From: a virus
Virus record (IMG/VR): IMGVR_UViG_3300045988_182799
Length of the DNA stretch: 64,000 nt
Strand: one strand, 5' to 3'
Of the stretch, positions 1 to 64,000 are shown piece after piece. The notes under the pieces were generated by a model. The model ran no database searches, had not been told where the DNA came from, and worked only from the letters and a program-made list of their open reading frames with translations. The translations under genes and the position numbers were made by a program. The first letter of the stretch is position 1; each line of letters begins with the position of its first letter.

Positions 1-134
1 TTGTCCAAGCGGCGCGGACAAGGCATTCGTCTTCGTGGTCATAGTTAAGGAGTTCCGCGCAAATGACCGTACTGCGAATCAACAACAGTACAATGCACGC
101 CCAGAGACAGCCGCAGGAAGCGGCATGTTGCTGG

Positions 135-210
135 TGGTGGAAATAGAGGGATTCGAACCCTCGACCCCCTGCTTGCAAAGCAGGTGCTCTCCCAGCTGAG
201 CTATATCCCC
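135..210 (-). tRNA. tRNA-Ala(UGC): tRNA-Ala (anticodon UGC)
   Basis: Reverse complement reads GGGGATATAGCTCAGCTGGGAGAGCACCTGCTTTGCAAGCAGGGGGTCGAGGGTTCGAATCCCTCTATTTCCACCA. It has a 7-bp acceptor stem, GTTCGAATC T-loop, anticodon loop TTTGCAA and an encoded CCA. Confidence 0.85.
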
Positions 211-240
211 ATGATGGCGGGGCATCCCCGCCGGACAGTT

Positions 241-633
241 TTAGGTGTACTGGAAGTCGCCGTACTGCTTGACCTCGCGCTCCAGGTGGAGCGGAATGGT
301 CTTGGTGCTTCGCTGCGTGATGTCGCTACGTGCCACCAGAGTCTCGCTTACGCCTGCCGCCTGAAGAACTTCAAACAGATTGGAAGGGCCTGTACCAGCA
401 TAGCCCGCCGTCAGTCCGTTGACACGCATTGTAAACCCATGCAGATGCGGTGCCAGGCCAGAAATGAAATCGAGTTCAACAATGACCTCGTCACTCTTAT
501 CGTTCACACGTTTGACTGAGATAGCACGGATGTTCTGGCTCCCGAAGGTCTCAATCAGTTTCTTGGCTGCCGCTGCGGTTTCAATCGTGGATGTACCTTC
601 TACATTGATAATTGCCTGCTCCATTGGAATCAT
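241..633 (-). CDS. hypothetical protein (130 aa) between tRNA-Ala and tRNA-Thr
   Basis: Intact ORF with a strong RBS (GAAAGGAGAT) immediately upstream of the ATG. No recognisable motif. Confidence 0.55.
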   Translation of the reverse strand: MIPMEQAIINVEGTSTIETAAAAKKLIETFGSQNIRAISVKRVNDKSDEVIVELDFISGLAPHLHGFTMRVNGLTAGYAGTGPSNLFEVLQAAGVSETLVARSDITQRSTKTIPLHLEREVKQYGDFQYT

Positions 634-825
634 CTCCTTTCTACTTCAAGTTGTCATGCACTGTGGCAGATAACGCTCTGCACTGCGAGGCTTTACGTTG
701 CCCATTCGTGTTCGGTTCCGGCTACGACGACTTCCGTAAGGACTTAGCCAACCGCCAACAGGTGCATGCCCCCGTTGGAAGCTTCTTGGGCGGATTCTCA
801 AAGAGCGCGTCGCCCAATCGGACCG

Positions 826-901
826 TGGAGCTTAGTGGCAGATTCGAACTGCCCGCCTGCACATTACGAGTGTGCCGCTCTGCCTAATGAGCTAACCAAG
901 C
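826..901 (-). tRNA. tRNA-Thr(CGU): tRNA-Thr (anticodon CGU)
   Basis: Reverse complement GCTTGGTTAGCTCATTAGGCAGAGCGGCACACTCGTAATGTGCAGGCGGGCAGTTCGAATCTGCCACTAAGCTCCA folds as a 76-nt cloverleaf with anticodon loop CTCGTAA. The acceptor stem has one G-U pair. Confidence 0.75.
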
Positions 902-1187
902 ATGGCAGGATGTTTTATGCTTGTTATCATCCCAAATCAGGGCAGCCAACCCTGCATCAAGCACCATCCGGCAGCCACGCCGATGGATTCTGTATTGTAC
1001 CCTCTCCGCCGTTTTCCGGTCTCATTCGCGACTGATACTGGGACTTTCGGATACTCTCAGGCACAGCACCTGTTTGCCGATTCTTTTAGAGGCTGTCCAT
1101 TGGCATTCGGACAGCGGACCACAAGTGGACCATGCTCGCTTTATTTAGTGTCGTGCGTACGGTGACAGCGACGGTGGAGCGGGCAGC

Positions 1188-1262
1188 GGGATTCATTTCT
1201 ATTCACGCCACCCATGTGGGCAGCGACAATTGCTATACCCCGCGTGGTGGGTCACGTCTGGC
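1188..1262 (-). pseudogene. decayed tRNA-like remnant
   Basis: Reverse complement begins CGCGGGGTATAGCAATTG, nearly identical to the 5' end of the tRNA-Met at 2870-2943, and ends ...GAATCCCGCTGCCCGCTCCA. It has acceptor-like termini and a T-loop-like GAATCC, but no foldable anticodon arm. Confidence 0.25.
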
Positions 1263-1279
1263 TTTCGCTTTTGCGGCCT

Positions 1280-1474
1280 TTATTTTGCTTCGCTGTTTAT
1301 GTACCCAAACCAGCAGCTTTCGCAGCCAGCGAACCCCGCGCACCCTTCCTCGTACACGTCATTCCATGGCGGACATCTGAAATTCTTTTCAAAGACTTTT
1401 ACCATGTTCTTTTTGATATCTTCCACGGGTCCGCTGAACTTCATTCCTTTTGTCAATTCTTCAAAAACCGTCAT
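1280..1474 (-). CDS. small hypothetical protein (64 aa)
   Basis: The AT-rich 5' half encodes a Lys-rich peptide (MTVFEELTKGMKFSGPVEDIKKNMVKVFEKNF...). An RBS (GGAAGGAAAG) precedes the ATG, and hairpin element 1 sits just upstream. The C-terminal third is GC-rich and may be read-through. Confidence 0.35.
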   Translation of the reverse strand: MTVFEELTKGMKFSGPVEDIKKNMVKVFEKNFRCPPWNDVYEEGCAGFAGCESCWFGYINSEAK

Positions 1475-1489
1475 TTTTCTTTCCTTCCT

Positions 1490-1514
1490 TCTCGCCGCGT
1501 GGAGGCTACCAGCG
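1490..1514. other. conserved hairpin-loop element, copy 1 (partial)
   Basis: Contains GCCGCGTGGAGGCTACCAGCG, a 15/16 match to the core shared by copies 2-6. The flanking stem is weak. Confidence 0.4.
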
Positions 1515-1523
1515 TAGGGATAT

Positions 1524-1598
1524 TGGAGGAGTATATCGGGGTCGAACCGACGTTATCTGCTTGGAGGGCAGAGGTATTAACCGTTATACGAATACTCC
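1524..1598 (-). tRNA. tRNA-Gly(UCC): tRNA-Gly (anticodon UCC)
   Basis: Reverse complement GGAGTATTCGTATAACGGTTAATACCTCTGCCCTCCAAGCAGATAACGTCGGTTCGACCCCGATATACTCCTCCA. Anticodon loop is CCTCCAA. Confidence 0.85.
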
Positions 1599-2366
1599 AC
1601 AAGATTGCGGGTGAACCCTCATTTAGCCCCGCCATGATGTTCGTTTAGGAGGTAGTCGGCCCCGAACGCCATCTTTACACCACTTGACAATCTTGCGAAT
1701 CTCATCGCTGACTATGCGTGAGAATCCAAGAAAGCGCTTAGGTGTTGGTCAACTTCAAATCTTAGAGCCCTACCGTTACTTCTCTGTCAATTCGGGCAAA
1801 CGGTTTTCGATGGGCTACGTGTGTAAGACTGCGGCTTACTTACCAGCTGCCGTGCAGCAGTCTCGCCTATACGGCTGTGTCGCGTCTGGCTGCGCCCCGG
1901 CTTTACGGGGATGCTCGTACGTCTGCATGCTTGATGGGGCGGGATTTGTTGTTTCCGAACCGTAGTTCGAGAGGAAGCACTCGTCCACACAACTTCCTGG
2001 CCTTTAGGGATACCGCTCACACCGGGAATTGTGATGCGATTCCCACGATTGAAGACTTCGCCATGTCGCGGGTATTGACCGCAACAATGTTGCCCACTGC
2101 TCACCACGAGGAGGTTGTCTTCTGAGCAGTAGCGCGGATTGTGTGGAGCAGTCCGCGCAAGCAGCTTCCGCGTATTCCCTGCTGCTTGAGGGAGCTTGTT
2201 GAGCGTCCGCCGACGCCGTACCCCGGAGGGAACGTCCAAAGGCGTTTTGCAGTACGGAAAAGTTCGGTTTAGAGCCATGAACTGGGCCAAGGACTGCTTA
2301 CCTTGTCTGGTTTGCCCTCCAGATTGGGTTGAGAGCATTCGTCAGCGACTGTAGTAATCGTTGTCC

Positions 2367-2400
2367 ACCACCCGCCGCGTGGAGGCTGTCTCATGGGTGG
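2367..2400. other. conserved hairpin-loop element, copy 2
   Basis: CCACCC-[GCCGCGTGGAGGCTGTCTCAT]-GGGTGG: a 6-bp stem enclosing the conserved 21-nt loop. Confidence 0.55.
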
Positions 2401-2523
2401 CTGGGCACGTCGGATGTTTCCGGCGTGCCCAGATAGGCGCTACCTATCGTGTCGTTCTAAGGCGGGAGCTGCCCGCCATCAGGTTTACCTGTGCATCGGA
2501 TTATCCCTTTCACTTATGCGGCC

Positions 2524-2624
2524 TGTCGGACGTAATTAGTGCATAGGCGTTCTCCTTTGTTCAGATTTTGACATCGGACGCGGTAATTACTGCATCGGAG
2601 TGCCCTCCCTGTTAGATTTCGACC
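2524..2624. repeat. two tandem degenerate ~50-nt repeats inside the ncRNA candidate
   Basis: Unit 1 is TGTCGGACGTAATTAGTGCATAGGCGTTCTCCTTTGTTCAGATTTTGACA. Unit 2 is CATCGGACGCGGTAATTACTGCATCGGAGTGCCCTCCCTGTTAGATTTCGACC. Aligned by eye at roughly 70% identity. Confidence 0.5.
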
Positions 2625-2758
2625 TGTTTAACGTCCGTGTCAGGACGTGTTCTGGATGGGTGGTGTCACACCACCGTGTTCCGTGCTTACGCGTCGCACC
2701 TGTACTCCACTATTACGCCTTATCGCGCGATTGACGTGTTCCCTTGTACTACACCCAG

Positions 2759-2835
2759 TGGCGACTCGTGCCGGACTCGAACCGGCGACCTCCAGCGTGA
2801 CAGGCTGGCGTTCTAACCATCTGAACTAACGAGCC
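2759..2835 (-). tRNA. tRNA-Asp(GUC): tRNA-Asp (anticodon GUC)
   Basis: Reverse complement GGCTCGTTAGTTCAGATGGTTAGAACGCCAGCCTGTCACGCTGGAGGTCGCCGGTTCGAGTCCGGCACGAGTCGCCA. Anticodon loop is CTGTCAC. Confidence 0.85.
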
Positions 2836-2869
2836 ATATATGACCGATTTAGCGTCGCGGCCGAGACGA

Positions 2870-2943
2870 TGGATACGGGGATGGGACTTGAACCCACAAC
2901 CACCAGCGTATGAGGCTGGTAAGCTACCATTGCTATACCCCGT
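2870..2943 (-). tRNA. tRNA-Met(CAU): tRNA-Met/Ile2 (anticodon CAU)
   Basis: Reverse complement ACGGGGTATAGCAATGGTAGCTTACCAGCCTCATACGCTGGTGGTTGTGGGTTCAAGTCCCATCCCCGTATCCA. Anticodon loop is CTCATAC. Initiator, elongator or lysidine-Ile identity cannot be decided by eye. Confidence 0.8.
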
Positions 2944-2992
2944 GTCAATAACAAGACATTGGCCGCAAGAACCTTCAAAACTTGCGTTGTCC

Positions 2993-3027
2993 ATCCCTCG
3001 CCACGCGGAGGCTGTCTTGTGAGGGAT
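2993..3027. other. conserved hairpin-loop element, copy 3
   Basis: ATCCCTC-[GCCACGCGGAGGCTGTCTTGT]-GAGGGAT: a 7-bp perfect stem with a 21-nt loop. Confidence 0.55.
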
Positions 3028-3204
3028 TCTCGGAGATTGCGCAAGGATGTGTAGAACTATACTGGTGTAGTATGATGTGCTGCAAGCAGCTACAATGCAC
3101 ATTCTCCGAGGTTGTTATTACCGTCTATCAAGTGAGGGTATGTAGCACTATAGTAGTTGTGATGTGTGTCGGGATGACACTTACAACACTTGATATTCGG
3201 TATA

Positions 3205-3280
3205 TGGCGGGTCGTACAGGGCTCGAACCTGTGACATCTTGATTAACAGTCAAGCGCTCTGCCGACTGAGCTAACGACCC
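3205..3280 (-). tRNA. tRNA-Asn(GUU): tRNA-Asn (anticodon GUU)
   Basis: Reverse complement GGGTCGTTAGCTCAGTCGGCAGAGCGCTTGACTGTTAATCAAGATGTCACAGGTTCGAGCCCTGTACGACCCGCCA. Anticodon loop is CTGTTAA. Confidence 0.85.
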
Positions 3281-3324
3281 AGAAATAAGACATTTGCCAC
3301 GGGGAGCTCAATACCCGTGTTACC

Positions 3325-3357
3325 GTCACCGCCGCGAGGAGGCTGTCTTATGGTGAC
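3325..3357. other. conserved hairpin-loop element, copy 4
   Basis: GTCACC-[GCCGCGAGGAGGCTGTCTTAT]-GGTGAC: a 6-bp perfect stem with a 21-nt loop. Confidence 0.55.
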
Positions 3358-3450
3358 ATAGCCCGCAAGATGTGTGTATAGCATCGTATCAAGAAGTTAC
3401 GATTCATCAAGCGGGATTTTGGATTTCAACGGAGGAACGATGAAAACCAA

Positions 3451-3526
3451 TGGAGCTTCCGGTGGGACTCGAACCCACAACCTACTGATTACAAGACAGT
3501 TGCTCCGCCTGTTGAGCCACAGAAGC
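3451..3526 (-). tRNA. tRNA-Thr(UGU): tRNA-Thr (anticodon UGU)
   Basis: Reverse complement GCTTCTGTGGCTCAACAGGCGGAGCAACTGTCTTGTAATCAGTAGGTTGTGGGTTCGAGTCCCACCGGAAGCTCCA. Anticodon loop is CTTGTAA; the anticodon stem has one non-WC pair at its base. Confidence 0.75.
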
Positions 3527-3571
3527 ATGGTAGTCGCAAGGAGTAAAACCTTGACGACTAATGTATTATTT

Positions 3572-3599
3572 AGTATATGCGGTTCGCACGATTCGGCAA
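3572..3599 (-). promoter_or_regulatory. sigma70-type promoter of the conserved-spacer family; likely drives the tRNA array
   Basis: Minus strand reads TTGCCG-aatCGTGCGAACCGca-TATACT, with a 16-nt spacer carrying the family core. It lies directly upstream of tRNA-Thr(UGU). Confidence 0.45.
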
Positions 3600-3621
3600 T
3601 ACAGATTATTTGAAGCACATT

Positions 3622-4308
3622 CTATATTTTGCGAATCTGCAAGTCACTGACATCTGCAATGTCTCGGTTTTCTTTCGTGACATCCTTTACCGCGCGTTTC
3701 TTTGACCAGAGAACACTCAGGACGCGATTGCGAAGGTTGTCGTCCTCGATAGTGGATGTCACTTTTACGATTTCTGACTCGCTCAAGTAGACTGTTCCAC
3801 CCTGCTGAATCATGGTCGGATACCCGTTATCACTTCTCAGGACCTTTTTATCAAGGCTATCGTAGGCGTATATCGCGTCGATAAGAAGTTCGGCCGCGAT
3901 TCCGTCCAGCTGTTCTTCCGTGATACCCTGGAAGACGAGCCAGCGGCGCATGAACGAGTCATCCGGGATACTGTCACTGTAAAGAGAGAACAGAGGAGAT
4001 ACCAGTTTGTTGCTCGAATAGCGCTCATGCTCTTCATCGACATTCAGGTTGTCCTGCCAAAGCTTCAGCATCAAGCCGTCGCCGTAGTAGACGAACGTGT
4101 CGTGAAAGAACCCGGACGAGCACACCTTGATATGGTCGATGTTCGCAACTTCCTCACGGTGGCAGAGTACAAAGCGCGTGCCTTCACTCTTGCCGTAGGT
4201 CTCATCGTCCCACTTGACCGTGACCCGTTCCAGCACAAACCTGTCGTTGAGGAGCTTCAGAACTGCTTTGATGGGAAATACTCGCCAGTCCATCAGATGT
4301 TTCTCCAT
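3622..4308 (-). CDS. hypothetical protein (228 aa), last gene of the AAA/zinc-ribbon/nuclease operon
   Basis: Intact ORF overlapping the upstream gene by 16 nt. No recognised motif. Confidence 0.55.
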   Translation of the reverse strand: MEKHLMDWRVFPIKAVLKLLNDRFVLERVTVKWDDETYGKSEGTRFVLCHREEVANIDHIKVCSSGFFHDTFVYYGDGLMLKLWQDNLNVDEEHERYSSNKLVSPLFSLYSDSIPDDSFMRRWLVFQGITEEQLDGIAAELLIDAIYAYDSLDKKVLRSDNGYPTMIQQGGTVYLSESEIVKVTSTIEDDNLRNRVLSVLWSKKRAVKDVTKENRDIADVSDLQIRKI

Positions 4309-4736
4309 TCCTTTGCTATCGGGTCGTACTCGGCCACTTCTTTTTTCGTAACCTTACCGTCCTTTTTATACAGCGTGACGCGCTGGATATAGTTGGCGGC
4401 ATTGGTATCAAGTCGGCGCATGGCTTCGGCAGAAGAGCTCGTCGTAGTGAGACTACGATAAGTCCCGCCGGAGCCCATGACGTCAGGCTCATAGTACCCA
4501 GTCTCGTAGTAGACTGCTATATCCTGTTCGTTAGGAGAAGCGGCATCCAGGATGACCTTGGAGCTTTCCTTGTTGCTACCCGCATAGGAGTTGCGGATGA
4601 TGCGAGCACCACGGTCATTCCCCTGCTGTTCATAGGCTTCGGCAATGAACTCAACGTAGGTCTTGAACTTCTGCTCGTCGCCGTCTCGATGTGCTTCAAT
4701 GAGCTTTCCGAGTGTAACTACGCCAACCACATTCAT
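4293..4736 (-). CDS. hypothetical protein (147 aa)
   Basis: Intact ORF in the operon. No recognised motif. Confidence 0.55.
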   Translation of the reverse strand: MNVVGVVTLGKLIEAHRDGDEQKFKTYVEFIAEAYEQQGNDRGARIIRNSYAGSNKESSKVILDAASPNEQDIAVYYETGYYEPDVMGSGGTYRSLTTTSSSAEAMRRLDTNAANYIQRVTLYKKDGKVTKKEVAEYDPIAKEWRNI

Positions 4737-4812
4737 TGCTTTTACTCCTCTCTTGAACTGTCTACATTATACCATTTTTGGAGTTCCGACTCGTACTGTG
4801 TAGACCAATGAT

Positions 4813-5487
4813 TCATAGATTCTTAACAAACTTACGCGTTTTTACAGGAATGAACCTGAAATGTCCAGTCTTATCTTGTTCGACTCTCCACTTCCACATG
4901 TGTCCCTGCATCCGTTCAGAATACAGCATCTGCTCGGTCGGTAAAAGCAGCCCTATGCCGTAGTATTTCGTAAGAGGTCGGCCTTTTTCGTGGTTTTCAG
5001 CAGCACGAGGAAAGGGGCGTTTTTCCTGCTTTAATTTGTATCCCGCATCGAGCAGTTCTGTGGCATAGAGCGCTGCATTTACTCGATGAAATACATATAG
5101 CATTTGGGTGCTTGAGAAGTAATAGAAGATACAGTTGGCGTTTTTATAAAGCCACCCATCTGAGTGATGGAGCGTTGACTCATTGGTGACAGGATTGCAG
5201 TTGATGACATTACCATTTTCATCAAATAGATAGGAGTCAACGGCCTGTTCCAGGAAGATGTTGCCGGTAGTGTATGTATCTGTTTTAGCATCGAGCGTTA
5301 CCGTGCGGCCATCTTTGCGATGAATCAGGAAGTCAATATCCTGTTCTTGATACGTTTTGATGCTTCTCACATCTTCGTAGCTCTCAAAGCTCAACCTTCC
5401 CAATTCGCAGCTCTTTTTTACGTAGTCAATTGCCACCTGTTCTCCGAGTTTTCCGACCGCAAGCTGGTCTTTCATGTTATAAGCCAA
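4813..5487 (-). CDS. PD-(D/E)xK-fold nuclease-like protein (YraN/Hjc-like N-terminal domain)
   Basis: N-terminus GKLGEQVAIDYV...QDIDFLIHRKDGRTVTLDAKTD matches the GxxGE...(E/D)IDLI...(D/E)xK pattern of the YraN/restriction-endonuclease-like fold. The C-terminal 120 aa are uncharacterised. Confidence 0.55.
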   Translation of the reverse strand: MAYNMKDQLAVGKLGEQVAIDYVKKSCELGRLSFESYEDVRSIKTYQEQDIDFLIHRKDGRTVTLDAKTDTYTTGNIFLEQAVDSYLFDENGNVINCNPVTNESTLHHSDGWLYKNANCIFYYFSSTQMLYVFHRVNAALYATELLDAGYKLKQEKRPFPRAAENHEKGRPLTKYYGIGLLLPTEQMLYSERMQGHMWKWRVEQDKTGHFRFIPVKTRKFVKNL

Positions 5488-5493
5488 GAAGTA

Positions 5494-6234
5494 TCACCTC
5501 CGCACTTTGCGGCAGGCGGGGCACTTAGGACCATACTTGCATACGGTAAAGAGCAACGGCGTCCATTCTTCGTCCTTGCCATAGCCGCAATCGGGACATA
5601 CCAAAGCAATGCGTTCACCGCTTCCGGCGGTCAGTTCATCGGGCCGAAACTTATTGGCGGTCGGATGCCACATAGCTGCAATCTGAGGGTATCCAACGCT
5701 GATGATAGGCTTCGTCGTGCATTTGCGAATTCGCTTCATCCGGTTGTGAGAAGCATTCAACCTGGCGCATTGCGGGCAGCCCGTATGATTCACGCCGCTG
5801 CCGCAAGCGAAAGCCAGGAGCGGATGCCACTCTCCGTTTTGACCATAGCCGCAGGTCTTGCAGACAAGATAGACATGCAGACCGCTGCCGGATGTGATTT
5901 GGTCAGGCTGGATGGTATTTAGCGTAGGATGCCACTGTTCGCCAATTTCAGGATGAACTGTAGCTACATCATTCACACCTTTGACCACGATTCGTCCAGC
6001 ACAAACCGGACAGCCGCCTTTTGTACGACAGACAGAAGAAAGCACCGGCCGCCATTCACCGTTTTTTCCGTATCCACACCGTGGACAAATCAAGGCAATG
6101 CGACGGCCGCTTCCACACGTGATTTCATCAGGACCACAGTCATTGGCAGTCGGGTGCCACATGGAAGCAATCTCAGGATGTTCTTCCGCTACCGTGCCGC
6201 GAGGCTCATAGAGCTTAATCTCAAATTCACGCAT
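5494..6234 (-). CDS. protein made of three tandem zinc-ribbon repeats (WHPT.N...GSG...CxxCGYG.NGEW...GCPxC)
   Basis: Three roughly 80-aa repeats each carry the W-H-P-T-x-N, GSG, C-x2-C-GYG and C-P-x-C signatures, i.e. 12 Cys in four-Cys clusters. The start overlaps the AAA ATPase stop by 8 nt. Confidence 0.7.
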   Translation of the reverse strand: MREFEIKLYEPRGTVAEEHPEIASMWHPTANDCGPDEITCGSGRRIALICPRCGYGKNGEWRPVLSSVCRTKGGCPVCAGRIVVKGVNDVATVHPEIGEQWHPTLNTIQPDQITSGSGLHVYLVCKTCGYGQNGEWHPLLAFACGSGVNHTGCPQCARLNASHNRMKRIRKCTTKPIISVGYPQIAAMWHPTANKFRPDELTAGSGERIALVCPDCGYGKDEEWTPLLFTVCKYGPKCPACRKVRR

Positions 6235-7138
6235 CCTGGTTCTCCTTCTCTTGCTGTTCGATGACCCAGCTTACAATATGGTCCGTGCAAGCTTTCGTTA
6301 CATTGCTGGGCGTATAATTGTGGTCAATGTGAGAGAGCAGGTCTTCAATTTCTTTCTTGCTCGCTGTATAGCCAACCGAAATGAAGAACTTCTCGCATAA
6401 GTCATGCGCAGACTGAGTATCCAGCATGCGAACACGATGAAGGAAGCTGAACCGACGGAACAGTGCAGCGTCAAGCTGGTCTTCCCTGTTCGTGGTTCCG
6501 ATAAGAATAACGTCATTGGGCAGCCGGTCAAGTTCCTGCATCAGAGCAATCGTCACGCGGCTCATCTCTGCTACATCGTCTCTGCCGCCGCGCTTCATGC
6601 CGATAGCATCGATTTCGTCGAGGCACAACACACAGGGGCTGCGTGTAGCATAGTCAAAGACCAGACCAATGTTCTGCTGTGTCTTGCCAAGAGCCGAGCT
6701 GATAAGACCGGAAAATTTGAGATATACGAACGGCAGGTCTGCTTTGTGGGCAATGTATCTTGCCAGTTCGGTTTTACCAGTTCCAGGCTCACCGCTCAGG
6801 AGCAAAGAACTGGTATAGTGAACGCCCATTTCTTTGAGTTTGAGGGACGCTTTTCTCGTTTTGAGAATCTTTTCGATGACTGCTTTCTCCGATTCACGAA
6901 TCAGGAATCTCTGCTCCGGGAAATCAGATACATCTTCTGCCACCAAAAGGCCCTGCATGTTGAACGGCAATTCAATGAATCGCGGTTCAGCATTGTTGAG
7001 CTTTGCCAGGCAGTTCGTCTTGAATTGCTCATCCCTCGCAGCGGTGATACTGTTCAGAATGATTTTTGCTTGCATCTGTGCTTTGCGAATGTCGCCTTCT
7101 GCTACATAGCGAAGGAGCATGCGGTTGTTATCATTCAT
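6227..7138 (-). CDS. classical AAA ATPase (single AAA domain)
   Basis: Walker A LSGEPGTGKTELA, Walker B VLCLDEIDAIG, sensor-1 IGTTN and the arginine-finger region DAALFRRF. An N-terminal ~100 aa domain is of unknown function. Confidence 0.85.
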   Translation of the reverse strand: MNDNNRMLLRYVAEGDIRKAQMQAKIILNSITAARDEQFKTNCLAKLNNAEPRFIELPFNMQGLLVAEDVSDFPEQRFLIRESEKAVIEKILKTRKASLKLKEMGVHYTSSLLLSGEPGTGKTELARYIAHKADLPFVYLKFSGLISSALGKTQQNIGLVFDYATRSPCVLCLDEIDAIGMKRGGRDDVAEMSRVTIALMQELDRLPNDVILIGTTNREDQLDAALFRRFSFLHRVRMLDTQSAHDLCEKFFISVGYTASKKEIEDLLSHIDHNYTPSNVTKACTDHIVSWVIEQQEKENQDA

Positions 7139-7195
7139 GGTTTATTTACCTCTATAAATGAAAAGACCCACCAAACGGCAGGTCTTGATTCTTTG

Positions 7196-7873
7196 TTATT
7201 TATTTGCAAAGTAGGTGTCTGTGTCAGCTCTCGCGGCTCTCGCCTCAATATCAGCTTCGTTCAGATACCGAACGCTTTTGAATGTGTAGTTGGTATCGCC
7301 CTTTGTGCGAACATAGATGCCGCGCTTTGCGTATGTCAGTCCAGGCGTCATATCGCTGTCAGCTGTAGTCAGCAGTTTGATAATCTGATGCTCACCTGCA
7401 TCATCAACCACGCAAAGACTCACATCCGCATTGCCGTCACATGGGTAATCTTCCGGCAGCTTCACTTCGTAATCCACCACTACGAGTTCCGGGTTTTCGA
7501 TGCAATCTCGCAGCTTATCAAGAGCTGATTCTTCAGTTCGCAGTACAGAAAGAGAATTACTGAGCGCAATGGTGTTGCTGATGTAATCTTCATTTTCTGT
7601 TTCGGTAGTGATTTTAGTGATGCGCATTTCAATGTCATGCCATCGCCCATCGGTCAAAGAGCCATTTGAAACTGTTCCCCAGTCGCCGAGAGCGATAAGG
7701 TTATTGTTCTCGCCTCGCACCGGTTCTGTTTCCATACTGGTTTGAGCTGGAAGGCCTAGCGTTTCGCTGCTTTCAGCCGTTGCCACAGGGAAATCGGCGG
7801 GCAGCGTGCTGACGGGATAGCAGGCAGTCAAGGCAACAGCAAGCGCCGGAATAATCAAAAGCAGCTTTCTCAT
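7196..7873 (-). CDS. lipoprotein (225 aa)
   Basis: Signal peptide MRKLLLIIPALAVALTAC with a lipobox Cys. ATGA overlap with the upstream HTH gene suggests translational coupling. Confidence 0.65.
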   Translation of the reverse strand: MRKLLLIIPALAVALTACYPVSTLPADFPVATAESSETLGLPAQTSMETEPVRGENNNLIALGDWGTVSNGSLTDGRWHDIEMRITKITTETENEDYISNTIALSNSLSVLRTEESALDKLRDCIENPELVVVDYEVKLPEDYPCDGNADVSLCVVDDAGEHQIIKLLTTADSDMTPGLTYAKRGIYVRTKGDTNYTFKSVRYLNEADIEARAARADTDTYFANK

Positions 7874-8394
7874 TGTTCCTTCGCCGCCTTCTTTGTTTTC
7901 TTTCTTCCCCTTTTACGGTGGATTCCAGCTTTGTGCATGATGTCGTATCCACATGTGGTACAGAAACCATACTCCTTAGCAAGTGCCTGAATTGACTTCT
8001 GCGGGTTCTCTCTGACTGCTTGGATATACCGTTCCTCTCTTTTCAGGCGTTCTTTCTTTGCCTTTGTCATCACATCAGAATCCCGCTGGCAGGTATATTT
8101 CGGGTCTACCTGCTTGATGACGCTATAAATCGTTGCGCGGTTCATGTTGTATTCTTTCGCCAGCTCAACGGCCGTTACACCCTTGCTGTACTTGCGAGCG
8201 ATTTCTTTGTCTCGTTGTTTCTTCCATTTGTGGAAGTCCATAGAGCGTTCGTTACGACTCTCTTCACGAGATACTCTATAGCAGATATGGGTTGATACAT
8301 GATGCTTTGCGGCTGCGTCTTTGATAGACATACCACTCTTCAAGTCCTCGACAATGAGTCGGTTTCTTTCTGACATAGCTTCTTTGTCAATCAA
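7870..8394 (-). CDS. DNA-binding protein with three helix-turn-helix-like segments
   Basis: Repeated segments (SIKDAAAKHHVS..., VTAVELAKEYNMNRATIYSVIKQ, SIQALAKEYGFCTTCGY) resemble sigma70 region-4 / Mor-type HTH. First gene of the operon, behind promoter a. Confidence 0.6.
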   Translation of the reverse strand: MIDKEAMSERNRLIVEDLKSGMSIKDAAAKHHVSTHICYRVSREESRNERSMDFHKWKKQRDKEIARKYSKGVTAVELAKEYNMNRATIYSVIKQVDPKYTCQRDSDVMTKAKKERLKREERYIQAVRENPQKSIQALAKEYGFCTTCGYDIMHKAGIHRKRGRKKTKKAAKEQ

Positions 8395-8482
8395 TGTTGA
8401 GTCCTCCTTGCAAATAAAAAAGCAGGCTCTTAAAAGAACCTGCTTTCGTGGTCGTTAATACACTTTTTGGTCTACAATATTC

Positions 8483-8510
8483 AGTTTACTCAATTCGCAC
8501 AAACGCGCAA
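8483..8510 (-). promoter_or_regulatory. promoter a of the conserved-spacer family
   Basis: Minus strand TTGCGC-gttTGTGCGAATTGag-TAAACT. Confidence 0.5.
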
Positions 8511-8530
8511 GAAGGCAACATGAAACGGTT

Positions 8531-9024
8531 TTATTTCCATTCCATATATGGAATATGTGCCAGCATAAGCAAACACACTTCAAGATTTGATTCGATGTAA
8601 CGAGCAATTGTATCGAATCGTTGATTCAGACTCAATGACTCAAAAGTGTAGCCGGATTCAGAGAGAATCATTTCCTCGCTGCTGGTATACATAACATTGA
8701 GCATCGCCGTCAATGCTTGCAGGATTTCCGTATCGCAGTCCTTCTTTGTGAAGAAGAAATATCGTGTTGAGTTCCCATCGGTGATGCCGATTTTGCCTTC
8801 ATAGCCATCAAAACTTGCAAGGTCGCCGAATAGGCTGCAAGCAATATAGCCAAGCTTTTCTTCAACCGGCACAGTGACCCACAAAGGATAACGCTCGTTT
8901 GGCTGAAAATCAGCCTTGCCACAGTTATACTCCCACTCAATGAAAGCACGAATACTGATAACTTCTCCGTACGGCGTAATGAATTTGACGTTTTCCAATT
9001 TACTCACCTCGCTTGTGCGCCACA
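8531..9024 (-). CDS. hypothetical protein; probable start at internal ATG ~9024 (possibly leaderless)
   Basis: The track ORF 8531-9175 overlaps the upstream gene by 74 nt, and its first 50 codons run through promoter b. An ATG lies ~7 nt downstream of the TACAAT -10 with no SD, consistent with a leaderless mRNA. Confidence 0.45.
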
Positions 9025-9030
9025 TGATTT

Positions 9031-9058
9031 TATTGTATTCAATTCGCAATGAAAAGCA
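9031..9058 (-). promoter_or_regulatory. promoter b of the conserved-spacer family
   Basis: Minus strand TTGCTT-ttcATTGCGAATTGaa-TACAAT. Confidence 0.5.
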
Positions 9059-9101
9059 AAAAGAGGGGCCGCCTGGCGGCAGCCCCTCGAATGCAGTGCG
9101 A

Positions 9102-9611
9102 TTAGTATTTTCCGGTTTGAATGCCCGGGATGGCTTCGATTTCCTTGAGGATGTTTTCGAAGTTGTGCATGACATACGAAGAAATCTCGCACATCTTCTC
9201 CTCGTGGTTCAGGGTGTCGAATTTGGCAAAGGCGCTGTTTTCCTCGTAGGCCGCTTTGACCTCTGCGTAAATACGCTCGAATACATTCGCGGCTTTAATA
9301 GCAACCTTGTCTGCGTAAAACGGGCACCAGACCTCTTTGGTGGTGTTGGCGGTTTTGATGAGGATAGGCTCTCCCCTGTCGTCGCCATTGCCCAGCATTT
9401 GGAACAATGACATAGACATAGCCTGCATCATCTGGGACGGAGTCAACTCCTCCCATTTGGTGTCGGGCTCGGCAATCTTGCAGCTGTTGAACTTGGCGTA
9501 TGCACAGCCGGTCTCGGCCTGGTAGTTCTTGTCGCGGGTTTCTGCATAGAGAAATTCGGCAACATCTTTGGTCGGCATGGATTTGCCCATCAGAATAACA
9601 GTTTTGCTCAT
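9102..9611 (-). CDS. hypothetical protein (169 aa)
   Basis: Intact ORF. No recognised motif. Confidence 0.55.
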   Translation of the reverse strand: MSKTVILMGKSMPTKDVAEFLYAETRDKNYQAETGCAYAKFNSCKIAEPDTKWEELTPSQMMQAMSMSLFQMLGNGDDRGEPILIKTANTTKEVWCPFYADKVAIKAANVFERIYAEVKAAYEENSAFAKFDTLNHEEKMCEISSYVMHNFENILKEIEAIPGIQTGKY

Positions 9612-9635
9612 GGTGGTATTCTCCTTTTTGAAAAA

Positions 9636-11069
9636 TTACATCGTCGGACTTTGCGGCAGCCACTGCTGCGGATAAGAACGAAGCAGATTCTTCGGCACAC
9701 AATCATTCAGTGCAGAGTTCTCAGCAAGTGCCATGTCGATGATGTAGTAATCATCACCGTTGCGCATCACATCAACACTCCACTGCCCTGTCAGCTCTAC
9801 GTGCGGGATAACCTTCTTCAGCTCATCCAGAACAATCTGGACACTCTCCTTGTAGCGCTTTTCCAGCACATCCTCGTGCATCTGGTAGATAACGTAGTCG
9901 TGCCGTTCCTGCGGACTGCTCACTTCCTGGAATTTGCCCTTCATCACATCGCTGCGCCAGTAAGGACTCACTCCGAGAATTGTCTTGGCATCGAAGTCCA
10001 CAAACACGCGGTATTCAGTGTGCAGCGGCAGACCGTTATAGATAGTCGGGTTTCCTTCCTTGTCTTTGATATACTCTCTGACAACCCATTCATTGGTCGT
10101 ATTTGCCCCATAGAAGCAATGTCCATTGGTGGGCGCTGCCATAGAACAGGTCAGGTGGTTCAGAAACAAGAAATACTCGCCTATCTCACGGACCTCTTGC
10201 GGTTCCTGGACATGAGCATTGCGAAACTCGTACTTGGAAGAGTAGGTGCCGGTTTTGATAAAGTAGTCGCCGTCATCGTTCAGATGGAAGATTCTCTTGC
10301 AGTAACGGTTCACAATCGCCTTCGTCACGGGATTCAGCGTCTCAAAGCCGAGTCTCGTGAGTTGGAGCATCGTGATGGGCACATGTAGGAGTTTCGTCTC
10401 CGGCACCTTGAAGAACTTATTACCGTCTAAGCCTTTAACCAACGGCGGCAGCCAGTAGCTCATGGTGTTCGGATTCATTTCGAGCATCTGATATGTGATG
10501 TCATCGAGGTCCAGAATATCGAGGCCCTGGCGGAACATGTGATACTGCATCGCCTTGTTTCGGTCATTTCTCGCATCGAGATACGCCTTGTAGTGGCTGA
10601 GCAGCACCTTGTAAGATGGCTCAGAAATGTCAATCTTCATCAGATTGCCGGTCAGCTGCGGCCGAAGTTCTTCCGGGAACTTCTTGAGGTCCTCATTCGT
10701 AACCGGCGGAAGGATATGCTGGTTAGTAGAATACCGCACGTAATATCCACCACGCTCCGGCTCATAGATGTACATTCTGGTGCCATCCATCAGCTCGGCA
10801 ACAATTTGGTCAATGAGATTGTCCAGCTCTTTCGTAAAAGGCACGCTCTTATCGAGCATTGCCTTTACGGTTGCGGTATCCCACTGGAGAAGATTGTCAG
10901 ACAGTGTCCCACTTTCCAGCACTTGGGTTTTGTAGACATCCTCAAAGGTTTTAAGAGCATCAGGGCTTGTTTTCAGCATCGATGCAAGCTCTTCATAGGA
11001 AAACGGCTCATTTTCTTTCTTAGATAGCATTGCACCGATTTGAGCAAGCATGTCATTGAACTGAGCCAT
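9636..11069 (-). CDS. hypothetical protein (477 aa), possibly with a C-terminal ATP-grasp-like fold
   Basis: The C-terminal region (...FIKTGTYSSKYEF...EYRVFVDFDAKTILGVSPYW...) resembles the ATP-grasp strand pattern. Weak, by-eye only. Confidence 0.55.
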   Translation of the reverse strand: MAQFNDMLAQIGAMLSKKENEPFSYEELASMLKTSPDALKTFEDVYKTQVLESGTLSDNLLQWDTATVKAMLDKSVPFTKELDNLIDQIVAELMDGTRMYIYEPERGGYYVRYSTNQHILPPVTNEDLKKFPEELRPQLTGNLMKIDISEPSYKVLLSHYKAYLDARNDRNKAMQYHMFRQGLDILDLDDITYQMLEMNPNTMSYWLPPLVKGLDGNKFFKVPETKLLHVPITMLQLTRLGFETLNPVTKAIVNRYCKRIFHLNDDGDYFIKTGTYSSKYEFRNAHVQEPQEVREIGEYFLFLNHLTCSMAAPTNGHCFYGANTTNEWVVREYIKDKEGNPTIYNGLPLHTEYRVFVDFDAKTILGVSPYWRSDVMKGKFQEVSSPQERHDYVIYQMHEDVLEKRYKESVQIVLDELKKVIPHVELTGQWSVDVMRNGDDYYIIDMALAENSALNDCVPKNLLRSYPQQWLPQSPTM

Positions 11070-11401
11070 CAGTAGCCCTCCTCATCGGAAATCTCATCTG
11101 CCGTCAGGTCTTCGTTGAAGTCCACGGTCAAATCAGCAACCGGCGCGTCCAGCTTTTTAAGGCCGAACGACTCATAGAAGCCATCAGGAATCTCGGCCGC
11201 ATCACCCCAGTTGAAGTAGCCACTGTTGAGTCGCAGCGTCTTTTTGCCTTCTTCGGTATCCAGATAAGACTTTACGGCGTTGCGTACTTGCGTGAGAACG
11301 TCATACGTTTTTTCAGAGTCATACTCAAACTGCAACATGGTCGTCTCGGTGCTGAATGGGCCTATGATTTCGTTTGCTGCGATAGTAAAAATTTTAGTCA
11401 T
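11069..11401 (-). CDS. small highly acidic protein (110 aa)
   Basis: Rich in Asp/Glu and ends ...DEISDEEGY. Its stop overlaps the downstream gene start. Sits behind promoter c. Confidence 0.55.
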   Translation of the reverse strand: MTKIFTIAANEIIGPFSTETTMLQFEYDSEKTYDVLTQVRNAVKSYLDTEEGKKTLRLNSGYFNWGDAAEIPDGFYESFGLKKLDAPVADLTVDFNEDLTADEISDEEGY

Positions 11402-11530
11402 GGTAAATACACTCCTTTGTTTTGACGCAAAAAGAGCGGGCCTCCCGCGTGGGAAGTCCGCTCTTCAAGCGAAATTGTGAATACGAAGGGCAAGTCGCCT
11501 TTTCGATTATGTTATCTATCGTACACTTTT

Positions 11531-11558
11531 ATCTTACGCAATTCGCATATTTTGACAA
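11531..11558 (-). promoter_or_regulatory. promoter c of the conserved-spacer family
   Basis: Minus strand TTGTCA-aaaTATGCGAATTGcg-TAAGAT. Confidence 0.5.
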
Positions 11559-11730
11559 CCGGGTGCTTTTGTTGGATGAATGACTGGATACGAGTGGCAT
11601 CGTCATATTCGAGATGAAGGGTCGCGTTTACCATATTAGTAATAGATTGGATTGGTTATTGGATAGAATTGGATAGATTTTGTATTGCTATGAGTTAATA
11701 TCTAATCAAGAACGGAACAGTTGATACCCT

Positions 11731-12888
11731 TTACGGCTTGCAATACCCGCAAGGTGTATAGCCCTGCTCGATTAGGTCATCGCGGGAACCTGTATAGTCT
11801 TTGCGGTTTGCATCGCTCATTTGAGCTACGGCGGAGCAGTCAGGCTTATGAAATTTCATAGAGTTTGTGTTCAGGACATAGGTACTGACCGTCGTATCCT
11901 TTTGCTGTGACTCCTCGACCTCGACTGTATCGGTGGTAGTGCTTTCTGCCGCCTGGTGATATTCGCCATAAGTGAAAGTGACGTCCTTACCGTCCGATGT
12001 GCAGTAGATGTCTCCCATCTCGTCAGTTCTGAAAACCTCAATGTCTTTGCTCTGGAGCTTTGCCAAAGTGATGTCGTGTGGATGACCATAGCTGTTGTCC
12101 TTGCCACAGGAAATAACAGCATAGGCTGGATTCACTGTGTCGAGGAACGCTTCGGATGTGGAGGTTCGAGAACCATGATGCCCTACCTTCAGAACAGTAG
12201 ATTGGATGTCTTGTCCAGACTGTAGGATAACATCTTCGGCAGGCTCTTCTGCATCACCCGTAAACAAGAATGAGGTTTCTCCATATACGATGCGTAGGAC
12301 AATGGAGGTATTGTTGGTATCATCCGGCACTGAGTTCACGGCGATAACAGTCACTTCGGCATCGCCAAGGGAGAATGTATCCCCTACCGACGGAATCGTA
12401 AGGCCGTTGCCTCTTTCTTCCGCTCGCTGCTTGAAGTTCCGAAAAGCTTTACTGTCGTACTCTGTGACAGGGCAATACGTGACATCAGCCGTCACGGCTT
12501 CGAATGCACCGGAAAGACCTCCGATATGGTCTTCATGGGCGTGCGTGCCAACAACATAATCCAGATGTCCGTCTGTCTCACGTTCCAGAACAGAATATAC
12601 GAGGTCAGAATCATCAACATTGCCACCGTCAATGAGCATCGAATGCCCATCACAGGTAACAAGAGCAGAGTCCGCCTGCCCCACATCAATGAAGTGGATA
12701 GTAAAGCTGCCGTCTTCCGTTACGCCAGCCGTCTGCTCGCTGTCAGAGACAGGACTTTCTGAGACGACCCCGGATACAGGAAGACTACCCGAATCAATCG
12801 GGGTCTGACCACAGCCTGCGAAGCTGAGCGTGAAGAGTGCCGCAACCGCTGCCGCTGCTCTCCGCAAGAATGTGTTTTTGCTTTGCAT
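11731..12888 (-). CDS. lipoprotein with a metallo-beta-lactamase fold (ComEC-C-like) and a C-terminal Ada-type Zn-binding-like domain
   Basis: Signal/lipobox ...LSFAGC. MBL motifs HFIDVGQADS...DGG and VGTHAHEDHIGG. C-terminus KFHKPDCSAVAQMSDANRKDYTGSRDDLIEQGYTPCGYCKP matches the FHxPxC...GYxPCxxCxP pattern of the Ada N-terminal Zn domain. Confidence 0.7.
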   Translation of the reverse strand: MQSKNTFLRRAAAAVAALFTLSFAGCGQTPIDSGSLPVSGVVSESPVSDSEQTAGVTEDGSFTIHFIDVGQADSALVTCDGHSMLIDGGNVDDSDLVYSVLERETDGHLDYVVGTHAHEDHIGGLSGAFEAVTADVTYCPVTEYDSKAFRNFKQRAEERGNGLTIPSVGDTFSLGDAEVTVIAVNSVPDDTNNTSIVLRIVYGETSFLFTGDAEEPAEDVILQSGQDIQSTVLKVGHHGSRTSTSEAFLDTVNPAYAVISCGKDNSYGHPHDITLAKLQSKDIEVFRTDEMGDIYCTSDGKDVTFTYGEYHQAAESTTTDTVEVEESQQKDTTVSTYVLNTNSMKFHKPDCSAVAQMSDANRKDYTGSRDDLIEQGYTPCGYCKP

Positions 12889-13017
12889 TGGAAATTTCTC
12901 CTTTCAAATAAAAAGAGCGGGCCTACCCCGGAATGGGATAAGTCCGCTCTTAAAACAGATTGTGAACGATAGAAAATCGTAACATCTTTATGTGTTTGGT
13001 ATCTATCGTACAATCAA

Positions 13018-13046
13018 TATTGTAGTCAATTCGAAAGGAATGGCAA
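13018..13046 (-). promoter_or_regulatory. promoter d of the conserved-spacer family
   Basis: Minus strand TTGCCA-ttcCTTTCGAATTGac-TACAAT. Confidence 0.5.
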
Positions 13047-13051
13047 GGCCT

Positions 13052-13273
13052 TCACTTTTGGTTATGGGACACTTTAAGGTCAGCATAAATGCAGCACCCA
13101 ATAAGACCCAGGCTGCAGATACATCCAAGTGCTATATGGCGAGGATAAAGAATAAGCCAAGTTGGGTCAGTCATCGCCTTTGCCCAAAAAAGAACGTCCG
13201 CCAAAGCAATGGTGAGCGGAATGATAATGGTCTTTGTGACCTTCCAGATTTTCAGTAGTTTTTCCTTTGACAT
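13052..13273 (-). CDS. small membrane protein (73 aa, two predicted TM segments)
   Basis: Hydrophobic stretches IIIPLTIALADVLFW and LGCICSLGLIGCCIY. Confidence 0.45.
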   Translation of the reverse strand: MSKEKLLKIWKVTKTIIIPLTIALADVLFWAKAMTDPTWLILYPRHIALGCICSLGLIGCCIYADLKVSHNQK

Positions 13274-13285
13274 CTTTTGGCACTC

Positions 13286-14059
13286 CTAAGCAGACAGCGT
13301 GGCTCTGACGACATAGCGTTGGTTTGTGGTTTGGTAGTATCCGAACGGATAGCAGGTATACATCACGAGCCGGTCGGTGGTGTCCGAAAGGTCCACAAGA
13401 ATGGTTCCATCATCGGCCACCACAGTGCCCGCGTCTGCCGTTACCGTTCCCGGCCTGGCAGAATCTACCGTATATACGTATTGTCCGTAGTCTGTAGTGA
13501 CCACAAATTCGTCACCAATACTTACGTATTGAAGCAAAGCCAAAGTGCTGTCGTTATGGGAGCAAAGAAGATGACAACCACCGTAGCCTACCTGATAGGA
13601 GCCTGTGTACTGATATACACCGCTGCGGCTGTCGAGGAGAGCTTGGTCATCGCCCCAGATAAGGGAAGCGTTGATACCTACGCTGCTGCATGAGACTGTC
13701 CCGTAGGAAGCGCCATACGTGGCAGGCACCACATCACCCCATACGCTGGTCGTGAGTGGAGCCGGAGTATCTGTAGGGACCGGTGTTGGTGCTTCTGTCG
13801 GTTCAGGCGTCTGTGTAGGAGTAGGCTCTGGTGCAGCTGTTGGTTTCGACAAAGGAGCATGAGGTGTGGGTTCCGGGATGCTGTCGGTGCTTAGATAAAT
13901 CGCATCATTCGCTGTCTCAGCCGTTGCCGCTGATTCCGTTGTGCTGGCAAAAGAGTCTGGTGGTACTGATACGGGAGTAGATGCACTACTCGCGCAAGCT
14001 GTGGCAAAGGTCAGTACGCCTACTGCCACAGCAGTTATCACTGCTTTTGTCCGTCTCAT
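13286..14059 (-). CDS. sortase-family transpeptidase-like protein with a Pro/Thr-rich linker
   Basis: N-terminal signal plus lipobox (TFATAC), PT-rich linker, catalytic-like LVMYTCYPF (TLxTC motif), and downstream Arg (YVVRATL). Confidence 0.55.
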   Translation of the reverse strand: MRRTKAVITAVAVGVLTFATACASSASTPVSVPPDSFASTTESAATAETANDAIYLSTDSIPEPTPHAPLSKPTAAPEPTPTQTPEPTEAPTPVPTDTPAPLTTSVWGDVVPATYGASYGTVSCSSVGINASLIWGDDQALLDSRSGVYQYTGSYQVGYGGCHLLCSHNDSTLALLQYVSIGDEFVVTTDYGQYVYTVDSARPGTVTADAGTVVADDGTILVDLSDTTDRLVMYTCYPFGYYQTTNQRYVVRATLSA

Positions 14060-14101
14060 ATAACAAGTCCTTTCTGGTCGTTAGTAAAAATCAAAGCTGC
14101 C

Positions 14102-14767
14102 TCAATGCTTAACGAATCGAGGCAGCTTTTTGGCAACGGACATGATAAGCCATTTTTGCGTTTCTTCTGAGAGTTGGTGCGGTTTGCACTCTACCTTCTT
14201 GCGGATACCATAGGTGCTTTCACCGTCATAGTAAATCAGGACACCGATGCCATCGGGAATTTCGCCTTTCACTTTTTTATAGAGAGCCGTCGGCATAGCA
14301 TAGTAGTTGCAATGCCCTACAAAGTTGTGCCCGTGGTCAGAGTGAAAGTCCCCTACTGAGATTTTAATTTCTACACAGGTGATGACGGTATCAATCGTGT
14401 AGAGATGCTGTGTCTTATACAACCTACAGAACCGCTCGGTGCAAGGTTCGTTGCGAAAATTCCAGTTGGAGATGTCCTTCGGACAATTCACTTCCTGCGT
14501 CCATTGTTCGATAGACGGCATAACGAGGTCTTTATCCTCGTCGGAGTACATCGACAATTTGCAAGTTCCACACTTTGTCTCAGAAGTAAAACACTCCTGC
14601 ACACGGACGAAATCTACAAGCCCAGAGCGTGTCGTGCCGCACTCCACAGGCACTTCAAGAGCATCGAAGCCCTGGCGGAATGTATCCGTTCTATACCCGC
14701 CGTAGTTGGTTGGATTCCAGTTATGGAGCGCCACCTCAATTTCGCGGGTCAATTGTGTTTTAGCCAC
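14102..14767 (-). CDS. Cys-rich hypothetical protein (221 aa)
   Basis: Intact ORF with multiple Cys pairs (CGTCK, CPKD..C.ERFC). No fold assigned. Confidence 0.5.
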   Translation of the reverse strand: MAKTQLTREIEVALHNWNPTNYGGYRTDTFRQGFDALEVPVECGTTRSGLVDFVRVQECFTSETKCGTCKLSMYSDEDKDLVMPSIEQWTQEVNCPKDISNWNFRNEPCTERFCRLYKTQHLYTIDTVITCVEIKISVGDFHSDHGHNFVGHCNYYAMPTALYKKVKGEIPDGIGVLIYYDGESTYGIRKKVECKPHQLSEETQKWLIMSVAKKLPRFVKH

Positions 14768-14784
14768 TTGTGTTTACCTCAGAA

Positions 14785-14901
14785 TATCATGGCCCAGCTG
14801 AATCATCTTTTTACGCTTTTTGTGCAAAGAGACAAGATGCGCAACGGCAGCTGCGATACCGGCTACCATTACCATTTTCAGAAACTTCTTCATGGGGGTT
14901 C
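14785..14901 (-). CDS. small hydrophobic peptide (38 aa), not in ORF track
   Basis: ATG preceded by AAAGGAGAA. Encodes MKKFLKMVMVAGIAAAVAHLVSLHKKRKKMIQLGHDILR: one TM segment and a basic tail. Confidence 0.35.
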
Positions 14902-14911
14902 TCCTTTCAGG

Positions 14912-15805
14912 TTACGCCTTTTTCTTGGCTTTTTTGGCTTCAGGCTTTACGATACGTCCCGTGGCGTCGTAGATGTTGTACGGGAAATCACCGTCATTGA
15001 TGCGCTTTGCGACACGCTGGCCGGTGGCAGTCTTATAATACTGGTTCAGTCGGTTCGCAGTACGGTAGAAGGCATACTTTGCATACTGTGTGCCGGTTTT
15101 TGAAGTGTTGTTGCGAATCAGGTCATCACGCAGCATGACGGCATAGTGCTCGGCTTCATTGGTCGTGAAACCGCTATAGAAAACTTCGAGAAACTTGGCG
15201 ATATAGGCTTCGGGCACATCGTTCATCGCTGCCACAATCATGGCGGCGGTGATACCGGCGGAAGACAGGCCACGCATCGAACCACGCTTAATATGGCTCG
15301 TGACCATCTCAATCTGAGGCCGATACTTGGCGAGCCACTCGGTCAGGTCTTCCTCATGGCTTAAATTGGAGCCGGAAAACATACGGCCGATAAGGTTGGC
15401 TGCCGAGAGAATTGTTTTGTCGGTCCAACTCATGTCGTAGTCTGACATCTGGACACGGTTCGCCATCGAGCGGCTGTTGCCGGAATCGATGTGCTGAGAC
15501 TTGGGCGCATTGAAGGTCACGTTCATGCGCACAGTGACACCGGATTCTACCACCGCCATCAGACGGTGCTGACCATCGACCAACGTGCCATCGGTGGCAA
15601 TCGCAATGCCCTGATGAGTCGTGTCCCAGTGACCCTCGCGCATATCCTTTGCCATTTTCTTGACCTTGGCAAAGTTCACGTTGCGGTTATTGGTGTTCTT
15701 CTCCAGCCACTGCTTTGCCAGTGCGGGCGTAACGACATAGCCGTCACGAGTATGCTGTTCAAAATTATAACGTCCCATTGTGATTCCTTCCTGCCTTATA
15801 GGCAT
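14912..15805 (-). CDS. ParB-like nuclease domain protein
   Basis: ParB/Srx-fold signature ...GTLVDGQHRLMAV... within a 297-aa protein with a Lys-rich C-terminus. Confidence 0.65.
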   Translation of the reverse strand: MPIRQEGITMGRYNFEQHTRDGYVVTPALAKQWLEKNTNNRNVNFAKVKKMAKDMREGHWDTTHQGIAIATDGTLVDGQHRLMAVVESGVTVRMNVTFNAPKSQHIDSGNSRSMANRVQMSDYDMSWTDKTILSAANLIGRMFSGSNLSHEEDLTEWLAKYRPQIEMVTSHIKRGSMRGLSSAGITAAMIVAAMNDVPEAYIAKFLEVFYSGFTTNEAEHYAVMLRDDLIRNNTSKTGTQYAKYAFYRTANRLNQYYKTATGQRVAKRINDGDFPYNIYDATGRIVKPEAKKAKKKA

Positions 15806-15855
15806 GTAATATGACTGATTTATATTTACTGTGATTTGTCGATGAATGAGATGGA

Positions 15856-16362
15856 TTAGATGACGGGCTTTTCCGCAGAATACTGCCGATTGACCAGTTC
15901 CTGTGTACTCATGGCGCAGAACCCTGCATCAGCGGCCGCGTCAACCGCCTTGAAGTAGTCATCCACAAAGAGAATTTGGGAAGGCTCTAAGCCGTAGACT
16001 TTGGCAAACATCTGCATAACGGTCACTTTGCGTTCCGGGCTGGATGTGCCAAGCATGTCATGGAACTGGCCCGGAAAGTGCATTTCAAGCCATTGTTTTT
16101 TGAACGGCAGCGTGATGCTGTCCTGCACAAAAGAGATGCAGTATTTCGGAATGTCGGGGCAGCTCTCAAGGAAGTGCTGGATGAGGTCATTGGGCTCACC
16201 GATTTCATCAAAGACTCGGTAGCCGTCCTTCGTTTCTTTTTCCCGGCGCAGGAGCCGTTCCCTGTGGGCCTCTCCCGTAGCATCGAGCCGATGTTCCCGA
16301 TAGTGGATAAGCAGTGTATCATCAAAATCGAAGAACATCATCTTGATTTTTGAAAGGTTCAT
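15856..16362 (-). CDS. HAD-superfamily phosphatase (5'(3')-deoxyribonucleotidase/NT5C-like)
   Basis: HAD motif I FFDFDDTLL sits near the N-terminus once the start is placed at ATG ~16362 (RBS AAAGGAGAA). The size and motif spacing fit NT5C-like phage/plasmid dNMP phosphatases. Confidence 0.6.
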   Translation of the reverse strand: MNLSKIKMMFFDFDDTLLIHYREHRLDATGEAHRERLLRREKETKDGYRVFDEIGEPNDLIQHFLESCPDIPKYCISFVQDSITLPFKKQWLEMHFPGQFHDMLGTSSPERKVTVMQMFAKVYGLEPSQILFVDDYFKAVDAAADAGFCAMSTQELVNRQYSAEKPVI

Positions 16363-16375
16363 GTCGTTTTCTCCT

Positions 16376-16669
16376 TTATTTGTAGGCAATTTCATGGTTT
16401 GTGACATCAGATTCTGTCAGGAAAACATCACTATAGTCGTCCTCATCCGTTCCAGCGCAAACATGGTGTTCATAAGGCATAGAGCCTTCTTGCTCCACAT
16501 CAATGCGCCAGATACTGTCGGTGTAGTGGACGAACAAAACCGTGTCATCTTCCAGAAAGAGCCAGACACCGGCCACATCATAGCAGCCGATTTCATCCAC
16601 TGCATAATTTGAATTGTCCAAGCAGACGAGGTCGTCGCTCGAACCGTAGATTTTAACCATCATATACAT
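16376..16669 (-). CDS. hypothetical protein (97 aa)
   Basis: Intact acidic ORF. Confidence 0.5.
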   Translation of the reverse strand: MYMMVKIYGSSDDLVCLDNSNYAVDEIGCYDVAGVWLFLEDDTVLFVHYTDSIWRIDVEQEGSMPYEHHVCAGTDEDDYSDVFLTESDVTNHEIAYK

Positions 16670-16944
16670 CCCTGCTTTACTTCACGATGCAATCTTTTAC
16701 CGCAGCTTCTGACTCTGCGTACTGCCGAGCATGACTTTTGGCTGCCACCAGCAGAGCATCCTACTCAACCTGAAGCACTGCCTGCATTGAGGTGTGCTGT
16801 TTCCGCTTTGCACGTGAAACGGCATGCTGCCTGACCGCCTGGCGGATGGCTGCGTTTGTGTGTTGGATGCTGGCGGTTTCCTCACGCGAAAAGTTTTTGT
16901 CCGTATTTCCTTGAAGATTAGACTCAGTTACAGCCTTTGCAAAC

Positions 16945-17745
16945 TTAATAGATGTCGTCATAGCTGCCTCCGATTCCGGCCCAAAGAGCTTCATCACTCA
17001 AGTCGTTGCGAGGGCACTTGATAATGCCCGCTTCTCTTAAAATTTGTCTTGCTTCCTTTGGCGTTAAGCCGTATTGCTTGGCGAGATTCGATAGAGACTG
17101 ATTTGGGATAGCTCTGGCTTGTGTAATCAATCGCCTTTTCTTTTCTGTCCAATCGATTGCTAAGCTCTTGTTTTTTGGAGCTGAGAGAGCGGTTCTTTCA
17201 AGGTCTTTTTCGAGGTCTTTTTGGTATTTTTTTGCGGCCGCCTGAATGCCGCTGACCGTCATTCCCCATTTATCAGCAATCTTTTTATAAGACATGCCAC
17301 TGATGTAGTCTTCATATATTTGTTTGTTTCTGGCGTGCTTTTCCTGAACATCTTTCTGGCGATAGAGGCGCGTCTTCGCCAAACCTTCACGCTCTTTTTG
17401 ATACTTTTTCACGATTGACCGAACGCAGCTACTGGTAACGCCCCATTTCTCCGCTATTTTGATGCAAGACGCACCACTTATAAACTCTTCATAAATTTGC
17501 TTGTTTCTGGTATGTTTTGCCTGTGCATTTTTCTGCCAGTCAAGGCGTGTCTTCGTTAAACCATATTTGGGGTCAGAACGTAGAATTTCGACAATTCTAT
17601 AGCAAGAAAGGCTATATTTGTCCGCCAACTCCAAGACACATACACCATCCATATAATCTCTGTAAATGGCGTCATTGCGTTCTTTCAAAGATTCATAGAC
17701 GCCGTTATTCTTTGCCTTCATCATAGTATCGCTGCTTCTCATCAC
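16945..17745 (-). CDS. multi-HTH DNA-binding protein (three tandem Mor/sigma70-region-4-like repeats plus a fourth HTH)
   Basis: Three repeats of RN.QIYE.(F/Y)ISG.S..KIA.KWG.T.S.(V/I)......KKYQK, followed by LSNLAKQYGLTPKEARQIL. Confidence 0.65.
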   Translation of the reverse strand: MMRSSDTMMKAKNNGVYESLKERNDAIYRDYMDGVCVLELADKYSLSCYRIVEILRSDPKYGLTKTRLDWQKNAQAKHTRNKQIYEEFISGASCIKIAEKWGVTSSCVRSIVKKYQKEREGLAKTRLYRQKDVQEKHARNKQIYEDYISGMSYKKIADKWGMTVSGIQAAAKKYQKDLEKDLERTALSAPKNKSLAIDWTEKKRRLITQARAIPNQSLSNLAKQYGLTPKEARQILREAGIIKCPRNDLSDEALWAGIGGSYDDIY

Positions 17746-20570
17746 AGACCTCCAAACGAAAGTTGCTCGCCCGTTGTCTGAGGCTTTGCTTCACTCTTTT
17801 CTTTCTTCTTGGAACCAAAGCTGCCACCATTACGCCGCTTGTAGCCGTACCCCTTATGCGCAGCCTGGACGGATTTGTACCCATACCCGTTTGCATCATC
17901 CAGCACAGTGTTGGAATCCTCTTCCATGATGACATAGCGTACATCACCGGGTTTAGATAGCTTGGAGGAGCGAATAACTCGATATTCGGCCGGAAACGCT
18001 TCTTTTTCTTTCTTATACTGCTCTTCTCCGTCCTTCCACCAGCCGACAGGTTCAGAGTCATACGTCTTACGCTCCGGCGGCAGACGCTTGTACTGGGAGA
18101 AGTCATAGGGTTCGGTTGCGGTTTCTTCTGCAACTTTGACATCCACACCCATGCTCTGCAAGCTGTTCAGCATTTGCTCGAAACTATCAGCCGGATTCAA
18201 AACCACCTGTTTCGAGGCTTGAGCCGGGCTGTACTGGGTAACAGGCTTTGGACGCTTCTTCTCGCGGACTTTCCAGACCTTGAGAAGCTGACGCTCATTG
18301 AAGTCGATGACCAAGCCGCAGTCTTTAAGCATCTTGCGAACCACATAAGTAGAGAAGTTCGAATAACCCGAATAGGGGCCGACATGGTTCTCAATATCGA
18401 CTGCCACGCAAGACATCTGATGTTCGAACTCTGCATGGTCATCAAGCCACTGTTCAATGACATGGAGAAGTTCTTTCTTATTGACCGATTCTTCCGTAGC
18501 TTTCTTATTCTGTTTCACGTATGCTTCGCAGGCGGCCAGAATTGTGTCATAGCCGTTTACTGCCGTACCGCCCACGATAGAGCGAGTTCCCGCATCCAGG
18601 ATGACATACTGCTCACCCTGCTTGATAATAGCAACACCTTCGTCCTGCGGCTTTTCCTCAACAATGTTGCCGCCGGTATCAAATTCAGGCAGCGAAGTGT
18701 CGGACATAACACGGTCGAGAATCGTGTCAAGGCTCTGGGAGTAGTCTTTCTCCAGATTGTAGGCGAGAGCTTCCGTATAGACGCCCTTGGTGATGCACTT
18801 CACTACCGCATTCAGAAAAGCCGTGCGGTCCGGAATTTCGACTTCATACATCGTGTTATCCCGGATGTTCCAAAGAACGCCGGTAGGAAGGCCTGTGGCG
18901 AGCATATAGCAGGCGCACTGGATGAAGTGCTTGTGTGCGAGGTTTGATACGAACTTCAGATAATAGACATTGTTGTCCTTGACTACATCGGCCATACCGC
19001 TAACGATAAGCGACGTGACAGGCTGCTTCAGTTCATCCTGTTCTACCACAATGTTTAGTTCTGCGCGTTCCTGAACCTCTTCATCATGGGTAAACATCGT
19101 AGAGAGGCGGTCAGTCAGCGCTTTTGCCTGTTCCGGCGTGATGAAAGGCAGTTCAACCTGCTTGATGTAACGGTCCTGACTCGTCATCAGCATCGTCAGG
19201 AACAGGACTTTTTGCTCCACTGATTTCCAAGAGGTCGGGACCTTCGCCATCTTGTCCTTGTGTAGGTACATGAAGAAGGCGATGGCGCTGTCGATGTCGT
19301 AAAAATCGAAGAAGTTTGCCTGCTGGTAGATACCGATGCAGGGAGACAGGTCAATCATCGCATCGGAGTGCTTGATTTCGATTTCCGTCTGGTCTTTCTG
19401 GAATACCTGCTTGGTTGTGATAAGGTTGTAGCACGCATCCACATCCTCATCAAACTTGAAATCGAACATTTCACTGATGTCGAATTTGTCCTTAAAGGTG
19501 GTGCGAGTCTTGACAGGGGTCATTAGGGTCTTATCGCTCACGAGGCTACGCTTATCAGGCTTAACGAAGATGACTTCTTGTTTACCACGGCTCGCAGCTA
19601 CGCAAAAGAGGTTGCGCATGATTTCGTAACGAGTCAGGGGCTGGCGCATACGGGTCGCCCAGTAATCCTCGGTGAAATCGAAGACCACGCAGATAGGACG
19701 TTCCATGCCCTTGCTGCCGTCGAATGTCGTGAAGATGCCCACATTGCTGTTCGGAGCTACGCTTTTTTCGCCGTCGTTGTCTTTGATGCTGGCATAGACA
19801 TGCTTCTTGTCGTAAAGGTTATCGGGACGCTCTTCCAAAGCGTTAAGAACCGTCGCCATCTGGCCGGTACGAGCGCCAAGGCAAAGGACATTCTTGGGGT
19901 CCAAGTCGTTCAGGTACTCAATAACCTCGTCTTTCGTCATGGACTTGACTTCGCAGTTCTCGTTGACTCCGTTGATTTCCTTATTCCAGATAGTGCCAAG
20001 GCGCTCGGCCAAGTCGTGGGACAAGCGAAAGCATTGGGTAAAGTTGACCTGCGTGTGTGCGCCAAGATAGCCGTGGATGAATTTCCAGATATCCAAGGAC
20101 GTGGTGTCGTAGATTTTCTGTGCCATATCCCCTACCGCAATAATTTGCATGGAGGGGTTTTCTTCCTTTATATATTCAAGCAAACGGGAGATTTCTTCGT
20201 TAATATCTTGGTACTCATCGATGATGAGCACGTCATAGCGACCGACCGGAACATGCAAATCGAGCGCCTTCTTAATTTGCTCGCCCTGTCCAATATTACG
20301 AACTCCGTGCCGATAGAGGAGTTTTGAAGCAAAGCCGTGGTAATTCTGAACGATAACATTGTCGTTTTGAATTTTTTCCTGCGCATCAAGTTTTAGCAGG
20401 CGGTTATAGGTCAGATACAGAATTTGTTTGGAGGCATCAAACTCATTGCACAGCACATTGATGGTCGATGTTTTTCCGCTGCCGATGCAGGCGTCACAAA
20501 GTATATTTCTGCCTGCAAGAGCCAGGCGTACAAGGTCCTGCTGCTCAGTAGACAGGTTAGCGAGAGTCAT
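17742..20570 (-). CDS. UvrD/PcrA-like superfamily-1 helicase with a ~380-aa C-terminal extension
   Basis: Walker A CDACIGSGKTSTI, motif II VLIIDEYQDIN (DExQD), motif III IIAVGDMAQKIYD. The C-terminal third has no recognised motif and a Lys/Gly-rich tail. Confidence 0.8.
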   Translation of the reverse strand: MTLANLSTEQQDLVRLALAGRNILCDACIGSGKTSTINVLCNEFDASKQILYLTYNRLLKLDAQEKIQNDNVIVQNYHGFASKLLYRHGVRNIGQGEQIKKALDLHVPVGRYDVLIIDEYQDINEEISRLLEYIKEENPSMQIIAVGDMAQKIYDTTSLDIWKFIHGYLGAHTQVNFTQCFRLSHDLAERLGTIWNKEINGVNENCEVKSMTKDEVIEYLNDLDPKNVLCLGARTGQMATVLNALEERPDNLYDKKHVYASIKDNDGEKSVAPNSNVGIFTTFDGSKGMERPICVVFDFTEDYWATRMRQPLTRYEIMRNLFCVAASRGKQEVIFVKPDKRSLVSDKTLMTPVKTRTTFKDKFDISEMFDFKFDEDVDACYNLITTKQVFQKDQTEIEIKHSDAMIDLSPCIGIYQQANFFDFYDIDSAIAFFMYLHKDKMAKVPTSWKSVEQKVLFLTMLMTSQDRYIKQVELPFITPEQAKALTDRLSTMFTHDEEVQERAELNIVVEQDELKQPVTSLIVSGMADVVKDNNVYYLKFVSNLAHKHFIQCACYMLATGLPTGVLWNIRDNTMYEVEIPDRTAFLNAVVKCITKGVYTEALAYNLEKDYSQSLDTILDRVMSDTSLPEFDTGGNIVEEKPQDEGVAIIKQGEQYVILDAGTRSIVGGTAVNGYDTILAACEAYVKQNKKATEESVNKKELLHVIEQWLDDHAEFEHQMSCVAVDIENHVGPYSGYSNFSTYVVRKMLKDCGLVIDFNERQLLKVWKVREKKRPKPVTQYSPAQASKQVVLNPADSFEQMLNSLQSMGVDVKVAEETATEPYDFSQYKRLPPERKTYDSEPVGWWKDGEEQYKKEKEAFPAEYRVIRSSKLSKPGDVRYVIMEEDSNTVLDDANGYGYKSVQAAHKGYGYKRRNGGSFGSKKKEKSEAKPQTTGEQLSFGGL

Positions 20571-20668
20571 GGTCTAAGTCCTCCAAAAACACATATTGAC
20601 GCAAAAAGAATACCCCGGCAAACACTCAATGCGTTCCACCGGGGTACAATTATTTATCTTACAATATC

Positions 20669-20697
20669 AATTGTAGGCAATTCGCACAGATGGTCAA
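20669..20697 (-). promoter_or_regulatory. promoter e of the conserved-spacer family (helicase operon)
   Basis: Minus strand TTGACC-atcTGTGCGAATTGcc-TACAAT. Confidence 0.55.
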
Positions 20698-20739
20698 GTG
20701 TTTTTTACCGTATTGTGTTTTGAATTTTGCGAGTAAAAA

Positions 20740-20870
20740 AATGACGTCCACCCGTGATTTACGGATGGACGTTCAATCTTACGCAGCCTCACGGGTTGCT
20801 ACTGTTTACGTCACGGGACGCATTTTTTGCATACATGGTTTCAATCTTACGCGGTCTCATTGGCTGCGGC
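20740..20870. repeat. non-coding repeat cluster: 8-bp inverted repeat plus 13-bp direct repeats
   Basis: GACGTCCA..15 nt..TGGACGT, followed by TTCAATCTTACGC twice ~70 bp apart and two CACGGG(A/T) copies. Lies between the nucleotidyltransferase gene and promoter e. Confidence 0.4.
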
Positions 20871-21012
20871 AACAAAGCCATATAATGACTTCACTTTGTA
20901 CATAACACAGCATTGTATGTTTTTCTGTTAACTATGGTGTTTTGCTAATATCTCATTGGCATAGACCTCCATTCTCTACATTCGTTGGTGCAAAGCCTTT
21001 TTGTACTTTATT

Positions 21013-22020
21013 TTACATGACACGTCGCAGATAGGACTTGTTGATTTCTACCAGCAACTCCTCAACCTTCCCAAAGTCCGGCTTGGTCGGGAGCATAGTT
21101 TCCTTCACATCTCGCTGGAATCTTGATTCGAGCCGGTCAACAAGCTCAAAGAATTCGGGAGCGTATGCCCCATCTTGGTACATGTATTTACCGTTGCGGA
21201 TAGCAAGCAGTTCCTCGCGTTCCTTGTCCCGGCGGGCGATGATGTGTCCTTGCTCCAGAATGTCAAAGGCCGTGTAGTATAGCCGTACAAGGTGCATTGC
21301 ATGTTTATTGATGTGGGCAGCATCTTTTTGCGCTTTCGGATGCTGCGGCTGTTCATACTGGTCGATAGTCGTTGTCAGACCTCGAAGCAGGGACTTGAGA
21401 GAGTTGACAGGATAGTTACTCAGATTTCCAGAAATCAAGAGAGGATGTTTGCCTTCAGAATCGACATCTTTACTGATGCTGATTTCAAAGACATCATCTT
21501 TACCCTGACCTGCAATAAGTCGTTCGAGGCTTCTCTTTTCAAACTTGTTTTTGAGCGGCTCAGGAGAAGCGCCATTCCGCAGTAGTCCCATCTGCAAGCG
21601 TCTGAGCTGGTCGTTCGCAAAGCCACCATAGCTGTATGCAATGCGCCGGGTCAGGAAAAGTTCCTTGTTATCCAGCAGCATCTGTCCTTCTGGAGTCATG
21701 TTCACATACAGCTTCGGGTCGTTGCCAAGAAGCTCAATGACATTAGGGTTACATTGGACAAGCAGGTTGACAAATTTATTGATGGCGTAGATGACGGTAT
21801 CCGTCTGATTATTGATGACTTGCTCAAAGCGATTAAACCCCAAGATTTCAGGCGAACCAGCCGCACCACGGATGTCAACATCTGAACCCTCAACATTCGT
21901 ACCATAGGCGTGGCTGCCGCCGATAGTCAAAAACAGGATGTTATCTCCCAGATGCTTGTTGGTGCGTAAAAAATCATATTCTTCACGCTGGAGAATCGCT
22001 TTCAATTCTGCGTTTGTCAT
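21013..22020 (-). CDS. pol-beta-superfamily nucleotidyltransferase (335 aa)
   Basis: Canonical NTase motif LFLTIGGSHAYGTNVEGSDVDIRG (GS-x9-13-DxD) with a helical C-terminal domain. Substrate cannot be assigned by eye. Confidence 0.75.
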   Translation of the reverse strand: MTNAELKAILQREEYDFLRTNKHLGDNILFLTIGGSHAYGTNVEGSDVDIRGAAGSPEILGFNRFEQVINNQTDTVIYAINKFVNLLVQCNPNVIELLGNDPKLYVNMTPEGQMLLDNKELFLTRRIAYSYGGFANDQLRRLQMGLLRNGASPEPLKNKFEKRSLERLIAGQGKDDVFEISISKDVDSEGKHPLLISGNLSNYPVNSLKSLLRGLTTTIDQYEQPQHPKAQKDAAHINKHAMHLVRLYYTAFDILEQGHIIARRDKEREELLAIRNGKYMYQDGAYAPEFFELVDRLESRFQRDVKETMLPTKPDFGKVEELLVEINKSYLRRVM

Positions 22021-22040
22021 GTTACCACTTCCTTACTATT

Positions 22041-22460
22041 TCACGTCATTGCAATACATTTCTTTTCAACCCGGACCCACTTCTCCGTACCCCTGTCATA
22101 CTCCAGCACGTCTTTGGCAACCACTGTGCTTCCCTCGATATATTCCAGAATTTGCCGCACACGCATGGGACGTTTCGCATCCTGTGCTATCCGTAGCGCT
22201 GCATCTCTGTACTCAACTGTGTATGCAGGCTCGTAGGTTACATACGGGCAGCCATCGGGTTGTGTCTGACGACTCAGCTCAAAGCGCGACCGGACGTAGC
22301 CGTTGTGCAGGGCATTACGGATGGCGCAAGCACTTTTTCTTTCGCCACTCTGTTCAAAGGTTTGTGCAATTTCCTCCACACACCGACAAAAATGCGTGGC
22401 ATCTTGGCTGTGTTTTGCGAAAATCAGTTTTCGAATCAGCAGTGCTTCATCTTGACTCAC
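22041..22460 (-). CDS. hypothetical protein (139 aa)
   Basis: Intact ORF adjacent to the NTase. Confidence 0.55.
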   Translation of the reverse strand: MSQDEALLIRKLIFAKHSQDATHFCRCVEEIAQTFEQSGERKSACAIRNALHNGYVRSRFELSRQTQPDGCPYVTYEPAYTVEYRDAALRIAQDAKRPMRVRQILEYIEGSTVVAKDVLEYDRGTEKWVRVEKKCIAMT

Positions 22461-22472
22461 GGCTCTCTCCTT

Positions 22473-22808
22473 TCACTTCTTCGTCGAGACCAAGAAGACT
22501 CTTTTGGAGAAAGTTCCCTTCTCTGCTGCCTTCTGGCTTCTGACCTGTTCCACTTCCCTCTTAGAGACAGCGCAAGTCTTGCCAATAGCGTACAGAACCT
22601 CCATGACGTCTGATATTTCCTCTGCACAGTCCAGAACGCTCCGTTGCTTGGCGGTGTAGGCTTCCAGCAGTTCGGCAACCTCTTCTTTCAGTTTCTCAGC
22701 CAGAGCATCTTCGTACTCCTTATCAGACAGCTTACGGGTCACGCAGGTTTCTCCGTTTTTCTCAATAATAGCCGGGATATTATCCCGAACCAGCTTTTGA
22801 AACATCAT
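22473..22808 (-). CDS. MazG-like / all-alpha NTP pyrophosphohydrolase family protein
   Basis: Placing the start at MMFQKLVRDNIPAII removes an 89-nt overlap with the upstream gene. The KLVRDxIPxII N-terminus and following EExxE pattern are typical of small MazG/HisE-like NTP-PPases. Confidence 0.55.
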   Translation of the reverse strand: MMFQKLVRDNIPAIIEKNGETCVTRKLSDKEYEDALAEKLKEEVAELLEAYTAKQRSVLDCAEEISDVMEVLYAIGKTCAVSKREVEQVRSQKAAEKGTFSKRVFLVSTKK

Positions 22809-22812
22809 AGTT

Positions 22813-23235
22813 TTATCTTTCCTCCAGTTTACAGCGCCGCAGCGGTATGCGCAGCTCACGACAGGTGTATGCGGTTTCTCGTTCATCATCGGTTCCTTCA
22901 AAGACTACACAGCCTTTCTGCTGTTGCTTGGAAAGGTATGCGGGTAAATCATCGTTTGTGACAGATACAAATAGGTATCCACGCTCACTGGCGTACATCG
23001 CAGCCAAGGCCGCAATCTTCTGCCCTGATTCTGCTACAATGACAACCTTATCTCGCTTTGCCAGCATCTTGTCGAGATACTCAGCTACCTGTTTGCGGTG
23101 CTTCCCCATCGCTTGCTGCGTGGCAGTAACACCACAAAAGAACCAATCCTTTTTGCAGATTCTGGCATCGCATTCCTTGCACTGAAGGTAAACCACATTG
23201 CCGTTTATGTATGGACAGTAAATGCTCATTCGCAA
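22813..23235 (-). CDS. hypothetical protein with N-terminal Cys cluster (140 aa)
   Basis: CPY..(11)..CKEC plus a Rossmann-like segment KVVIVAESGQKIAALAAMYAS. No fold assigned. Confidence 0.5.
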   Translation of the reverse strand: MRMSIYCPYINGNVVYLQCKECDARICKKDWFFCGVTATQQAMGKHRKQVAEYLDKMLAKRDKVVIVAESGQKIAALAAMYASERGYLFVSVTNDDLPAYLSKQQQKGCVVFEGTDDERETAYTCRELRIPLRRCKLEER

Positions 23236-23448
23236 TTACACCTTTTTGAAATATTTCTCAACGTATTCATCCGGCAGCTCCATGCGCATCTTATCCGGTC
23301 CTGTGAATTCCTTGAAGCTATATTGCCCACCGCACCAGACCAGATGCCAGATAGTCCCGCGTTTGACGCGGTACGGCTTCTTTTTGCCATCAGGCCCGTC
23401 ATACCATAGTGTCAGCGGCTTGACGCATTTGTAATTTGTGTTATACAT
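23236..23448 (-). CDS. small hypothetical protein (70 aa)
   Basis: This is the C-terminal part of track ORF 23236-23742. The long version overlaps the macro-domain gene by 245 nt and is rejected. Confidence 0.35.
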   Translation of the reverse strand: MYNTNYKCVKPLTLWYDGPDGKKKPYRVKRGTIWHLVWCGGQYSFKEFTGPDKMRMELPDEYVEKYFKKV

Positions 23449-23497
23449 ATCGCTCCTTGTTTTTGTTGGTGGATTCTCCAACCCGTATTCATTTGTC

Positions 23498-23977
23498 TTA
23501 TCTCTTATTCGGCGACAAAACCCAAATCTCCACATTAGCGTTCCACGCCTCAGCAGCTTCGGCAATGAGAGAAAAGACAGTGTCCCAATCACCGCCCGCA
23601 AGGCCGCAGCCGATGCTGCTCGGAATACGGATGGTTGCTTCCGGCGCAATTTTCGAACAATCTCGCATAAACGTAAACAATGCCGTTGCAAAGGCAGCAT
23701 AGTTCGTCTGGCGTTCACCAAGTCCATAGTTATTTTGCCCAAACAGGTTCACAACATGAATGTTCGGCTCAACCCGGACTTTCTGGTAACTGCCAAGGAA
23801 CTCTTTCCATGCCGGGATTTCCATATACTGCTGGTACACAACGGGCCACTTACGGCGGATTTTGAGAGCAAGCCCTGCGCCCATCACGCCTCGACAATTC
23901 ACCTGCTGACAGATGTAGACCTCCTTGTTAGAAGGAAGATTCGTCAGGATGTCGCCAGAGATAATCTTGATGCTCAT
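23498..23977 (-). CDS. macro domain protein (ADP-ribose binding/hydrolysing fold)
   Basis: KIISGDILTN...VYICQQVNCRGVMGAGLALKIRRKWP is the canonical macro-domain N-terminal signature (GDIT...N..G.GvagAi). Confidence 0.8.
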   Translation of the reverse strand: MSIKIISGDILTNLPSNKEVYICQQVNCRGVMGAGLALKIRRKWPVVYQQYMEIPAWKEFLGSYQKVRVEPNIHVVNLFGQNNYGLGERQTNYAAFATALFTFMRDCSKIAPEATIRIPSSIGCGLAGGDWDTVFSLIAEAAEAWNANVEIWVLSPNKR

Positions 23978-23981
23978 GTCC

Positions 23982-24581
23982 TCACTCCTTTATGACGATA
24001 TAGTTGCCGTTGGCAAAGCCCAGCAGCTTGTTGTAAAGCTCCGCAGAAATTTCAATGAACGTCTCGCTGCACAGGCCTATCTTGTGCAGGAATCGCTTGT
24101 CTTGCTGCATAGACGATGCCATGTTAAAGGCAATGGCAAGAACCTTTTTCTGCATGCGGCCGAAAGTCACGCCTCTCATTTCCACACTGTCAGGCGTTGC
24201 TGCCCACACGGATGCCTGTACTGTAATGGCCCACAGGTCCGCATCCCAGAAGCGAGCGTTTTCGTTGCCCATCAAGGGCCGCATAATGCGCCAGGCGTTC
24301 GCGTAGCTCTTGCCTTCGACATTTTCAATGGCAGGCCCGAAGAAGCCGTCCGTTTTGTTGCTGAGTTCAATGAGACGCTCAGCCATCTTGGTGGCAGCGT
24401 AGGCCAGAGACTTGGCATCGGTGTCGTTCATTTCGATAGTCAGCTCTTCCCCATCGGGCTTGATGTACTTATACTTGTTCTCACCAATGGCTGCACTCTC
24501 CTGCAGGACGCGAGGCAGTTCCTTCAGCATTGTCTTGCTTGCACCAGCCTTCGCTTTTTCAATGTAACTGCTGTTTGACAT
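23982..24581 (-). CDS. hypothetical protein (199 aa)
   Basis: Intact ORF. No motif. Confidence 0.55.
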   Translation of the reverse strand: MSNSSYIEKAKAGASKTMLKELPRVLQESAAIGENKYKYIKPDGEELTIEMNDTDAKSLAYAATKMAERLIELSNKTDGFFGPAIENVEGKSYANAWRIMRPLMGNENARFWDADLWAITVQASVWAATPDSVEMRGVTFGRMQKKVLAIAFNMASSMQQDKRFLHKIGLCSETFIEISAELYNKLLGFANGNYIVIKE

Positions 24582-24619
24582 GTTGTGTTCCTCTCAGCTC
24601 AAATGACAGATGCTTTGAC

Positions 24620-25045
24620 TCAGTTCAGCTTGTTTCCCGGATAGAGCGCATAGTCATTGCGGGATGCACGCTCCTCGCTATGTATCAGCATTACGTTTGC
24701 CATGCTGGTGTAGTAGTCCTTGTCTCCGCTCATCGTGTCTTCGACCCCAAATTTGATGTTCAGACCACCATCGACAATCTCGTACTTTACGAGCCTGGCT
24801 ATGACCCACTGATTATTATGCCGGTAGTAGATGTAATCATAGTCCGTCTCTGCTGATTCTGCCGTACTGGGCTCGGCTGTCTCACTCGTAGCAAACAGCT
24901 GTGACGGAATGTCCTTCAGTTCTTCCAGCGTCTGGTCTGCTACTTCACCGCAGCCCTCGAAGGCTACTGCAACGACCAAAATCACGCACACGACCAGTGC
25001 TTTCTTTGCAAATCGCATAATCTGTTTCAAGTGAATCACCACCAT
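24620..25045 (-). CDS. secreted/lipoprotein-like hypothetical protein
   Basis: N-terminal hydrophobic segment ALVVCVILVVAVAFEGC. Confidence 0.55.
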   Translation of the reverse strand: MVVIHLKQIMRFAKKALVVCVILVVAVAFEGCGEVADQTLEELKDIPSQLFATSETAEPSTAESAETDYDYIYYRHNNQWVIARLVKYEIVDGGLNIKFGVEDTMSGDKDYYTSMANVMLIHSEERASRNDYALYPGNKLN

Positions 25046-25171
25046 TATTGTAGGTGCAATGTGCTTTTTTGCTTTCTCTATCTATAATTTTACTTGTAAA
25101 AACGGCAAAATACAACGATAGTAGCTTGTTTTTAATCTTCTGTACACATTTTGAAGGAGTGTCTTTGCCAT

Positions 25172-25214
25172 CGAATAGAAAAGAAAAAGCCCGCCTGTTA
25201 GCAGCAGGCAGGCT
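25172..25214 (-). terminator. intrinsic terminator
   Basis: Minus strand GCCTGCCTGCTGCTAACAGGCGGGC hairpin followed by TTTTTCTTTTCT. Confidence 0.45.
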
Positions 25215-25402
25215 GTTCTCGCAGTGAGCGTTTTAGGTCCGCTCAAGACCCTATTCGTCTCTACCGAAGCAACGCTATCAGCGCTGTTCAGTATCTATTA
25301 GTATATGGTGGTCGCATATCGTGTCAACTGCATATCGCGGCCATGCAACAGAAAAAGGAGCCTCACCTGCTTCTTGCAGGCAAGACTCCTCATTCGTATG
25401 GT

Positions 25403-25729
25403 TTAGCCTTCCACGTCGAAGGTGTAACCCTTTACGGTCATAGTGACCAGGCCGCCACGAGACTGACACTTTACGCCGTCCAGGCTGACATCGAGAGTCA
25501 GGCTGGAATCTTCGTTGTCCAGCCAGCTGGGCCGCATGTAGGCAGCGAGGTCGTGCAGCGCACCGATGACGTAAGTAACCAGGTCCTCATCATCCAGAGT
25601 CTGAGCAATCACATCGTTTTCCTTGTCGGCGGGAAAGCCGATGGAAGCGGTGATGCTGTCAAGGGTGTTGTCGTCCTTGGAGCGGAAAGCGGTGGCGCTG
25701 AACTCAATCAGGTTAGGGTTGGTGTTCAT
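25403..25729 (-). CDS. small highly acidic protein, paralog 1 (108 aa)
   Basis: Start placed at MNTNPNL (RBS AAAGGAGAA). It is 45-50% identical to the downstream paralog over its full length. Confidence 0.6.
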   Translation of the reverse strand: MNTNPNLIEFSATAFRSKDDNTLDSITASIGFPADKENDVIAQTLDDEDLVTYVIGALHDLAAYMRPSWLDNEDSSLTLDVSLDGVKCQSRGGLVTMTVKGYTFDVEG

Positions 25730-25777
25730 AGTGGTATTCTCCTTTGTATATGTTATTGATTTCCTGTGGTACTTATT

Positions 25778-25805
25778 ATTGTATGCGGTTCGCATAAGGC
25801 GTCAA
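25778..25805 (-). promoter_or_regulatory. promoter f of the conserved-spacer family
   Basis: Minus strand TTGACG-cctTATGCGAACCGca-TACAAT. Confidence 0.5.
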
Positions 25806-25916
25806 CCGTCGCACCTGCGGTTTTTGCAGCTACGCTCTCTTATCCGTTTAGCAGCTACGCAACAAAAAAAGGAGCCCCACCCGCTTTCACAGGCAAGACC
25901 CCTAATTTGGCCCTGC

Positions 25917-26237
25917 TTAATCTTCGAGGCCGAAGGTGAAGCCGTTTTCTTTCATAGCAACGAGACCGCCGCGTGACTGAGCCTCGCTGCCGTCGATGGA
26001 AATATCCAGCGTCAGGCTGGTATCTTCGCCGTCCAGCCAGTTGGGCCGCATATCGCTGATAAGGTTGTACAGTGCGGCAACAGCATGAACAATCAGCTTT
26101 TCCTCGCCCAGTGCATTTCCAATCACCTCATCGTCGTTCTCTACGGGAACGCTGATGGATGCCGAAAAACTTTCGAGGTTGTTGTCGTCATCATTGCGGA
26201 ATGCGGTAGCTTCAAATTTCAGAGTGCAAGTATTCAT
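25917..26237 (-). CDS. small highly acidic protein, paralog 2 (106 aa)
   Basis: MNTCTLKFEATAFRNDDDN... It has the same RBS and 5' UTR (caataacatatacaaaggaga) as paralog 1. Confidence 0.6.
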   Translation of the reverse strand: MNTCTLKFEATAFRNDDDNNLESFSASISVPVENDDEVIGNALGEEKLIVHAVAALYNLISDMRPNWLDGEDTSLTLDISIDGSEAQSRGGLVAMKENGFTFGLED

Positions 26238-26284
26238 GGGAAATCTCCTTTGTATATGTTATTGGGGGCCTTCTTGCACCTTTA

Positions 26285-26312
26285 ATTGTACGCAAATCGC
26301 ACGATACAGCAA
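26285..26312 (-). promoter_or_regulatory. promoter g of the conserved-spacer family
   Basis: Minus strand TTGCTG-tatCGTGCGATTTGcg-TACAAT. Confidence 0.5.
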
Positions 26313-26365
26313 TATAAAATTTACTTAATCAAATCCGGCATATTTGAATTAAATTCGTGATTTCT

Positions 26366-26848
26366 TTAATTTTGCGGTTCTTGTGCGGCTCTTTTGTTTC
26401 CCGTCATTACTTTTTCTGCATTTTTAGTGCTTTGATAGAAATATTCTTTGCCTTTAAGCGTAATATACAGAACGCTTCCGTTCCCATCAAGGTATCCACG
26501 TCGCTTTAAATCTTCAAAACGCTTATATGCTCGTTTGGTAGCTTGTGCTTGTTCATCTGACATGTTGCCGCTTTTGTAATCGATGCCATCTCCGGTCATA
26601 AAGAGCATTCGTAATTCTCCATTACCATGCAGTTTGATGTCACAGCTATCTTTTCCATCGGATATTTCAAGGATTTTCTTTAAAATGAGCAGTGCTTCTT
26701 TTCCGTATTGCGCGTCAAGCCATTTTGTAGCTTCTTCGGCGGATACTTTCACTTTCTCACTGCGTGAAATACTCCTTTTTCCAGCAGTATTATGATACGC
26801 GTAAATGTGTCGTGCTGCCATTTCCTTGTACTCAATCGGCTTTTCCAT
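26366..26848 (-). CDS. hypothetical protein (160 aa)
   Basis: Intact ORF. A canonical TTGCGC-17-TATAAT promoter lies at 26941-26968; it does not carry the family core. Confidence 0.55.
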   Translation of the reverse strand: MEKPIEYKEMAARHIYAYHNTAGKRSISRSEKVKVSAEEATKWLDAQYGKEALLILKKILEISDGKDSCDIKLHGNGELRMLFMTGDGIDYKSGNMSDEQAQATKRAYKRFEDLKRRGYLDGNGSVLYITLKGKEYFYQSTKNAEKVMTGNKRAAQEPQN

Positions 26849-26983
26849 AGTATTTTACCTCCTAAAAATAAAAAGCCTCCCACCGCAGTCAGTGTGATAC
26901 TGATTACGATAGGAGGCTGTGAACCTGTTGTGATGTCTGTATTATAGCATGTTTTGAGAATTGCGCAAGACTATATAAGGCGC

Positions 26984-27601
26984 TTATTTGGGTGTTATTG
27001 TTAACGGTGTCCCAATTTTGACAGCTAAGAACCAGTGACCACTCCTACATTCTACCTTATGATATATTACCCGCGCCTTGTTCGTTTTGTCTAATGCTAT
27101 TTTTTCTCCTGTTAGAAGCTCTATACGATTATTTTCATAATCAACAATTCCAAGCAGAATTTGCTTTGTCTCACTTGGCGCGATAAATTCGATTGTAACA
27201 AATTTCTGTTCGTTGACAACAATTTCTATGTCAGTTGCAACATCATTTCCTTTGTTATATATATCAAGTTTGATTGCAAATTTTTGGGCGTGGTCGAGCA
27301 GCGCTTCTTCAAAGTCATTGGCGTTCATTCTCGCGATTACATTTGCACTTTTGCTTGCTTGTAAACAATATTGCTTTTCTTCTATATCAGCTGTTTTTTG
27401 TGTGAGGATTATAATGCTGACTAAATTAAGCGTTTCAACGACGCTTGCTATAATTTCCCACGCATCATTGATTTTCAGACAATACAGAGCTACCCTGACT
27501 ATTAGTATAATGATTGCGGAAATGCTCCAAACGTAAACAGGCTTTACTTTTCTTTTGAAGTGCTTATCATTTGATTCCATAGCATTTAATATTGTTTTCA
27601 A
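26984..27601 (-). CDS. membrane protein (205 aa, N-terminal TM)
   Basis: KPVYVWSISAIIILIVRVALYCL hydrophobic segment. Confidence 0.5.
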   Translation of the reverse strand: MKTILNAMESNDKHFKRKVKPVYVWSISAIIILIVRVALYCLKINDAWEIIASVVETLNLVSIIILTQKTADIEEKQYCLQASKSANVIARMNANDFEEALLDHAQKFAIKLDIYNKGNDVATDIEIVVNEQKFVTIEFIAPSETKQILLGIVDYENNRIELLTGEKIALDKTNKARVIYHKVECRSGHWFLAVKIGTPLTITPK

Positions 27602-29048
27602 TCTCTTCCCCTAACTCCCTATTTGTCTCCGCATCCCCCACCATATCTCTCAGCAATACAAACATAGCTCTCAACACAATGCCAGAGCCATGATAACGCC
27701 CAACACGCTGGTGGTTTTCAGGGTCACAACAAGCGTCCAGTATCGTCGCTTGCCTGAACGCGACAGCCGCATTAAGCGCCATCGCAATGGGCGCTCCAAT
27801 GGCAAACTCGCCATCTGAGACCAGTACAAGCTTTGCAAGCCAGACGTAGGAGCGGTATACATAGAGTATCTCTTCCAGCGACATACCGCTCCAATCTGGG
27901 TTGGCGTCGTTGCCTTGGATGGAGACAATCACCTTCTTGAAGCCCGCTTTCGCATGCTGGTACTTCCTATCGGCCACATCCAGACATGCGATTTGGAACA
28001 TTGCCTTGTAAGAGGAATCATCCAGTTGCAGAGCTTTCTGGAAGCATTGCAATGCTCTCTCGCAGTCTGCATACATTTGCTTTTCGGACAGGCCGTATTG
28101 AAGGAATATCTCGGCCGTAAAAGGCATTGTCTCTTTGGAGGCGTGCTCTATGGCATCACGCAGGTATGGTCTTGCATCAAGAGCAAATTGCGGCTGTCCT
28201 TCGCACAACGCGGCAGCCAGACGGTACATAGGCACGAAGCCGGGGGCTACGCGGTAGATTTTGTTCAGCTCCGAGAGCAGCTTCTCTACCGGTTCAAGAA
28301 TCGAAAGCAGCCTTATTGTCAAAGAGGTGTAAGTCTCCAACGCGGCTGTAAGCTCTCTTAGATGTCTCTGTGCGTTCACATAAGCGTACACGGAATAGAT
28401 GCTCTGTGGCCCTACTCGACTTTGCTTTTCCAGCCCAATGAAGAAATCTGCCATCTCGTTAAGGAAGCTGTCTTCCGGCAACTTGTAATCACTCTTTAGG
28501 CTGAGAGCCTTCAGTTCGCTCATTTTCAGAACCTGAAACGTACTCTTGATTTGCAAGTGCGCGAACATGTCAAATTGCCAGAAGGTCTCATTGATGTGCT
28601 GTAGACTCGCTACTGCCATCGCATCTCCTCGCCAAACGTGACGGATGATGTCATTAAGCGCTTCCTTCTCAAACCGCATCACAGAGGAACGGCCTTGTAT
28701 AGCATCAGCACCATTGATAATCAGTTTCTGTTCCTTGATGCTGAAAGCGCACCACAATTCATTCTCAGCCGGTTCTGAATCACCGGGATAGCAGTCAGTG
28801 AGAAACAGATACGCTGTCTGTTTATTCTCAGGGTGCGCCAATATCTTATGTTGCTTTGACATGTCTTCGGCCGACATCCTGGTTGTTTTGACCAGGCAGC
28901 CAACGAATGAGAAGAATGTTCTCAAAACCTCTTGCTCTGTACCTACTTGTGGTTCATAGAAGATTTGGATTGCCGTGATGGGTTTCATTATGTTGGTCAT
29001 AATTAACTGGATAAAACGCAAAACCGCACACATGCGTTTACGAATCAC
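27567..29048 (-). CDS. large hypothetical protein (~470-490 aa)
   Basis: Intact ORF. The true start is likely at the internal MKPITAIQ (~28988). Confidence 0.55.
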   Translation of the reverse strand: MIRKRMCAVLRFIQLIMTNIMKPITAIQIFYEPQVGTEQEVLRTFFSFVGCLVKTTRMSAEDMSKQHKILAHPENKQTAYLFLTDCYPGDSEPAENELWCAFSIKEQKLIINGADAIQGRSSVMRFEKEALNDIIRHVWRGDAMAVASLQHINETFWQFDMFAHLQIKSTFQVLKMSELKALSLKSDYKLPEDSFLNEMADFFIGLEKQSRVGPQSIYSVYAYVNAQRHLRELTAALETYTSLTIRLLSILEPVEKLLSELNKIYRVAPGFVPMYRLAAALCEGQPQFALDARPYLRDAIEHASKETMPFTAEIFLQYGLSEKQMYADCERALQCFQKALQLDDSSYKAMFQIACLDVADRKYQHAKAGFKKVIVSIQGNDANPDWSGMSLEEILYVYRSYVWLAKLVLVSDGEFAIGAPIAMALNAAVAFRQATILDACCDPENHQRVGRYHGSGIVLRAMFVLLRDMVGDAETNRELGEEIENNIKCYGIK

Positions 29049-29065
29049 ATGTGTGCGGTATAAGA

Positions 29066-29683
29066 TTATATCGTTTCTTTTTTCGGGTAGATGCCACTCG
29101 TAGTAGCAGTAAACAGCTTTTGGAAGATTGCTACAGCTACCAGGCAGAACCTCTCTGATTTTGTTCTTCCTTCTACTTGCAGGCAGCCGCTTTCCTGAAT
29201 TTGTAGCAGCGCCTTATAGATGGCTCCATAGATGGTCTTTCGGAGGTCTGCATCTTCTTTGAGTACAACCACGATGTCTTTCGATGCCCAGGTGCAGACG
29301 CACATGAGTTCTGAAAACTTTTCGTCTTCTCCTTCAAAGGCCAGCTTCCCGCCGAGTGCGAAAGCTGCAAGTGCCAGTTTGTAAAGGTCCTCGTCATCTT
29401 TCGGCGTTTCGAGTTTGTCAGACTCTTTTGTGGCATCCCATACTTTAAGGATACCGTCAGCATATTTTGCCGACATGAAAGCAAGTCTGGTTCGCGTAAA
29501 ATCGTTTGCCTTTACACGCTGCTCAGTTTCGGGATTGTAACAGGTCGTACTATCTACAATGTACTGCTGCTTCATCGTCGTCTCGATAGCTCGAACTGCA
29601 GGCATCAGACTTTTTGTATAGCTTTCAAGGGCTTGAAAGCCTTTATCCCCTTCGCTATTGCGATTCTTGTAATTGCACTTCAT
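29066..29683 (-). CDS. hypothetical protein (205 aa)
   Basis: Intact ORF. Confidence 0.5.
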   Translation of the reverse strand: MKCNYKNRNSEGDKGFQALESYTKSLMPAVRAIETTMKQQYIVDSTTCYNPETEQRVKANDFTRTRLAFMSAKYADGILKVWDATKESDKLETPKDDEDLYKLALAAFALGGKLAFEGEDEKFSELMCVCTWASKDIVVVLKEDADLRKTIYGAIYKALLQIQESGCLQVEGRTKSERFCLVAVAIFQKLFTATTSGIYPKKETI

Positions 29684-29694
29684 AGATGCCTCCG

Positions 29695-30306
29695 TTACGC
29701 AATAGAATTAACCATATCCAACTCCATACAGAAAACCACGAAGGCCAGGTTGGTGATTTTATCGGCATCCGTATCGAGATGCCCGACAAGTTCCTTGACC
29801 GCACCGCTGTCCTTGAGGCTCTTGGCCGCCTGGTAGACGAGCATGTAGGTGTTGACGTAGATGGCCTGCTGCATCACGCGGTCCTTGGTAATGTGCTCCG
29901 GCATGCAATCCACGGAAAGTGACTTGATGAGCGGATACCAACAGGAAAGGTACAAAGCACCACCCTCATCGTTCATCGCCTGCTGAATCTTGACCTGATA
30001 CTTCGGGTAGTTACCGTTCACGACCTCAATGAACTCGGTATCTTTGAACTCATCGCGGTGGCAGTGAAGCCACAGGATAGCGTTGGCAAGGTCCATGCAG
30101 ATGAGTGCCAGCTTTTCGGCTTTGGCATCATCCAGTTTGACGGTATCGAAGCTGTCAGCATCGATGTCATACTGCTTGTAAATGTTCACCAGCTTGTAGC
30201 TATTCTCCCCTGCGCGTACCTTTGCCTTGATGAAGTCGGTAAAGTCGTGCGCCAGGGCCTCGTAGGCTTTCTGCTGCTCTTCGGCAATCGTATTCTGTTC
30301 GCTCAT
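29695..30306 (-). CDS. hypothetical protein, paralog A2 of a two-member family (203 aa)
   Basis: Start at MSEQNTIAEE with RBS AAAGGAGAA. Shares YKLVN(I/L)Y, A(I/T)LWL, (E/V)DCMP(D/E) and DADKI(T/G)NLAF blocks with 31534-32145. Confidence 0.6.
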   Translation of the reverse strand: MSEQNTIAEEQQKAYEALAHDFTDFIKAKVRAGENSYKLVNIYKQYDIDADSFDTVKLDDAKAEKLALICMDLANAILWLHCHRDEFKDTEFIEVVNGNYPKYQVKIQQAMNDEGGALYLSCWYPLIKSLSVDCMPEHITKDRVMQQAIYVNTYMLVYQAAKSLKDSGAVKELVGHLDTDADKITNLAFVVFCMELDMVNSIA

Positions 30307-30320
30307 GTTGAGTTCTCCTT

Positions 30321-30764
30321 TTATCTTAATTTGGTCCTGATTTCTTCGAGCATCATGCCCAGTTTGTTCTGACCGTGAACGCCCTTGCATCTGGGACACT
30401 GGCAATCCCCCCAATAGTTATCGTGCCAGCCGGTCGTGTCTTCGATAATGTGCCGGTCGCCTGTAGCGAGCAGTCGCTGTTTGAACTCCTCGTTCTGGCT
30501 GAACTTGGCATACAGCACCCGGCGCATCGCTTCGTCTCGAACTTCGTCCCAATCTGGAGAAAGTTGGACCCGGCGGCCGAGTTTCTTCGCCTCGTTCGGC
30601 ATGAGGCAGGCAAACTGGCGTCTCTCCTCCAGCGGGACCTTCTGGGCCTGGAACGCTGCCTCCGCGTTGAGGTAGTAGATTCCATCCAGCACAAAGGAGC
30701 AAGGATAATAATTGCTCAGAAACCCGTAGGTCGGGTCGCCTTTCTTAAACCGCAGCAGATTCAA
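30321..30764 (-). CDS. NADAR (YbiA-like) domain protein
   Basis: FLSNYYPCSF...YLNAEAAFQAQK...EAKKLGRR...PDWDEVRDEAMRRVLYAKFSQNEEFKQRLLATGDRHIIEDTTGWHDNYWGDC...GQNKLGMMLEEIR follows the NADAR fold pattern end to end. Confidence 0.8.
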   Translation of the reverse strand: MNLLRFKKGDPTYGFLSNYYPCSFVLDGIYYLNAEAAFQAQKVPLEERRQFACLMPNEAKKLGRRVQLSPDWDEVRDEAMRRVLYAKFSQNEEFKQRLLATGDRHIIEDTTGWHDNYWGDCQCPRCKGVHGQNKLGMMLEEIRTKLR

Positions 30765-31407
30765 TGTGCATTCCCTCCATGACCCCGGCGGGCGTATCTT
30801 TGAGAACCTTGTATCGCATCGTCGTAACGCCCAGCAGACCGTTGAAGATGGTCACAGCGGTATGCGTGAACAGAGGGTTCTGCAAGGTCATCTTGCCGTT
30901 TGTATCCCACTGGCCTTTGAGTGCAGCGGCCGCATCGTACACAACCATCATCATGGCTTCATACATGTCGGACATCAGCTGTCGGTCGTACTTCTTCAAA
31001 GCATAGTAGCTTGGCAGGTTGTAAACGCGGCCGAGGAGCGGCTCGTCATACAAGGGCGAACCTTTCGCAACCATCGTATTGTAGACTTTGGGCCAGGCAT
31101 CTTCTTTCGGCTTGCCGGTGGTTGCCTGCATCTCGATGTTCTTGAAACCAGCCGTCATGTTGTACAGCACCATGAGCCGCTCGGCAAGCAAGACAGAAGA
31201 TTCAGCCAGGTGCTTTGCTTCCTCATTGGTCATCGCAACCTGCATGGCCGTGCTGTCCGAGTCGTTGCCATAATAGAAATACTGCTTGCGCCCGGCGGCA
31301 GCTTTCTGTACGAGCTTCTTTGCCAGCTGGCTCTCGATGTAATTGTAGATGTCGTTCTCCAACTCGCAGGTGATGCGCGTTGCGGTATAATGGATATTTT
31401 TGTTCAT
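30745..31407 (-). CDS. hypothetical protein (220 aa)
   Basis: Intact ORF between paralog A1 and NADAR. Confidence 0.55.
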   Translation of the reverse strand: MNKNIHYTATRITCELENDIYNYIESQLAKKLVQKAAAGRKQYFYYGNDSDSTAMQVAMTNEEAKHLAESSVLLAERLMVLYNMTAGFKNIEMQATTGKPKEDAWPKVYNTMVAKGSPLYDEPLLGRVYNLPSYYALKKYDRQLMSDMYEAMMMVVYDAAAALKGQWDTNGKMTLQNPLFTHTAVTIFNGLLGVTTMRYKVLKDTPAGVMEGMHIESAAV

Positions 31408-31488
31408 GTAGTAGCCTCTTTCTGCATAGTAAAAAGAAAGAGCGGGCGAGCCGCTCTCCTCAAGACACTTATTTATCTTACGATTTTT

Positions 31489-31516
31489 ATTCTATGCAAT
31501 TCGCACAGACACGCAA
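31489..31516 (-). promoter_or_regulatory. promoter h of the conserved-spacer family
   Basis: Minus strand TTGCGT-gtcTGTGCGAATTGca-TAGAAT. Confidence 0.55.
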
Positions 31517-31533
31517 GGCGAAATAGCGACAGC

Positions 31534-32145
31534 TCACGGATTCATCTCGTATGCAATCAGCGCGTCATTGAAATACTTGAAAGCCAAGTTGCCGATTTTA
31601 TCGGCGTCCTTCGGCAGCTTGTCCACCATGCGCTTAATAGAGCCGCCCGTCTTGAGAGACTTCATCGCAAGGTGAACATTCCAGTACATGTTGGTATACA
31701 CCAACTGCCACTTCTTCTTATCGCCGACATAAGCATCCGGCATACAGTCTTCTGCCACAAGGCGGATAAGCATATCCCACGCATCCAGATAGAGCGGGCT
31801 TGTATTGTCGTTCAGCTTATGGATGATTTGCTTCAGATAGGAAGTGTAGTCTTCCCCGCTGATGTCAACGAGCTCGATGTCTGCGAACTTGTCGCGGAAG
31901 TAGTACAGCCAAAGCGTTGCTTTTGCAAGGTCGCAGCTGGCCGCAGCAAGCAGCTGAGCCTTTTCGTCCGGCAAAGTCACAATCTTGGCATCAGGGTCAT
32001 CCAAGCCCTTCTCACCATAGAGATTGACCAGCTTGTACTGGTCTTTGCCGACTCTATCCTCTCTGCGAATAAACTCTTTGAAGTCTTCCACGAAGGCAAT
32101 GTATGCCTGGACTTGCGGGTCGTTTTTCGGGTTGAACTCACTCAT
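31534..32145 (-). CDS. hypothetical protein, paralog A1 (203 aa)
   Basis: See paralog A2. Sits behind promoter i. Confidence 0.6.
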   Translation of the reverse strand: MSEFNPKNDPQVQAYIAFVEDFKEFIRREDRVGKDQYKLVNLYGEKGLDDPDAKIVTLPDEKAQLLAAASCDLAKATLWLYYFRDKFADIELVDISGEDYTSYLKQIIHKLNDNTSPLYLDAWDMLIRLVAEDCMPDAYVGDKKKWQLVYTNMYWNVHLAMKSLKTGGSIKRMVDKLPKDADKIGNLAFKYFNDALIAYEMNP

Positions 32146-32178
32146 GTGCGCTTCTCCTTTACTTTAGTCTACCTACAA

Positions 32179-32206
32179 TGATACTCAATTCGAACGGATG
32201 AACAAG
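32179..32206 (-). promoter_or_regulatory. promoter i of the conserved-spacer family
   Basis: Minus strand TTGTTC-atcCGTTCGAATTGag-TATCAT. Confidence 0.5.
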
Positions 32207-32335
32207 GAACCTTACGACATGTACATGGTTTCTTTAGAAATTGTTATCACGCTTTTAATAAACAGCGTCAAATCTCGCATTTTTGTATTCCATGTGTTAT
32301 AAATGCAAGTAGAAAAGAAGGATGAGGCGTTTTTT

Positions 32336-32770
32336 ATGACACAAACTGATACTAAGACCCGTATCACTGGTTTTGGCTTTTACCTGGATGAAATCGAAAA
32401 GCTGATATTTTACATTTTCCTTGAGAATCATCATCAGACTACAGATGCAATGACCGCTTCGGATAATGTTCGGGTGTTCCTTGACCGTATTTGTCTCGAT
32501 AACGGCCGCATTAACTACGATGAAGCGGATAGGCTTTTGGCAAAGGATGACGATTGTGCCTTGATGGGCGAATGCCTTACTGCTATCCTCAATTATGAGT
32601 TTGGAGAAGAGCTACTCTCTTGCCACTGTAGCGGTTCGACCGCCATGAACCGTCCGTGCCTTATACTTTCATCTGAAAAAAGCCATGATGAGTCGGCTTC
32701 GGCGTATGTGCAGAAAGCGGCGAAGGAACTGCTCGTAGATTTTGAGCATGTGTGCCACCATGCCCTGTAA
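32336..32770 (+). CDS. hypothetical protein (144 aa); one of only two credible plus-strand genes
   Basis: ATG at 32336 preceded by GGATGAGG. Divergent from paralog A1 and convergent with the small-protein pair at 32817-33207. Confidence 0.45.
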   Translation: MTQTDTKTRITGFGFYLDEIEKLIFYIFLENHHQTTDAMTASDNVRVFLDRICLDNGRINYDEADRLLAKDDDCALMGECLTAILNYEFGEELLSCHCSGSTAMNRPCLILSSEKSHDESASAYVQKAAKELLVDFEHVCHHAL

Positions 32771-32816
32771 GACAAAAAGAAGGCTGCCACCCCGGAGTTC
32801 GAGGTGACAGCCTATT

Positions 32817-33014
32817 TTATTTGGCACGGCCGTTATAAAGTGCCGCAACCATATCCAGCGCTTCTTCCGGCGACTTACATTTGTAGCTGATGACGGTCCC
32901 GTTACCCATAAGCGAAGAGCCGCAGCGCCAGAAGGCTTTGCCATCGGAGGTATAGATTGTGTTGCCATTAGATACTCGAAGCGTTACTCCGCTATTGGTT
33001 CTGATTTCATCCAT
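32817..33014 (-). CDS. small protein (65 aa), member of a tandem pair
   Basis: Starts at MDEIRTNSGVTLRVSNGNTIYTSDG. Similar to the upstream 66-aa protein (SGVSLRINGTVIFASNN). Confidence 0.4.
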   Translation of the reverse strand: MDEIRTNSGVTLRVSNGNTIYTSDGKAFWRCGSSLMGNGTVISYKCKSPEEALDMVAALYNGRAK

Positions 33015-33207
33015 TGATTGTCTCCTTCCTGCCACCATACTTTGCAAGTACGATTGCAACTGCGTCTTTCATGGTTGTGGCTTCTCCTTCGATTTCGCCA
33101 TCACTCCGAATTAGGCGGCCATTGATGAACCAGTAGGATACATTATTGGAAGCAAAGATGACCGTACCATTGATACGAAGGCTGACGCCTGATTTCGTTT
33201 CAATCAT
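33007..33207 (-). CDS. small protein (66 aa), member of a tandem pair
   Basis: MIETKSGVSLRINGTVIFASNN... Overlaps the downstream paralog by 8 nt. Confidence 0.4.
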   Translation of the reverse strand: MIETKSGVSLRINGTVIFASNNVSYWFINGRLIRSDGEIEGEATTMKDAVAIVLAKYGGRKETING

Positions 33208-33400
33208 AACAAATTACGCCTCCTCCCTTTATAACTTTTTAGGAGTTGCTTTTGCTACAATACGTCCCGTTTCCGAAACATTGTGTTCCAACTGGAACGA
33301 ATTGCGTTTATGACTAACAATAGCACTTGGTTTAGGTGTATAAGCTCTGACTCGATTGGCCTTTGCTCTATTTAGCATTTCAAAGCATGTAGGGCAGATT

Positions 33401-34291
33401 TTATACATGGTTCACCTCCAGGCATTCATTACAGACAGTGCGGTAATAATCTGCCGTAGGCTGCTCGCCTTTAGGAAGCGGCATGATGGGCTTGACATGA
33501 AGGCTCACACCCTCCGTCGGTGAGCGGCCGCAGAGAGTGCAGCGGAACCCATCACGCTGCAGGACTGAGTGACGAAGCTCGGCAGATGCTGCTTTGCGAG
33601 CTGCTGCCCGTCTTTGCTTTTCTGCCTCATGTTCCTTTGCCAGCCTGACAAACTCCTTGGCCTCTGCCATAGAATATGTACGTGTCTCAGAGAGTGTCTT
33701 CCCTCTTGTGGGAGTATACTGCTTGACAACATGGAAGACCGGCTGCGTGACAGGCGTGCCATATACCGCGTCATTCACGAGTTTCTGTTCCCACTTGTGA
33801 TAGAGGCAAAACGGCACTCGGCGGCCACAATCGTCATCTTTCTCCGTCCAGTTGGGCAGGTCTTCGAGTTCTTTTTTGTACATTCCAAACTGGATGTTGT
33901 TGCTATTGGCCCAACCGAAGACCTCTTCAAACGCATCAATTTTCTTCTGGACGGTGCTCATAAAGAGCCGGTCAAAAGAAGCGTTTTCATAGTCTTCCTT
34001 CGTATCTTGAGGATACTCCAGCGTGATTTCCGCATCGACATCATAGAACTCATAGCCTTGATTGATTTCTCGTAGCCCATCGAGGATGTTACTCGTCTGT
34101 TCTACATTCTTCTTGGCATGACGTGTGACCAGAAACCAGATGAGCCCGATAATTCCCAGCAAGCCTGCTGCCACCAGCACAATATCCAAGGGCGTTATCA
34201 TTGCCATTTGGTCCTCAATCCAGAACGAAAACTCGTCCGGCATGTCAATCAGCCAATCACCAAAGTCAATTGGCTTACCGTAGTTGTACAT
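33401..34291 (-). CDS. membrane-anchored protein with a degenerate HNH-like C-terminal zinc finger
   Basis: TM segment ITPLDIVLVAAGLLGIIGLIWFLV. C-terminus FRCTLCGR...LHVKPIMPLPKGE...TVCNECLEVNHV follows the CxxC...H...CxxC layout of HNH but lacks the HH dyad. Confidence 0.5.
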   Translation of the reverse strand: MYNYGKPIDFGDWLIDMPDEFSFWIEDQMAMITPLDIVLVAAGLLGIIGLIWFLVTRHAKKNVEQTSNILDGLREINQGYEFYDVDAEITLEYPQDTKEDYENASFDRLFMSTVQKKIDAFEEVFGWANSNNIQFGMYKKELEDLPNWTEKDDDCGRRVPFCLYHKWEQKLVNDAVYGTPVTQPVFHVVKQYTPTRGKTLSETRTYSMAEAKEFVRLAKEHEAEKQRRAAARKAASAELRHSVLQRDGFRCTLCGRSPTEGVSLHVKPIMPLPKGEQPTADYYRTVCNECLEVNHV

Positions 34292-34470
34292 GTTTCACCT
34301 CTTTCAGTTCAAGCCATTTTCATCATACTTGTCGCTCTTGCCAAGATTACAGATGCTGCAAAGAGTCCGCAGGTTGAATAGCCTGAAAGTCCTTTATGCA
34401 AATATAGATAGAATTCGATATACGATGCCGACTGCAACAAGCATAAGCACCGGAATCCAGCTACCGATTG

Positions 34471-34818
34471 TCATGGGCTGGCTTCCCTGCAGCAAAATGC
34501 TCTTTTTGGGTTCCCGCTCGGAAAATAGAACATCCTTGGCTCCGGGTAGTCATTCTGTTGGCGGCGCTTTGTATATATCCTGCCTTCAAACTCAAATTGA
34601 TATACGACAGAATAGTTGTAGTTCTTATAGGTGGGTTCACTGGAGTCATACGGCAAGTTCCGGATTTTGACAGGCGTAGCCATAGCACAGTAACCTTTAT
34701 CTTTTGCTGCCTGAACCTGCTCTTCGTATGTGTTGAACCAGTGAGGATGCTTGGCTACCGGTATGCCGATACAGATGATGACAATGAAGGTTGAGATAGC
34801 GAATAAAGCGATATTCAT
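34471..34818 (-). CDS. membrane protein (115 aa)
   Basis: N-terminal TM segment LFAISTFIVIICIGIPV. Confidence 0.5.
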   Translation of the reverse strand: MNIALFAISTFIVIICIGIPVAKHPHWFNTYEEQVQAAKDKGYCAMATPVKIRNLPYDSSEPTYKNYNYSVVYQFEFEGRIYTKRRQQNDYPEPRMFYFPSGNPKRAFCCREASP

Positions 34819-36092
34819 TGCCAGTCCCTCCCATAGACTCTGATGTCAGAAGGATATTCGGTCATCATCTTATATTCTTCATCATCAGCCTTCACATCGC
34901 TCCATGTCCACTTACCATCCGCAAAAATAATGACATGTCCCCTTTGAAGCTCTGAGACGTATTTTGCGTTCTTTTCGCTCAAGTGGCATGCTTTTGCCAC
35001 ATTGGGAACCAAATGGCTGAATATTTTGTGGTATACCTGTACATCTGAATCAGCCATGATTTCATGGAGAAACGCATCGTCTATACCGTCGTTAAACACG
35101 CTGGTAACGGTGATTACGGTGCAGTCACAGGGCATCGCGTTCTGGCAGAGGTGTTTGCTCCAGCTCAAAGTGGTGTCACGCTCCAGCATAAACGGAGCAT
35201 TTTTCATAACGTCACGGTTCTCGCCAAAGAATACATCCCGCATCAGAATAGCCTTCTTGTCCGCCTCGTCCTGCATACGCTCGCTGAGGATTTCAAAGCA
35301 ATAGGCCATCATAAAGTCCTTGGCCGTACTGTCTTTTTCGATTTGTCCCCTGTATTTCATAAAGTCCAGCACAAGGAAAGGACTATCCCAATCAACATCC
35401 GTCTTATGGTTGAACCAGCCATAAGGTCCATCTACAAACTGTGAAAGCACGTTTGTGAAGTCATCAAGTTCTTTCAGATGTGCAAGCTTAATAGTCGTAT
35501 AAAAGTCTTCTATAGTCGGGAACTCTTTGTACTGGTCTGAGTCTTCCACGAGAAGACTGGCATTGTCATAGGTGATGCCTTTGACCTTATAAAGGCGGTA
35601 GAGTAACGCATCAAGCAATCCCGCTTGCTCTGGTGTCATCTCAGGATACATTGCTCTGAACACTGTGAGCAGTTCCTGTACTTTTCTTGTTAGAACGGAA
35701 CACTTACGGGAGCCTTCTTTCGGCTTGCGAATGTCGAACAAGTTGATATGTGAGTTTTCTTCTCCTATAATCACGTTCTTACCGCCAAGCTGGTCGCACA
35801 TATAGCCGTACTCTTCACGGCTCAACCCATCCGTTAGGATAGTAGCTTGTGCTCCTTGCTTGCAAAGGCGGTAAAGAATCAACTTGCCAGTAAAATCCTT
35901 GCCCTGGCCGTGGCTTCCGACAATGGAGATGACTGAGTTTTGATGCTTGGAAGCGTCAGTCATGTTGACGACTATATCGGCATCCTCTTTTCCTGTCCAG
36001 CACTTTGCAATGCTGATACCGCCTTCTTCTTGAATCGGTATGATTTCAGGAACATTAGCGGGCGCTTGCTTCTTTTTGAAAAACGGAAACAT
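34815..36092 (-). CDS. P-loop ATPase of the VirD4/TraG coupling-protein type (no N-terminal TM)
   Basis: Walker A IVGSHGQGKDFTGKLIL resembles the APTRSGKGVGxVIP motif of T4SS coupling proteins; a Walker B-like hhhhD is present. Start placed at MFPFFKKK (RBS GGGAGGG); the upstream GTG overlaps promoter j. Confidence 0.5.
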   Translation of the reverse strand: MFPFFKKKQAPANVPEIIPIQEEGGISIAKCWTGKEDADIVVNMTDASKHQNSVISIVGSHGQGKDFTGKLILYRLCKQGAQATILTDGLSREEYGYMCDQLGGKNVIIGEENSHINLFDIRKPKEGSRKCSVLTRKVQELLTVFRAMYPEMTPEQAGLLDALLYRLYKVKGITYDNASLLVEDSDQYKEFPTIEDFYTTIKLAHLKELDDFTNVLSQFVDGPYGWFNHKTDVDWDSPFLVLDFMKYRGQIEKDSTAKDFMMAYCFEILSERMQDEADKKAILMRDVFFGENRDVMKNAPFMLERDTTLSWSKHLCQNAMPCDCTVITVTSVFNDGIDDAFLHEIMADSDVQVYHKIFSHLVPNVAKACHLSEKNAKYVSELQRGHVIIFADGKWTWSDVKADDEEYKMMTEYPSDIRVYGRDWQ

Positions 36093-36126
36093 GTCATTTT
36101 CCCTCCCAATATGTATCTGATTTTTA

Positions 36127-36154
36127 TTATCTGCAATTCGCACAATTCATCAAA
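36127..36154 (-). promoter_or_regulatory. promoter j of the conserved-spacer family
   Basis: Minus strand TTGATG-aatTGTGCGAATTGca-GATAAT. Confidence 0.55.
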
Positions 36155-36218
36155 TTTTCGCAGATACGAAAAAAGCAGCCACCTCCCGAAGGAAGCGGCT
36201 GCGTATCACTAATCCGAA

Positions 36219-37103
36219 TTAGAACTTGAAGAATCGAGGCACAATACCATCTTTGTCCATGTCCAGAATCATGGCAGCGAAAGTATCCATCTGAATCGGC
36301 ACAAACTCAGCCGTATAGCTGAGCGAGCCGCCGGACTCCTCCGCAATGTCGAGCATCGTCTTGAGGAATGCTGTAAAGTCCTGAATCTCGTTAGGTTTGA
36401 GGGTGACGCTCGTGCAGATGGAAAGGCAACTCTCATCCACGTCTGCCACATCGCCTTCCTCGCGGCCAAAGACGCTCCTGACAGACTGAACTGCAGCCAG
36501 CATCTTATCGACCTGCTGAACGGTGAAGGTATCTCCCGCTTCCAGCTCCATCTCGAAGGTGTAGCAGAACCAGAAAGGAATATCCTTTACCGCTTCTTCC
36601 GACACATAATCGGGACTGTCGCACAGCGTCTTGCCATCAAAGGTCAGCATCGACACATGGCTGTCCACGTCGTAGTATTCAAGGCCCTGATACCGGACCG
36701 ATTCAGCCCCGCAATCCTGCAAAATATCGCTCCAGAATGCAGAGCCGTAGAAGATGCTGTAGCTGAAGTAGTGAATCATGCCGTAAGACAGAAACGCTTC
36801 AACGTCCACATCTTCGAGGATACGCGAAACGGCATCCTCCACTTCCGGCGTGCTCTGCCAGCTGGTATCGAGACCATCAAGCCCCTTCCCGCCGGTCTTG
36901 TTGTGAATGTCCAGAGCAGTTTTCCCGTCAAGTTTGATGACCATTGCGCTAAGACTCATGGACTCGATGCTGGCGGTATCGAGGAACTGGCGCAAATACC
37001 GCGCCAAATCTTTACGTACCTGCTCGGCACCCTTCTCACCTTTCCCGATAATGATGCGCTCAATAGCGACCAATTCAGTGCTCATAGTATCTCCTTTACT
37101 CAA
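36219..37103 (-). CDS. acidic hypothetical protein (294 aa)
   Basis: Intact ORF, strongly Asp/Glu-rich. Confidence 0.55.
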   Translation of the reverse strand: MSKGDTMSTELVAIERIIIGKGEKGAEQVRKDLARYLRQFLDTASIESMSLSAMVIKLDGKTALDIHNKTGGKGLDGLDTSWQSTPEVEDAVSRILEDVDVEAFLSYGMIHYFSYSIFYGSAFWSDILQDCGAESVRYQGLEYYDVDSHVSMLTFDGKTLCDSPDYVSEEAVKDIPFWFCYTFEMELEAGDTFTVQQVDKMLAAVQSVRSVFGREEGDVADVDESCLSICTSVTLKPNEIQDFTAFLKTMLDIAEESGGSLSYTAEFVPIQMDTFAAMILDMDKDGIVPRFFKF

Positions 37104-37270
37104 TATGGACAGGCAGCTTGATTTCTGTCTCGTTCTGTTTCAGAGGCGGCAAATCCTGTACGTACTCAGCAATCTTCTCAGCCAGTTCGGCAGCGCTCAG
37201 CATTTTGATTTCCGGCGGAACAATGCAGCGGTCATCAACGACATAGTTCTTAGTGCCCATAGGCATTCCC

Positions 37271-37771
37271 TCACAGTGCAGCCAGATAGTGAATCGCCAT
37301 CTTTGCAAACCCGATAGCAGATACAAAGCACCATCCTGCTTTTCCAGCCCAGATAACCTTTGTATAGATGGGTAATACCTTTCGGACCGGCTCCAATTTC
37401 CCGAATGCAAGAGGAATTGCGGATACCATCAGCAGCGAAATGTCAAACGCTAAACAAACAAACACAGTTAAACAGTAGTTCAGCATGAGTTGAGCTTCGA
37501 CCTTATTGACTTCAATTAAGCGCAAAGCCAACAAAGCAAATGCCGTTGAAATCACACAGCTAATGACAAGGATTCGTACCGTATGGTTCAGAGTATCCTC
37601 GGGTGATAGGTATTTTCTTTTGCCGCAGCAATAGGTTACTTCTTGGAAGGCTTTACGCCCAAAATACAAGTTATAAACACCATTTACTGCGAAAAGGATA
37701 GCTGTTATGGAGAACAGCGCCACTCTGCAAATAGCAACGATACCCATAGGAATCAAAAGGAGAACTTGCAC
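37271..37771 (-). CDS. polytopic membrane protein (166 aa, ~5 TM)
   Basis: Hydrophobic profile. The downstream small ORF 37096-37260 is a possible coupled peptide. Confidence 0.55.
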   Translation of the reverse strand: MQVLLLIPMGIVAICRVALFSITAILFAVNGVYNLYFGRKAFQEVTYCCGKRKYLSPEDTLNHTVRILVISCVISTAFALLALRLIEVNKVEAQLMLNYCLTVFVCLAFDISLLMVSAIPLAFGKLEPVRKVLPIYTKVIWAGKAGWCFVSAIGFAKMAIHYLAAL

Positions 37772-38640
37772 TCACGGCGCTCGCGGCCATTGCCGCACCA
37801 ATAGTGCCGCCAGGTGGGAGCCTTACCGTTCGCTTCCTTCTTGTAACGCTCCATCAGATAATGGCCCACCACAAAGGTCTTGATATTGACTTTCTTGGTC
37901 TGGCCCTTGAACGTAAAGACAGGACGTTCGTCCTTTTTCGGGCTGTCCAGACGAATCTCCGCGCCTTTGCTGGCAAGGTAGTAGGCACACAGCATTGCGA
38001 GACGGACATAGGGCGTGCCTTCGCCGTAAACAGACGGGATAGCGTCCAGCGTTTCAGGAATAGTGATGTCATCTTTATCGCGGGTCGAAGATGCCTTTTC
38101 AATGTACTGTTTCGTGCTGCGAGTCGCCTCCGTCAAGCTCTGACCCTCCTTAATCCAAGCGGGAAGGGACAGGAACGCGAAGTTCTCCTTCTCGTTCTGG
38201 ACGGGGCCGACAAGGACGATGCCAACGAAGGTGTCATCCGTCTTTGTATCGAACTCGATATGCACGAACATGCCGCAGTAGTCCACGCTGTTGTACAGAG
38301 GCACATAGAAGTTCTTGAACGGCAGGCGCTCCAGCACCTCGCGATGGAGGGTGAGGTCATCGGTATCCATCAGCAGTTCCAGAAAATCCTTGCCGAAATC
38401 GTAGATGACCTTGGTCTGATTCCAGTTGGCGATGGTGTAGCACGGGAAAATCTGGGCAGCCAGCACCTTTTCAAAGCCAGGCTGCTGCATCTGCTGGGCA
38501 ACACGCAGGCACTGAAGCGTAGCGCCCTTGGTGAATTCGTCCAGCGTCTTGCCGCAGGGGTCCTCAAAATCGAAGCCGGTACGGGTCGAGCGAGTAACGG
38601 CATTGGCGGTGAGTGCGATACGAACCTGTTCAGAAGTCAT
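37753..38640 (-). CDS. hypothetical protein (295 aa)
   Basis: Intact ORF with strong RBS ATTTTGGAGGATATTT. Confidence 0.6.
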   Translation of the reverse strand: MTSEQVRIALTANAVTRSTRTGFDFEDPCGKTLDEFTKGATLQCLRVAQQMQQPGFEKVLAAQIFPCYTIANWNQTKVIYDFGKDFLELLMDTDDLTLHREVLERLPFKNFYVPLYNSVDYCGMFVHIEFDTKTDDTFVGIVLVGPVQNEKENFAFLSLPAWIKEGQSLTEATRSTKQYIEKASSTRDKDDITIPETLDAIPSVYGEGTPYVRLAMLCAYYLASKGAEIRLDSPKKDERPVFTFKGQTKKVNIKTFVVGHYLMERYKKEANGKAPTWRHYWCGNGRERRECKFSF

Positions 38641-38724
38641 AAATATCCTCCAAAATATGTTATTTGTTTTCGGCTTCCCGATGGTTTGTTAGAAAGCAAA
38701 GTTGTCTGCCAGCCGTAGCTGTTG

Positions 38725-38772
38725 CCCGCTGCCCGCCTCGTGGAGGCCCCTTTGCATAAAGGCAGCTGCGGG
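38725..38772. other. conserved hairpin-loop element, copy 5 (variant)
   Basis: CCCGCTGCC-[CGCCTCGTGGAGGCCCCTTTGCATAAA]-GGCAGCTGCGGG. Lies immediately 3' of the stop of the 38784-39380 gene. Confidence 0.45.
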
Positions 38773-38783
38773 GAGAACCCCGC

Positions 38784-39380
38784 TCAAGATTTGATGTTTA
38801 GGCGTCTATTGATTTCTTTTACGCCGAGTTTCCGAGATGTAAATACAGGCTTTACCTCTTGCCCGTGCTGTTTCACAAACCGTTCGAGCACTGTCCATGA
38901 CGGCTCGCTTCCATCCTCAAAGGAATACGGGTCAAGGTTCAGAAAGAGCCAGGTCTTGGTGTGTTCCCTGCCGGCCAGATAGTGAATGAGTGATGCCGTA
39001 ATGGCAAGAACCCCCTTATGCCATGTGTAGGTCATAGTTCGGCTCACATCATGGACAATAAGTTGGGGCTGCTTTCCCATCGCCATATCGACTTCGATGG
39101 TATGCGCCACAACGGGCTTATCGTCCGTAATCTTATATTGATGCAGAATCATCGGAATGCGGCCCGGAACGATACGGTCATGGTCCAGTACAAAGTCCGC
39201 GTACTCCCCTGTCACATCAAAGACAATGATTCGGTCTGAGATGGTACGCAGCGTCTTGGCAATCTGACGCTTACACCAGAACGTCTTCCCTACCCCTTCA
39301 TTGGCAGATACGAGAGTATAGTAGCTGGTTTCAATGATATTAGGTTCTATCCGTTTCATTCCTTGATGTACTCCTCGCAA
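38784..39380 (-). CDS. small P-loop NTPase (198 aa)
   Basis: Walker A SANEGVGKTF and Walker B RIIVFDVTGE. Confidence 0.6.
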   Translation of the reverse strand: MRGVHQGMKRIEPNIIETSYYTLVSANEGVGKTFWCKRQIAKTLRTISDRIIVFDVTGEYADFVLDHDRIVPGRIPMILHQYKITDDKPVVAHTIEVDMAMGKQPQLIVHDVSRTMTYTWHKGVLAITASLIHYLAGREHTKTWLFLNLDPYSFEDGSEPSWTVLERFVKQHGQEVKPVFTSRKLGVKEINRRLNIKS

Positions 39381-39886
39381 AACTCCAGTTTGCGTTCTGC
39401 ATAACTCTCATCACCCGTAACATTGACCAGAAATTCTTGCAATTCCGCTTCGAGCTTCTTCTCGGTCAGAGTGGCGAGCTTTTCGTTATACTCTTTCGGC
39501 GGCCAATCAATGGCACAGAAAACCATCGTGTTGCCATCGTAATCAAACGTACTGAAAAAGCTCCCGGAGGGATAGCCGTAACACTTTTCAAAAACGTGAC
39601 ACAGGGCGTTTGCATAGATGATATGGGCTTCTTCCTTCAAGCAGTCACTTCCGTAGTCCTTAGCCCGGTGCAGATTATACCAATCACCGGCTGCCGCAAC
39701 GAATTTCATGCCCAGCGGCCAGGCTTCATACCCTTCGAGGTCTTCGTTTTTGAAAGACGGCACTAAGGCAAGAACTTCTTCTTTAGTCGGAACATATCTC
39801 GCCAGAAAGTCCTCGTTGTAATGGACTTCCTCACCGTCTCCAAGGTTAATACCTTTCCCGGTGTTGTTTACGTGATACCACCCCAT
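39356..39886 (-). CDS. hypothetical protein (176 aa)
   Basis: Intact ORF. Confidence 0.5.
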   Translation of the reverse strand: MGWYHVNNTGKGINLGDGEEVHYNEDFLARYVPTKEEVLALVPSFKNEDLEGYEAWPLGMKFVAAAGDWYNLHRAKDYGSDCLKEEAHIIYANALCHVFEKCYGYPSGSFFSTFDYDGNTMVFCAIDWPPKEYNEKLATLTEKKLEAELQEFLVNVTGDESYAERKLEFCEEYIKE

Positions 39887-40487
39887 TAGTTGTTTGCCCC
39901 TCCATTTGCATTTTGATTAGCAGAACTGCGCTTGTTGCAGACAGCAGTGAAAGAAATCCGCACAGAAACGATGCCCAAAAATTCTCGGCGTCGGAGCTGC
40001 TGTCTACGCTGATATAGTACGGATATGCGTTCATGTCTCCAATTGCTTCCTGATATTCCTCCAGGTGTTCTGCCGGTACTGCCAGGATATTGCCTTTAAT
40101 AGGAGCATGGCTATAGATATAGGAGCCTTTTTCGCTATCATCAAACTCGGCCGCGATGATATAATCATCACCACTTTTGGTGTATACCTTTATCGGGTAG
40201 AAGGCTGTTACGTAGTCGCCGGACGGCTCATCACTTGCGGCCTGATGCCGTTCCCACATGATGATGTTGGATACAATGTTATAGTCTTCCGAATCCAGCG
40301 CAATGGATTTTTTCTCATACTGCTCCAATTGAGAAGGCTCAACCGTAGCCAGGTTCGTTCTGATAACCTGCTGCATGTAGGAAATCGGTACGAATGCAAA
40401 CAGTACCGCCATCACCAACATAAGAAGTATCTGCATAATGGCTTTCGTTTTCTTTTTCATAGTTATCTCCCGTGTGCTGCATACCAA
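39846..40487 (-). CDS. membrane-anchored protein (213 aa)
   Basis: N-terminal signal/TM segment AIMQILLMLVMAVLFAFVPI. Confidence 0.5.
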   Translation of the reverse strand: MVCSTREITMKKKTKAIMQILLMLVMAVLFAFVPISYMQQVIRTNLATVEPSQLEQYEKKSIALDSEDYNIVSNIIMWERHQAASDEPSGDYVTAFYPIKVYTKSGDDYIIAAEFDDSEKGSYIYSHAPIKGNILAVPAEHLEEYQEAIGDMNAYPYYISVDSSSDAENFWASFLCGFLSLLSATSAVLLIKMQMEGQTTNGVVSRKQHRERY

Positions 40488-40806
40488 GCATAGAAGCCAT
40501 CGTATTGCTCCCGCCCTGGTCTGTCTTCGCTCAAACTCGCGGGTATCTACAAATGACTATACCGTCCGGCGTGCAAGCCTCTACCACAGGCTTCTTTTTC
40601 GGCTTCTTTGAGTTTCTCAGGAAATTCCCGTTCTTCATTCTCGTTTTCTCGGAAGGCTTCCGCAAACGCTTTGTACAAGTCGTAAGTATCTTTTTCAGGA
40701 TTAAAAGGCACGGTCCTATAATACTCCGTTATGAACCATTTTTTACCATCGATGCTTGTCAGATAAAATCTTGTATTTGGGATTGGGATACTTCCCATCA
40801 TGTTAC

Positions 40807-41199
40807 TCACCATCCTCCACGAGATAAGCGAACCCACTCTGTCCTTGTCCCGCTGTAATACGGAGTATGAGTATACGCTTCGTAGGCCCATTTGCGCTCT
40901 TGCTTTTCCCTCAATGCTTGCTCCTCCTTCAGTTCCTTGACTGTGGCGATGAGCTTGTTTTCTTTGCCTTCCGCTTCACCTTTGGCAAAAGCGGCTTTTT
41001 GGGCTTCGTCAATACGCTGGTATCTGTTCTTTCGTTCTTTCTCGATATAGAGTAGTCCATTGGCTACTGCATCGAGAAATGCTTGTGTCTCAAAGGCAGA
41101 AATAGGTTCTTTTCCATCCTTATCTTTGGATACACAGAAAAAGCCGTTTTCGTCATAGCAGATGAAATAGGGAGAGTTTGGGACCTGTTGTGTTTTCAT
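40807..41199 (-). CDS. hypothetical protein (130 aa)
   Basis: Intact ORF. The downstream ORF 40547-40891 probably starts at the internal MMGSIP (~40800). Confidence 0.45.
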   Translation of the reverse strand: MKTQQVPNSPYFICYDENGFFCVSKDKDGKEPISAFETQAFLDAVANGLLYIEKERKNRYQRIDEAQKAAFAKGEAEGKENKLIATVKELKEEQALREKQERKWAYEAYTHTPYYSGTRTEWVRLSRGGW

Positions 41200-41259
41200 G
41201 GCTTTCTCCCCTTCTTTTTCGTTCTGAAGACTATTTGCCAGGAGCCTTTCCCGTTGCCC

Positions 41260-41296
41260 GCCGCTTGCCCCGTGGAGGCTGTCTTCGTTGAGCGGC
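41260..41296. other. conserved hairpin-loop element, copy 6
   Basis: GCCGCT-[TGCCCCGTGGAGGCTGTCTTCGTTG]-AGCGGC. Lies immediately 3' of the flotillin gene stop, followed by a second small hairpin GCAGCCC-TCAAT-GGGCTGC. Confidence 0.5.
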
Positions 41297-41330
41297 AGCA
41301 GCCCTCAATGGGCTGCGTGATGAACCTCAA

Positions 41331-43022
41331 TTATTTGTTGGGGCCCGTCTTCTTTTTATACGGATTGGTTTTGTTGGTGGTAGCATGCTTCTCAGCTGCC
41401 TTGGCGTGAGCATCCATGATGGCCTTTTCCTCGTCCGTAAAATCGGGACGGAAAGAAGTTTTATCTTCGCCGGTGATAGGGTCTTTCTCATGGAACATCC
41501 AACCATCTTCGACACGCTCGGAGGTGATGTGAGATTTTGGCTCGTCCAACTCCACACCATCGATATGGATGTTGCGGTCCGTCTTAGCCTGGATGCTATT
41601 GGCACGAACAATCTCACCCATGTCGATACCGGTTGCCTCCTTCACCGTCTGCATGGTCTGGGCCATGAGCACCGGGACGTTACCAGACACACCGGATACG
41701 CCGGAAGCATCACCACCGATGATAGACACCTTGTCGATGCTGGACAGGGGCTGGGCCACGCTCTTGGCGATGTCAGGCAGAACCTTGATAAGCATTTCGG
41801 CAACAGCTGCGTCGTTGTACTGTTTGTAGGCTTCGGCTTTCTGTTTCATAGCCTCTGCCTCAGCCAGACCTTTCTGGCGAATGGCTTCAGCCTCAGCCTT
41901 ACCGACCATCTCGATGCCTTCTGCTTCCTGCTGCTTAGCGAACTTTTGTGCTTCGGCTGCACGCTCCGCCTCGTATTTTTTGGCTTCTGCTTCTTTCTGA
42001 CGGCGATAAAGGTCTGCATCAGCCTGTTTACGGACTTCTGCGTCCAGTTTACGCTGCTGGACTTCGGCTTCCTGCGCAGCAAGGTCAACCATCTTCTTCT
42101 GCTTGGCAATCTCTGCGTCAGCCTCAGCTTCTTTGATTTCCTTGGCACGGAGGTTCATCTGGATACGACCGGCGGCATCCGCATCGGCCGCCGCCTTGTC
42201 AGCTTCCGCCTTCAGCTTTGCCTTGGCGAGCTGCAACTCGTTGTTGCGCTGTGCGATAGCGGTCTGAGCTTCGACTTCCTTGGCATTTGCAGCCATCTCA
42301 GCATCTGCTTTGGCGCAAGCCACGTCACGGGCCGCCTGGGCACGAGCAATCTCAGCCTGCTTCTTCACCAGTTCTTCCTGCTCGATACCGATAGCTTCGA
42401 TGACACCGTGATTGTGGCCCTGTGCATCAATCGCGTCCCTAATGTCTTGAACATTGAAGGTCACGACCTCAAGGCCCATCTTGGCGAGGTCTGGACGAGC
42501 GTTCTCAATGACGCTCAGTGCCATCTGCTTGCGGTTTGTCAGAATCTGGTCAACGGTCATGTCGGAGACAATCTCACGCAGGTTGCCCTGCAGAACGTCA
42601 TTGACCTTGTCGTTGATGCCCTGCTCATTCATACCAAGGAAGTTCGAGATAGCTGCCTGCTGGCGGGACATGACATACGCCTTGGCGTCCTTCAGACCAG
42701 ATGCTTTGACCTCATCGTCCAACACAGTGGAGTTCTCACTGTAAACCTGAATCGTTACGACAGAATCAATCCAGAGCGACACGCCATTCTGAGTCTTAAC
42801 GCCTGTTTCAGGGGTCTTGACATCGATTTTCAGCAGCCGCATGTTCAGCTTGTCTGCTCGTTGCAAGACAGGAAGCACAAACGTGCCTTTACCGGATACT
42901 ACTTTAGGCTTTGACAACCCAAAACCGGTCACGACGATAGCCTCCGTCGGAGGGGCCTTCTTGTAGCACAGAAAGCCGAAGATGATAATAAGGACTGCTA
43001 CAATCCCGATGATAAGCGCCAT
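41331..43022 (-). CDS. flotillin / SPFH (band-7) family protein
   Basis: N-terminal TM (ALIIGIVAVLIIIFGFL), SPFH core, long Ala/Glu/Lys-rich coiled coil (AEAQKFAKQQEAEG...) and a C-terminal flotillin-like tail. Confidence 0.8.
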   Translation of the reverse strand: MALIIGIVAVLIIIFGFLCYKKAPPTEAIVVTGFGLSKPKVVSGKGTFVLPVLQRADKLNMRLLKIDVKTPETGVKTQNGVSLWIDSVVTIQVYSENSTVLDDEVKASGLKDAKAYVMSRQQAAISNFLGMNEQGINDKVNDVLQGNLREIVSDMTVDQILTNRKQMALSVIENARPDLAKMGLEVVTFNVQDIRDAIDAQGHNHGVIEAIGIEQEELVKKQAEIARAQAARDVACAKADAEMAANAKEVEAQTAIAQRNNELQLAKAKLKAEADKAAADADAAGRIQMNLRAKEIKEAEADAEIAKQKKMVDLAAQEAEVQQRKLDAEVRKQADADLYRRQKEAEAKKYEAERAAEAQKFAKQQEAEGIEMVGKAEAEAIRQKGLAEAEAMKQKAEAYKQYNDAAVAEMLIKVLPDIAKSVAQPLSSIDKVSIIGGDASGVSGVSGNVPVLMAQTMQTVKEATGIDMGEIVRANSIQAKTDRNIHIDGVELDEPKSHITSERVEDGWMFHEKDPITGEDKTSFRPDFTDEEKAIMDAHAKAAEKHATTNKTNPYKKKTGPNK

Positions 43023-43266
43023 ATACATACTCCTTTCGCTCATCACAACCAATGCCTGTCTTTTGTGCAGGCGCGAATACAAACAAAAAAGCTGCGGAAG
43101 CAAAAGCAACCACAGCCTTTTATATGAACCACCGGCCCAGGAAAAAGCCGATGGGGTGAATACAAGCGGAAAGCAAACATGTCAAAGTGAGAGGAAACCA
43201 CGTCGTACACACCGGCAGGAAGAGGTTAAGACCCGCCGGAACCCAATTCCGCTTGTACAATTCTAA

Positions 43267-43293
43267 TTCTACGCAATTCGCACAAATGCACAA
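43267..43293 (-). promoter_or_regulatory. promoter k of the conserved-spacer family (flotillin operon)
   Basis: Minus strand TTGTGC-attTGTGCGAATTGcg-TAGAAT. Confidence 0.55.
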
Positions 43294-43305
43294 GACATTA
43301 TTTCG

Positions 43306-43352
43306 ATAAGCAAAAAGAATCCCCGCTGCTCTTTGCGGGGAAAGCAGCGGGG
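43306..43352 (-). terminator. intrinsic terminator
   Basis: Minus strand CCCCGCTGCTTTCCCCGCAAAGAGCAGCGGGG hairpin followed by ATTCTTTTTGCTT. Confidence 0.55.
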
Positions 43353-43529
43353 TCCGTAAGAAAGGATAAAGAAAGGATGTAAGGAACGAGGTGACTGCAT
43401 GAAAGCAGATAGAACCGTCGGAGAGGGACGGCAAATGTTGTGAGAACTCAGGCACTGTACCCTGCCCCGGTTTGCATGGCTGCCATCGACAGCACCGTCG
43501 GGTCTTTGTCCTTGCCCTCTATATTGTAT

Positions 43530-43547
43530 TATACCACATGTGGTATA
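43530..43547. promoter_or_regulatory. perfect 18-bp palindrome TATACCACATGTGGTATA (candidate operator)
   Basis: Perfect inverted repeat in a non-coding stretch upstream of the terminator and promoter k. Confidence 0.4.
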
Positions 43548-43773
43548 CAAAATCAAGATGCAATCCGAAAATATGGCACATTTAGTGCTTTGTCTGTATA
43601 ATGAGTTGAACTTTTTTGCCTCTGTTTGTGGAGCTCAATCCAAAAAGATAGCCGTTTCCCAACCTTTTGGGAAATGAGATACACTTTTAACTTTAACTCA
43701 TTCCTGAAGCAGAGTAATGATGACGGTTCTGGCATTGGAGTAGTCCGAGGCACAGGTCGTCAGTGCCAACACC

Positions 43774-44220
43774 TTATAAGTTCCAGCATCTTTTTTGTAG
43801 GCTGCGAGTACATCCTGATTTACGTTCTCTGCATTTTCTTCTACATGTCTCGGCAGCAAAGCCAAACGGTGCGTAGACGCTTTCCAGCTGTTCAGCCGTT
43901 AGATAGTAGCGTTCCCGGCCAGCCAGGTGTTCGGGTCCTTGCAGGTCTGTGGTACTGCCCACCTTTGCCCAGTCACCATTGATGCAAGCAAAGAAATCGG
44001 CAGCCGAGCCGTCCTCGCTTTCAAGTTTGATGTCTGCTTCTTTGTCTTCTTCAAGGCTGCTTTGCATTGCTGTTTCGGAGGTCGCAATTGATGTTGTATT
44101 CTGTCCCTTCTTATCATCTGCGTAAGCCGCCGGTATGAAAGGAGTAAACAACTGCGCGGCGAGCAAAATGGCAGCCGATAAGCTTGTGATTCTTTTTGCG
44201 TCTGTCACTGTATCACACCT
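43774..44220 (-). CDS. secreted hypothetical protein (probable GTG start)
   Basis: GTG preceded by AAAGGTG gives signal peptide MTDAKRITSLSAAILLAAQLFTPFIPAAYA|DD. The track ATG start further upstream would run through promoter l. Confidence 0.4.
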   Translation of the reverse strand, partial: RCDTVTDAKRITSLSAAILLAAQLFTPFIPAAYADDKKGQNTTSIATSETAMQSSLEEDKEADIKLESEDGSAADFFACINGDWAKVGSTTDLQGPEHLAGRERYYLTAEQLESVYAPFGFAAETCRRKCRERKSGCTRSLQKRCWNL

Positions 44221-44270
44221 TTGCTGATATTTTGCGAAAAAGTTATAATGTGACAACCATTGCAATGGAT

Positions 44271-44298
44271 ATTGTTGCCAATTCGCACGTTTTGGCAA
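44271..44298 (-). promoter_or_regulatory. promoter l of the conserved-spacer family
   Basis: Minus strand TTGCCA-aaaCGTGCGAATTGgc-AACAAT. Confidence 0.45.
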
Positions 44299-44406
44299 CA
44301 AAAAAGCCCGACCGCTTTGGGTCGAGCTTAATGCTTCTTATTATATGTTGCTGGTTTTGCGTTTTCTTTTGGGACAGTGAAGTGTTTGTAAACAATTCAT
44401 CACACA

Positions 44407-44436
44407 CTGTCAAGATTTATTATGATATGGTATAAT
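44407..44436 (+). promoter_or_regulatory. plus-strand sigma70 promoter with extended -10
   Basis: TGTCAA-like -35, 17-nt spacer, TGgTATAAT. Drives the plus-strand gene at 44467. Confidence 0.5.
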
Positions 44437-44466
44437 GGGTATAGAAAATGAGAGGAATGATGTGTA

Positions 44467-44880
44467 ATGCAAACCTCAATGCAGAGACTGTGTCTTTCAA
44501 ACGAGCAGATTGAACGGCTTCAAGCTATCATAGAGTCAAAGCAAAACTGCAAGTGCCAGGCGGATGTATCGTTTGGCACTGTATGGATTACATCGGATGA
44601 TGAACTCAATGAGCTGCGAGTCTCTTTTCTGGGTGATTTCGAGCTTGTCGTGTCCCGCGTTGGCTTTACTCATAAGCGTCGTGGTACGATGACTTCTGTT
44701 CTGGAAGAACTGAAGAAGATATGCACCGAGGTCGGCGTTCCCAGGATTGTGATACAGTCTGTTCTGACACCTGAGATGCAGGCATTCTGCCAGGCGCATC
44801 ATATTGAGCCTGACAAGAACACAACCATGCAGGTTGGTGATGTCTTGGTAGGCGACTATTATCTTATGCTTGATACCTGA
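44467..44880 (+). CDS. hypothetical protein (137 aa), second credible plus-strand gene
   Basis: ATG after GAGAGG. Weak GNAT-like RRG motif only. Convergent with the minus gene at 44887-45276. Confidence 0.5.
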   Translation: MQTSMQRLCLSNEQIERLQAIIESKQNCKCQADVSFGTVWITSDDELNELRVSFLGDFELVVSRVGFTHKRRGTMTSVLEELKKICTEVGVPRIVIQSVLTPEMQAFCQAHHIEPDKNTTMQVGDVLVGDYYLMLDT

Positions 44881-44886
44881 ACCTTT

Positions 44887-45276
44887 TCAGCATTCGAGAA
44901 CTTCCGGGTCTCCATCGAAATTCTCTCCCCTGTCGAGGCGCTGCCCCACAGAGAAGTTGATGACAAGGGGGTCCTTGTCATATTCAGAATAGTCGAAGTC
45001 TTCCCTCTCACCGTCACTCAACGCTGGGTCATACTCAATTGTTGCGAGCCAAGCATCGAACGGCATTTCATCATGGGTTGCGATGTATTTGGCGTACTGC
45101 CCAAACAGTTCGCAGCATCTGGGCCACGGCAGAGGATTGTCAAGATAAAACTCAAGCTGCCAGTCCTCATACGGAGTCAGGTCGTTCACGCCGTAACGCT
45201 GGAGCCCCTTGAGTGCTTCCTGGCCTTCCTTGCTGGTAAAGAGATAATCGTATCCGTTCATGTTCATTTCCGTCAT
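44887..45276 (-). CDS. hypothetical protein (129 aa)
   Basis: Intact ORF. Confidence 0.55.
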   Translation of the reverse strand: MTEMNMNGYDYLFTSKEGQEALKGLQRYGVNDLTPYEDWQLEFYLDNPLPWPRCCELFGQYAKYIATHDEMPFDAWLATIEYDPALSDGEREDFDYSEYDKDPLVINFSVGQRLDRGENFDGDPEVLEC

Positions 45277-45435
45277 CTTTTACAGGTCCTTTCTTTATTT
45301 GTGTTTCTTCCAAGTTCGTGGTGGTCGGCCGAGTCCCTGCCTCCTTTCTTTGTGGGGTCACTCTATAAAGAGATATTTTCTATAAAAATGTAAACCGCTA
45401 TATACAAAAAGCCTCCAAAATTCTGGCGGCTGCTG

Positions 45436-46337
45436 TTATTTGTGATGGAGAGGTGCTGCTCCGAGTAATGCTGTCACATCAAACGACGATGCGTTATAGA
45501 CTGTCAGCTGTTTCTCAAGCGCGTATTTCACAGTATAAGCTGTGCCGCCTGTCTGCTTCGTGCAGTAAGAAATGCAATAGTCTGAGCAATCGACCAGATG
45601 CCTGTCACGGGTCAAGTAAGCACTCTTGCTCGGCTCTTTACTGACATAGACGATTTTGTCCATCTTTTTGTCTAAGTTCTTAGCATGGAGCTGCTGTTCT
45701 GGAGTCCATCGGTCGCGGTAGCCTTCAAAAGGAAGCACCTCGATGATGCGCAGGCGGCCGTTTTCTTTCCTACATATAGCAAATCCGAAGCAGGCAGTGG
45801 GAAAACTATCTTCTCGAAGTTCTGCCTATTGATGACCGTAATGGCATCCGGCTTTTTATAGTCCGAGCCGAGCTTTGCCATCGTCTTATTCCAACTGACT
45901 CCGACCGAACATGTGATACCGAGTTCGTCCTTGACGGTGTCGGAAATTTTCTTTGCTATCTCCTCACCTGTCCCAAAGAGAGACTGACTCGCTGTACAAT
46001 CGAGCCAGGCCTCGTCCAAACCAAACGGTTCGACTTGGTCGGTGTAGCGAAGGAAGATTTCTCTGGTATAGCCGCTGAATCGAGTGTATAGGTCATAGTG
46101 AGCCGGAACAAAGGTGATGTCTCTGCAATGTTGCTGTGCCTCCCAAAGCGGCATACCAGTTTTCACGCCCATCCGCTTGGCCGGATACGAAGCTGTCAAT
46201 ACGATGCCGCTCCGCCGTTCTGGGTCACCGCATACTGCAATCGGCTTGTCCCGTAATTCAGGATGGTAGGCCATCTCACAGCTGGCATAGAAACAGTTCA
46301 TATCGCAATGAAGGATGGCTCGCTCTTTTGCCATAAT
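45436..46337 (-). pseudogene. Y-family DNA polymerase N-terminal (palm/fingers) domain, truncated or frameshifted, followed by an out-of-frame 100-aa ORF
   Basis: From MAKERAILHCDMNCFYASCE...SGIVLTASYPAKRMGVKTGMP...LDEAWLDCT...CSVGVSWNKTMAKLGSDYKKP...VGKKTAA it is a clear Y-family polymerase. After KKTAA the frame degenerates into Cys/Ser-rich junk and stops ~120 aa short of a full polymerase. ORF 45436-45738 continues in another frame and overlaps by 67 nt. Confidence 0.55.
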
Positions 46338-46529
46338 ATACAACCTCAATTCGTACAGATGGTTCCTAATTCGCATATAACAACCGACTGTTGTTATTAT
46401 AGCCTATCAAGTGGTGGGATGCAAGGGGTATGGAAGAATTTGCCGTTTGCAATCCCATTAGTTACTCTACAACTGTGGAAGACCTTGACAAAAGAAAGAG
46501 AGGAGCTTGTTTGGCTCCCCTCTTTTACT

Positions 46530-48239
46530 TTATTCTGTGATATTCAGTTTTTTGAGTTCCTCGTATACGCTCTGCTCTACAAGGTTCAGCGATGTGACAT
46601 CACGGATGTAGCCTACCGGAACGCCTTTTCGTCCGGCAAGGTCTTTGATTGGCGTATACTCTTTATGGCCCATGCTGTCAGTCTTGAAAAGTACGGCGGC
46701 CGCACCGTCCAATTGCCTATCGGCCGTCATCGCCTTATCTTTCTCGACGACAGCAGCATCTGGGTATTTCTGAGCGAATTTGCCCATGATGTTTGGATGC
46801 CCACCAACGAAGACGATTTTCTTAGCCGAGAAGATTCTGGAAAGTTCCTCTTCATAGTTGATGTCTGGTTCCGCCGGGGCAGCCTCTACTCTTTCTTCGG
46901 CCGGTTGAGCTGGAAGCTGCTGCCGCAGCCTGGCGTTCTCTTCCCGCAGAGCTTTGAGTTGTTCCTCAAGGTCCATGATTTGCTTTTGCTGGGACTCGAC
47001 CTTGGATTGGATGCCTGCATAGCGATTCCTGGCATCTTCGGCCGCACGTTCTGCCGCATCGGCGCGGACCTTGTATTCCTTCAGAGACTCTTTCTGCTGT
47101 TTCAGCAGCTCACCGTCCCGTTCCATCTGTCGCTTGCACTTCTTCAGTTCATTGTTTAGGCGGGTCCCCTGCGGATTGAAGAAGTAGTCCTGTAATCCTT
47201 CCAGCACAGTTTTCTTCGTTTGCTCGCAAAGCATCGTATAGTAAGTAGCATTAAAGAGTGCAGTACGGAATATTTTCACTTTCTCTTTTGCTATCTGTAT
47301 GGTTTCGTCATCGTAAGCAGATTCGTTTTCTGCGTCAATCGCTTCCCATACCTTCTCAAGCGGTGCATCTACCTTATCGATACTGGCGGCCGTATAAGCA
47401 GCAACTGCCATGTGCATCAGCATTTCCTTGGACAGCACCTGCTTATCCATTCTTTGCTGGTTCATTACGCCGCTGGCCGTGAGTGTTGCTATAAGAGGCA
47501 TCTGGAGAGCATTTTCTTCATCGCGTTCAATGCCCGTTTTCCGGCGCATCGTATTGGAGTCGTTAATCCAGGTGGCACCGAAGCTCTTTGCCGCAAATCG
47601 CGGCCGTACTACGGTTCGATACAAATAGTCGTAGCGTTCCATGTAGCGAACCTTGGCAGTGGTATTGATATTACCCAACAGCATCATCGCCAAGAGTGCA
47701 TTGGTGTAGATGTCATTGCTGCAAGAATCGAAATTCTTGTATCGCGGTGCATATACCGCAAAGAAGGCTCTGGATGGCGGATTCAGTTTATGTTCTGTAA
47801 AAGCGTCATACGCTATGGTTTGCTTGCTCTTGTCGTCATCAGGGGTTGACTCTATCTTACTGTATACTGCTTCGAGCGCCTTCTCGTTAATCGCAGGCAA
47901 TTTTTCTTTCTTCGTGTTTTTCAGATAGGTTGATAGGAGGTCTTCGGTAAGCTGTGGCTTATCATCTTCGTCACTGCTTAGAATACATGCCAGGCATAGG
48001 ACTGCGTTGCGGCTCTGCACTGTATCTAAGCCTAATATGTATTGGAGCGTTTTCTCTCCGTGGCAGATTGCTTTGATATGCTTATCTACCTTATCCTGAT
48101 GCTCACTGTAGTATTTGCCGGACAACTCTATGCACGCTTTGCTTCGGCTCGCAAATAGCGCCATGCGTTCGGCGTACTTATCGTACAATGCGCCCACTGT
48201 CATGGTCTCCGGGATGTTGTTCTTTGCCACGTCATTCAC
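46530..48239 (-). CDS. large coiled-coil protein with conserved C-terminal domain (paralogous architecture to 49828-51975)
   Basis: Central coiled coil (KQQKESLKEYKVRADAAERAAEDARNRY...LREENARLRQQL) and C-terminal KKIVFVGGHPNIMGKFAQKYPDAAVVE...AAAVLFKTDSMGHKEY...GYIRDVTSLN. Confidence 0.65.
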   Translation of the reverse strand: MNDVAKNNIPETMTVGALYDKYAERMALFASRSKACIELSGKYYSEHQDKVDKHIKAICHGEKTLQYILGLDTVQSRNAVLCLACILSSDEDDKPQLTEDLLSTYLKNTKKEKLPAINEKALEAVYSKIESTPDDDKSKQTIAYDAFTEHKLNPPSRAFFAVYAPRYKNFDSCSNDIYTNALLAMMLLGNINTTAKVRYMERYDYLYRTVVRPRFAAKSFGATWINDSNTMRRKTGIERDEENALQMPLIATLTASGVMNQQRMDKQVLSKEMLMHMAVAAYTAASIDKVDAPLEKVWEAIDAENESAYDDETIQIAKEKVKIFRTALFNATYYTMLCEQTKKTVLEGLQDYFFNPQGTRLNNELKKCKRQMERDGELLKQQKESLKEYKVRADAAERAAEDARNRYAGIQSKVESQQKQIMDLEEQLKALREENARLRQQLPAQPAEERVEAAPAEPDINYEEELSRIFSAKKIVFVGGHPNIMGKFAQKYPDAAVVEKDKAMTADRQLDGAAAVLFKTDSMGHKEYTPIKDLAGRKGVPVGYIRDVTSLNLVEQSVYEELKKLNITE

Positions 48240-48315
48240 TCCTTTTCTATCTGTATTATATCAATCACGGTATCAACAACCAATGTTGGCGGCAAGAATG
48301 TTACAGATTCTTCAG

Positions 48316-48765
48316 TTATTCTTTGATAAACGCCCATAAGTTAGGCAATTGAAGAGTCGTGCGGAGGTAATCTGAAAGCTCTTTGTTCTGGTCAAGACCT
48401 ATACGGCCACGGAAGAGATATTGTTCCCCCACATCGTTTGTCAGGGTCAGATACCAGCGGTCGGTGTGTTGCGCTTCATCTGTTTGCAGGAACATCGGCA
48501 AATGATGTTTTACTTTCGCGAGCACGGAATGTATTGCATCAGCCGGTAGATGATGGATGGTGTAGTGGTCCCGAACCGGTTCGTCTTCATCCAGGTATTC
48601 AAGTTGTTCGAGATATACATGACCTCCCTGCTCTGCTACAATAAGTCGCTGTTCTGATTCTTTGTTCGGTTCAGTATCAAGGCTTAGCCTTGTGCAGGTA
48701 GTACGAAGCTGCAATCTGATGATGTTTCCCTCGAATTGCTTCGAGTTATGGTCTGTAAATGCCAT
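48316..48765 (-). CDS. hypothetical protein (149 aa)
   Basis: Intact ORF between the two coiled-coil genes. Confidence 0.55.
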   Translation of the reverse strand: MAFTDHNSKQFEGNIIRLQLRTTCTRLSLDTEPNKESEQRLIVAEQGGHVYLEQLEYLDEDEPVRDHYTIHHLPADAIHSVLAKVKHHLPMFLQTDEAQHTDRWYLTLTNDVGEQYLFRGRIGLDQNKELSDYLRTTLQLPNLWAFIKE

Positions 48766-48876
48766 GAATATGCCTCTTTCTGAGTATGATGCGTCTCTGT
48801 ATAGTTTATCGCCCTATGCACAACTCGTTTTCATTTTCCGCATGACGATGCCTGTATTTATGGCGCGTAGCGTGCT

Positions 48877-49683
48877 TTATGGTTTGCGGCTCTCAATGCT
48901 TTTCTTCGCACGCTGATAAGCCGTGTCAAACTCTCTTTGTTTCTTCTCTCTCATAACATCTGAAAAGAGAATCAAGTTCTTGCGCTGCTCCGCTTGTCCA
49001 TCATTGGGGAAGCCTTCAAAGGTCAGTTTGCAGTCGAGGGCCATCTCTAAGCTGACGATACGCGAATAGTCCTTATTGAGTGGGAGCTCGTGCTCTTCGT
49101 CATCCAAGAGCAGGATGCTGTAGAGCCATCTGGCCGGTCCTTCGACAAAGTCGAGGTCAATCTTCGTGTCGAACAGTTCTTCGCCTGGGAACAACGGTGA
49201 TTCGACTTTCGGACATTCTTCATCGAAGCCGAAATTATAAATCAGCTCGCAGTAAGGTGATGCGGGTGTTATCGTGCAGCGGTATTTTTCAGTCGGAAAG
49301 GCAATGCACTGTGTTAGAGTGTAGGCAAATGGCCCGGCGCTGCGAGTTGCAAGGTTGAAGTATTCCGCCCAGGCATTGAGGTCTGTTGTTAGATAGGAAA
49401 TCGCTGCTTCCTGTATTTGCTTGATAGCATCCTTTCGGTTCGCATTCAGAAGCCCGCCTTCCGGGGCCTCTTTGCCCTGCTGCATCTGGAAGCCTTCTGC
49501 TTCGTCGTAGGAGGCTTTCAACTTTCCAGCTTTGATTTCAAGACGAGAGAATCCAAAGGCTCCATCATAGTGCAGAAAGCTGTACTTCCGTGTGTCGATA
49601 TAAAGTGTTCCTTTGATGATAAACTCTGTGTCATAGAAGCCTATATGGTGGTAGCCGGAAACTTCCGTACGGATGATACTCAT
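48877..49683 (-). CDS. hypothetical protein (268 aa)
   Basis: Intact ORF between the two coiled-coil genes. Confidence 0.55.
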   Translation of the reverse strand: MSIIRTEVSGYHHIGFYDTEFIIKGTLYIDTRKYSFLHYDGAFGFSRLEIKAGKLKASYDEAEGFQMQQGKEAPEGGLLNANRKDAIKQIQEAAISYLTTDLNAWAEYFNLATRSAGPFAYTLTQCIAFPTEKYRCTITPASPYCELIYNFGFDEECPKVESPLFPGEELFDTKIDLDFVEGPARWLYSILLLDDEEHELPLNKDYSRIVSLEMALDCKLTFEGFPNDGQAEQRKNLILFSDVMREKKQREFDTAYQRAKKSIESRKP

Positions 49684-49827
49684 ACCAATACCCTCTTTTG
49701 ATTTTTAAGAAACAGAGATTTTTTCAGAGAAAATTTTCAAAATTGCGAAAGCGGCTTGTAGCAAAGATTTAGCAAGTATTAGCAAGTTCGTAGATAGTTT
49801 GTTCTGAACTGAAGCAAGTAACGGCTT

Positions 49828-51975
49828 TTATTGTTGCTGGTCCGCATTGACTACCTGCTCTGCGCATTTTGCAGCGGAGGCGGAAGTGAAATAACGCAGC
49901 GGGATGTTCTTGCTGCGGACAATGTCGATGATTTTGTAGAAAGCCTTATGGGAGAGGTAGTTGGTTTGCAGCCATACGATGTCCGCACCTTTGATTTGTT
50001 CAGTGCTCGGAACTCCATCCACGAATTTCACATCCGGCACCATCGGCCGTATTGCCTTCAGCCAGGAAGGATGTCCGCCAAAGACGATGTGCTTCTTGGT
50101 GGTGTGGTACGGGAACGCTACCTGCGTCTTGGTATCTTTCCTGGCGGCAGAGTCTGCGTCATTGGTCAGCGCAAACACCAGCTCACGAAGGTCGTTCAGT
50201 TCTTGCTTTTCTTTCTCGTGTTCTACAGAAGCCTTCTCTATGGCAGTAGTTAGTTCACTGATTGTCTTTTCGGCTTTATAGAGTCCCTGCTTATTCTTTT
50301 CATACTTATTCTTGAGCTTCTCAATCTCTGCTTCATACGCATCGCATTTGGCACGTAGAGCATCGCACTCATCTTTTGTGTCGTTGGGAAAATCGATGCG
50401 GCCTTTTAGGTTGGACAGTAGAGATATGTATGCGGCGTATACAGCTCTACCTTCTGGCGCTGTCACACCCAAATCGGCAAGTGTTGCTTCTATCGGGTCT
50501 GCGCTGGCTGTGTTACGTGGAACGAGGACTCCATCGGTATAGGTGTATACGGCGGCCGCCGGGGTCATACGCACGGGAGTCTTTGCGTCTGCACCTTCTT
50601 GTTGTACCAAGGACATCGTATTCCAGCAGATTGGCACAACACTACTATCGCTTGTTAGGTTGTCTTCCATCAGATGGAGCTTGGCTGTATTGGCATCAAT
50701 ATAGAAAGCGGTTTGACCTGTTGCATCCACGCATTGTTTGACTGCTCCTCCACACCACGGTAGTTGTGCCGCTGCGTGGGAGAGAAGCACACAGGATGGA
50801 TAGTAAAGCCACGGAAGATTATCGCCGTTATCTATCATGTAATAGAATGCGAAGCATACTGCATACGGGTCCATGACTTCAAACATCACCGCACGCTTTG
50901 CTACTGCTGACGAATATTTCTTTGCCCATGTTTCTTTCGTCCAATAGGCACATTCGGCACTATCATAAGCAAAGTCTCTTTCCAACTCGTTGAGCTTTTG
51001 GAGCTTGGTTTGCATTGCCTCTAACTTTGCAACGATAGTTTCTCCGCGTTCTGCAATAGAATGGAGCCCGATTGTCATTTCTGTTTTTGTACCGACTCCA
51101 GGCATATTATTTTTAGCAAGCGGCAGGGCTTTTGCTTTGACCATAGAATGCGTCTTTTGGGAAAAAGCATTTGCTTCATCGCTCACTTTATTAAGCTCGT
51201 CATCAAGGCGATGGATTTCATCCAGACATTTCTTCTCTTCCTTGACCCACTTGGAGCGGCAACAGAAATAACGACTTATGGCTCCCCTTACCTGTATGGC
51301 ATACATATTTACAGCATTATCGACCTTATCTTCTGGGAGCAAGCCAACAATGGCATCAAACACATTTCTGGACGGTACATTCTGATGCTGCTTACCCGCA
51401 ACGGTATAGCTATCAGTGACAGGATACTTGAGCGGAGGCTTCTCCGGGTTATTGATGCCAACACAGTCCTCGTTTCGATGCAGAATGATATAAACCATAC
51501 TGCGAATCACAGCTTCACTATAGCAAGGAGATACACAAGACGGTAGTTCGATAGATGCGAGCTGTTCCTCGTCTTTTGGCAACAAAGCGAGTGCTTCATC
51601 CATCTTGTGGTTCGCTCTGATGGCATCCAGCATCCAGATAGCAGCGGCGAGCGAGTAATTGAACTGTCGCTCGCCTATGTTGAACGGAGGAGTCATCACC
51701 ATATTCAGGCGGACCCATTCGTCCTCGTATCGCACCTCAAGGTCTTCCGGTATATATTCTTTGGCAATAGCTACTGCCATATCTCGTGTTTCGGCAATGG
51801 CTTCTACTCGCCTATCTATTGTTTTATTGTCAATGTCAAACTCAAAGGCAACGCTTGGGTCCTTCTCCATCTCGCCGCCGAATCCGGCTATATTTTTAAG
51901 TAGCGCTCGTTTGCATCGTTCTTTGAAGCTGCCGGTTGGCTTCTTGCTATTGCGTTTTGCCTTGCCTTTGCCCAT
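49828..51975 (-). CDS. large coiled-coil protein with the same C-terminal domain as 46530-48239
   Basis: Start at MGKGKAKRN (RBS AAAGGAGAA). Coiled coil AKCDAYEAEIEKLKNKYEKNKQGLYKAEKTISELTTAIEKASVEHEKEKQELNDLREL, then KKHIVFGGHPSWLKAIRPMVPDVKFVDG...ADIVWLQTNYLSHKAFYKII. Confidence 0.65.
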   Translation of the reverse strand: MGKGKAKRNSKKPTGSFKERCKRALLKNIAGFGGEMEKDPSVAFEFDIDNKTIDRRVEAIAETRDMAVAIAKEYIPEDLEVRYEDEWVRLNMVMTPPFNIGERQFNYSLAAAIWMLDAIRANHKMDEALALLPKDEEQLASIELPSCVSPCYSEAVIRSMVYIILHRNEDCVGINNPEKPPLKYPVTDSYTVAGKQHQNVPSRNVFDAIVGLLPEDKVDNAVNMYAIQVRGAISRYFCCRSKWVKEEKKCLDEIHRLDDELNKVSDEANAFSQKTHSMVKAKALPLAKNNMPGVGTKTEMTIGLHSIAERGETIVAKLEAMQTKLQKLNELERDFAYDSAECAYWTKETWAKKYSSAVAKRAVMFEVMDPYAVCFAFYYMIDNGDNLPWLYYPSCVLLSHAAAQLPWCGGAVKQCVDATGQTAFYIDANTAKLHLMEDNLTSDSSVVPICWNTMSLVQQEGADAKTPVRMTPAAAVYTYTDGVLVPRNTASADPIEATLADLGVTAPEGRAVYAAYISLLSNLKGRIDFPNDTKDECDALRAKCDAYEAEIEKLKNKYEKNKQGLYKAEKTISELTTAIEKASVEHEKEKQELNDLRELVFALTNDADSAARKDTKTQVAFPYHTTKKHIVFGGHPSWLKAIRPMVPDVKFVDGVPSTEQIKGADIVWLQTNYLSHKAFYKIIDIVRSKNIPLRYFTSASAAKCAEQVVNADQQQ

Positions 51976-52020
51976 CGTGTTCTCCTTTGTCTGGGTTGCG
52001 CCAGATTTCTCTAATATAAC

Positions 52021-52049
52021 ATTATACGACATGTTGCGGTATTTATCAA
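52021..52049 (-). promoter_or_regulatory. canonical sigma70 promoter (TTGATA-17-TATAAT)
   Basis: Perfect -10 with a 17-nt spacer. Does not carry the family core. Confidence 0.55.
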
Positions 52050-52310
52050 TCGCTACACTTTTCCGTGTGCGGCAAGCTTCACATTTTCCCGGCGAGTTTT
52101 TGCTGATTCCGGCACTTTTTGCAGCGAGTTTTGTTCTGCGGCTCGGGATTCATGTGAGCACTGCGCTCTGCACCCATATAGAGCATCTCACTGTCTGTTT
52201 CTTGGCAGACTGTTCTGATGCGAGAGCTGGCATGGCTTGCCCGCCATGAAGCGTGTGCCGGTTGTACTGGACCATGCCCCCTTGCCGTGGTTCATCCAGC
52301 ACAAAGAAAA

Positions 52311-52370
52311 CTTACACGCCGTGCAACAGGATTCGCCTATAGCTTACACGCGTGTAACTATTCGTGTAAG
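52311..52370. promoter_or_regulatory. operator-like cluster: four TTACACG half-sites, two forming the perfect palindrome TTACACGCGTGTAA
   Basis: CTTACACG (52311), TTACACGCGTGTAA (52344-52357), CGTGTAAG (52363). Located in a 490-nt non-coding region. Confidence 0.4.
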
Positions 52371-52463
52371 TCACAGCATTATTATTCCCTTTGGTTTCCC
52401 TTCACAGCGCCACAAAGCTGCCTGCTACGAGGTTCTGAGCGTTTAGTCCGACATTCTTCCCGT

Positions 52464-52511
52464 ACAACAAGAAAAGCACGCCACAGAAGCCCGTAGGCCC
52501 CTATGACGTGC
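52464..52511 (-). terminator. intrinsic terminator after the phosphoesterase pair
   Basis: Minus strand GCACGTCATAGGGGCCTACGGGCTTCTGTGGCGTGC hairpin followed by TTTTCTTGTTG. Confidence 0.4.
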
Positions 52512-52521
52512 GTATCGTTAT

Positions 52522-53364
52522 TTAGAGATAGTTAGATGGCTTAATGACGGATACTCCGTATGGAGATGTATCAATGTCGAGGTATGTGCAGCCGGAGTTG
52601 GGTCTATCCATCCGAGTGATTTCTTTATGAGGGATGTGTCCAAAAATATAGAGCGTATCCCGATGACCGGTCAGCATTTCGTCTTTATCATAATCAAAGA
52701 CTCGACCGAACGGATTGTTGTGTGTCACTACGACTTGTTTGAATCGAGAGCCAGGCGGAGGTGTGATGTTGAGTTCCTGTGCCTGATTCTCGAAGATAAC
52801 TTCAAAGTTCTCTCTCGTCTTTTTCGTACCAGACAGGTACTCGTAGATGGTATGCTCTGCTTCATACGGTGTGCCACACATATTGTCGAGCAAGTATACG
52901 ACCATCTGCCAAAGCCCATCATTCTCCCACGCGAGAGTATAAGTGATGAAGAGCTTCTGCCACCCGGCGAATGTATGAGGTCTTGCGGCGAGAATCTTCT
53001 TTCTTTCCTCCATGCTGCATCTGAGCGTTTCGAGTTCTTCTTTTGTTCTGAAGATGTGCTCTCCTTGCTTGTAGTGTAGGAAGACCCAGGCTGCGAGCTT
53101 TCTGACGGTCGGAGACTGTGCGAGTGCTTTATAGTATCGAAGCATCTGCCTATGTTCGTATTCGTGGTTGCCAAGAACGAGATGGACTGTATCTGGATGT
53201 TCCGCAATGAAGTTGACGACCTTTGCGTTTTCCTTGCCACGGTCTACTACATCACCAACGAAGACGAGCTTGTCGGTTCCTTCATTCCATCCGGCGGCCA
53301 TGAGGGATTCGATGAGACCTTTGTAGTTCCCATGCACATCTCCTGCCACATAGATGTCGCTCAT
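52522..53364 (-). CDS. calcineurin-like metallophosphoesterase (PPP-type phosphatase fold)
   Basis: Motifs GDVHG, GDVVDRG, GNHE and a later HG/GH pair. The start overlaps the upstream gene (ATGA). Confidence 0.75.
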   Translation of the reverse strand: MSDIYVAGDVHGNYKGLIESLMAAGWNEGTDKLVFVGDVVDRGKENAKVVNFIAEHPDTVHLVLGNHEYEHRQMLRYYKALAQSPTVRKLAAWVFLHYKQGEHIFRTKEELETLRCSMEERKKILAARPHTFAGWQKLFITYTLAWENDGLWQMVVYLLDNMCGTPYEAEHTIYEYLSGTKKTRENFEVIFENQAQELNITPPPGSRFKQVVVTHNNPFGRVFDYDKDEMLTGHRDTLYIFGHIPHKEITRMDRPNSGCTYLDIDTSPYGVSVIKPSNYL

Positions 53365-54149
53365 TGGTTATCACCTTCTTTCCCAAAGTCGTCCGTGTTT
53401 ATTTCCGCAATCTGGTTGTACAGCACTCTGAGCTTGTACATCGGTTTATCGATGTCTTGGTGCATGTGGCCGCAACACCATTGTTTAAACTTCACCCGGC
53501 GGTAAATTTCATCAAGGTATACGCCAGTCGGGTCGTGAATCGGGCTGATGTCTCTGAAATAGATTGGCATGAGCATCTGTGGAAGCATGTGCGTCAGGAT
53601 GATGTCTACTTTATTCCCATGCTCATCCAATGCGTCAAGACCGTGCCACATCTCTTTCTGAGATGGGACTTCTTCCCTCCACCAAGTGACGCCTTCTGTA
53701 CGGTATGCTTTATCGATAGACTCTGCACCTCCCATACACCATACAGTTATACCATCAATCGTGTAGTATTCGCCGCGCATCAGGTGGATGACATTCGGTG
53801 CTTCCGGCAGGCGTTGAATCAAGCCGCCGTTCCACCGTTCAGTAGGCTGCTCTGCCCAGAAGGTGTGGTTATCGTGGTTACCATCAATGAAGAGGATATT
53901 GCAAGGAAAAGACTTCATCCAGTCGGTGTACATCTGGTACGCTCGCGCTGACTTGATACAGTGTTGCGGCATGTCCAGTGTCTTGAGGTCGTCCGCCGGA
54001 ATGCGGTCTGTTGGAAAGAACGGAAATCCGAAGTCTCCACAAACAACAATTACATCCTCCTTTGTGAGGTTGCGGTCAAGAAACCGTTTCGGATTGATTT
54101 TGGAAATCTCATCTGGTCCATGTGTATCGCCAAAAATATGAAGAAGCAT
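53361..54149 (-). CDS. second metallophosphoesterase
   Basis: Motifs GDTHG, GDFG, DGNHD and GHMH. Confidence 0.75.
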   Translation of the reverse strand: MLLHIFGDTHGPDEISKINPKRFLDRNLTKEDVIVVCGDFGFPFFPTDRIPADDLKTLDMPQHCIKSARAYQMYTDWMKSFPCNILFIDGNHDNHTFWAEQPTERWNGGLIQRLPEAPNVIHLMRGEYYTIDGITVWCMGGAESIDKAYRTEGVTWWREEVPSQKEMWHGLDALDEHGNKVDIILTHMLPQMLMPIYFRDISPIHDPTGVYLDEIYRRVKFKQWCCGHMHQDIDKPMYKLRVLYNQIAEINTDDFGKEGDNQ

Positions 54150-54208
54150 CCATCGTCATCTCCTTTCTGCTCTGGGTTGATTTTGTTCTGGATGAATTAT
54201 CGGGTGCC

Positions 54209-54967
54209 TCACAGCATCGCGAGCAGTTTCTCTGCTTCATGGTTTTCCTTGTAGGCCGCAATCGCCATATTCCGCCGGTCTTTCTCCTGCTCTTCTTCGG
54301 GATACCAGTCTTCTGTATAGTCGTCGCCCAGCAGCTTCTTTACGACTTCCTCGAACGGAATGCCTTTGCTGGGTTCGCCGTTTTCAGCGAGGTCTTTCTT
54401 TGTTTCCTCAAGGTTCGCGTCGATTTCAGCTTTGGCGTTCTCTATACCTTTAGGTTCGATACCAAAAAAGGTCATTTCCCACAACACGCGGGAAAGGCAC
54501 CACTCAAGGCCGTAGATATAGATACTGGACGGTGCCAGCTTCCAGCTGAGAATCTCTTCCCAGCTGCAAAATTCAAAAGCGTATTGAGTCGGCAGGTCCT
54601 GCTTCATTACGGCCGCCATGATGTCATCGGTGCTCATAAAGGTAAGCATCTCATCGCTGATGGCTTCAGCTTCAGATACTTTCGTGTGCTTCTCTTTCCA
54701 GGCACGGAGGTCACTGGCTTCGATGCAGACGGTGTCATCTCCCACGTCACCAAAGCCCTTGCAAACGAAGAGCAGTTTCTGCTCCGGCTCTACTTTCAGG
54801 GTGAGCGTCTTCATGCGCATGAATGCAGCATTGACCTCTTCCTTAGCATCTGCGAGCCGGTCACGCTCCTCGCCGCCACTGTGATACATAGCTGCAAACT
54901 CCGCAGCCAGCTTGTCTACGTCACAGTGCATGAATGCCTGATAGGTGTTCTCAAAGTTCGTGGTCAT
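54209..54967 (-). CDS. acidic hypothetical protein (252 aa)
   Basis: Intact ORF. Confidence 0.55.
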   Translation of the reverse strand: MTTNFENTYQAFMHCDVDKLAAEFAAMYHSGGEERDRLADAKEEVNAAFMRMKTLTLKVEPEQKLLFVCKGFGDVGDDTVCIEASDLRAWKEKHTKVSEAEAISDEMLTFMSTDDIMAAVMKQDLPTQYAFEFCSWEEILSWKLAPSSIYIYGLEWCLSRVLWEMTFFGIEPKGIENAKAEIDANLEETKKDLAENGEPSKGIPFEEVVKKLLGDDYTEDWYPEEEQEKDRRNMAIAAYKENHEAEKLLAML

Positions 54968-55072
54968 AATTGCCTTTCCGGCTGTTCACTTCAGCCCAAT
55001 TCTTGTGTATTCCAAAGTGCTGCTTTATAGTTCTTGATGAACTTATATCAGGCAACAGCTTCATCCCATCTC

Positions 55073-55306
55073 TTATTTCTTCGTTTTCTTCCCGGCTTCT
55101 TTCAAAATAGTCACCTTCGTCTTCGGATGCAGCTTATCCTTTACAGCTTCATATTCTTCTGTCGTCCCCTCAAAGGTGATTTTACTACCTCCTGCTACCA
55201 TCGCTTTTTGCATATCAAGAGAGTCAATGCACTGTGCGGATTCCGTATGAACTCCAATGATAGTTCCTGTTCCGCGTCCTCTCGGACTTATCACTTCATA
55301 TACCAT
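55073..55306 (-). CDS. small hypothetical protein (77 aa)
   Basis: RBS AGGAGG. Its 5' region overlaps a GCTACGC repeat. Confidence 0.5.
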   Translation of the reverse strand: MVYEVISPRGRGTGTIIGVHTESAQCIDSLDMQKAMVAGGSKITFEGTTEEYEAVKDKLHPKTKVTILKEAGKKTKK

Positions 55307-55490
55307 GTTTGGCTACGCCTCCTAAAAAGAAAAAGAACGACGGCTACGCAACCAGCGACCAGTTTCATGGTGGCAGCTACGCTTCCGTCGTTCATAAACT
55401 CCTTTGCTATTGGCAGCGATGCTTTCATCCTCTGCCTACGGTTCGTTCCACGCGCACCTACGGTTTCACCCGCCGGGCTACGCTTTAATC
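55307..55490. repeat. intergenic cluster of six GCTACGC / CCTACGG heptamers
   Basis: Copies at ~55312, 55343, 55376, 55435, 55457 and 55477, spaced 31, 33, 59, 22 and 20 nt (about multiples of a helical turn). Confidence 0.6.
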
Positions 55491-55673
55491 ATCGTCGTCT
55501 TTGAGTGCGTTATAGGCAAAGAACCCATAAAGGCCAAAGAAGTACAGCGTAATAACCCAAGTGGGAAGGTATTCAGTCACGCCGGTCAGCGTGAAGACAA
55601 CAGCCATAATACAAGCCGTTACCAGAAACTGCGAATCGACGTACAGCACCAATCCGATGTTAAAGCCTTTCAT
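55485..55673 (-). CDS. small hydrophobic protein (62 aa) with DDDD C-terminus
   Basis: Two TM-like segments ending ...NALKDDDD. Confidence 0.45.
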   Translation of the reverse strand: MKGFNIGLVLYVDSQFLVTACIMAVVFTLTGVTEYLPTWVITLYFFGLYGFFAYNALKDDDD

Positions 55674-55675
55674 CT

Positions 55676-56341
55676 TTATGCCTCCTCAAAGTAGTCTCTC
55701 AGCGAGTCAGAGACTTTAACTCGTACAGTATCATCCCACGAGTCGTATTTGTTCTCCGGATACGAAACATCTTCAACCGAACTCAGCTTCCAGGTAGAAA
55801 CAGGTTCACCATCTTCGATGCGAACAATGGTAGGAGCGCCGATACGCTTCTCTCCAATTTCGTACTTGTTCTTATCCTTATCGCTTATCGTGTAATCTGC
55901 CAGGTAGTCTTGCAGCCAATTGAGAAGTTCATCATACCCTTCCCCTGCTGCTTTTGTCATCACAGGAGCACCAGTATTCTCGTCGTATGCGTAGATGTCG
56001 CGGTACTCATCGATTTGGCAGTAGTAAACGGTCTGGTTCTTTTCTTTGGCAATACTGGTAAGTTCAGGAATCAGGTTGCGGCAGTAAGGGCAGCGAGGAT
56101 ACGCAAAGATAACGATGCCATCTTTGATTTCTCTCGCCTGTGTCGCAGTCACTTCAACATAGGTGTTATTCCAGGGAACACCTACGGTTTGATAGGTATA
56201 GTCAGCAGCTACGCTCGGCTTCTGGTTGTTGTATCCAGAGTAGCTTCTTGCAACTACGGCTCCATCACTACTGGCTACGCTAATTGCAGCAGCCATTGCC
56301 AGCGATGCAACTACGTAAGGAACAATGAATTTCTTAGTCAT
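55676..56341 (-). CDS. secreted thioredoxin-fold protein with CxxC (CPYC)
   Basis: Signal peptide MTKKFIVPYVVASLAMAAAISVAS and IVIFAYPRCPYCRNL. Its 5' coding region contains several GCTACGC-type heptamers. Confidence 0.6.
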   Translation of the reverse strand: MTKKFIVPYVVASLAMAAAISVASSDGAVVARSYSGYNNQKPSVAADYTYQTVGVPWNNTYVEVTATQAREIKDGIVIFAYPRCPYCRNLIPELTSIAKEKNQTVYYCQIDEYRDIYAYDENTGAPVMTKAAGEGYDELLNWLQDYLADYTISDKDKNKYEIGEKRIGAPTIVRIEDGEPVSTWKLSSVEDVSYPENKYDSWDDTVRVKVSDSLRDYFEEA

Positions 56342-56354
56342 TTCTCAAAACCTC

Positions 56355-56425
56355 AAGTGCCTACGGTCAGGAGCTACGCTTTGAGGTTTGTAGTTCTTCG
56401 GCTACGCTTCGGCAGCTACGCTCCT
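56355..56425. repeat. 5'-UTR cluster of four GCTACGC/CCTACGG heptamers
   Basis: Copies at ~56360, 56373, 56401 and 56415, between the promoter at 56457-56485 and the start of the thioredoxin-like gene. Confidence 0.55.
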
Positions 56426-56456
56426 TCCGTGTTTCGTCTTCTTTATTTTCATCGCC

Positions 56457-56485
56457 ATTATACCACGAATTCGTAATTGTCTCAA
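56457..56485 (-). promoter_or_regulatory. sigma70 promoter with family-like spacer (TTGAGA-caattACGAATTCGtgg-TATAAT)
   Basis: Perfect -10 and a 17-nt spacer containing ACGAATTCG. Confidence 0.5.
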
Positions 56486-56547
56486 TTGTGGTCCTTCGAT
56501 GTTCATAAAATAGTAATATTTGCTTTTGAGGTTTTGGACGTGCGCTA

Positions 56548-56838
56548 TCAGCTACGCTTCTTTTGAATGAGACTTAAAAGAGACTCTTTACTCTGTCGTG
56601 GAGGCGGCGGCAAAAGTGATGGAACGAGAATCGGGTCTTTCTCGTCTTCTATCTCTTCAAATTTCTCATCATCTCCGTCAAAGAACCAACTTGATTCCTT
56701 TACAGCTTCATCCGTTGCTACAAGGTCCTGCGTTATCGTACAGTCATCGCAATAGACTTTCGGGACGCCTACTCTACCCTCGAACTTCTTCTTGCATATC
56801 GGGCATACTCGAATTGCTATCATTGTTCTTCCTCCCAA
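56548..56838 (-). CDS. small zinc-ribbon protein
   Basis: CPICKK...CDDC pairs and an acidic/Pro-rich tail. Confidence 0.45.
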   Translation of the reverse strand: MGGRTMIAIRVCPICKKKFEGRVGVPKVYCDDCTITQDLVATDEAVKESSWFFDGDDEKFEEIEDEKDPILVPSLLPPPPRQSKESLLSLIQKKRS

Positions 56839-58196
56839 TACCCAGAATGAGTCAGCGGGTTAATACCATCGCGGCGGATTCCGTAGTCATCATATTTGTG
56901 TGCAGGCATAGGCGTGTTGTTCATATCTTTGAAGTCAATGAGTTTCTTACCCATAACTCTGCTGATTCCATCTTGCGTTCCTCTTTCACATACAATGTGA
57001 TAGCGCTCTTTGTTTGCTCTTTGGAATACAAGCTCTTCAAGCTCAATGATGGGAAAGATGAGCGTCTTATCTTCTTGGTCTTCGATGTAGGCTTCCACAT
57101 ACTCTCGCGATGAAACGGTGGTGTATCGTTCAGTCATTTCTGAAAGCCACATCTCAATCATACTGTTTAGGTCGCTTCGTGTTAGCGTTACTGTTCTGGA
57201 GAGAAGTTCTACGCCGAGCGTGTTGGTTGGAACGAAGTAGTTGCATGCGTACACCTGTTCGAGATTCGCAAGAGTCATCAGCTTATCCGTTATAGTGCTT
57301 CTGCTTGCGTTCTCGACTACCTTGCCGTACTTGTTGCCTGTGATGATTTTGGGAATCATGGCGCAAGTCTTTCCAATGATGACGCTTTTGGGTACAGACG
57401 CACACACTTCAGCAAAATCATCATTGGCTTTTGCTGCGTCACTGCTCTCAAAGAGCCTGGATATAGCTGCGACTCTGCGGCGCTCATAGGAGATAATCCA
57501 ACGCATCAACCTGTCCAGCGTGCAGTAAACGTAGAAGATTCCTTTGCAGTTTACTATCACTCCTACCAGACGGCTCATGCCAGTTGTGTATTCCTCGCCA
57601 ACTGTCTGTTCAGCCTTGATGGTTGCAGAGAGTTCGTCAGAGAGAAACAGCAGGCCTTTATCATAGAAGTAGTCGTCCATGAATCTTGCGTAGTCATCCG
57701 CATCTGCATTCAGAACATTTTCAAGACGGATATGTTCTTCCTTTGCGAGTTTGATGCCTGCCGCTCGACACATGCAGCTTACTACTTCCATACGGTTCAG
57801 CCGCCTGCCGTTTTCACCCTTGAGTCTCCGCTTCATAGTAGCTCGCTTTTGCCCATCCAGCGCATCACGAGCCGTGGAGCGGATGTACTTTACTCCATCT
57901 GGTGTTATACGCAGATGGTTAGATTCATCCTTGCGAAATACCTCTACATAGCCGTGCTTGACTGCATTTCGTACTGCCAGCGTAACGCTCTGATACGGCA
58001 TATCCGACAGTGCAATCACAAGCTGCCTGCGCTGAATGGAATCCACACTGTAGAGATAACACAGAAGCCTTTGCTCGTTTGTCATTTTGTCACCTACTAT
58101 TTGTATATAAGAAACGCTATGCCGTACCACCTGATACGCCGAAAGTCTATTACTGCGCCAAAAAACAATGAAAGGATACAACAATTTAAGGAGCAT
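56820..58196 (-). CDS. hypothetical protein (~420-458 aa)
   Basis: Intact ORF. The start is likely MTNEQRLLCYLY. Confidence 0.55.
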   Translation of the reverse strand: MLLKLLYPFIVFWRSNRLSAYQVVRHSVSYIQIVGDKMTNEQRLLCYLYSVDSIQRRQLVIALSDMPYQSVTLAVRNAVKHGYVEVFRKDESNHLRITPDGVKYIRSTARDALDGQKRATMKRRLKGENGRRLNRMEVVSCMCRAAGIKLAKEEHIRLENVLNADADDYARFMDDYFYDKGLLFLSDELSATIKAEQTVGEEYTTGMSRLVGVIVNCKGIFYVYCTLDRLMRWIISYERRRVAAISRLFESSDAAKANDDFAEVCASVPKSVIIGKTCAMIPKIITGNKYGKVVENASRSTITDKLMTLANLEQVYACNYFVPTNTLGVELLSRTVTLTRSDLNSMIEMWLSEMTERYTTVSSREYVEAYIEDQEDKTLIFPIIELEELVFQRANKERYHIVCERGTQDGISRVMGKKLIDFKDMNNTPMPAHKYDDYGIRRDGINPLTHSGYWEEEQ

Positions 58197-58253
58197 AAAA
58201 ACAGCATCCTGAAAATGTTGTATTTTGCAGTCCCCAAAATTGTTGTATCCGAG

Positions 58254-59027
58254 CTACGCTTCAATCCATCTTGTGATGTCTGATTTTTCGCACAAAATCA
58301 CATCCAGATAGGGTCCTTCTGAATCCTCTATGGCGGTATAGACGAAGCTCATTTGCTGCCAACCGTCGCCGTGCTTCAATACACGGCTGATAGCATTGGT
58401 GATAGCTCCTGTATAGACGTTATTATTGTCTATCGGCATCTTACCGCCTGGTCGGATACCTCTGCGAAATACCAGATACACAAGTCCTGATGGCACGTTG
58501 ATAGGCCCATTCTTTGAGATGTATTCTGTCACAGCTGCTTCGGTAATAATGTCGAATTCTGCATCCAAATAATACTGTCCGGTGTCGTCTTTTTCTTTTG
58601 CTTTGCGGCTGTACCACTCATAGTGAAATGGTGGCAAAAACGACTTATAGCGTACCGCCAGGAGCGCATGTTTTGGTGCTGATACTGAACAGAAATCATC
58701 TGGAATAGTGCCCATTCCAGCATCTTTTTTATACGGAACAGGCTTTTCTCGGCCTTGGAAAGATGCTAAAATCGAGCGTTCGGATTTCAAAAGTTCGATT
58801 GAAACACTATTCAGGATAGATGCTGAAATCTTGCTGAGTGGCATATCATCTTGGATTTGGCTCATCATAGCCGAAGCGTTTTGGACGTGTTTCTTTACAT
58901 ACCCTGCCGTATCATGGTAAAGAACCGGCTTCTCAGATGGTGAATCGGAACGGTTGGAAGCAGGTTTTTCGCTCGGCTTGTTTTCTTCGATGTATCGTTT
59001 GTAATCAATCAACGATGGGAACGCCAT
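58254..59027 (-). CDS. hypothetical protein (257 aa)
   Basis: Intact ORF. Confidence 0.55.
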   Translation of the reverse strand: MAFPSLIDYKRYIEENKPSEKPASNRSDSPSEKPVLYHDTAGYVKKHVQNASAMMSQIQDDMPLSKISASILNSVSIELLKSERSILASFQGREKPVPYKKDAGMGTIPDDFCSVSAPKHALLAVRYKSFLPPFHYEWYSRKAKEKDDTGQYYLDAEFDIITEAAVTEYISKNGPINVPSGLVYLVFRRGIRPGGKMPIDNNNVYTGAITNAISRVLKHGDGWQQMSFVYTAIEDSEGPYLDVILCEKSDITRWIEA

Positions 59028-59622
59028 CCCAAACCTCCTCGTCAGGAACCTGCTCGGTCACATCGAGGTTGTAATCGTCGTCAACCGTGCAGAAAAAGCG
59101 GATGCCACAGCCATCCAACAGCTCACGCTTTGCGCCAGGGCGCAGAATAGCGATACGAGAGGTAACGGACATCATATCTTCGCGAATACCGGCGTTGCGA
59201 ATCATATCAGCCGTAATGAGCTCCTTGCCTTTTTCAAACTCACAGACATAATAGACGCTGCTATCAAAGCAAAAGCTCAGCAACCAAGGGCTGGTGGCGG
59301 GAATCGAAAAACGACGGCTCTCCGGCAAAAACTCGCAAGCAACACGGAATGCACGGCAACGCTTACGATACAGGCTCGTCATAGTAATGTAATCGGCTTT
59401 GGCAAGGCCGTCATTGGTAGCATAGCAGGCCGGACGGCGGTTTGAACCTTTGCGGCAAGCGTTGTAGATGATTTCGCGAGCCTTGTTGGGTGTAATTTCG
59501 TACCGACGTGTCAGATATTCTTCCATCAGCGTATTAGGGATAACCGGAATGGAATCGAGCAGTTCGCGGATGTCAGTGTTGTGAATCTCAGACATAAGAA
59601 TGTCTCCTTTCAGTATTGGCAA
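59005..59622 (-). CDS. hypothetical protein (~195-205 aa)
   Basis: Intact ORF. Confidence 0.5.
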   Translation of the reverse strand: MPILKGDILMSEIHNTDIRELLDSIPVIPNTLMEEYLTRRYEITPNKAREIIYNACRKGSNRRPACYATNDGLAKADYITMTSLYRKRCRAFRVACEFLPESRRFSIPATSPWLLSFCFDSSVYYVCEFEKGKELITADMIRNAGIREDMMSVTSRIAILRPGAKRELLDGCGIRFFCTVDDDYNLDVTEQVPDEEVWDGVPIVD

Positions 59623-59727
59623 AATGTGTATTTGTCATATTTTGCGTTTGGTTGAGTGCTATCTTACACATAGCAGCGTTCAAATGCAGCGCTTTTAGAA
59701 ATGTGCAATTTGAGGTTTGACAAAAAG

Positions 59728-59805
59728 AAAAAGCACTTTTGAGATACACAAAAGCAGCACGTTTTATTTGTACCGGGCCATTGCATATCTCAAAAGTGCT
59801 GTTTT
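59728..59805. terminator. large inverted repeat (15-16 bp arms, 40-nt spacer) flanked by T/A runs; bidirectional terminator-like
   Basis: AAAGCACTTTTGAGATA ... TATCTCAAAAGTGCT, followed by TTTTCAG on plus and TTTTTCTTTTTG on minus. Lies 3' of the VirB4 gene. Confidence 0.5.
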
Positions 59806-59879
59806 CAGTTGGTATTGGTGATGTATCGTTATATTTTGCAGTTCAGAATGTCACATTCAGCAAATCCTCGTCATTGCTA

Positions 59880-62552
59880 TTAGAGTCGGACCCCACCTTT
59901 GGCGTTTTCAGCAGCCAGGCGTTCCTGTTCTTCTCTGTGCTGCTTCTCTTTGAGGGCTTTCTCTTGCAAATAGAAGCTCTTTGCATCTGTCGTGATTTCC
60001 TGCTTTTCATAAGGTGCGGCAACAAAGTCAACGAACAGCTTGGCGGAAGCGGCACAGACCAGACCTTGACCACGTTGCAGGTTGGAGACATTTTCCATCT
60101 CCGCATCAGTCAACTGAATGGCCGACTGCAATGCCTGCGCTTCAGACGGGATAAGGTGCATGATGATTTTGGTGTCAGCGTTACCGATGATTGCCTTACC
60201 ATACTTGCCGCCTTTATACTCGTAGAACTGAGAGATGTCCTGCGTCATAGCGAAAGCCGAACCACCGTAAGCACGAATCGTACGGAAAATTTCTACAACG
60301 TCCTCTGCTGCCATTTCGTTCGAGTCGGTGCCAATCAGCTTCCAGCACTCGTCGATAAATACGGCCTTGCGCTTCGTACGGTCCTCTTTAATTTTGGTCC
60401 AGACAAAGTCAAGAACAACAAACATCGACATTGTAAGGATTGCGCCTTTCATGCCATTGAAGTCAAACACGATGTATTTTGCTTTCAGGTCAACATTCGT
60501 GGGACGGTTGTAGCATGCCATAGAACCTGTAATCAGCGGGTTCAGGATATTGCAGATGCGATGGAGTTCAGGAACATTCTGCATCTCTTTTTGGAGGTCT
60601 TCCAGCAGAGGCATCTTTTTATAACCGCCGTGTTCTTTATCGAGAATCGATTCGTTATCATTGGTGATGCCGAAGTCCTTATAGCATCTGTAAAGACTCG
60701 TATCAATAAGCTGTTCCTCTTCCTGTGTCATATCCTTAACGACCAAGTGCAGGAAGGACTTGATGGTGTGAATTTTCTTTGTAAGCAGAGAACCAGTAGA
60801 CTCGTAGTCATCCAGTTCTTTAGCATCCGCATCGTCCGGCACGCGGATGTCCATGATGTTGATGCTATTGATGGAAGACGGGTCCATACTGATGAACTGG
60901 CCGTCAACCGCCTTACATCCGCCGCCATAGTCTTCCAAGCCCTTCAGCGGAGAGATGACGAATACTTGCGTATCCATCTCAGACAGACGCAATGCAAAGA
61001 GCTGTGCGGTAAAGGTCTTGCCATAACCGGAAGAACCGAGGATAACCGCGTTTGCATTGGCGTGAACGTCCGTATCGAACATGTCGATAGTAACAAGGGA
61101 GTTGTTGGCACGGTTTGTACCAATCATAACGCCATCAGGGTCCTGCATTTCAAAGGAAATGAACGGATAGCAAGATGCCACACCAGAGGTCAGTACGTTG
61201 CGCTGTGCTCGGCGCTTGATGTCCTTATGGAGCTTGCCAAGAGGAAGCAATGCAGACTCAAAGCACTCTTCCATCATAAAGTTCGCACGGCGAATCTTCA
61301 TGCCCTGGCCTTTAACGCGCTTTTCAAGGGAATTGTATTTGTATTCCAGCTCATCCAAACTATCACCAACAACGGTGATAAGAATACTCATGTAATAGAA
61401 TTCCTCACCGCTGGAGAGACCTTTCAGCATGTATTCACTGGAAGAAATCTTTTCCATGCGGGCATGATAATCCGAGTCGGTATCATGGCTATCCATTGCA
61501 TTGGCACGGCTCAAACGAAGCTGCGTACTGATTTTGTTGTAGACTGCTTCCCGTGACTGATGTTCGAAGAAAACATCCATATCAACACCCTCGCCAGCGT
61601 TGACGAAAGTAGCAATCCAGCCAGCATAGACACGCTGATTGTAGCCGGTGGACGGGATATAGGCGAAGGTGTAGAACTTTCCATCAATGACAATATAGTC
61701 ATAATGGGTAAAATCAATCCAGTCTGGCGCAATCAATTCCGTGGCATTCAGAGAGGTCTTTACGCCGTTCTTATCCGCTTCGGTATAGCGTTCAATGATG
61801 GGCGTAACGTGGTCGTGGAACGTAATAGTCTCACTCTTGCGACGGTTCAGCATCTGATAGAACAGCTGGTGTATACCGGCATCTTCGTTGCGGCTGCTGT
61901 CACCAAGCGCCGGGATAAAGATGTTCCCACACTGTTCCATGTGGGAACGTACGTTGGCAGCCATTGCGTTCAGGTCCGCCACAACCATATCAAAGTTAGA
62001 GCCATCATTACTGATGGTGCGCTGAAACTCGATGATGATAAAGAAGCGGCGCGTAATGCCAACAGACAACGCCGTTTTGCGAAGCAGGCCGATGTAGGCT
62101 TTTAGCATCCGCTTGCGCTTGATGTTCGTTTCTTCACGATAATAGGAAGTGACTGTAGCAATCGTCTTTTCGACATCTGCCTTACGAGCAAAAGTCTTGA
62201 ACTGAATGTTGACCGGCACTGCCTTGAAAGTCTGATAGAAGAGTGAGATGATGCGGTTCTGAGTTTCGGCGTCCATGTAACCGAAGTTGATGGGCCGAAA
62301 CTCAAGAATCTTCACATAACGGTGGTCTTTAGTAATGATTACGCCGTTATAAATATCTTGAACAGGAATGATGCGTTGTGTACTGCGAACGATTTGATAC
62401 CGGTCTGCATTAGCTTGCATCTCTTTGTCGATACGCTTACGTTCGGCGTTGGCAATCTCTTCACGCTCTTTCTTTGTTAGACGAACGCTTTCCAAGCTGT
62501 CCCCAACAACGCCATTCGGAACAGCTTGCTGTTTGTTTTTCTTTCTAAACAT
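59880..62552 (-). CDS. VirB4/TraE-family type IV secretion ATPase (890 aa)
   Basis: Walker A ILGSSGYGKTFTA, Walker B KAVFIDECWKL, and length/architecture typical of Firmicutes conjugative VirB4 (Tn916 Orf16 / TcpF-like). Confidence 0.9.
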   Translation of the reverse strand: MFRKKNKQQAVPNGVVGDSLESVRLTKKEREEIANAERKRIDKEMQANADRYQIVRSTQRIIPVQDIYNGVIITKDHRYVKILEFRPINFGYMDAETQNRIISLFYQTFKAVPVNIQFKTFARKADVEKTIATVTSYYREETNIKRKRMLKAYIGLLRKTALSVGITRRFFIIIEFQRTISNDGSNFDMVVADLNAMAANVRSHMEQCGNIFIPALGDSSRNEDAGIHQLFYQMLNRRKSETITFHDHVTPIIERYTEADKNGVKTSLNATELIAPDWIDFTHYDYIVIDGKFYTFAYIPSTGYNQRVYAGWIATFVNAGEGVDMDVFFEHQSREAVYNKISTQLRLSRANAMDSHDTDSDYHARMEKISSSEYMLKGLSSGEEFYYMSILITVVGDSLDELEYKYNSLEKRVKGQGMKIRRANFMMEECFESALLPLGKLHKDIKRRAQRNVLTSGVASCYPFISFEMQDPDGVMIGTNRANNSLVTIDMFDTDVHANANAVILGSSGYGKTFTAQLFALRLSEMDTQVFVISPLKGLEDYGGGCKAVDGQFISMDPSSINSINIMDIRVPDDADAKELDDYESTGSLLTKKIHTIKSFLHLVVKDMTQEEEQLIDTSLYRCYKDFGITNDNESILDKEHGGYKKMPLLEDLQKEMQNVPELHRICNILNPLITGSMACYNRPTNVDLKAKYIVFDFNGMKGAILTMSMFVVLDFVWTKIKEDRTKRKAVFIDECWKLIGTDSNEMAAEDVVEIFRTIRAYGGSAFAMTQDISQFYEYKGGKYGKAIIGNADTKIIMHLIPSEAQALQSAIQLTDAEMENVSNLQRGQGLVCAASAKLFVDFVAAPYEKQEITTDAKSFYLQEKALKEKQHREEQERLAAENAKGGVRL

Positions 62553-62561
62553 ATCGCTTTG

Positions 62562-63692
62562 TTACTCCTCGTCGTCAAAGATGGAGAACGAATCTGCGGA
62601 GAAGTCTCCATTGTGGCTGTTATAGATTTGCGGCTTAGCTTTCAGCGGACGAACAAGCGGTCCTGCTTGATTCTTCATACGCTCATTTGTGATGATGCGC
62701 GGTACGAACGGGCCATTGGGGGTTGCTGCTTCTTCGTCAAAGCTGATGTCAATTTCTTCCGGCTCGACGGATGCCATGCCATCCAGCAATGTCACATCAT
62801 CAAGACTCATTTCAGGAGTCTCGGTAATGGTTTCGACTTCGTCCAGCACAACATTCATCGTCTGTTCTTCGGATTGAGCAGGAATAAAGTTGGGGTCAGT
62901 CTGTTGCTGCATCTGCTGCATAGCGACTAACTTGGCACGATACTGAGCAGCTTTAATGCGTTCAGCCTTTTCGATACGGCGCTTAATGCGTTCCTGAACC
63001 ATCTTTTCGTGCTCTTCTTCTTGACGCTTCTTAGCTTCGGCTTCTTCCTTATGCTTCTGCTTCAAAGCAGCACGCGCAGCACGGCGTTGGTTGCGAGGCA
63101 AGGAATTGATAAACTCCTTTTCTTCCTTTGCACGTTGCTTTGCTTCTGCTTTGAGTTCTGCTTTTGTTTTGAGCTCATCAGGCTTTTCTACGAAGTCCTC
63201 ATCGTCATCGTAGTAAATCTGTAAATCATCAGCGGTAATATCTGCACTAATCGGTCCGTCTCCGCCGCCAAGTACCTTCTTCTTAAAGTTTTCCCATGCT
63301 TCTTTCAGCTTCTCCTTCGGGAGCATGCCATTTTCCTTCATTAGGTAGTCGGGTTCGAGCTCTGTTTTAATACGCGGATTATACTTGGAAATTCTACGAC
63401 TTTTGCGGAAATGAATTACGTGAGCCAAGAACTCAAAGAAGCTGTCATCCCCTACGCCGTGCGACACCGCTACGAATACTCCGGCACACACGATTGCGGT
63501 GTAGGCTACGGTAGACTCCACATCCCAGCCAAGTTGTGTCCACCCGTAAATAAAGATTCCAAGAAATGGAATCGCTACCACAACACCTTCGATGAAGTTC
63601 TTGGTTTTGAACGCACCACCAAAGACGTAGCCGGTATCGAACGAGTTCTTCGGAATCATGTAAACATTTGGCTGCTTTTCTTCTTTGTTCAT
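62562..63692 (-). CDS. membrane protein upstream of VirB4 (VirB3/PrgI/TcpE-like position) with long charged coiled-coil tail
   Basis: Start at MNKEEKQ (RBS GGGGAGGA). Two TM segments (FIEGVVVAIPFLGIFIYGW, AIVCAGVFVAVS), then a long Lys/Glu/Arg-rich region. Confidence 0.55.
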   Translation of the reverse strand: MNKEEKQPNVYMIPKNSFDTGYVFGGAFKTKNFIEGVVVAIPFLGIFIYGWTQLGWDVESTVAYTAIVCAGVFVAVSHGVGDDSFFEFLAHVIHFRKSRRISKYNPRIKTELEPDYLMKENGMLPKEKLKEAWENFKKKVLGGGDGPISADITADDLQIYYDDDEDFVEKPDELKTKAELKAEAKQRAKEEKEFINSLPRNQRRAARAALKQKHKEEAEAKKRQEEEHEKMVQERIKRRIEKAERIKAAQYRAKLVAMQQMQQQTDPNFIPAQSEEQTMNVVLDEVETITETPEMSLDDVTLLDGMASVEPEEIDISFDEEAATPNGPFVPRIITNERMKNQAGPLVRPLKAKPQIYNSHNGDFSADSFSIFDDEE

Positions 63693-63973
63693 TACTGGTT
63701 GTCCTCCCCTTCCGGGACGATTGCAAGCATCACAGTGCAGCACTGGTGGAAGAGACTTACTGCAAGCTCTTTATTCTTATCCAGCTCAGACAAGAGAAGT
63801 GCGGATTCTTTTACACTTGCAACAACGCCATTTTCACTCACGTTCAATGACACAAACGCTTGGTTCTCTCTGCATGACGCTTCAATGGCAGACATATCCA
63901 CATCATTCAATTCGAGAAAAGCAGAAACCGTCAACTCTACCGCATTGTTCCGTACAGTACAGGAAACAAACAC
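63692..63973 (-). CDS. hypothetical protein at window edge
   Basis: ORF reaches to within 27 nt of the window end. The true start may be at 63973 or beyond the window. Confidence 0.35.
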   Translation of the reverse strand: MFVSCTVRNNAVELTVSAFLELNDVDMSAIEASCRENQAFVSLNVSENGVVASVKESALLLSELDKNKELAVSLFHQCCTVMLAIVPEGEDNQ

Positions 63974-64000
63974 GTCTCTGTTTTCAAGCTGTGAGAAGAA

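Follow-up and report, generated by a model that had tools for sequence, protein, structure and literature searches.

What is a dense run of tRNA genes, interleaved with hairpins, doing on an element catalogued as a virus? This question is raised by positions 135-3526 (minus strand) of a 64,000-nt stretch of DNA, the window, where an earlier note had described a seven-gene tRNA array plus a decayed tRNA on a conjugative element. The segment makes up the third nearest the promoter of an island of 22 same-strand tRNA genes that spans ~10.5 kb. We are highly confident that the array is true cargo of a conjugative element and, jointly, that the hairpins are HDV-like ribozymes. The composite explanation –cargo, ribozymes, transcript processing, and tRNA supply– is favored with more modest confidence. 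The features are listed in Table 1.

Table 1. Features in the tRNA island and elsewhere in the window, with the evidence for each
Feature	Positions	Strand	Evidence and remarks
Promoter-like site	3572-3599	minus	Predicted; sigma-70-like TTGCCG-16-TATACT, 9/12 consensus match
tRNA-Thr(UGU)	3451-3526	minus	ARAGORN; Rfam 63.8 bits; CCA encoded
HDV-like ribozyme Rz1	3286-3357	minus	RF02682 29.0 bits; own covariance model 33.2 bits
tRNA-Asn(GUU)	3205-3280	minus	ARAGORN; Rfam 72.0 bits; CCA; G73, canonical anticodon loop
HDV-like ribozyme Rz2	2952-3027	minus	Rfam 41.5 bits, E 6.6e-6; model R1 44.3 bits
CAU-anticodon tRNA	2870-2944	minus	ARAGORN; Rfam 55.0 bits
tRNA-Asp(GUC)	2759-2835	minus	ARAGORN; Rfam 68.7 bits; CCA; anticodon loop invariant across lineages
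HDV-like ribozyme Rz3, J4/2 GACGAA subtype	2330-2401	minus	Rfam 33.7 bits; R1 34.5 bits
HDV-like ribozyme Rz4, long P4	2049-2130	minus	Rfam 40.6 bits, E 1.1e-5; R1 31.9 bits (5' part)
Structured non-coding RNA, ~334 nt	1599-1932	minus	Conservation, covariation; ends at tRNA-Gly 5' end
tRNA-Gly(UCC)	1524-1598	minus	ARAGORN; Rfam 54.6 bits; C33 instead of U33
64-aa ORF	1280-1474	minus	Strong ribosome-binding site
Pseudo-tRNA, decayed paralogue of CAU tRNA	1173-1244 (approx.)	minus	Repeat D7; alignment to CAU tRNA
tRNA-Thr(CGU)	826-901	minus	ARAGORN; Rfam 59.4 bits; CCA encoded
130-aa (probably 127-aa) protein	241-633	minus	Most conserved protein of the island
tRNA-Ala(UGC)	135-210	minus	ARAGORN; Rfam 70.9 bits; G3:U70, CCA encoded
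HDV-like ribozyme	41226-41296	minus	R1 44.3 bits; abutting hairpin -15.3 kcal/mol
HDV-like ribozyme	38697-38766	minus	R1 39.7 bits; abutting hairpin -13.2 kcal/mol

Both ARAGORN and Rfam RF00005 found exactly seven tRNA genes in the window, all on the minus strand and where the earlier note had placed them, with RF00005 scores of 54.6-72.0 bits (E 5e-9 to 9e-14), above the gathering score of 29. All seven encode CCA and present the expected bacterial identity elements, and the stems of their orthologues are maintained across lineages by compensatory changes. The number seven itself was an artefact of the window edge: tRNA-Ala is the last tRNA inside it, and the island runs on leftwards for 15 more. 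Contig L004 is 99.93% identical to the window over 14,308 nt, which identifies it as the same element. On this element (99.93% identical, 237-kb contig), 22 same-strand tRNA genes lie within ~10.5 kb; 16 are visible in L004 and 22 in L129. The full set covers 14 amino acids and includes seven U34 tRNAs reading A-ending codons.

The CAU tRNA is unusual in its C1xA72 mismatch, A11:U24, U73, and C38. Its acceptor end is initiator-like, and its anticodon stem lacks the three G-C pairs; the mismatch and a pyrimidine at 73 are kept across lineages, with compensatory stem changes. The decayed tRNA said to share its 5' end with this gene was confirmed, the first ~29 nt being 83% identical. It is a relic, because neither ARAGORN nor Rfam, even at E≤10, finds it.

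For the promoter, a plausible sigma-70-like site is present ~45 nt upstream of tRNA-Thr(UGU), within the 95-nt gap following a 228-aa gene, and a sister lineage presents a stronger one (TTGACG-17-TATAAT) at the homologous position. However, it does not belong to a promoter "family", as had been proposed: the sequence has no repeats within the window.

The hairpin elements between the tRNAs do exist and are not a chance occurrence (GGAGGCTGTCT, 6 matches vs. 1.04 expected), but they are not simple hairpins. On sequence and covariation evidence, they are HDV-like self-cleaving ribozymes, the family that includes theta ribozymes. The window contains six, of which four are inside the array. RF02682 matches are confined to the tRNA strand and reach 29-41.5 bits in the window, the four array ribozymes all scoring below the gathering score of 44. 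This score is exceeded by two further copies that the element carries just beyond the window (50.2 and 45.3 bits). Among 56 distinct ribozymes, pairing was 97.9% for P1, 100% for P3, 98% for P4, and 68% for the P2 pseudoknot, with double changes at 7/7 P1 pairs. Double-change cells numbered 214 vs. 67±11 in shuffles (0/500) in an alignment that was fitted to the model and holds many closely related sequences, and the signal was lost when partners were slid. The catalytic C is found in 55/56, the lone exception being a truncated alignment, and conservation extends to the P1.1 partners CC and GG. Two array ribozymes begin with A1 and not with the usual G1.

Individual copies fit this fold. Rz1, with a predicted cut 5' of G3357, has P1 GUCACC/GGUGAC, P3 GCC/GGC, P2 AAGACA/UGUCUU, and J4/2 GCAAA. 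The Rz2 cleavage site is adjoined by a long hairpin (arms 3029-3043/3096-3110, inverted repeat I11), and at Rz3 a -24 kcal/mol upstream hairpin ends at the cleavage site (z = -4.9). The Rz3 orthologue in the 92%-identity lineage differs in P4 and J4/2 and retains the fold. Rz4, with P2 GAAGAC/GUCUUC and J4/2 GCGAA, lies 117 nt upstream of the conserved 334-nt RNA. The two copies outside the array are located in the 131-nt gap that separates a flotillin-like gene (41331-43109) from its neighbour, and between genes 38784-39380 and 37753-38640. Overall, a hairpin of -13 kcal/mol or lower stops 0-1 nt short of the cleavage site in 8/10 ribozymes, compared to 3.2% of random 45-mers; the remaining two have longer-range stems.

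The position of the ribozymes relative to the tRNAs recurs. Rz1 ends 5 nt upstream of tRNA-Asn and Rz2 7 nt upstream of the CAU tRNA, and the gap is 4 nt at tRNA-Ser just outside the window. Among 140 distinct ribozyme contexts, 47 show this leader position –at tRNA-Thr(UGU), Asn, CAU, and Ser– and 23 the theta position. The ribozyme-tRNA units at Asn and Ser are orthologous and kept between lineages, and the Rz1 orthologue keeps its 5-nt spacing in the sister lineage.

Other features lie between the tRNAs. The 334-nt RNA presents 79-94% nucleotide identity over all lineages, with neither codon periodicity nor a conserved ORF, and is single-copy in at least 119 IMG/VR contigs. Compensatory changes occur in 18-19 of its 80-82 predicted pairs (18 vs. 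9.0±1.8 pairs and 45 vs. 14.7±3.3 cells in shuffles, 0/500), and no Rfam family matched at E≤10. The 130-aa protein, always between tRNA-Thr(CGU) and tRNA-Ala, keeps 82-90% amino acid identity across lineages where neighbor proteins show 42-61%. Its 93 homologues are all inside this element family, it has no Pfam or PHROG match, and its structure model (pLDDT 50) was unusable. The 64-aa ORF is restricted to the lineage of the window and the 92% relative, and family searches gave no match.

Taken together, we think it rather probable, from sequence and predicted folds, that the ribozymes split a long island transcript. Transcription from the 3599-3572 promoter would yield long precursors of the strand that holds nearly all genes, and each ribozyme would fold co-transcriptionally and cut at its own 5' end. 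HDV chemistry leaves a 2',3'-cyclic phosphate on the upstream product and a 5'-OH on the downstream one. With a hairpin at every cut, the upstream fragment would end hairpin-capped and the downstream one would start with a compact ribozyme fold; the ribozymes would therefore act as punctuation, or insulators, dividing the precursor into defined, protected units. A general punctuation role is supported by further copies between protein genes and within the T4SS operon. A ribozyme 4-7 nt before a tRNA (Asn, CAU, Ser) would persist as a structured 5' leader until removed by host RNase P. At the tRNA 3' ends, host trimming should suffice given the encoded CCA. Rz4 on one side and RNase P cleavage at tRNA-Gly on the other would free the 334-nt RNA. 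Alternatively, the ribozymes may serve 3'-end formation in general, their leader position being incidental, as Rz3 and Rz4 adjoin no tRNA.

As to what the tRNAs are for, we give roughly even chances to a broad supplement, with which a 48%-GC plasmid could be expressed with less reliance on the tRNAs that its higher-GC or varied hosts provide. Codon compensation by simple matching, as first suggested, fails because the cognate codons are not those preferred by the element's genes (RSCU: TTA 0.21, TCA 0.64, CAA 0.72, GGA 0.82). As a secondary or alternative role, the tRNAs may replace ones attacked by host or competitor systems. The earlier note had argued this from composition (Asn, Asp, Thr, and Met tRNAs being nuclease targets), and that argument loses force because the full island holds 22 tRNAs for 14 amino acids. 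Still, the anticodon loops, which the earlier note proposed to inspect, give this role partial support: U33 is near-universal in tRNAs, and the window tRNA-Gly carries C33. C33 and U33 alternate between lineages on several tRNA-Gly backbones with compensating stems, and U33C or position-32 changes recur in Gly, CAU, and Asn tRNAs on otherwise conserved backbones; the Asp loop is invariant. A conserved (p)ppApp-hydrolase-like HD protein gene embedded in the island, just outside the window, also gives partial support to anti-defence.

The carrier, an element of human-gut Bacillota, exceeds 237 kb and encodes a T4SS. The conjugative nature claimed for it was upheld by a Gram-positive-type module: a VirB4/TraG P-loop protein inside the window, T4 coupling protein (T4SS-DNA_transf/TrwB) and M23 peptidase genes just past its right edge, and a sortase gene on the element. 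Rep_3, ParA, and ParB are located outside the window. The closest plasmid VirB4 proteins are those of Subdoligranulum and Vescimonas megaplasmids, and a second VirB4 cluster (47-49% identity) is found on contigs up to 295 kb. Among 185,579 species genomes, the sole relative lies on a 150-kb Gemmiger formicilis contig. The hosts are most probably near Gemmiger/Subdoligranulum (Oscillospiraceae). IMG/VR carries the window's contigs as viral genomes (UViGs); yet none of 84 ORFs matched phage structural, packaging, or lysis functions, and Hodor megaplasmids are likewise labelled viral. A chromosomal tRNA operon was rejected: a 237-kb contig encloses the island, many related elements show it in synteny, and apart from the Gemmiger contig it has no relative in the 185,579 species genomes.

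Compared to known systems, published theta ribozymes cleave at tRNA 3' ends, whereas the ribozymes at tRNA-Asn, the CAU tRNA, and tRNA-Ser here end 4-7 nt upstream of the tRNA 5' ends. At tRNA-Thr(UGU), a sister lineage retains the theta arrangement. In most related lineages, this tRNA has 73 nt, lacks CCA, and has directly after it, at gap 0, a ribozyme that would cut exactly at the discriminator base. The carrier is most probably a "Hodor"-type conjugative megaplasmid, matched on shared features and not by sequence comparison: the recently described Hodor gut megaplasmids (211-389 kb, GC 47.1%) encode VirB4/VirD4 and sortases and are called viral by geNomad (PMC12934698), and GC (48.3% in the window), VirB4, sortase, and viral label are alike. 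Finally, tRNA arrays are uncommon on conjugative elements, as noted earlier, but already on record: the conjugative megaplasmid pMP7017, for which a tRNA-supply role was argued, carries 20 tRNA genes (PMC10832533), and this island 22.

The seven minus-strand tRNA genes that the earlier note read at the left end of the window are genuine: ARAGORN and Rfam agree on them at exactly the same coordinates, with 54.6-72.0 bits against a gathering score of 29. CCA is encoded in all seven, and they present bacterial synthetase identity elements (G3:U70 in Ala, G73 in Asn and Asp, U73 in Gly). The decayed tRNA reported with them was confirmed as well; its 5' part is a copy of the acceptor and D arm of the Met/Ile-CAU tRNA, hereafter the CAU tRNA (83% over 29 nt), and neither ARAGORN nor Rfam recognised it as a tRNA. 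As for the "family promoter" said to precede the array, a sigma-70-like site is present, and the sister lineage –a diverged relative with a syntenic tRNA island– has a near-consensus TTGACG-17-TATAAT at the homologous position, but the promoter region has no repeated copy in the window.

The seven-gene array is the window-edge cut of an island three times larger. The 237,531-nt contig L004, 99.93% identical to the window over 14,308 nt, carries the island on past the left edge: tRNA-Ser comes first, two protein genes next, and then a compact cluster of Gln, Lys, Asn, four Leu, and Trp tRNAs. An IMG/VR copy of the same element (L129) adds Glu, Phe, Tyr, Glu, and two Ser. As seen in L129, the full island spans about 10.5 kb and has 22 tRNA genes, all on one strand and covering 14 amino acids; the window's share is 7 genes in 3.4 kb. 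A tRNA array unit reportedly needs some 20 tRNA genes or more, at a density near 2 per kb, and the 22 genes in 10.5 kb of L129 qualify as one. In the distal cluster, a small hairpin (cgYYcGGCAGnnCGUCAnCUGYCACU) recurs in the spacers of 28-31 nt that follow CCA. Of the four Leu tRNAs there, three have short variable arms and measure just 77-80 nt, an unusual form for bacterial tRNA-Leu, and the Leu-UAA tRNA lacks an encoded CCA. The features are located in the table.

Locations of the features discussed (window positions unless a contig locus is named)
Feature	Location	Strand	Remarks
Ribozyme Rz1	3357→3286	minus	RF02682 match
Ribozyme Rz2	3027→2952	minus	RF02682 match
Ribozyme Rz3	2401→2335	minus	RF02682 match
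Ribozyme Rz4	2130→2049	minus	RF02682 match
Intergenic HDV-like ribozyme	41296→41226	minus	own covariance model
Intergenic HDV-like ribozyme	38766→38697	minus	own covariance model
Operon HDV-like ribozyme	L120 7103-7180		beyond right edge, in conjugation operon after coupling-protein gene
Operon HDV-like ribozyme	L120 8417-8485		beyond right edge, in conjugation operon after coupling-protein gene
Module plus hairpin before tRNA-Ser	L004 14350-14398, 14617-14665; L134 9500-9555		directly upstream of ribozymes
Sigma-70-like site	3599→3572		
CAU tRNA	2870-2944	minus	
Pseudo-tRNA	~1173-1244	minus	
Distal tRNA cluster	L004 19352-19766		
Spacer, Rz4 to tRNA-Gly	2048→1599	minus	
334-nt RNA core	1932→1599	minus	directly before tRNA-Gly(UCC)
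Segment after tRNA-Asp	2643-2758	minus	
130-aa ORF	241-633	minus	
183-aa ORF	1787-2338		spurious
117-aa ORF	2749-3102		spurious
261-aa HD_4 protein	L004 14832-15617		~520-1300 nt left of window position 1, directly after tRNA-Ser
961-aa lipoprotein	L004 15757-18642		inside tRNA island
DUF4379 protein	5494-6234	minus	~2-3.6 kb upstream of island (with AAA ATPase)
AAA ATPase	6227-7138	minus	
Protein with ParB-like DGQHR motif	14912-15805		
UvrD-like helicase	17742-20570		
RlaP nucleotidyltransferase	21013-22020	minus	
Y-family polymerase (IMS)	45436-46376	minus	
Calcineurin-like phosphoesterase	52522-53364	minus	
Calcineurin-like phosphoesterase	53361-54149	minus	adjacent to the preceding one
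Metallo-beta-lactamase-fold protein			in window
Mor-like regulators			in window
Flotillin-like protein			in window

We tentatively read this island as a self-processing megaplasmid RNA operon, with hairpin-paired ribozyme leaders and a new class of RNA of about 334 nt, and we regard this as quite possible. The "hairpin elements" previously described among the tRNAs are indeed in the array; however, they are not plain hairpins but HDV-like self-cleaving ribozymes, with cleavage activity predicted. A permissive Rfam scan of positions 1-4400 gave four matches to RF02682, the Faecalibacterium prausnitzii HDV ribozyme, on the tRNA strand only. They score 29.0-41.5 bits, below the family threshold of 44, whereas two copies of the same element 90-430 nt past the left edge reach 50.2 and 45.3. 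We seeded our own covariance model with these two above-threshold copies and aligned the others with Infernal; MAFFT alignments put the helices out of register and were left out of the model. The model recovered all six island copies (Rz1-Rz6, the last two left of the window), two window copies between protein genes, and two copies in the conjugation operon past the right edge. Each of the two intergenic ribozymes and the two in the conjugation operon lies behind a hairpin just past the upstream stop codon.

Three of the island ribozymes lie just before a tRNA: the gap is 5 nt from the end of Rz1 to tRNA-Asn, 7 nt from that of Rz2 to the CAU tRNA, and 4 nt from that of Rz6 to tRNA-Ser. The preceding tRNAs lie 93, 177, and 357 nt upstream of the window cuts, with CCA already encoded, and no window copy cuts within ±5 nt of a tRNA 3' end, the criterion for theta ribozymes. 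In the sister lineage, tRNA-Thr(UGU) ends at the discriminator base and ribozyme G1 comes directly next (gap 0, no CCA), which is theta geometry and recurs in 23 distinct contexts. The same syntenic island also has ribozyme-5 nt-tRNA-Asn and ribozyme-7 nt-tRNA-Ser units; leader-position ribozymes are conserved between the two lineages. Since the sister lineage has theta geometry in the syntenic island, the window's lineage appears to have swapped a theta ribozyme for an encoded CCA. Altogether, we collected 140 distinct contexts that are not phylogenetically independent: 47 in leader position (a ribozyme 3-14 nt before tRNA-Thr(UGU), Asn, CAU, or Ser), the 23 theta contexts, 45 elsewhere in tRNA islands, and 25 away from tRNAs.

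A second regularity lies on the other side of the cut. In eight of the ten element ribozymes, the cut is preceded at 0-1 nt by the end of a hairpin of -13 to -24 kcal/mol, compared to 3.2% of random same-strand 45-mers; Rz1 and Rz2 present longer-range stems instead, ending 3 and 1 nt ahead of the cut. A conserved module, GUGGCGAAAnCGGCUGCGG, followed by a hairpin lies directly upstream of the ribozymes before tRNA-Ser and is common to the lineages. By the established HDV chemistry, cleavage would leave a hairpin end with a 2',3'-cyclic phosphate on the upstream product and a 5'-OH on a compact ribozyme fold on the downstream one. Judging from this arrangement, we infer that the ribozymes would punctuate or insulate the transcript, and that RNase P would remove the ribozyme where a tRNA comes next. 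Such tRNA-leader ribozymes would act as natural "insulator" punctuation, distinct from theta 3'-end processing, and a theta ribozyme and an encoded CCA would seem to be interchangeable solutions in evolution, one per lineage. The element also encodes an RlaP nucleotidyltransferase and two calcineurin-like phosphoesterases, which are speculative candidates for handling cyclic-phosphate and 5'-OH ends.

The ribozymes might instead only form the 3' ends of the upstream RNAs, their position before tRNAs being a by-product of tight packing with no role in tRNA maturation. An upstream hairpin adjoins every copy, and no tRNA comes after Rz3, Rz4, or Rz5, which make up half of the island copies, or after any copy between protein genes. 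For theta ribozymes, forming 3' ends is the published role (PMC10879173). Against this, a distance of 3-14 nt to the downstream tRNA is kept at four different tRNAs and in different lineages whereas the upstream distance ranges from 68 to 491 nt, and the window tRNAs upstream of ribozymes encode their CCA and end 93-357 nt from the cut. We consider this explanation somewhat unlikely.

The second component of the proposed operon is the 334-nt RNA. All lineages share the Rz4-to-tRNA-Gly spacer at 79-94% identity; its variable positions show no codon phase (71/70/68), its indels are not multiples of three, and no ORF in it is conserved across lineages. Within the 334-nt core, 80-82 pairs are predicted and 18-19 of them present compensatory changes (18 compared to 9.0±1.8 after shuffling, 0/500; slid controls gave 0-6). 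The 5' third is nearly invariant, the RNA always ends at tRNA-Gly, and in one lineage a ribozyme directly adjoins the core. It occurs as one copy per contig in at least 119 IMG/VR contigs and is more conserved than the island proteins. Rfam searches of window 1-4400 and 1560-2100, including the GOLLD and ROOL covariance models, gave no match to it at E≤10. In the proposed operon, the RNA would be released between the ribozyme cut and the RNase P cut at tRNA-Gly.

Other parts of the island are conserved too. Right behind tRNA-Asp, a stretch of ~115 nt shows about 92% identity among several diverged lineages and may be another conserved non-coding segment. The 130-aa ORF is 82-90% identical across lineages, compared to 42-61% for its neighbours, and is restricted to this element family; it has an invariant GYxGTGP-like motif, no recognisable domain match, and a structure prediction with a pLDDT of just 50. 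The 961-aa lipoprotein, with many Cys-containing repeats, has homologues 55-64% identical at 71 IMG/VR loci –at times two per contig– and one of 50% identity in Gemmiger formicilis MCC627. We rejected the 183-aa and 117-aa ORFs as spurious: both overlap ribozyme(s) or tRNA(s), and the former is conserved as nucleotides only, with frame shifts. A plus-strand GGAGG-7 nt-ATG was also discarded as a mark of small genes, as the frames are not conserved and one has just 3 codons.

Regarding the purpose of the tRNAs, orthologues keep perfect stems across lineages through compensatory changes, and thus the island tRNAs are under selection. The earlier note had argued for anti-defence from the composition of the seven, which is unsafe because the complete island has 22 tRNAs for 14 amino acids. 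Its other suggestion, that the tRNAs compensate for the codon usage of the element's own genes, gained no support as a simple match: in 49 reliable element genes (15,108 codons, GC3 0.56) the cognate codons are not the preferred ones, with RSCU values of 0.21 for TTA, 0.64 for TCA, 0.72 for CAA, 0.82 for GGA, and 0.91 for AAA. U34, reading A-ending codons, is found in 7 of the 22 island tRNAs; a host with ~58% GC, for example Gemmiger, would use few of these codons. The island tRNAs may thus compensate for the tRNA pools of such hosts.

The anticodon loops had been singled out as the place to look for escape from nucleases, and they gave a divided answer. Position 33 of tRNA-Gly(UCC) is C in the window and alternates between U and C among lineages, even on near-identical backbones; the second tRNA-Asn, beyond the window, also has C33, and position 32 varies in both Thr tRNAs. 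In the CAU tRNA, the C1×A72 mismatch, A11:U24, a pyrimidine at 73, and C38 are conserved across lineages, and the sister lineage has C33. Compared to bacterial initiator features (C1×A72, A11:U24, three G-C anticodon-stem pairs, and A73), the first two are present, CCAGC/GCUGG forms the anticodon stem, and U or C occupies position 73. Conversely, tRNA-Ala and tRNA-Asp are invariant across lineages, and the anticodon loop is fully canonical in five of the seven window tRNAs. Selection on the loops is suggested by these substitutions, though not decisively.

On this basis, the tRNAs could mainly serve counter-defence, replacing or out-competing host tRNAs that anticodon nucleases or tRNA-targeting toxins hit on plasmid entry, with loop variants that would escape recognition. 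Phage T5 tRNAs escape anticodon nucleases by loop mutations in this way, and the U33C and position-32 changes recur here on different, otherwise conserved tRNA backbones. Moreover, the HD_4 protein, encoded in the island of all lineages, has a (p)ppApp hydrolase as its best solved relative (7SMG, E 5.9e-28). Small alarmone hydrolases can undo RelA/SpoT-type toxins, including ones acting on tRNA 3' ends, and the HD_4 protein may be a counter-toxin or act on tRNA ends. The "RNA repair" type of RlaP and the two metallophosphoesterases would also fit. However, 22 genes over 14 amino acids are a broad set rather than a targeted one, most window loops are canonical, neither a nuclease target nor a defence system was identified, and C33 could equally be tolerated drift. 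Counter-defence as the main purpose is, in our view, unlikely.

The carrier of the island is a conjugative element, as the earlier note proposed. A VirB4/TraG-type ATPase and a sortase are encoded in the window, with a coupling protein and an M23 peptidase past its right edge, and nearly all window ORFs lie on the minus strand. The nearest plasmid VirB4 proteins, at 37-39% identity, belong to megaplasmids of Subdoligranulum variabile and Vescimonas fastidiosa. The S. variabile megaplasmid (OY725878.1, 247 kb), the closest cultured one, has no tRNAs and no ribozymes in its whole sequence. A near-identity DNA search of window 1-12000 against phage and plasmid collections gave tRNA-length matches only, and the 393-aa end gene has no record in a look-up. 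Among 185,579 species genomes, an island protein has its sole relative in Gemmiger formicilis, on a 150-kb contig whose 17.5-kb locus has neither tRNAs nor ribozymes. The pair of the DUF4379 protein –three treble-clef zinc-finger repeats– and the AAA ATPase is kept in all copies of the element. The Y-family polymerase gene seems truncated after 234 aa and is overlapped by a downstream YspA/SLOG-like ORF, so a frameshift or a split gene may be present.

A huge phage or phage-plasmid carrying an ordinary phage tRNA array with theta ribozymes would explain why IMG/VR lists the element and its many relatives, all as "viral" contigs (UViGs) of 20-389 kb. Theta ribozymes have been reported almost only in Caudoviricetes (PMC10879173), and several ORFs match PHROG families of unknown function and Mor-like "late activators". 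Nevertheless, no capsid, portal, terminase, tail, or lysis family was matched among 84 ORFs, and the 64 kb and its flanks show no such gene, whereas VirB4, coupling protein, M23 hydrolase, and sortase are all present. Exactly such elements, without TerL, were found to be miscalled as viral in the study of Hodor, conjugative human-gut megaplasmids (PMC12934698). Thus, a phage carrier is very unlikely.

The copies might also be inactive relics, or DNA hairpins of the strand transferred in conjugation rather than RNA. Single-stranded DNA hairpins do serve conjugative elements, the window copies are under the Rfam gathering score, and two copies start with A1 instead of G1. The alignment of 56 distinct family sequences argues otherwise. 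Pairing reaches 97.9% in P1, where each of the seven pairs shows double-sided changes, 100% in P3, and 98.4% in P4; it is 68% in the P2 pseudoknot, which is not in the model and hence more loosely aligned. Double-change cells number 214 compared to 67±11 after shuffling (0/500), and the signal is lost when partners are slid, in an alignment that is fitted to the model and in which many of the 56 sequences are related. The J4/2 catalytic C is found in 55 of 56 sequences, the exception being a truncated alignment of Rz4, whose true J4/2 is GCGAA; the P1.1 partners are CC in 54 and GG in 51. The predicted nested double-pseudoknot fold (P1, P1.1, P2, P3, P4) is thus supported by covariation, and a plain DNA hairpin is disfavoured because it needs neither this covariation nor an invariant C and P1.1. 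Besides, all copies are sense to transcription and intergenic, and orthologues alter P4 but keep the fold. We consider relics or DNA hairpins highly improbable.

Integration sites are commonly tRNA genes, but an ordinary chromosomal tRNA operon beside an integrated element is hardly credible: the island is internal to a 237-kb contig with same-strand element genes on both sides, is ordered identically in many samples (>99.9% identity), with synteny extending to diverged lineages, includes no rRNA or housekeeping genes, and adjoins a gene whose 228-aa protein has no relative in a GTDB scan of 185,579 species genomes.

Each ingredient of this island has a precedent –megaplasmid tRNA arrays, theta ribozymes, large RNAs near tRNA islands, and Hodor plasmids– whereas for their combination and for the leader geometry no precedent was found. 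Hodor (Yuan et al., bioRxiv Feb 2026) are megaplasmids of 211-389 kb and GC 47.1% (G1) or 44.6% (G2), with several sortases, VirD4, and a VirB4 that is ~48% identical between the two groups, the groups being defined at ≥90% nucleotide identity. They consistently receive a viral label from geNomad and VirSorter2 and hardly occur in plasmid databases (PMC12934698). Our element similarly comes from the human gut on a 237.5-kb contig listed as a UViG, with VirB4, a VirD4-type coupling protein, and a sortase. The window has a GC content of 48.3%, a second VirB4 cluster is 47-49% identical on contigs up to 295 kb, and relatives are scarce in plasmid databases. Since the window fits every Hodor feature tested, we regard it as a probable Hodor, in a comparison by features rather than by sequence. 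Further Hodor features are Rep_3, ParA/ParB/ParM, a MOBH-like HD relaxase with a separate helicase, a SecYEG module, and a giant surface protein of >7300 aa, which lie beyond the window and the other loci covered; the window itself encodes a UvrD-like helicase and a protein with a ParB-like DGQHR motif. The Hodor paper mentions tRNAs, ribozymes, and non-coding RNAs nowhere (PMC12934698), and such an island would thus be new to the description of these plasmids.

If this reading is correct, Hodor would gain an RNA-gene layer of 22 tRNAs, at least eight ribozymes, and one unknown RNA, the last a candidate for studies like those revealing the ROOL and GOLLD nanocages. Small self-cleaving ribozymes would be more than a phage trick for tRNA 3' ends: they would give giant gut plasmids a general means to split same-strand transcripts into stable tRNA, conjugation-mRNA, and structured-RNA units. 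Two routes to tRNA ends, ribozyme cut plus CCA addition and encoded CCA, would have been swapped between sister lineages. Many "isolated" HDV-like ribozymes would acquire a testable function, and engineered ribozyme insulators a natural counterpart. Part of the "phage" theta-ribozyme catalogue would really be plasmids, a warning that catalogues from viral databases mix plasmids with phages.

Theta ribozymes (Kienbeck et al. 2024) are minimal HDV-like ribozymes next to tRNAs, described from gut phage contigs after searching IMG/VR; 4.5% of the tRNAs at their cuts encode CCA, the carriers were classed as Caudoviricetes, and ~42% of the published copies are "isolated" ones that lie in non-coding DNA in the sense direction (PMC10879173). 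Our ribozymes share the fold and core sequence, the human gut, and the association with tRNA genes, and Rz3, Rz4, and the intergenic copies resemble the isolated ones. Unlike theta ribozymes, none in the window cuts at a tRNA 3' end, and Rz1, Rz2, and Rz6 (the last just outside) end 4-7 nt before tRNA 5' ends instead. The window tRNAs all encode CCA, the carrier has a conjugation system and no phage genes, and neither recoding nor a suppressor tRNA is involved. With a P4 of 15-40 nt, some copies may not fit the theta "minimal" definition, a motif with short L4 and J1/2. The element's viral-labelled IMG/VR contigs may already be counted among the published "phage" theta hits. The words "upstream" and "leader" are absent from the theta paper (PMC10879173), and our literature search found no report of a ribozyme as tRNA leader.

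The best-matching Rfam family, RF02682, comes from F. prausnitzii, an organism in the same bacterial neighbourhood as the likely hosts. That ribozyme sits upstream of a chromosomal metabolic gene, whereas the context here is a tRNA island and plasmid operons.

Among tRNA-rich plasmids, pMP7017 is a conjugative Bifidobacterium gut megaplasmid with ~20 tRNA genes for 12 amino acids in tandem units that are highly transcribed, accompanied by a tmRNA and a manA motif, and the array was interpreted as a means of fitting the tRNA pool to the plasmid's genes (PMC10832533). It has tRNAs for the rare codons GGA, CTT, and TCA, which the island likewise serves. However, there is no DNA similarity, the phylum is different, no ribozymes are reported there, and its companion RNAs belong to known families, unlike the 334-nt RNA. 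GOLLD and ROOL are large structured mobile-element RNAs of unknown function, "often near tRNA islands" and at times joined covalently to a tRNA (PMC12286853). The 334-nt RNA likewise adjoins a tRNA, tRNA-Gly, but it is shorter (334 nt compared to about 580 and more than 800) and is flanked by a self-cleaving ribozyme.

Finally, in RiboJ-type insulators and in ribozyme-flanked tRNA or gRNA arrays, an engineered ribozyme trims the upstream context and leaves a defined structured 5' end. The arrangement described here differs in being natural and HDV-like, with the ribozyme staying on the downstream product and paired with an upstream hairpin.

Follow-up and report, generated by a model that had tools for sequence, protein, structure and literature searches.

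Repeats in a tRNA array and at operon junctions are probable HDV-like self-cleaving ribozymes related to the Faecalibacterium prausnitzii family

The stretch of DNA analysed here (64 kb, hereafter the window) holds six complete copies (A, B, C, D, E and G) and one truncated relic (F) of an element that, on the minus, gene-sense strand, very probably encodes an HDV-like (delta-like) self-cleaving ribozyme with a retained P4 helix; cleavage is proposed by analogy with HDV. With the same confidence, the six units are closely related to the ribozyme family of Faecalibacterium prausnitzii (Rfam RF02682) and are transcribed together with tRNAs and genes. To the whole reading, which joins this identity, the relation to RF02682 and a role in co-transcriptional segmentation, we assign one joint probability of about 0.9. 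Directly shown are the fold and its covariation, the conservation of the catalytic positions, the strand and the genomic settings.

HDV-like ribozymes are defined as nested double pseudoknots that are cleaved at the first nucleotide of P1 and have a core composed of L3 and J4/2 (PMC4908430). Each unit in the window forms such a nested double pseudoknot of 70–80 nt (P1, P1.1, P2, P3 and P4) on the minus strand. The first-pass annotation had described the element as a hairpin with a variable stem and a fixed 21-nt loop, which is only the 5' half of each unit; conserved and covarying sequence continues for a further 40–55 nt downstream on the minus strand. The variable stem is P1, and the supposed loop contains the 5' strand of P2, P3 (GCC/GGC) and L3 (UCCNCGN). 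P1.1 is formed by a GG directly after the stem pairing with the CC of the 21-nt segment. It is followed in the 3' direction by a variable P4 hairpin, the invariant catalytic C and the 3' strand of P2, where UGUCUU, 45–56 nt downstream, pairs with the AAGACA of the segment.

The recurrence of a near-identical core within unrelated stems had been recognised correctly. On the minus strand, the motif AYRAGACAGCCTCCNCGNGGC is found without mismatches at 2374–2394, 3000–3020 and 3331–3351, with two mismatches at 41267–41287 and with three at 2103–2123, amounting to five matches against 0.01 expected from shuffles, and each copy has its own flanking inverted repeat.

Ribozyme C (3285–3357; all units are on the minus strand) has its predicted cleavage site between 3358 and 3357 and its catalytic C at 3296. 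It comprises P1 (3352–3357/3325–3330, 6 bp), P2 (3344–3351/3285–3292), P3 (3341–3343/3331–3333), L3 (3334–3340), the P1.1 GG (3323–3324) and P4 (3314–3317/3300–3303), and ends 4 nt before a downstream tRNA-Asn (3280). Ribozyme B (2951–3027; predicted cleavage between 3028 and 3027, catalytic C 2962) ends 6 nt before a downstream tRNA-Met (2944) and is built from P1 3021–3027/2993–2999, P2 3013–3020/2951–2958, P3 3010–3012/3000–3002, L3 3003–3009, P1.1 GG 2991–2992 and P4 2981–2986/2964–2969. Ribozyme A spans 2331–2401 (predicted cleavage between 2402 and 2401, catalytic C 2341), with P1 at 2395–2401/2367–2373, P2 at 2387–2392/2331–2337 with one bulged nucleotide, P3 at 2384–2386/2374–2376, L3 at 2377–2383, the P1.1 GG at 2365–2366 and P4 at 2358–2363/2343–2348.

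All copies reported in the first-pass annotation are real, but a copy at 2050–2130 (stem 2096–2130, ACTGCTC/GAGCAGT) had been missed. This is ribozyme G (2051–2130; predicted cleavage between 2131 and 2130, catalytic C 2060), which consists of P1 2124–2130/2096–2102, P2 2116–2122/2051–2056, P3 2113–2115/2103–2105 (ACC/GGU), L3 2106–2112, P1.1 GG 2094–2095 and P4 2079–2085/2065–2071.

The two remaining units are located at operon junctions. Ribozyme D (41226–41296; predicted cleavage between 41297 and 41296, catalytic C 41237) lies between the stop codon of a Band7/flotillin gene (41331–41333) and the ATG of the next gene (41197–41199). Its parts are P1 41290–41296/41260–41266 (6 bp plus a C.A mismatch), P2 41280–41286/41226–41231, P3 41277–41279/41267–41269, L3 41270–41276, P1.1 GG 41258–41259 and P4 41249–41253/41239–41243. 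Ribozyme E, the most divergent copy, occupies 38696–38766 between a stop codon (38784–38786) and an ATG (38638–38640), with predicted cleavage between 38767 and 38766 and the catalytic C at 38708. The copy previously placed at 38725–38772 is real and has P3 and L3 in common with the others but a different P2 (GCAAAG/CTTTGC); it is a complete, divergent unit and not a partial one. It contains P1 38760–38766/38728–38734, P2 (GCAAAG/CUUUGC) within 38748–38755/38696–38701, P3 38745–38747/38735–38737, L3 38738–38744, P1.1 GG 38726–38727, P4 38718–38721/38710–38713 and a long J4/2.

Several copies show structural blemishes: P1 has only 6 bp in C and a mismatched inner pair (C.A) in D, P2 is bulged in A, and E has two extra G between P2 and P3 besides its long J4/2. 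Pairing of the P2 strands in B and C can extend as far as P1, which leaves no J1/2 spacer. Since a missing spacer abolished activity in another HDV-like ribozyme (PMC4908430), the outer P2 pairs of B and C would have to fray. Relic F (1494–1520, minus strand) matches our model only locally in P3 and L3 (13.5 bits), in line with the earlier view that the copy at 1490–1514 is partial. It retains the P1 5' strand, P2 5' strand, P3 and L3, while the P1 3' strand, P4, J4/2 and P2 3' strand are replaced by a ribosome-binding site and the start of a 64-aa ORF (1280–1474). The relic can be aligned with intact units of two relatives (L038:829–899 and L015:3556–3626) through the P3 3' strand and diverges beyond. 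It follows tRNA-Gly (1524–1598) directly, a place occupied by an intact ribozyme in relatives.

A comparison set of 70 distinct sequences, relatives from gut IMG/VR contigs, backs all five helices by covariation, including the pseudoknot that was not modelled. Overall, 90.3% of cells are paired and 21 of 23 pairs are changed on both sides; none of 500 shuffles reached the observed covariation values, and slid controls were 35–52% paired. P1 (about 7 bp, 6–7 bp in the window) is paired in 99% of cells and covaries at 7/7 pairs around a nearly invariant core, as had been proposed for the stems, with a first pair of G-C in 34, G.U in 22 and A-U in 14 sequences. P2 is paired in 74% of cells, with 7/7 pairs changed on both sides, and its covariants can be read directly (ACAAGACA/TGTCTTGT, ATAAGACA/TGTCTTAT, GATG/CATC and GCAAAG/CTTTGC). 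The 3-bp P3 is paired in all cells, with G-C replaced by A-U in 20/70 sequences, and P4 is 92.5% paired with all four modelled pairs changed on both sides. P1.1 is C-G in 67–68 of 70 sequences, with compensation to U-A at both pairs (two sequences each). The catalytic C at the start of J4/2 is present in 70/70 sequences and is followed by N-A-A. The 7-nt L3 reads U-C-C-N-C-G-N with the U, CC, C and G nearly invariant, as are the GG of P1.1 and the AA of J4/2. This combination of an invariant catalytic C with conserved L3, P1.1 and J4/2 is what selection for catalysis predicts. Moreover, P1 contains 34 G.U but only 4 A.C cells, an asymmetry that indicates selection on the RNA of one strand. The element acts at the RNA level on the gene-sense strand, as first suggested, and the competing plus-strand reading, with GGAGG preceding mini-ORFs, is contradicted.

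Our covariance model R1 comprises P1, P3 and P4 only and leaves out P2 and P1.1. Within the window it yields six matches of 43–71 bits (E ≤ 1e-8), namely B (70.7), D (64.9), A (61.9), C (57.9, E 2e-12), G (57.5) and E (43, E 9e-9), the next best hit scoring 14 bits. RF02682 likewise matches all six units over model positions 1–74 of 74, with 29–43 bits and window-wide E values of 1.3e-4 to 0.23. None reaches the curated gathering score of 44 bits (D 43.0, B 41.5, G 40.6, E 34.3, A 33.7, C 29.0), which is why a standard Rfam scan is silent on them. The units are near-threshold relatives of RF02682 and not formal members. Three of the six also match the HDV model itself, RF00094 (29.8 bits for G).

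Two window copies are located 4–7 nt ahead of tRNAs, two adjoin non-coding spacers, and the two at operon junctions, D and E, precede the next start codon by 25–55 nt. The nearest upstream tRNA is 93, 177, 357 or 628 nt away, the other copies having none nearby; among the relatives, tRNA arrays hold 55 of the 70 distinct copies. Four window copies are directly preceded by a conserved minus-strand hairpin. That of A (2402–2431, –20.6 kcal/mol) ends exactly at the predicted cleavage site, whereas those of G (2132–2158, –12.6 kcal/mol), D (41298–41316, –13.4 kcal/mol) and E (38768–38783, –11.7 kcal/mol, directly after the stop codon) end 1 nt before it. Of 55 distinct contexts, 41 have a hairpin ending 0–2 nt before the predicted site, compared with 13 of the 55 control windows, and 12 homologous hairpins have 6/11 pairs changed on both sides with 90.8% of cells paired. 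Neither P1 nor the upstream hairpins are followed by a U-tract, and we rejected an intrinsic terminator, in agreement with the first-pass annotation. A genuine terminator-like site is present elsewhere in the window, at 43321–43352.

The carrier is a plasmid-like extrachromosomal element of a gut bacterium. Its conjugation genes are closest to those of Oscillospiraceae plasmids, and the host is likely a member of the Oscillospiraceae, of the same order as F. prausnitzii.

By analogy with HDV, self-cleavage should break the bond immediately 5' of the first nucleotide of P1 in each unit, with the invariant cytosine of J4/2 acting together with a bound metal ion. The upstream RNA would then carry a 2',3'-cyclic phosphate, and the downstream RNA, headed by the ribozyme, a 5'-OH. 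The units likely serve to cut long transcripts of one strand into segments while these are being made: within the tRNA array the cuts would part tRNA precursors and non-coding spacers, and at the two operon junctions adjacent cistrons. The upstream product would end in the conserved GC-rich hairpin for most relatives and for four of the six copies in the window, and in a tRNA acceptor stem for some relatives. The annotation had also offered a processing or protein-binding site, and the processing part of that option fits a predicted self-cleaving ribozyme. The long transcripts of the plasmid-like element would most likely be chopped into separate tRNA, non-coding RNA and mRNA pieces. Cleavage may also affect RNA stability or expression, in either direction. 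Collins et al. (2007) reportedly found that RNase J1 of B. subtilis degrades the glmS ribozyme product that bears the 5'-OH, so cleavage could destabilise rather than protect the downstream RNA.

The fold might instead be kept mainly for a non-catalytic job, cleavage being weak or incidental, for instance as a compact 5' structure that protects the downstream RNA or enhances its translation, or as a binding module for a protein or RNA polymerase. The location of D and E shortly before start codons, the blemishes of several copies and the proposal that retrotransposon HDV-like ribozymes aid translation initiation (PMC6765202) agree with this. We nevertheless consider it improbable, given that the catalytic C is kept in every relative and that the conservation of L3, P1.1 and J4/2 matches that of active HDV ribozymes; translation, moreover, is irrelevant for the many copies that precede tRNAs or non-coding spacers.

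We hold it very improbable that the element is a hairpin with an exposed loop, its CCUCC acting as an anti-Shine-Dalgarno or the loop being read by a protein or RNase. CCUCC does occur within the 21 nt, and the genes after D and E have GGAGG-type ribosome-binding sites. However, the CC covaries with the intramolecular GG directly after P1 (C-G to U-A, 2+2 distinct sequences), the remainder is paired in P2 and P3, so that nearly all of the segment is engaged, and many copies stand before tRNAs or non-coding spacers, which carry no Shine-Dalgarno sequence, 55 of the 70 distinct copies being in tRNA arrays; the anti-Shine-Dalgarno proposal is therefore contradicted. Equally improbable is a mobile miniature repeat (REP- or MITE-like) or a site that works at the DNA level, for example in recombination or as a cruciform promoter. 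Many copies per element in direct orientation would suit it, as would the relic, which is truncated exactly at a gene insertion, and the repeats may be recombination junctions. Yet the strand asymmetry points to selection on the RNA of one strand, the long-range pseudoknot covariation has no DNA-level explanation, and target-site duplications and terminal repeats are lacking. The element is also essentially absent from the plasmid and phage collections searched, and a pattern scan of one genome per species across 185,579 species returned 41 stretches with one true copy, on a rumen Clostridia MAG contig (L145) with both stem and downstream motif, which does not support a REP-like repeat or the mobile miniature repeat once proposed.

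Comparing these putative ribozymes with known systems, the F. prausnitzii ribozyme (drz-Fpra; RF02682, HDV-F-prausnitzii) has the same architecture, P4 included. Both share the motifs ...CC-UC(C/U)NCGN-GG..., (G/A)GGCAAC and GGC-NAA, and the P1 of relatives (GCUGCUC/GAGCAGC) is identical to the RF02682 consensus. However, P2 and L3 differ, with UCCNCGN and GG here and UCUaCGU and AG in the model consensus. Whereas only one copy, upstream of glmM, makes up the published F. prausnitzii example (PMC6765202), there are six copies per 64 kb here, on an extrachromosomal element, some within a tRNA array and others at operon junctions.

With the genomic HDV ribozyme (RF00094) the units share the nested double pseudoknot, a G.U first P1 pair (22/70 sequences) and a catalytic C followed by NAA; L3 UCCUCGC and GGGCAAC are identical to its consensus (uCagCCUCCuCGcUGGc ... 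GGGCAACa ... GGCuAAuGgGaC). In contrast, L3 measures 7 nt and not 8, P4 is short, scores are only 21–30 bits against a gathering score of 50, and the setting is a bacterial DNA element instead of a circular RNA replicon. An upstream P(-1) hairpin was reportedly described for the HDV genomic ribozyme by Chadalavada et al. (2000). Like P(-1) and terminator-type 3' hairpins, the hairpins here place a stable helix directly 5' of the predicted cleavage site; unlike them, they end 0–1 nt from the scissile bond and have no U-tract. By analogy, such a hairpin could keep upstream sequence from interfering with the folding of the ribozyme, and after cleavage it would form the 3' end of the upstream product.

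HDV-like ribozymes adjoining tRNAs are established in gut phages and active in vitro (PMC10879173). These theta ribozymes (Kienbeck et al. 2024) are minimal, without P4, and about 90% of their predicted hosts are Bacteroidota (PMC10879173). Like them, the present family is HDV-like, found on gut IMG/VR-type contigs and within tRNA clusters; eight of the 70 relatives would cut 0–2 nt after a tRNA 3' end, and relic F sits at such a place. We rejected a theta identity because P4 is present and no intact window copy (0/6) is predicted to cut within ±5 nt of the 3' end of a tRNA, the theta criterion. Unlike theta ribozymes, the family described here keeps a covarying P4, its host is likely one of the Oscillospiraceae and not a member of the Bacteroidota, and two window copies stand immediately 5' of tRNAs.

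The 21-nt motif AYRAGACAGCCTCCNCGNGGC recurs on the minus strand of the window with five matches at up to three mismatches, against 0.01 expected. Each copy is enclosed by its own 6–7-bp inverted repeat, and the stems do differ between copies, as the first-pass annotation had claimed. Its set of copies was incomplete: 2096–2130 had been overlooked, and the copy at 38725–38772 is not partial but complete, though divergent. As all of the tRNAs (7/7) and nearly every long ORF of the window lie on the minus strand, this strand is the transcribed sense of the motif. A pattern scan of IMG/VR yielded 119 stretches, about 70 of them with the same motif inside other, unrelated stems, including GCCGCTC/GAGCGGC, GCTGCTC/GAGCAGC, CTACGC/GCGTAG and CCACAC/GTGTGG.

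Laying out the copies together with their downstream sequence revealed that the element is not confined to a hairpin with a variable stem and a fixed loop, as it had been described. A fixed order of blocks runs from the stem 5′ arm through (N)1-3 AAGACA and GCC-UCCNCGN-GGC to the stem 3′ arm, and continues with GG(G/A)CAA, a variable hairpin, G-C-N-A-A and UGUCUU. The final block is complementary to the start of the 21-nt "loop", and the two vary together: the pairs read ACAAGACA/TGTCTTGT in copy B, ATAAGACA/TGTCTTAT in copy C and GCAAAG/CTTTGC in copy E, with GATG/CATC, AACA/TGTT and TCGACA/TGTCGA in relatives. The predicted topology is that of the ribozyme from hepatitis delta virus (HDV), with helices (P) and loop or joining segments (L, J) in the order P1, J1/2, P2, P3-L3, P1′, P1.1, P4, J4/2, P2′. 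Several stretches, namely CAGCCUCCUCGC, GGGCAAC and GGC-NAA, agree letter for letter with Rfam's HDV consensus. The HDV-like family is defined by a nested double pseudoknot, by cleavage at P1's first nucleotide and by a core made of L3 and J4/2 (PMC4908430).

We built a covariance model, R1, from 18 diverse copies; its helices are limited to P1, P3 and the P4 base. Run over the whole window with filters off, R1 gave six matches of 43–71 bits (E 1e-8 to 2e-15), and the next-best matches reached 14.4 and 13.5 bits. The former of these (43291–43348) is not a ribozyme but a terminator-like hairpin with a U-tract. The minus strand at 43321–43352 has a GC-rich hairpin of 12 bp with AUUCUUUUU after it; this ordinary intrinsic-terminator-like site indicates that the element uses conventional terminators as well.

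At E-value thresholds, all six units match RF02682, the Rfam model of the F. prausnitzii HDV-like ribozyme, over its full length (1–74/74). These minus-strand units are ribozymes G (2051–2130; match 2049–2130, 40.6 bits), A (2331–2401; match 2335–2401, 33.7 bits), B (2951–3027; match 2952–3027, 41.5 bits), C (3285–3357; match 3286–3357, 29.0 bits), E (38696–38766; match 38696–38766, 34.3 bits) and D (41226–41296; match 41225–41296, 43.0 bits). Matches to the HDV model RF00094 are also present, and weaker. Since all six RF02682 scores fall just below the gathering score of 44, an Rfam scan of the window at gathering thresholds reported tRNAs and no ribozyme; the curated cut-off thus leaves an annotation gap in which a dense set of ribozymes is missed. 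Individual irregularities comprise a P1 of 6 bp in C, a C·A mismatch at the inner P1 pair of D, a single bulged nucleotide in P2 of A that is present in A homologues too, and two additional G ahead of P3 together with a longer J4/2 in E. In B and C, the P2 complementarity takes up J1/2 and leaves no spacer.

The R1 search returned 201 matches across 70 sources. The covariation alignment comprised 97 R1 matches from a 29-source subset, which gave 70 distinct sequences, and pairs were counted on these with the pseudoknots written in. Paired cells amounted to 90.3%, compared with 73.6% in shuffles and 35–52% with partners slid; both-sided changes occurred in 21 of the 23 pairs, and none of 500 shuffles matched the observed values on any measure. 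In P1, all seven pairs covary and 99% of cells are paired. All seven pairs of P2 covary as well, with 74% paired despite register slips where J4/2 is 1 nt longer, and as P2 is absent from R1, its covariation is an unbiased test. G-C is replaced by A-U in P3 of 20 of the 70 sequences, P1.1 shows C-G to U-A compensation at both of its pairs, and 92.5% of P4 cells are paired. The J4/2 cytosine equivalent to the catalytic C75 of HDV is found in 70/70 sequences, while the L3 U, CC and G, the P1.1 GG and two J4/2 adenines are nearly invariant.

At the DNA level, the repeat might be read as a phage RNA polymerase promoter or N4-type hairpin promoter, as a PeSL-type promoter/terminator cassette, as an integron attC site or as an IS200/REP hairpin. 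These readings were rejected in view of the covariation downstream of the hairpin and of an asymmetry among the P1 cells, where 34 G·U stand against 4 A·C; this excess argues that the selected structure is the minus-strand RNA. Covariation and core conservation together show that the minus-strand RNA shares with HDV-like ribozymes both the fold and the conserved positions of the core.

A further copy, F (1494–1520), is by alignment a ribozyme relic. It can be aligned to intact ribozymes of two related contigs (L038:829–899 and L015:3556–3626) from P1 through the P3 3′ strand, beyond which the similarity ends and a ribosome-binding site with an ORF of 64 aa follows; its R1 match is limited to the P3/L3 core. 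The Cys-rich ORF (1280–1474), which has a strong RBS, occupies the place of the ribozyme 3′ half that is intact in the relatives, which points to recombination or an insertion within the ribozyme at 1280–1520. As to other ORFs, that at 1787–2338 (minus, 183 aa) has no SD sequence, contains the whole of ribozyme G and is very likely spurious; its start falls within the P2 3′ strand and J4/2 of ribozyme A. ORF 2749–3102 overlaps two tRNAs and is presumably spurious.

Ribozymes C and B end 4 nt and 6 nt ahead of tRNA-Asn and tRNA-Met, respectively. tRNA-Asp and tRNA-Gly flank a non-coding stretch of 1.16 kb that contains A and G. D and E each lie between co-directional genes, starting 34 nt (D) and 17 nt (E) after the stop codon and ending 25 nt (D) and 55 nt (E) before the next ATG. 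Among the 70 distinct copies in relatives, 16 end ≤8 nt ahead of a tRNA 5′ end, 8 have their predicted cut 0–2 nt past a tRNA 3′ end, 31 lie within tRNA arrays without touching any tRNA, and 15 have no nearby tRNA. The relatives carry up to 22 tRNAs in 14.5 kb (L115), and a tmRNA gene (tag peptide DNNRYASPIAA) lies within the same tRNA array in L020 (372–771) and L034 (1410–1809).

In 41 of the 55 distinct upstream contexts, a stable hairpin (ΔG ≤ −10 kcal/mol) ends 0–2 nt 5′ of where cleavage is predicted, against 13 of 55 for the same criterion in control windows 60 nt further upstream (Wilcoxon p = 1.7e-6). In the window, such hairpins are found ahead of A, G, D and E, and none precedes B or C. 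The A-type hairpin covaries, with both-sided changes in 6 of 11 pairs. In theta-like relatives without the hairpin, the tRNA acceptor stem occupies its position.

Between ribozyme G and tRNA-Gly, a non-coding spacer of about 450 nt (1599–2049, minus) is kept in four related contigs (L013, L015, L020, L079), and its 3′ 235–335 nt also in L034, L038 and L072. Its consensus structure, from eight sequences, has 22 pairs with compensatory changes; the spacer gave no Rfam match even at E ≤ 10, and the energy of its fold is unremarkable (z = −0.27). It may be an RNA of no known family, freed by a ribozyme at one side and by RNase P at the other. Other non-coding spacers between tRNAs and ribozymes on the minus strand are 2402–2758 (357 nt) and 3028–3204 (177 nt).

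By analogy with the established chemistry of the HDV family, each ribozyme would cut itself 5′ of P1, leaving a 2′,3′-cyclic phosphate and a 5′-OH. The genomic context suggests that long transcripts would be segmented in this way: a hairpin or a tRNA would lie at the end of the upstream fragment, and the downstream fragment would be led by the compact ribozyme, which RNase P would then take off where it precedes a tRNA. The putative role of the upstream hairpin may be to shield folding from upstream sequence or to protect the new 3′ end; abutting the cleavage site, it could account for reliable ribozyme folding inside long transcripts and for stabilisation of the cut upstream RNA. Cleavage may either raise or lower how stable the downstream mRNAs are; the 5′-OH product of the B. 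subtilis glmS ribozyme is reportedly broken down by RNase J1. Protein family scans of neighbouring genes yielded no RNA-binding or nuclease partner for the ribozyme element. Other products encoded in the window are a nucleotidyltransferase of the RlaP type (PF10127, "RNA repair pathway" family; 66 bits) and a pair of calcineurin-like metallophosphoesterases, of which one is weakly similar to ApaH and the phosphatase domain of bacterial Pnkp (21013–22020, 52522–53364 and 53361–54149). That enzymes of these types could heal ribozyme-made 2′,3′-cyclic phosphate ends is speculation. In theta-ribozyme phages, tRNA nucleotidyltransferase and an RNA ligase are reported to be enriched (PMC10879173).

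Taken as a whole, hairpin and ribozyme might constitute a dedicated RNA punctuation of a large gut element transcribed from a single strand, a tentative reading to which we assign a probability of roughly 0.3. Self-cleavage, rather than terminators or host RNases, would then set the ends of tRNA precursors, of the ~450-nt structured RNA and of selected mRNAs, and a 3′ hairpin with a cyclic phosphate would cap every upstream product. The truncated relic F suggests that ribozyme cores might also be recombination joints that shuffle tRNA and gene cassettes.

Judging by its genes, the carrier appears to be a plasmid-like, conjugative element from Oscillospiraceae. The conjugative-plasmid-type genes (13286–14059, 34815–36143, 45672–46376 and 59005–62552) encode a sortase, DUF5697, ImpB/MucB and two VirB4-like ATPases, one of them PrgI-fused (PrgI/VirB4-type, 890 aa), in an order similar to that of Vescimonas fastidiosa pMM35_02. 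Plasmids of Subdoligranulum variabile and V. fastidiosa carry the closest PLSDB relatives of the ATPase. Neither the whole S. variabile plasmid OY725878.1 nor 42 kb of pMM35_02 contained a ribozyme (R1) or a tRNA (ARAGORN). Megablast of the window returned only a tRNA match against phages and no match against plasmids, and ribozyme D, searched with blastn in plasmid and phage sequences, gave chance matches only. The relatives in IMG/VR are filed as viral contigs of 35–390 kb; they may be misfiled there, or the element could be a hybrid. Beyond the IMG/VR group, a search of species-representative genomes turned up a single occurrence of the element, in a Clostridia MAG from the rumen.

HDV-like ribozymes are widespread. 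A bacterial HDV-like ribozyme, that of F. prausnitzii, lies upstream of glmM (PMC6765202; PMC8256844). Theta ribozymes are minimal HDV-like ribozymes without P4; they occur in gut phages, for the most part phages of Bacteroidota, and their cleavage sites coincide with the 3′ ends of tRNAs (PMC10879173). The window copies differ from theta ribozymes in keeping P4 and in having no predicted cut at tRNA 3′ ends, and thus belong with the F. prausnitzii type as its relatives. On gut mobile elements, HDV-like ribozymes would not be confined to minimal theta ribozymes at the 3′ ends of tRNAs: predicted ones with P4 also lie immediately 5′ of tRNAs, flank non-coding spacers or separate protein genes. 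The 70 natural variants of these predicted ribozymes offer a ready set for covariation analysis, and compact, insulated ribozyme parts can be drawn from them. The repeat family is real and statistically solid, yet a known class of ribozymes accounts for it, and it is not a new kind of system. What goes somewhat beyond published descriptions is the presence of P4-containing copies both at operon junctions and as 5′ leaders of tRNAs, the upstream hairpin abutting the cleavage site, and the density of ribozyme copies.

Follow-up and report, generated by a model that had tools for sequence, protein, structure and literature searches.

Introduction

In mitochondria, polycistronic transcripts are punctuated by tRNAs, and the MALAT1/mascRNA 3' end is formed by RNase P. 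Stable non-tRNA RNAs exist in the tRNA cluster of phage T4, and the lambda bar minigenes are two-codon ORFs that cause peptidyl-tRNA drop-off. Theta ribozymes are minimal HDV-like ribozymes adjoining phage tRNAs (Kienbeck et al. 2024, PMC10879173). By definition, they cut no more than 5 nt to either side of a tRNA 3' end, and the published RNArobo minimal motif has a short L4 and a short J1/2 (PMC10879173). These ribozymes were proposed to trim the 3' ends of phage tRNAs; some 40% of the copies known lack a neighbouring tRNA, and these were set aside with their role left open (PMC10879173). Phages and prophages encode the large ROOL and GOLLD RNAs, frequently close to tRNA islands (PMC12286853). 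How minigenes work is the subject of PMC2490762.

Here we analysed a 64,000-nt stretch of viral DNA (IMG/VR record IMGVR_UViG_3300045988_182799; hereafter the window), which has a segment of 1.16 kb between two tRNA genes at 1599–2758. We consider it probable that the minus strand of this segment is the non-tRNA part of a long phage operon of tRNAs and small RNAs, which would be cut by self-cleaving ribozymes together with tRNA processing.

Results

A conserved gap between two tRNA genes

As the initial annotation had placed it, the segment fills the interval from tRNA-Gly to tRNA-Asp exactly, with zero spare bases according to ARAGORN and Rfam. The tRNA-Asp(GUC) gene at 2759–2835 has an encoded CCA (ARAGORN; Rfam tRNA, 68.7 bits), and tRNA-Gly(UCC) occupies 1524–1598 (ARAGORN and Rfam), both on the minus strand. 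Throughout the window, all seven tRNAs and all six HDV-like matches lie on the minus strand, and the helices with support contain many G·U pairs when read on it. The RNA strand of the segment is the minus strand, as it is for the seven tRNAs.

Over 200 related contigs from gut phages share the segment in conserved form. The phage origin follows from the homologues being IMG/VR contigs and from terminase-like and tail-like proteins in the window, and a Bacillota host is likely from a sortase gene and distant matches to Streptococcus, Bacillus and Enterococcus phages. The assumed setting in an element of Firmicutes was thus borne out as to the phage and is likely as to the host, and a prophage state found no support. 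Because only about five clades, all from one phage group, were sampled, some of the counts below are inflated by relatedness. An exact-pattern scan of IMG/VR for a wider family returned the same phage group only and gained no diversity. Likewise, tRNAs were the sole matches of window positions 1–4000 to GenBank phages by blastn, and 185,579 genomes (GTDB representatives) contained no exact copy of a 44-nt probe taken from the invariant 5' portion of M5b, an RNA within the S5 module described below.

Promoter-like sites are present near 3572–3647, upstream of the segment on the minus strand, and, on this strand, no intrinsic terminator follows these sites or lies between them and the segment. 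Among the products encoded in the window are two metallophosphoesterases and RlaP, a nucleotidyltransferase of the RNA-repair type; a scan of about 50 window ORFs revealed no Pth, RtcB or CCA-adding enzyme.

Coding potential and known RNA families

The segment is free of ORFs in substance, as had been claimed. A stop-free frame of 183 aa exists (1787–2338, minus strand), but it passes through a ribozyme and is not kept in relatives. The proteins of this frame in the window and in the relative L011 align at aa 112–175 only, with the DNA of S4 and RzD about 90% identical, and indels of 1–2 nt are common among homologues of the segment. Intact genes in relatives, which the initial annotation had named as evidence against a structured RNA, are not seen at this place.

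We searched Rfam 15 with the whole window at the gathering score and with 900–3600 and 1599–2048 at E ≤ 10. Neither threshold gave a match to ROOL, GOLLD, OLE, HEARO or raiA, or to the group I/II introns and rRNA fragments that had been suggested as further candidates. The whole-window scan at the gathering score returned only tRNAs, and the E-value scans only HDV-like matches and noise. A lack of any Rfam hit, which had also been named as adverse evidence, is not what we observed: sub-threshold matches exist, to HDV-like ribozymes, a class that the initial annotation had not listed. ARAGORN found no tmRNA, and the sole tmRNA match by Rfam at E ≤ 10 (900–3600, 1–3600 and 1599–2048) was a chance match at 91–162 overlapping tRNA-Ala. 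An antisense regulator was also rejected, as blastn-short found no complementarity longer than 13 nt between S1–S5 and the window.

Two predicted HDV-like ribozymes

The one conserved hairpin noticed earlier is real and corresponds to the P3/L3/P1 core (CCUCCNCGYGG) of HDV-like ribozymes, which occurs twice in the segment, in RzC (2329–2401, minus strand, predicted cut 2402/2401) and in RzD (2051–2130, minus strand, predicted cut 2131/2130). RzC matches RF02682 with 33.7 bits (E of 8e-4 to 1e-3 in scans of 2.7–3.6 kb and 0.019 in the whole window) and RzD with 40.6 bits (E 2e-5), both below the gathering score of 44 bits; the L011 copy at the RzC position lies above it, with 45.2 bits. In RzC, P1 is GCCACCC/GGGUGGU with a G1·U pair, P3 is GCC/GGC, J1/4 is GG and P2 is UGAGA/UCUCA with a bulge; the catalytic C lies in GACGAA, and P4 has an A·C mismatch. 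In RzD, P1 is ACUGCUC/GAGCAGU, P2 GAAGAC/GUCUUC, P3 ACC/GGU, L3 UCCUCGU and J1/4 GG, with a P4 of 8 bp and the catalytic C in GGCGAA; this copy starts with A-U instead of the usual G·U. Both fold into the nested double pseudoknot of the HDV class (P1, P1.1, P2, P3, P4), with the GG of J1/4 opposite the L3 CC and the catalytic cytosine at the start of J4/2 (GAC-GAA in RzC and GGC-GAA in RzD). We predict that RzC and RzD are HDV-like self-cleaving ribozymes with all HDV helices and the catalytic C.

In 17 diverse local copies, P1, P2 and P3 stay paired though their sequences differ, and L3 and the GG of J1/4 are invariant. The catalytic C was parsed in 15 of the 17; the other two (L011+14794 and L029+9004) carry GGCUAA in the full sequence, where the automatic assignment of P2 had shortened the middle segment and hidden the catalytic C. 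Further ribozyme cores are present in the window at 2952–3027, 3286–3357, 38696–38766 and 41225–41296, and the RF02682 matches outside the segment score 41.5, 29, 43 and 34.3 bits. Directly 3' of tRNA-Gly lies a degenerate ribozyme relic (1475–1523, minus strand), in which the core CCUCCACGCGG is present, P1 is paired at five of seven positions and, in place of the 3' half, there is the ribosome-binding site belonging to a 64-aa ORF (1280–1474). A far better preserved ribozyme occupies this position in L029, from 9004 onward and 0 nt from tRNA-Gly, with P1 paired at five of seven positions and with P3, the P4 hairpin and the GGCUAA core present.

In this phage group, 28 of 185 unique ribozyme contexts are tRNA-adjacent. 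The 45 nt upstream of 63 unique non-tRNA-adjacent ribozymes fold with a mean energy of −12.6 kcal/mol, compared with −8.3 kcal/mol at random positions, and a helix ends no more than 4 nt from the cut in 87% of these ribozymes, compared with 58% of random positions.

S3 and its minigene-like units

S3 is a 357-nt non-coding RNA (2402–2758, minus strand), supported by folding energy, homologues and covariation. Its first base adjoins the CCA of tRNA-Asp; in some relatives, this is the CCA of tRNA-Met instead. A 7-bp stem closes the 5' domain (approximately 2649–2758), which is followed by a hairpin, the three minigene-like units and three 3' hairpins. The final hairpin (2402–2431) ends at the predicted RzC cut. 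The folding energy of S3 has a z score of −3.0, and none of 100 shuffles folds as well. We collected 41 unique homologues in three clades, which are 65–72% identical. In the 3' hairpins, 94% of the positions are paired and nine pairs are changed on both sides, against zero to two in slid controls. A tRNA-like element in the S3 of relatives was recognised by neither ARAGORN nor Rfam. We also considered a CsrA-type sponge with GGA loops for S3 and rejected it, the GGA motifs lying outside hairpin loops.

The tandem repeat of 2 × 50 nt noted earlier is real but diverged, and it is the series of minigene-like units. Direct alignment gave 38 identical bases of 51 between the units at approximately 2623–2573 and 2572–2522, with a score of 17 against −7.8 ± 3.7 in shuffles, and a third, weaker unit follows the second. 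Direct alignment was needed, since TRF and an ungapped repeat finder both missed the repeat. By regular expression and alignment, three tandem units of about 50 nt span 2485–2623 on the minus strand. Each is built like a lambda bar minigene, with a Shine-Dalgarno-like (SD) site, 7–9 nt, an AUG start, one or two sense codons and a stop (UAA in the window). The mini-ORFs are AUG CAG UAA (2595–2587), AUG CAC UAA (2544–2536) and AUG CAC AGG UAA (2496–2485). Units are found in every clade of the 41 unique homologues, in variants such as AUG CAG AAG UAA, AUG AUG UAA and AUG UAC UGA, so that clades differ by a 3-nt in-frame insertion and by stop-codon switches. On both strands of the window (128 kb), eight motifs of SD, AUG and minigene occur, three of them in S3, and the triplet is confined to S3.

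These motifs suggest, with less confidence than the structural results, that S3 may engage ribosomes through three minigenes of the form SD-AUG-N(1–2)-stop. Predicted folds place the SD and the AUG of unit 1 partly in base pairs, so this AUG may be a structural coincidence. Furthermore, tRNA-His and tRNA-Arg are absent from the arrays, so that minigene codons and phage tRNAs have no simple link.

S4, S5 and the conserved M5b RNA

Presence and absence by blastn, together with locus maps, delimit S4 as a non-coding RNA of about 200 nt between RzC and RzD (2131–2328, minus strand). Its 3' hairpin ends at the predicted RzD cut and its hairpins are kept through compensatory changes in L005, and it is missing from many relatives. 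S5, of about 450 nt, extends from RzD to the first base of tRNA-Gly (1599–2050, minus strand). It contains the conserved RNA M5b (1599–1932, minus strand), whose core 3' domain is at approximately 1599–1795. An alignment of 46 unique homologues (A1) has 83 predicted pairs, with 99.2% of the cells paired; 18 pairs are changed on both sides, against two to six in slid controls, and the covariation score is 0.232, against 0.04–0.08 in controls. Neither S4 (z = −1.0) nor S5 (z = −0.15) differs significantly from shuffles in folding energy, and the evidence for structure in S5 is covariation and not folding energy. The initial annotation had described the whole segment as packed with perfect helices, which by folding energy is significant for S3 and not for S4 or S5; the covariation that it had proposed to look for lies well above controls in S5 and in the 3' part of S3.

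M5b occurs in one copy per locus at 205 loci (nhmmer), and tRNA-Gly directly follows it in 199 of these, namely where ARAGORN calls a tRNA-Gly. Its 5' third is almost invariant, so helices there are not testable by covariation, and its 3' part has compensatory changes. Shortened versions retain the tRNA-proximal 200 nt or so. The sequence of tRNA-Gly differs strongly among clades, with the distal M5b nearly invariant. S5 has no Rfam match at E ≤ 10 (1599–2048), and its 3' 200–330 nt are a covariation-supported RNA without an Rfam family. RNase P RNA, SRP RNA, 6S RNA, T-box and tmRNA were rejected as identities of M5b, as their conserved motifs did not fit and none was returned by Rfam. A small protein in M5b was rejected as well, because frames of 30 aa and 17 aa are broken by 1-nt indels in other clades. 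By eye, the 5' end of M5b shows a brief likeness to the tmRNA 3' region.

Modularity among relatives

According to blastn and locus maps, some relatives have no S4 and RzD, and others have only a ribozyme, M5b and tRNA-Gly. The breakpoints coincide with the borders of the elements, and the total length of the gap ranges from 473 to 1360 nt. The modules are gained and lost among relatives as cassettes of an RNA and a ribozyme.

Discussion

Proposed processing and function

The operon is probably transcribed from the promoter-like sites near 3572–3647. Its cut points would be the tRNAs, through host RNase P at the 5' end and 3' end-processing enzymes at the 3' end, and the HDV-like ribozymes, each of which would sever the RNA at its own 5' end. 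From these cut points, we infer the actual cleavages and the resulting RNA ends. The 3' processing of tRNA-Asp would set the 5' end of S3 (357 nt), and RzC would leave its 3' end as a 2',3'-cyclic phosphate just past the conserved hairpin. RzC together with S4 would form an RNA of about 271 nt with a 5'-OH and, through RzD, a cyclic-phosphate 3' end. RzD together with S5, about 532 nt, would receive its 3' end from RNase P at the 5' end of tRNA-Gly. S3 could act like the lambda bar minigenes, sequestering tRNA as peptidyl-tRNA; alternatively, bound ribosomes could stabilise the RNA. With less confidence, we suggest that the S5 core is either an independent structured RNA or a functional leader, and that its release is coupled to the maturation of tRNA-Gly.

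A more comprehensive reading, which we put forward only tentatively and regard as rather doubtful as a whole, joins these parts. The HDV-like ribozymes and the tRNAs would together define the ends of the non-tRNA RNAs, and the punctuated operon would yield undescribed non-coding RNAs. S3, engaging ribosomes with its three minigenes of two to three codons, would manipulate host translation or tRNA pools, and the S5/M5b core would represent a new class of about 200–330 nt that is obligatorily coupled to tRNA-Gly(UCC). A circular RNA might also arise from the 271-nt product between the RzC and RzD cuts, because its predicted 5'-OH and 2',3'-cyclic phosphate are the ends of an RtcB-type ligase substrate.

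Alternative explanations

The initial annotation had suggested that the whole segment is one large ornate RNA of the ROOL/GOLLD type. Much of that proposal stands, the segment being non-coding, conserved and structured and lying in a phage tRNA array. A single large RNA is very unlikely, however, since two predicted self-cleaving ribozymes lie inside and the pieces are gained and lost independently. In addition to the missing Rfam matches, relatives delete or swap sub-segments over the stated range of gap lengths. Nearly all predicted helices stay within one module, the folds of S3 and S4 are self-contained, and the sole long-range helix, of 5 bp, closes M5b on itself. A protein-coding function, a recent pseudogene or DNA-level sites such as iterons or operators can be regarded as extremely improbable. 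The 183-aa stop-free frame is on the gene strand and an imperfect palindrome lies at 2574–2599, but this frame is unconserved, runs through a ribozyme and faces the common short indels, and the G·U pairs of the covarying helices are strand-specific, being C·A mismatches on the other strand.

The segment could instead be a decaying spacer made of remnants of tRNA-plus-ribozyme cassettes, in which only the ribozymes and tRNAs matter. This would agree with the relic adjoining the segment at 1475–1523, with a degenerate ribozyme copy within the L020 homologue, with the coming and going of cassettes among relatives, and with S4 and S5 being no more stable than shuffles. We nevertheless consider it unlikely, because M5b is present once at all 205 loci, with its almost invariant 5' third and its compensatory changes in the 3' part, because S3 retains its hairpins and minigene units across clades of 65–72% identity, and because pairing in 99% of the cells is not expected of a neutral spacer. 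It is similarly improbable that S5, and perhaps S3, lack an independent function and act in cis as leaders or trailers that govern the folding, processing or stability of neighbouring tRNAs, with the ribozymes merely insulating folding units. M5b always abuts tRNA-Gly(UCC) and its shortened versions keep the tRNA-proximal part, as S3 directly follows the CCA of tRNA-Asp or tRNA-Met; yet tRNA-Gly varies strongly among clades beside a nearly constant distal M5b, and a tRNA leader of 330–450 nt would be a very long one. This explanation overlaps with the operon of separately released RNAs that we favour, and sequence alone cannot separate the two.

Significance and comparison with known systems

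If the operon is cut by ribozymes and tRNA processing as we propose, the locus and its more than 200 related contigs provide, for one phage group, a concrete answer concerning ribozymes that are not adjacent to tRNAs. They lie mostly behind conserved non-tRNA RNAs, after a terminal hairpin, and would therefore be 3'-end makers for phage non-coding RNAs. Two RNA elements have no database family, namely the covarying RNA fused to tRNA-Gly and the conserved array of three minigenes. If translated, the latter would be a natural, conserved use of minigenes by phages inside a tRNA operon and would bear on how phages tune host translation.

As in mitochondria and at MALAT1, a downstream tRNA would allow RNase P to define the 3' end of a non-coding RNA, which we propose for S5 and tRNA-Gly, and as in the T4 cluster, non-tRNA RNAs are co-encoded with phage tRNAs. 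The proposed use of self-cleaving ribozymes as additional punctuation sets the present locus apart from all three, and no sequence relationship to them is expected. Like lambda bar, S3 combines an SD and an AUG with one or two sense codons and a stop, here in three tandem copies, but its units, known from sequence, lie on a predicted processed non-coding RNA in a tRNA operon, and their codons differ (Gln, His, Arg, Lys, Met and Tyr). The segment shares with GOLLD and ROOL that it encodes structured non-coding RNA in a phage tRNA island (PMC12286853), whereas it has no sequence or structure match to them and consists of several smaller modules separated by ribozymes instead of a single RNA of 580–800 nt.

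Among Rfam families, HDV-F-prausnitzii (RF02682; HDV itself is RF00094) gives the best scores to the ribozymes, with full-length alignments (model 1–74) and a common core of CCUCCNCGUGG, GGGCAAC and GGCNAA. The window copies nevertheless score 29–43 bits, below 44, with one relative's copy passing (45.2), and the genomic setting differs. The likeness to theta ribozymes comprises the HDV-like fold, the location in tRNA arrays of gut Caudoviricetes on the same strand as the tRNAs, and the predicted cleavage at the ribozyme's own 5' end, which would make the 3' end of the upstream RNA; the relatives L017 and L029 even carry truly tRNA-adjacent copies, 0 nt from a tRNA. In contrast to theta ribozymes, RzC would cut 357 nt and RzD 628 nt after tRNA-Asp, behind non-tRNA RNAs and thus outside the ±5 nt of the theta definition, and neither ARAGORN nor Rfam finds a tRNA between tRNA-Asp and these cuts. 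The copies here, at 73–82 nt, are also longer than the tested theta ribozyme of about 56 nt and have a longer P4 hairpin, and the supplements of PMC10879173 contain none of the present sequences. The locus, with its proposed ribozyme punctuation, is a variant on the known theme of theta and HDV-like ribozymes.

The segment between tRNA-Gly and tRNA-Asp

The seven tRNA genes that ARAGORN and Rfam placed in window 135-3526 share the minus strand, and the segment singled out by the initial annotation (1600-2758) proved to be exactly the gap between tRNA-Gly(UCC) (1524-1598, minus strand) and tRNA-Asp(GUC) (2759-2835, minus strand), with no spare bases. Every flanking protein gene is likewise on the minus strand. 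The window is a portion of a large phage genome, with terminase-like, tail-like, helicase, Mor-type regulator and sortase genes; its nearest protein relatives are uncultured human-faecal phages, with distant matches to Streptococcus, Bacillus and Enterococcus phages. Two ORFs without a Pfam family lie inside the tRNA array (241-633, minus strand, 130 aa; 1280-1474, minus strand, 64 aa), and the 130-aa protein is shared, at 77-100% identity, by 144 or more IMG/VR stretches.

Judged from its sequence, the segment is not protein-coding. The longest frame (183 aa; 1787-2338, minus strand) traverses the putative ribozyme RzD, and there is no other long frame. In a related locus, L011, the corresponding S4/RzD part is about 90% identical in nucleotides but is read in a different frame; alignment of the two proteins is confined to residues 112-175. 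Indels of one and two bases are frequent in the segment alignments. Rfam at gathering scores detected tRNAs alone, and even permissive E-value scans gave no match to ROOL, GOLLD, OLE, HEARO, raiA, introns or rRNA.

HDV-like ribozymes

The permissive scans found four sub-threshold, full-length matches to RF02682 (HDV-F-prausnitzii ribozyme; family threshold 44 bits) in and around the segment, all on the minus strand: 2049-2130 (RzD; 40.6 bits, E 2e-5), 2335-2401 (RzC; 33.7 bits), 2952-3027 (41.5 bits) and 3286-3357 (29 bits). The "conserved hairpin element" noticed initially is the core of these ribozymes. A whole-window scan added 41225-41296 (minus strand, 43 bits) and 38696-38766 (minus strand, 34.3 bits), located in short gaps between ORFs 40807-41199 and 41331-43109 and between ORFs 37753-38640 and 38784-39380, respectively; given these intergenic copies, mRNAs of the phage may also be ribozyme-cut.

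We parsed the fold in 17 diverse copies from the window and related contigs. The 7-bp P1 occurs in at least 10 different sequences and is fully paired in 14 copies, with one mismatch in each of two others and two in a copy from locus L029. P2 is paired in several versions (AAGACA/UGUCUU, GCAAAG/CUUUGC, GAAGAUG/CAUCUUC, GCAAACA/UGUUUGU, GAGAAA/UUUCUU), P3 alternates between GCC/GGC and ACC/GGU, and L3 (UCCNCGN) does not vary. Fifteen of the 17 copies retain the J1/4 GG. The catalytic C (GGC-NAA or GAC-GAA) was also parsed in 15, and the full sequences of the remaining two contain GGCUAA. All fold elements are intact in RzD (2051-2130). RzC (2329-2401) has G1.U at the predicted cleavage site, but its P4 contains an A.C mismatch and its P2 a single bulged base; the L011 ribozyme at its position, at 45.2 bits, exceeds the family threshold. 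These ribozymes look real, and they would be expected to self-cleave.

The ribozymes at 3286-3357, just 5' of tRNA-Asn, and 2952-3027, just 5' of tRNA-Met, have upstream non-tRNA segments of 93 nt (3358-3450) and 177 nt (3028-3204), each ending in a hairpin and following the same cassette logic as 1599-2758. A ribozyme relic (1475-1523, minus strand) lies directly 3' of tRNA-Gly, and its 3' half now serves as the ribosome-binding site of the 64-aa ORF. The same position in L029 (9004-9085) holds a far better preserved theta-type ribozyme, 0 nt after tRNA-Gly, which is the copy with P1 paired at 5/7 positions and the remaining core present.

Cassette organization among relatives

Searching IMG/VR with two proteins encoded nearby and with one DNA pattern yielded 205 loci. 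Gap identity among relatives is 72-98% (blastn), and blastn and element maps showed that the gap is assembled from cassettes. In the window the order is tRNA-Asp, 357 nt, ribozyme, 196 nt, ribozyme, 457 nt and tRNA-Gly; L017 is without the S4+RzD cassette, the first module of L011 is larger, and the arrangement in L029 and L070 consists solely of tRNA-Thr, 68 nt, ribozyme, 330 nt and tRNA-Gly. In 65 loci, the position of the tRNA-Ala(UGC) of other clades is taken by a tRNA for which ARAGORN gave an undetermined anticodon of two bases ("ca"; 10424-10499 in L029, L058, L070 and L080); this tRNA may have an odd anticodon loop or be decaying.

Among 185 unique ribozyme contexts over the 205 loci, just 28 have a tRNA 3' end no more than 5 nt away and 111 lie 61-500 nt downstream of the last tRNA. 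For 63 unique non-tRNA-adjacent ribozymes, the 45 nt upstream fold at -12.6 kcal/mol versus -8.3 for random, and a helix terminates no more than 4 nt from the predicted cut in 87%, versus 58% of random positions. With a stable upstream fold and a helix end near the cut, each ribozyme looks as if it would generate the 3' end of the RNA that precedes it.

Modules S5, S4 and S3

The conserved 3' 334 nt of module S5 (1599-2050), termed M5b, has a single copy per locus in all 205 loci, and its 3' end always abuts the first base of tRNA-Gly; L013 and L025 have a shortened form with the tRNA-proximal ~200 nt only. The RNAalifold structure of 46 unique copies has 83 pairs, with pairing in 99.2% of cells. 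Both sides changed in 18 pairs versus 2-6 with slid partners, and the covariation score of 0.232 compares with 0.04-0.08 when partners are slid and 0.150 after shuffling (0/500 shuffles reached 0.232). The best-supported helices lie at ~1634-1745. The 5' third (~1820-1930) is nearly invariant, loops included, so covariation cannot test its helices; the sequence is strongly constrained all the same, although the adjacent tRNA-Gly varies between clades. The S5 folding energy is not significant (z = -0.15), and S5 alone had no Rfam match at E<=10. Module S4 (2131-2328) occurs in four lineages only. Its 3' 90 nt are invariant, some hairpins in L005 are preserved through compensatory changes, and its structural support is modest (z = -1.0).

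By energy, the hairpin density initially ascribed to the whole segment holds for S3 (2402-2758; z = -3.0) and not for the rest. Three 3' hairpins of S3, including one ending at the RzC cut, are retained via compensatory changes (both sides changed in 9 pairs versus 0-2 in slid controls), and 5 of 10 pairs of the terminal hairpin changed on both sides. The first 110 nt of S3 (2649-2758, minus strand) begin directly after the tRNA-Asp CCA and, by eye, are cloverleaf-like, with a 7-bp closing stem (CUGGGUG/CAUCCAG) that shows compensatory changes in relatives (UUGGGUG/CACCCAA or CUGGAUG/CAUCCAG). The S3 homologue of L011 contains a ~90-nt element (8270-8360), also found in L017, L018 and L028 and absent from the window. 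The element combines an acceptor-like stem of 7 bp (UCUGGUG/CACCAGA) with two hairpins, one resembling a long variable arm and the other a T arm (AUGGUUCGACCCCAU); it was not recognized as a tRNA by ARAGORN or by Rfam.

The tandem repeat reported earlier in S3 was confirmed: units 1 and 2 are identical at 38/51 bases, ~6.7 sd over shuffles, and a third, weaker unit follows. Each has a Shine-Dalgarno-like site (GGGAGG, AAGGAG or AAGGGA) 7-9 nt upstream of a minus-strand mini-ORF made up of AUG, 1-2 codons and a stop: AUG CAG UAA (2595-2587), AUG CAC UAA (2544-2536) and AUG CAC AGG UAA (2496-2485). The pattern is retained in 41 unique homologues from clades merely 65-72% identical, with variants AUG CAG AAG UAA (an exact 3-nt insertion), AUG AUG UAA and AUG UAC UGA. 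Three of the only eight such motifs on both strands of the window are the S3 units, and the triplet is missing wherever S3 is absent. In unit 3, AUG-N-stop is conserved and the local hairpin is not, which favours a translation-related constraint; contrary to that reading, the predicted fold places the Shine-Dalgarno-like site and AUG of unit 1 partly in helices. Unit 1 (2575-2600, minus strand) has two alleles, AUG CAG UAA followed by UUACCGCG and AUG CAG AAG UAA followed by UUCUCG. Three clades that otherwise diverge each carry both alleles, a distribution that suggests recombination or repeated switching.

Processing model and comparison with known systems

On the minus strand, the sites at 3619-3647 and 3572-3599 resemble promoters, and 1-4400 contains no predicted intrinsic terminator on that strand. 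One transcript could span the tRNA array and the modules, with cuts at the tRNAs (by RNase P and 3' processing) and at the ribozymes; the products would be S3, RzC+S4 and RzD+S5, with ends expected from HDV-like cleavage chemistry. As a speculation, ribozyme-left ends, e.g. 2',3'-cyclic phosphates, might be healed by an RlaP-family nucleotidyltransferase of an RNA-repair pathway (21013-22020, minus strand; PF10127, E 4.6e-18) and by two metallophosphoesterases encoded next to each other (52522-53364 and 53361-54149, minus strand).

The initial annotation was largely correct on the gap coordinates, non-coding character, hairpin element and repeat, and its reading as structured ncRNA in a phage tRNA array stands; the idea of a single ornate RNA does not, nor does that of a known large class. 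With GOLLD and ROOL the region has only its genomic neighbourhood in common. The ribozyme-delimited three-part layout, the M5b RNA and the minigene array turned up neither in Rfam nor in the literature searched. Theta ribozymes are defined by a distance of at most 5 nt from a tRNA 3' end, and non-tRNA-associated copies were explicitly left unexplained (PMC10879173); the segment ribozymes do not appear in the supplements of that paper and fail the definition because they are not tRNA-adjacent. We group them with the HDV-like and theta ribozymes, and regard the region as a fresh variation on ribozyme-assisted RNA processing in gut phages, with two RNA elements worth experiments.
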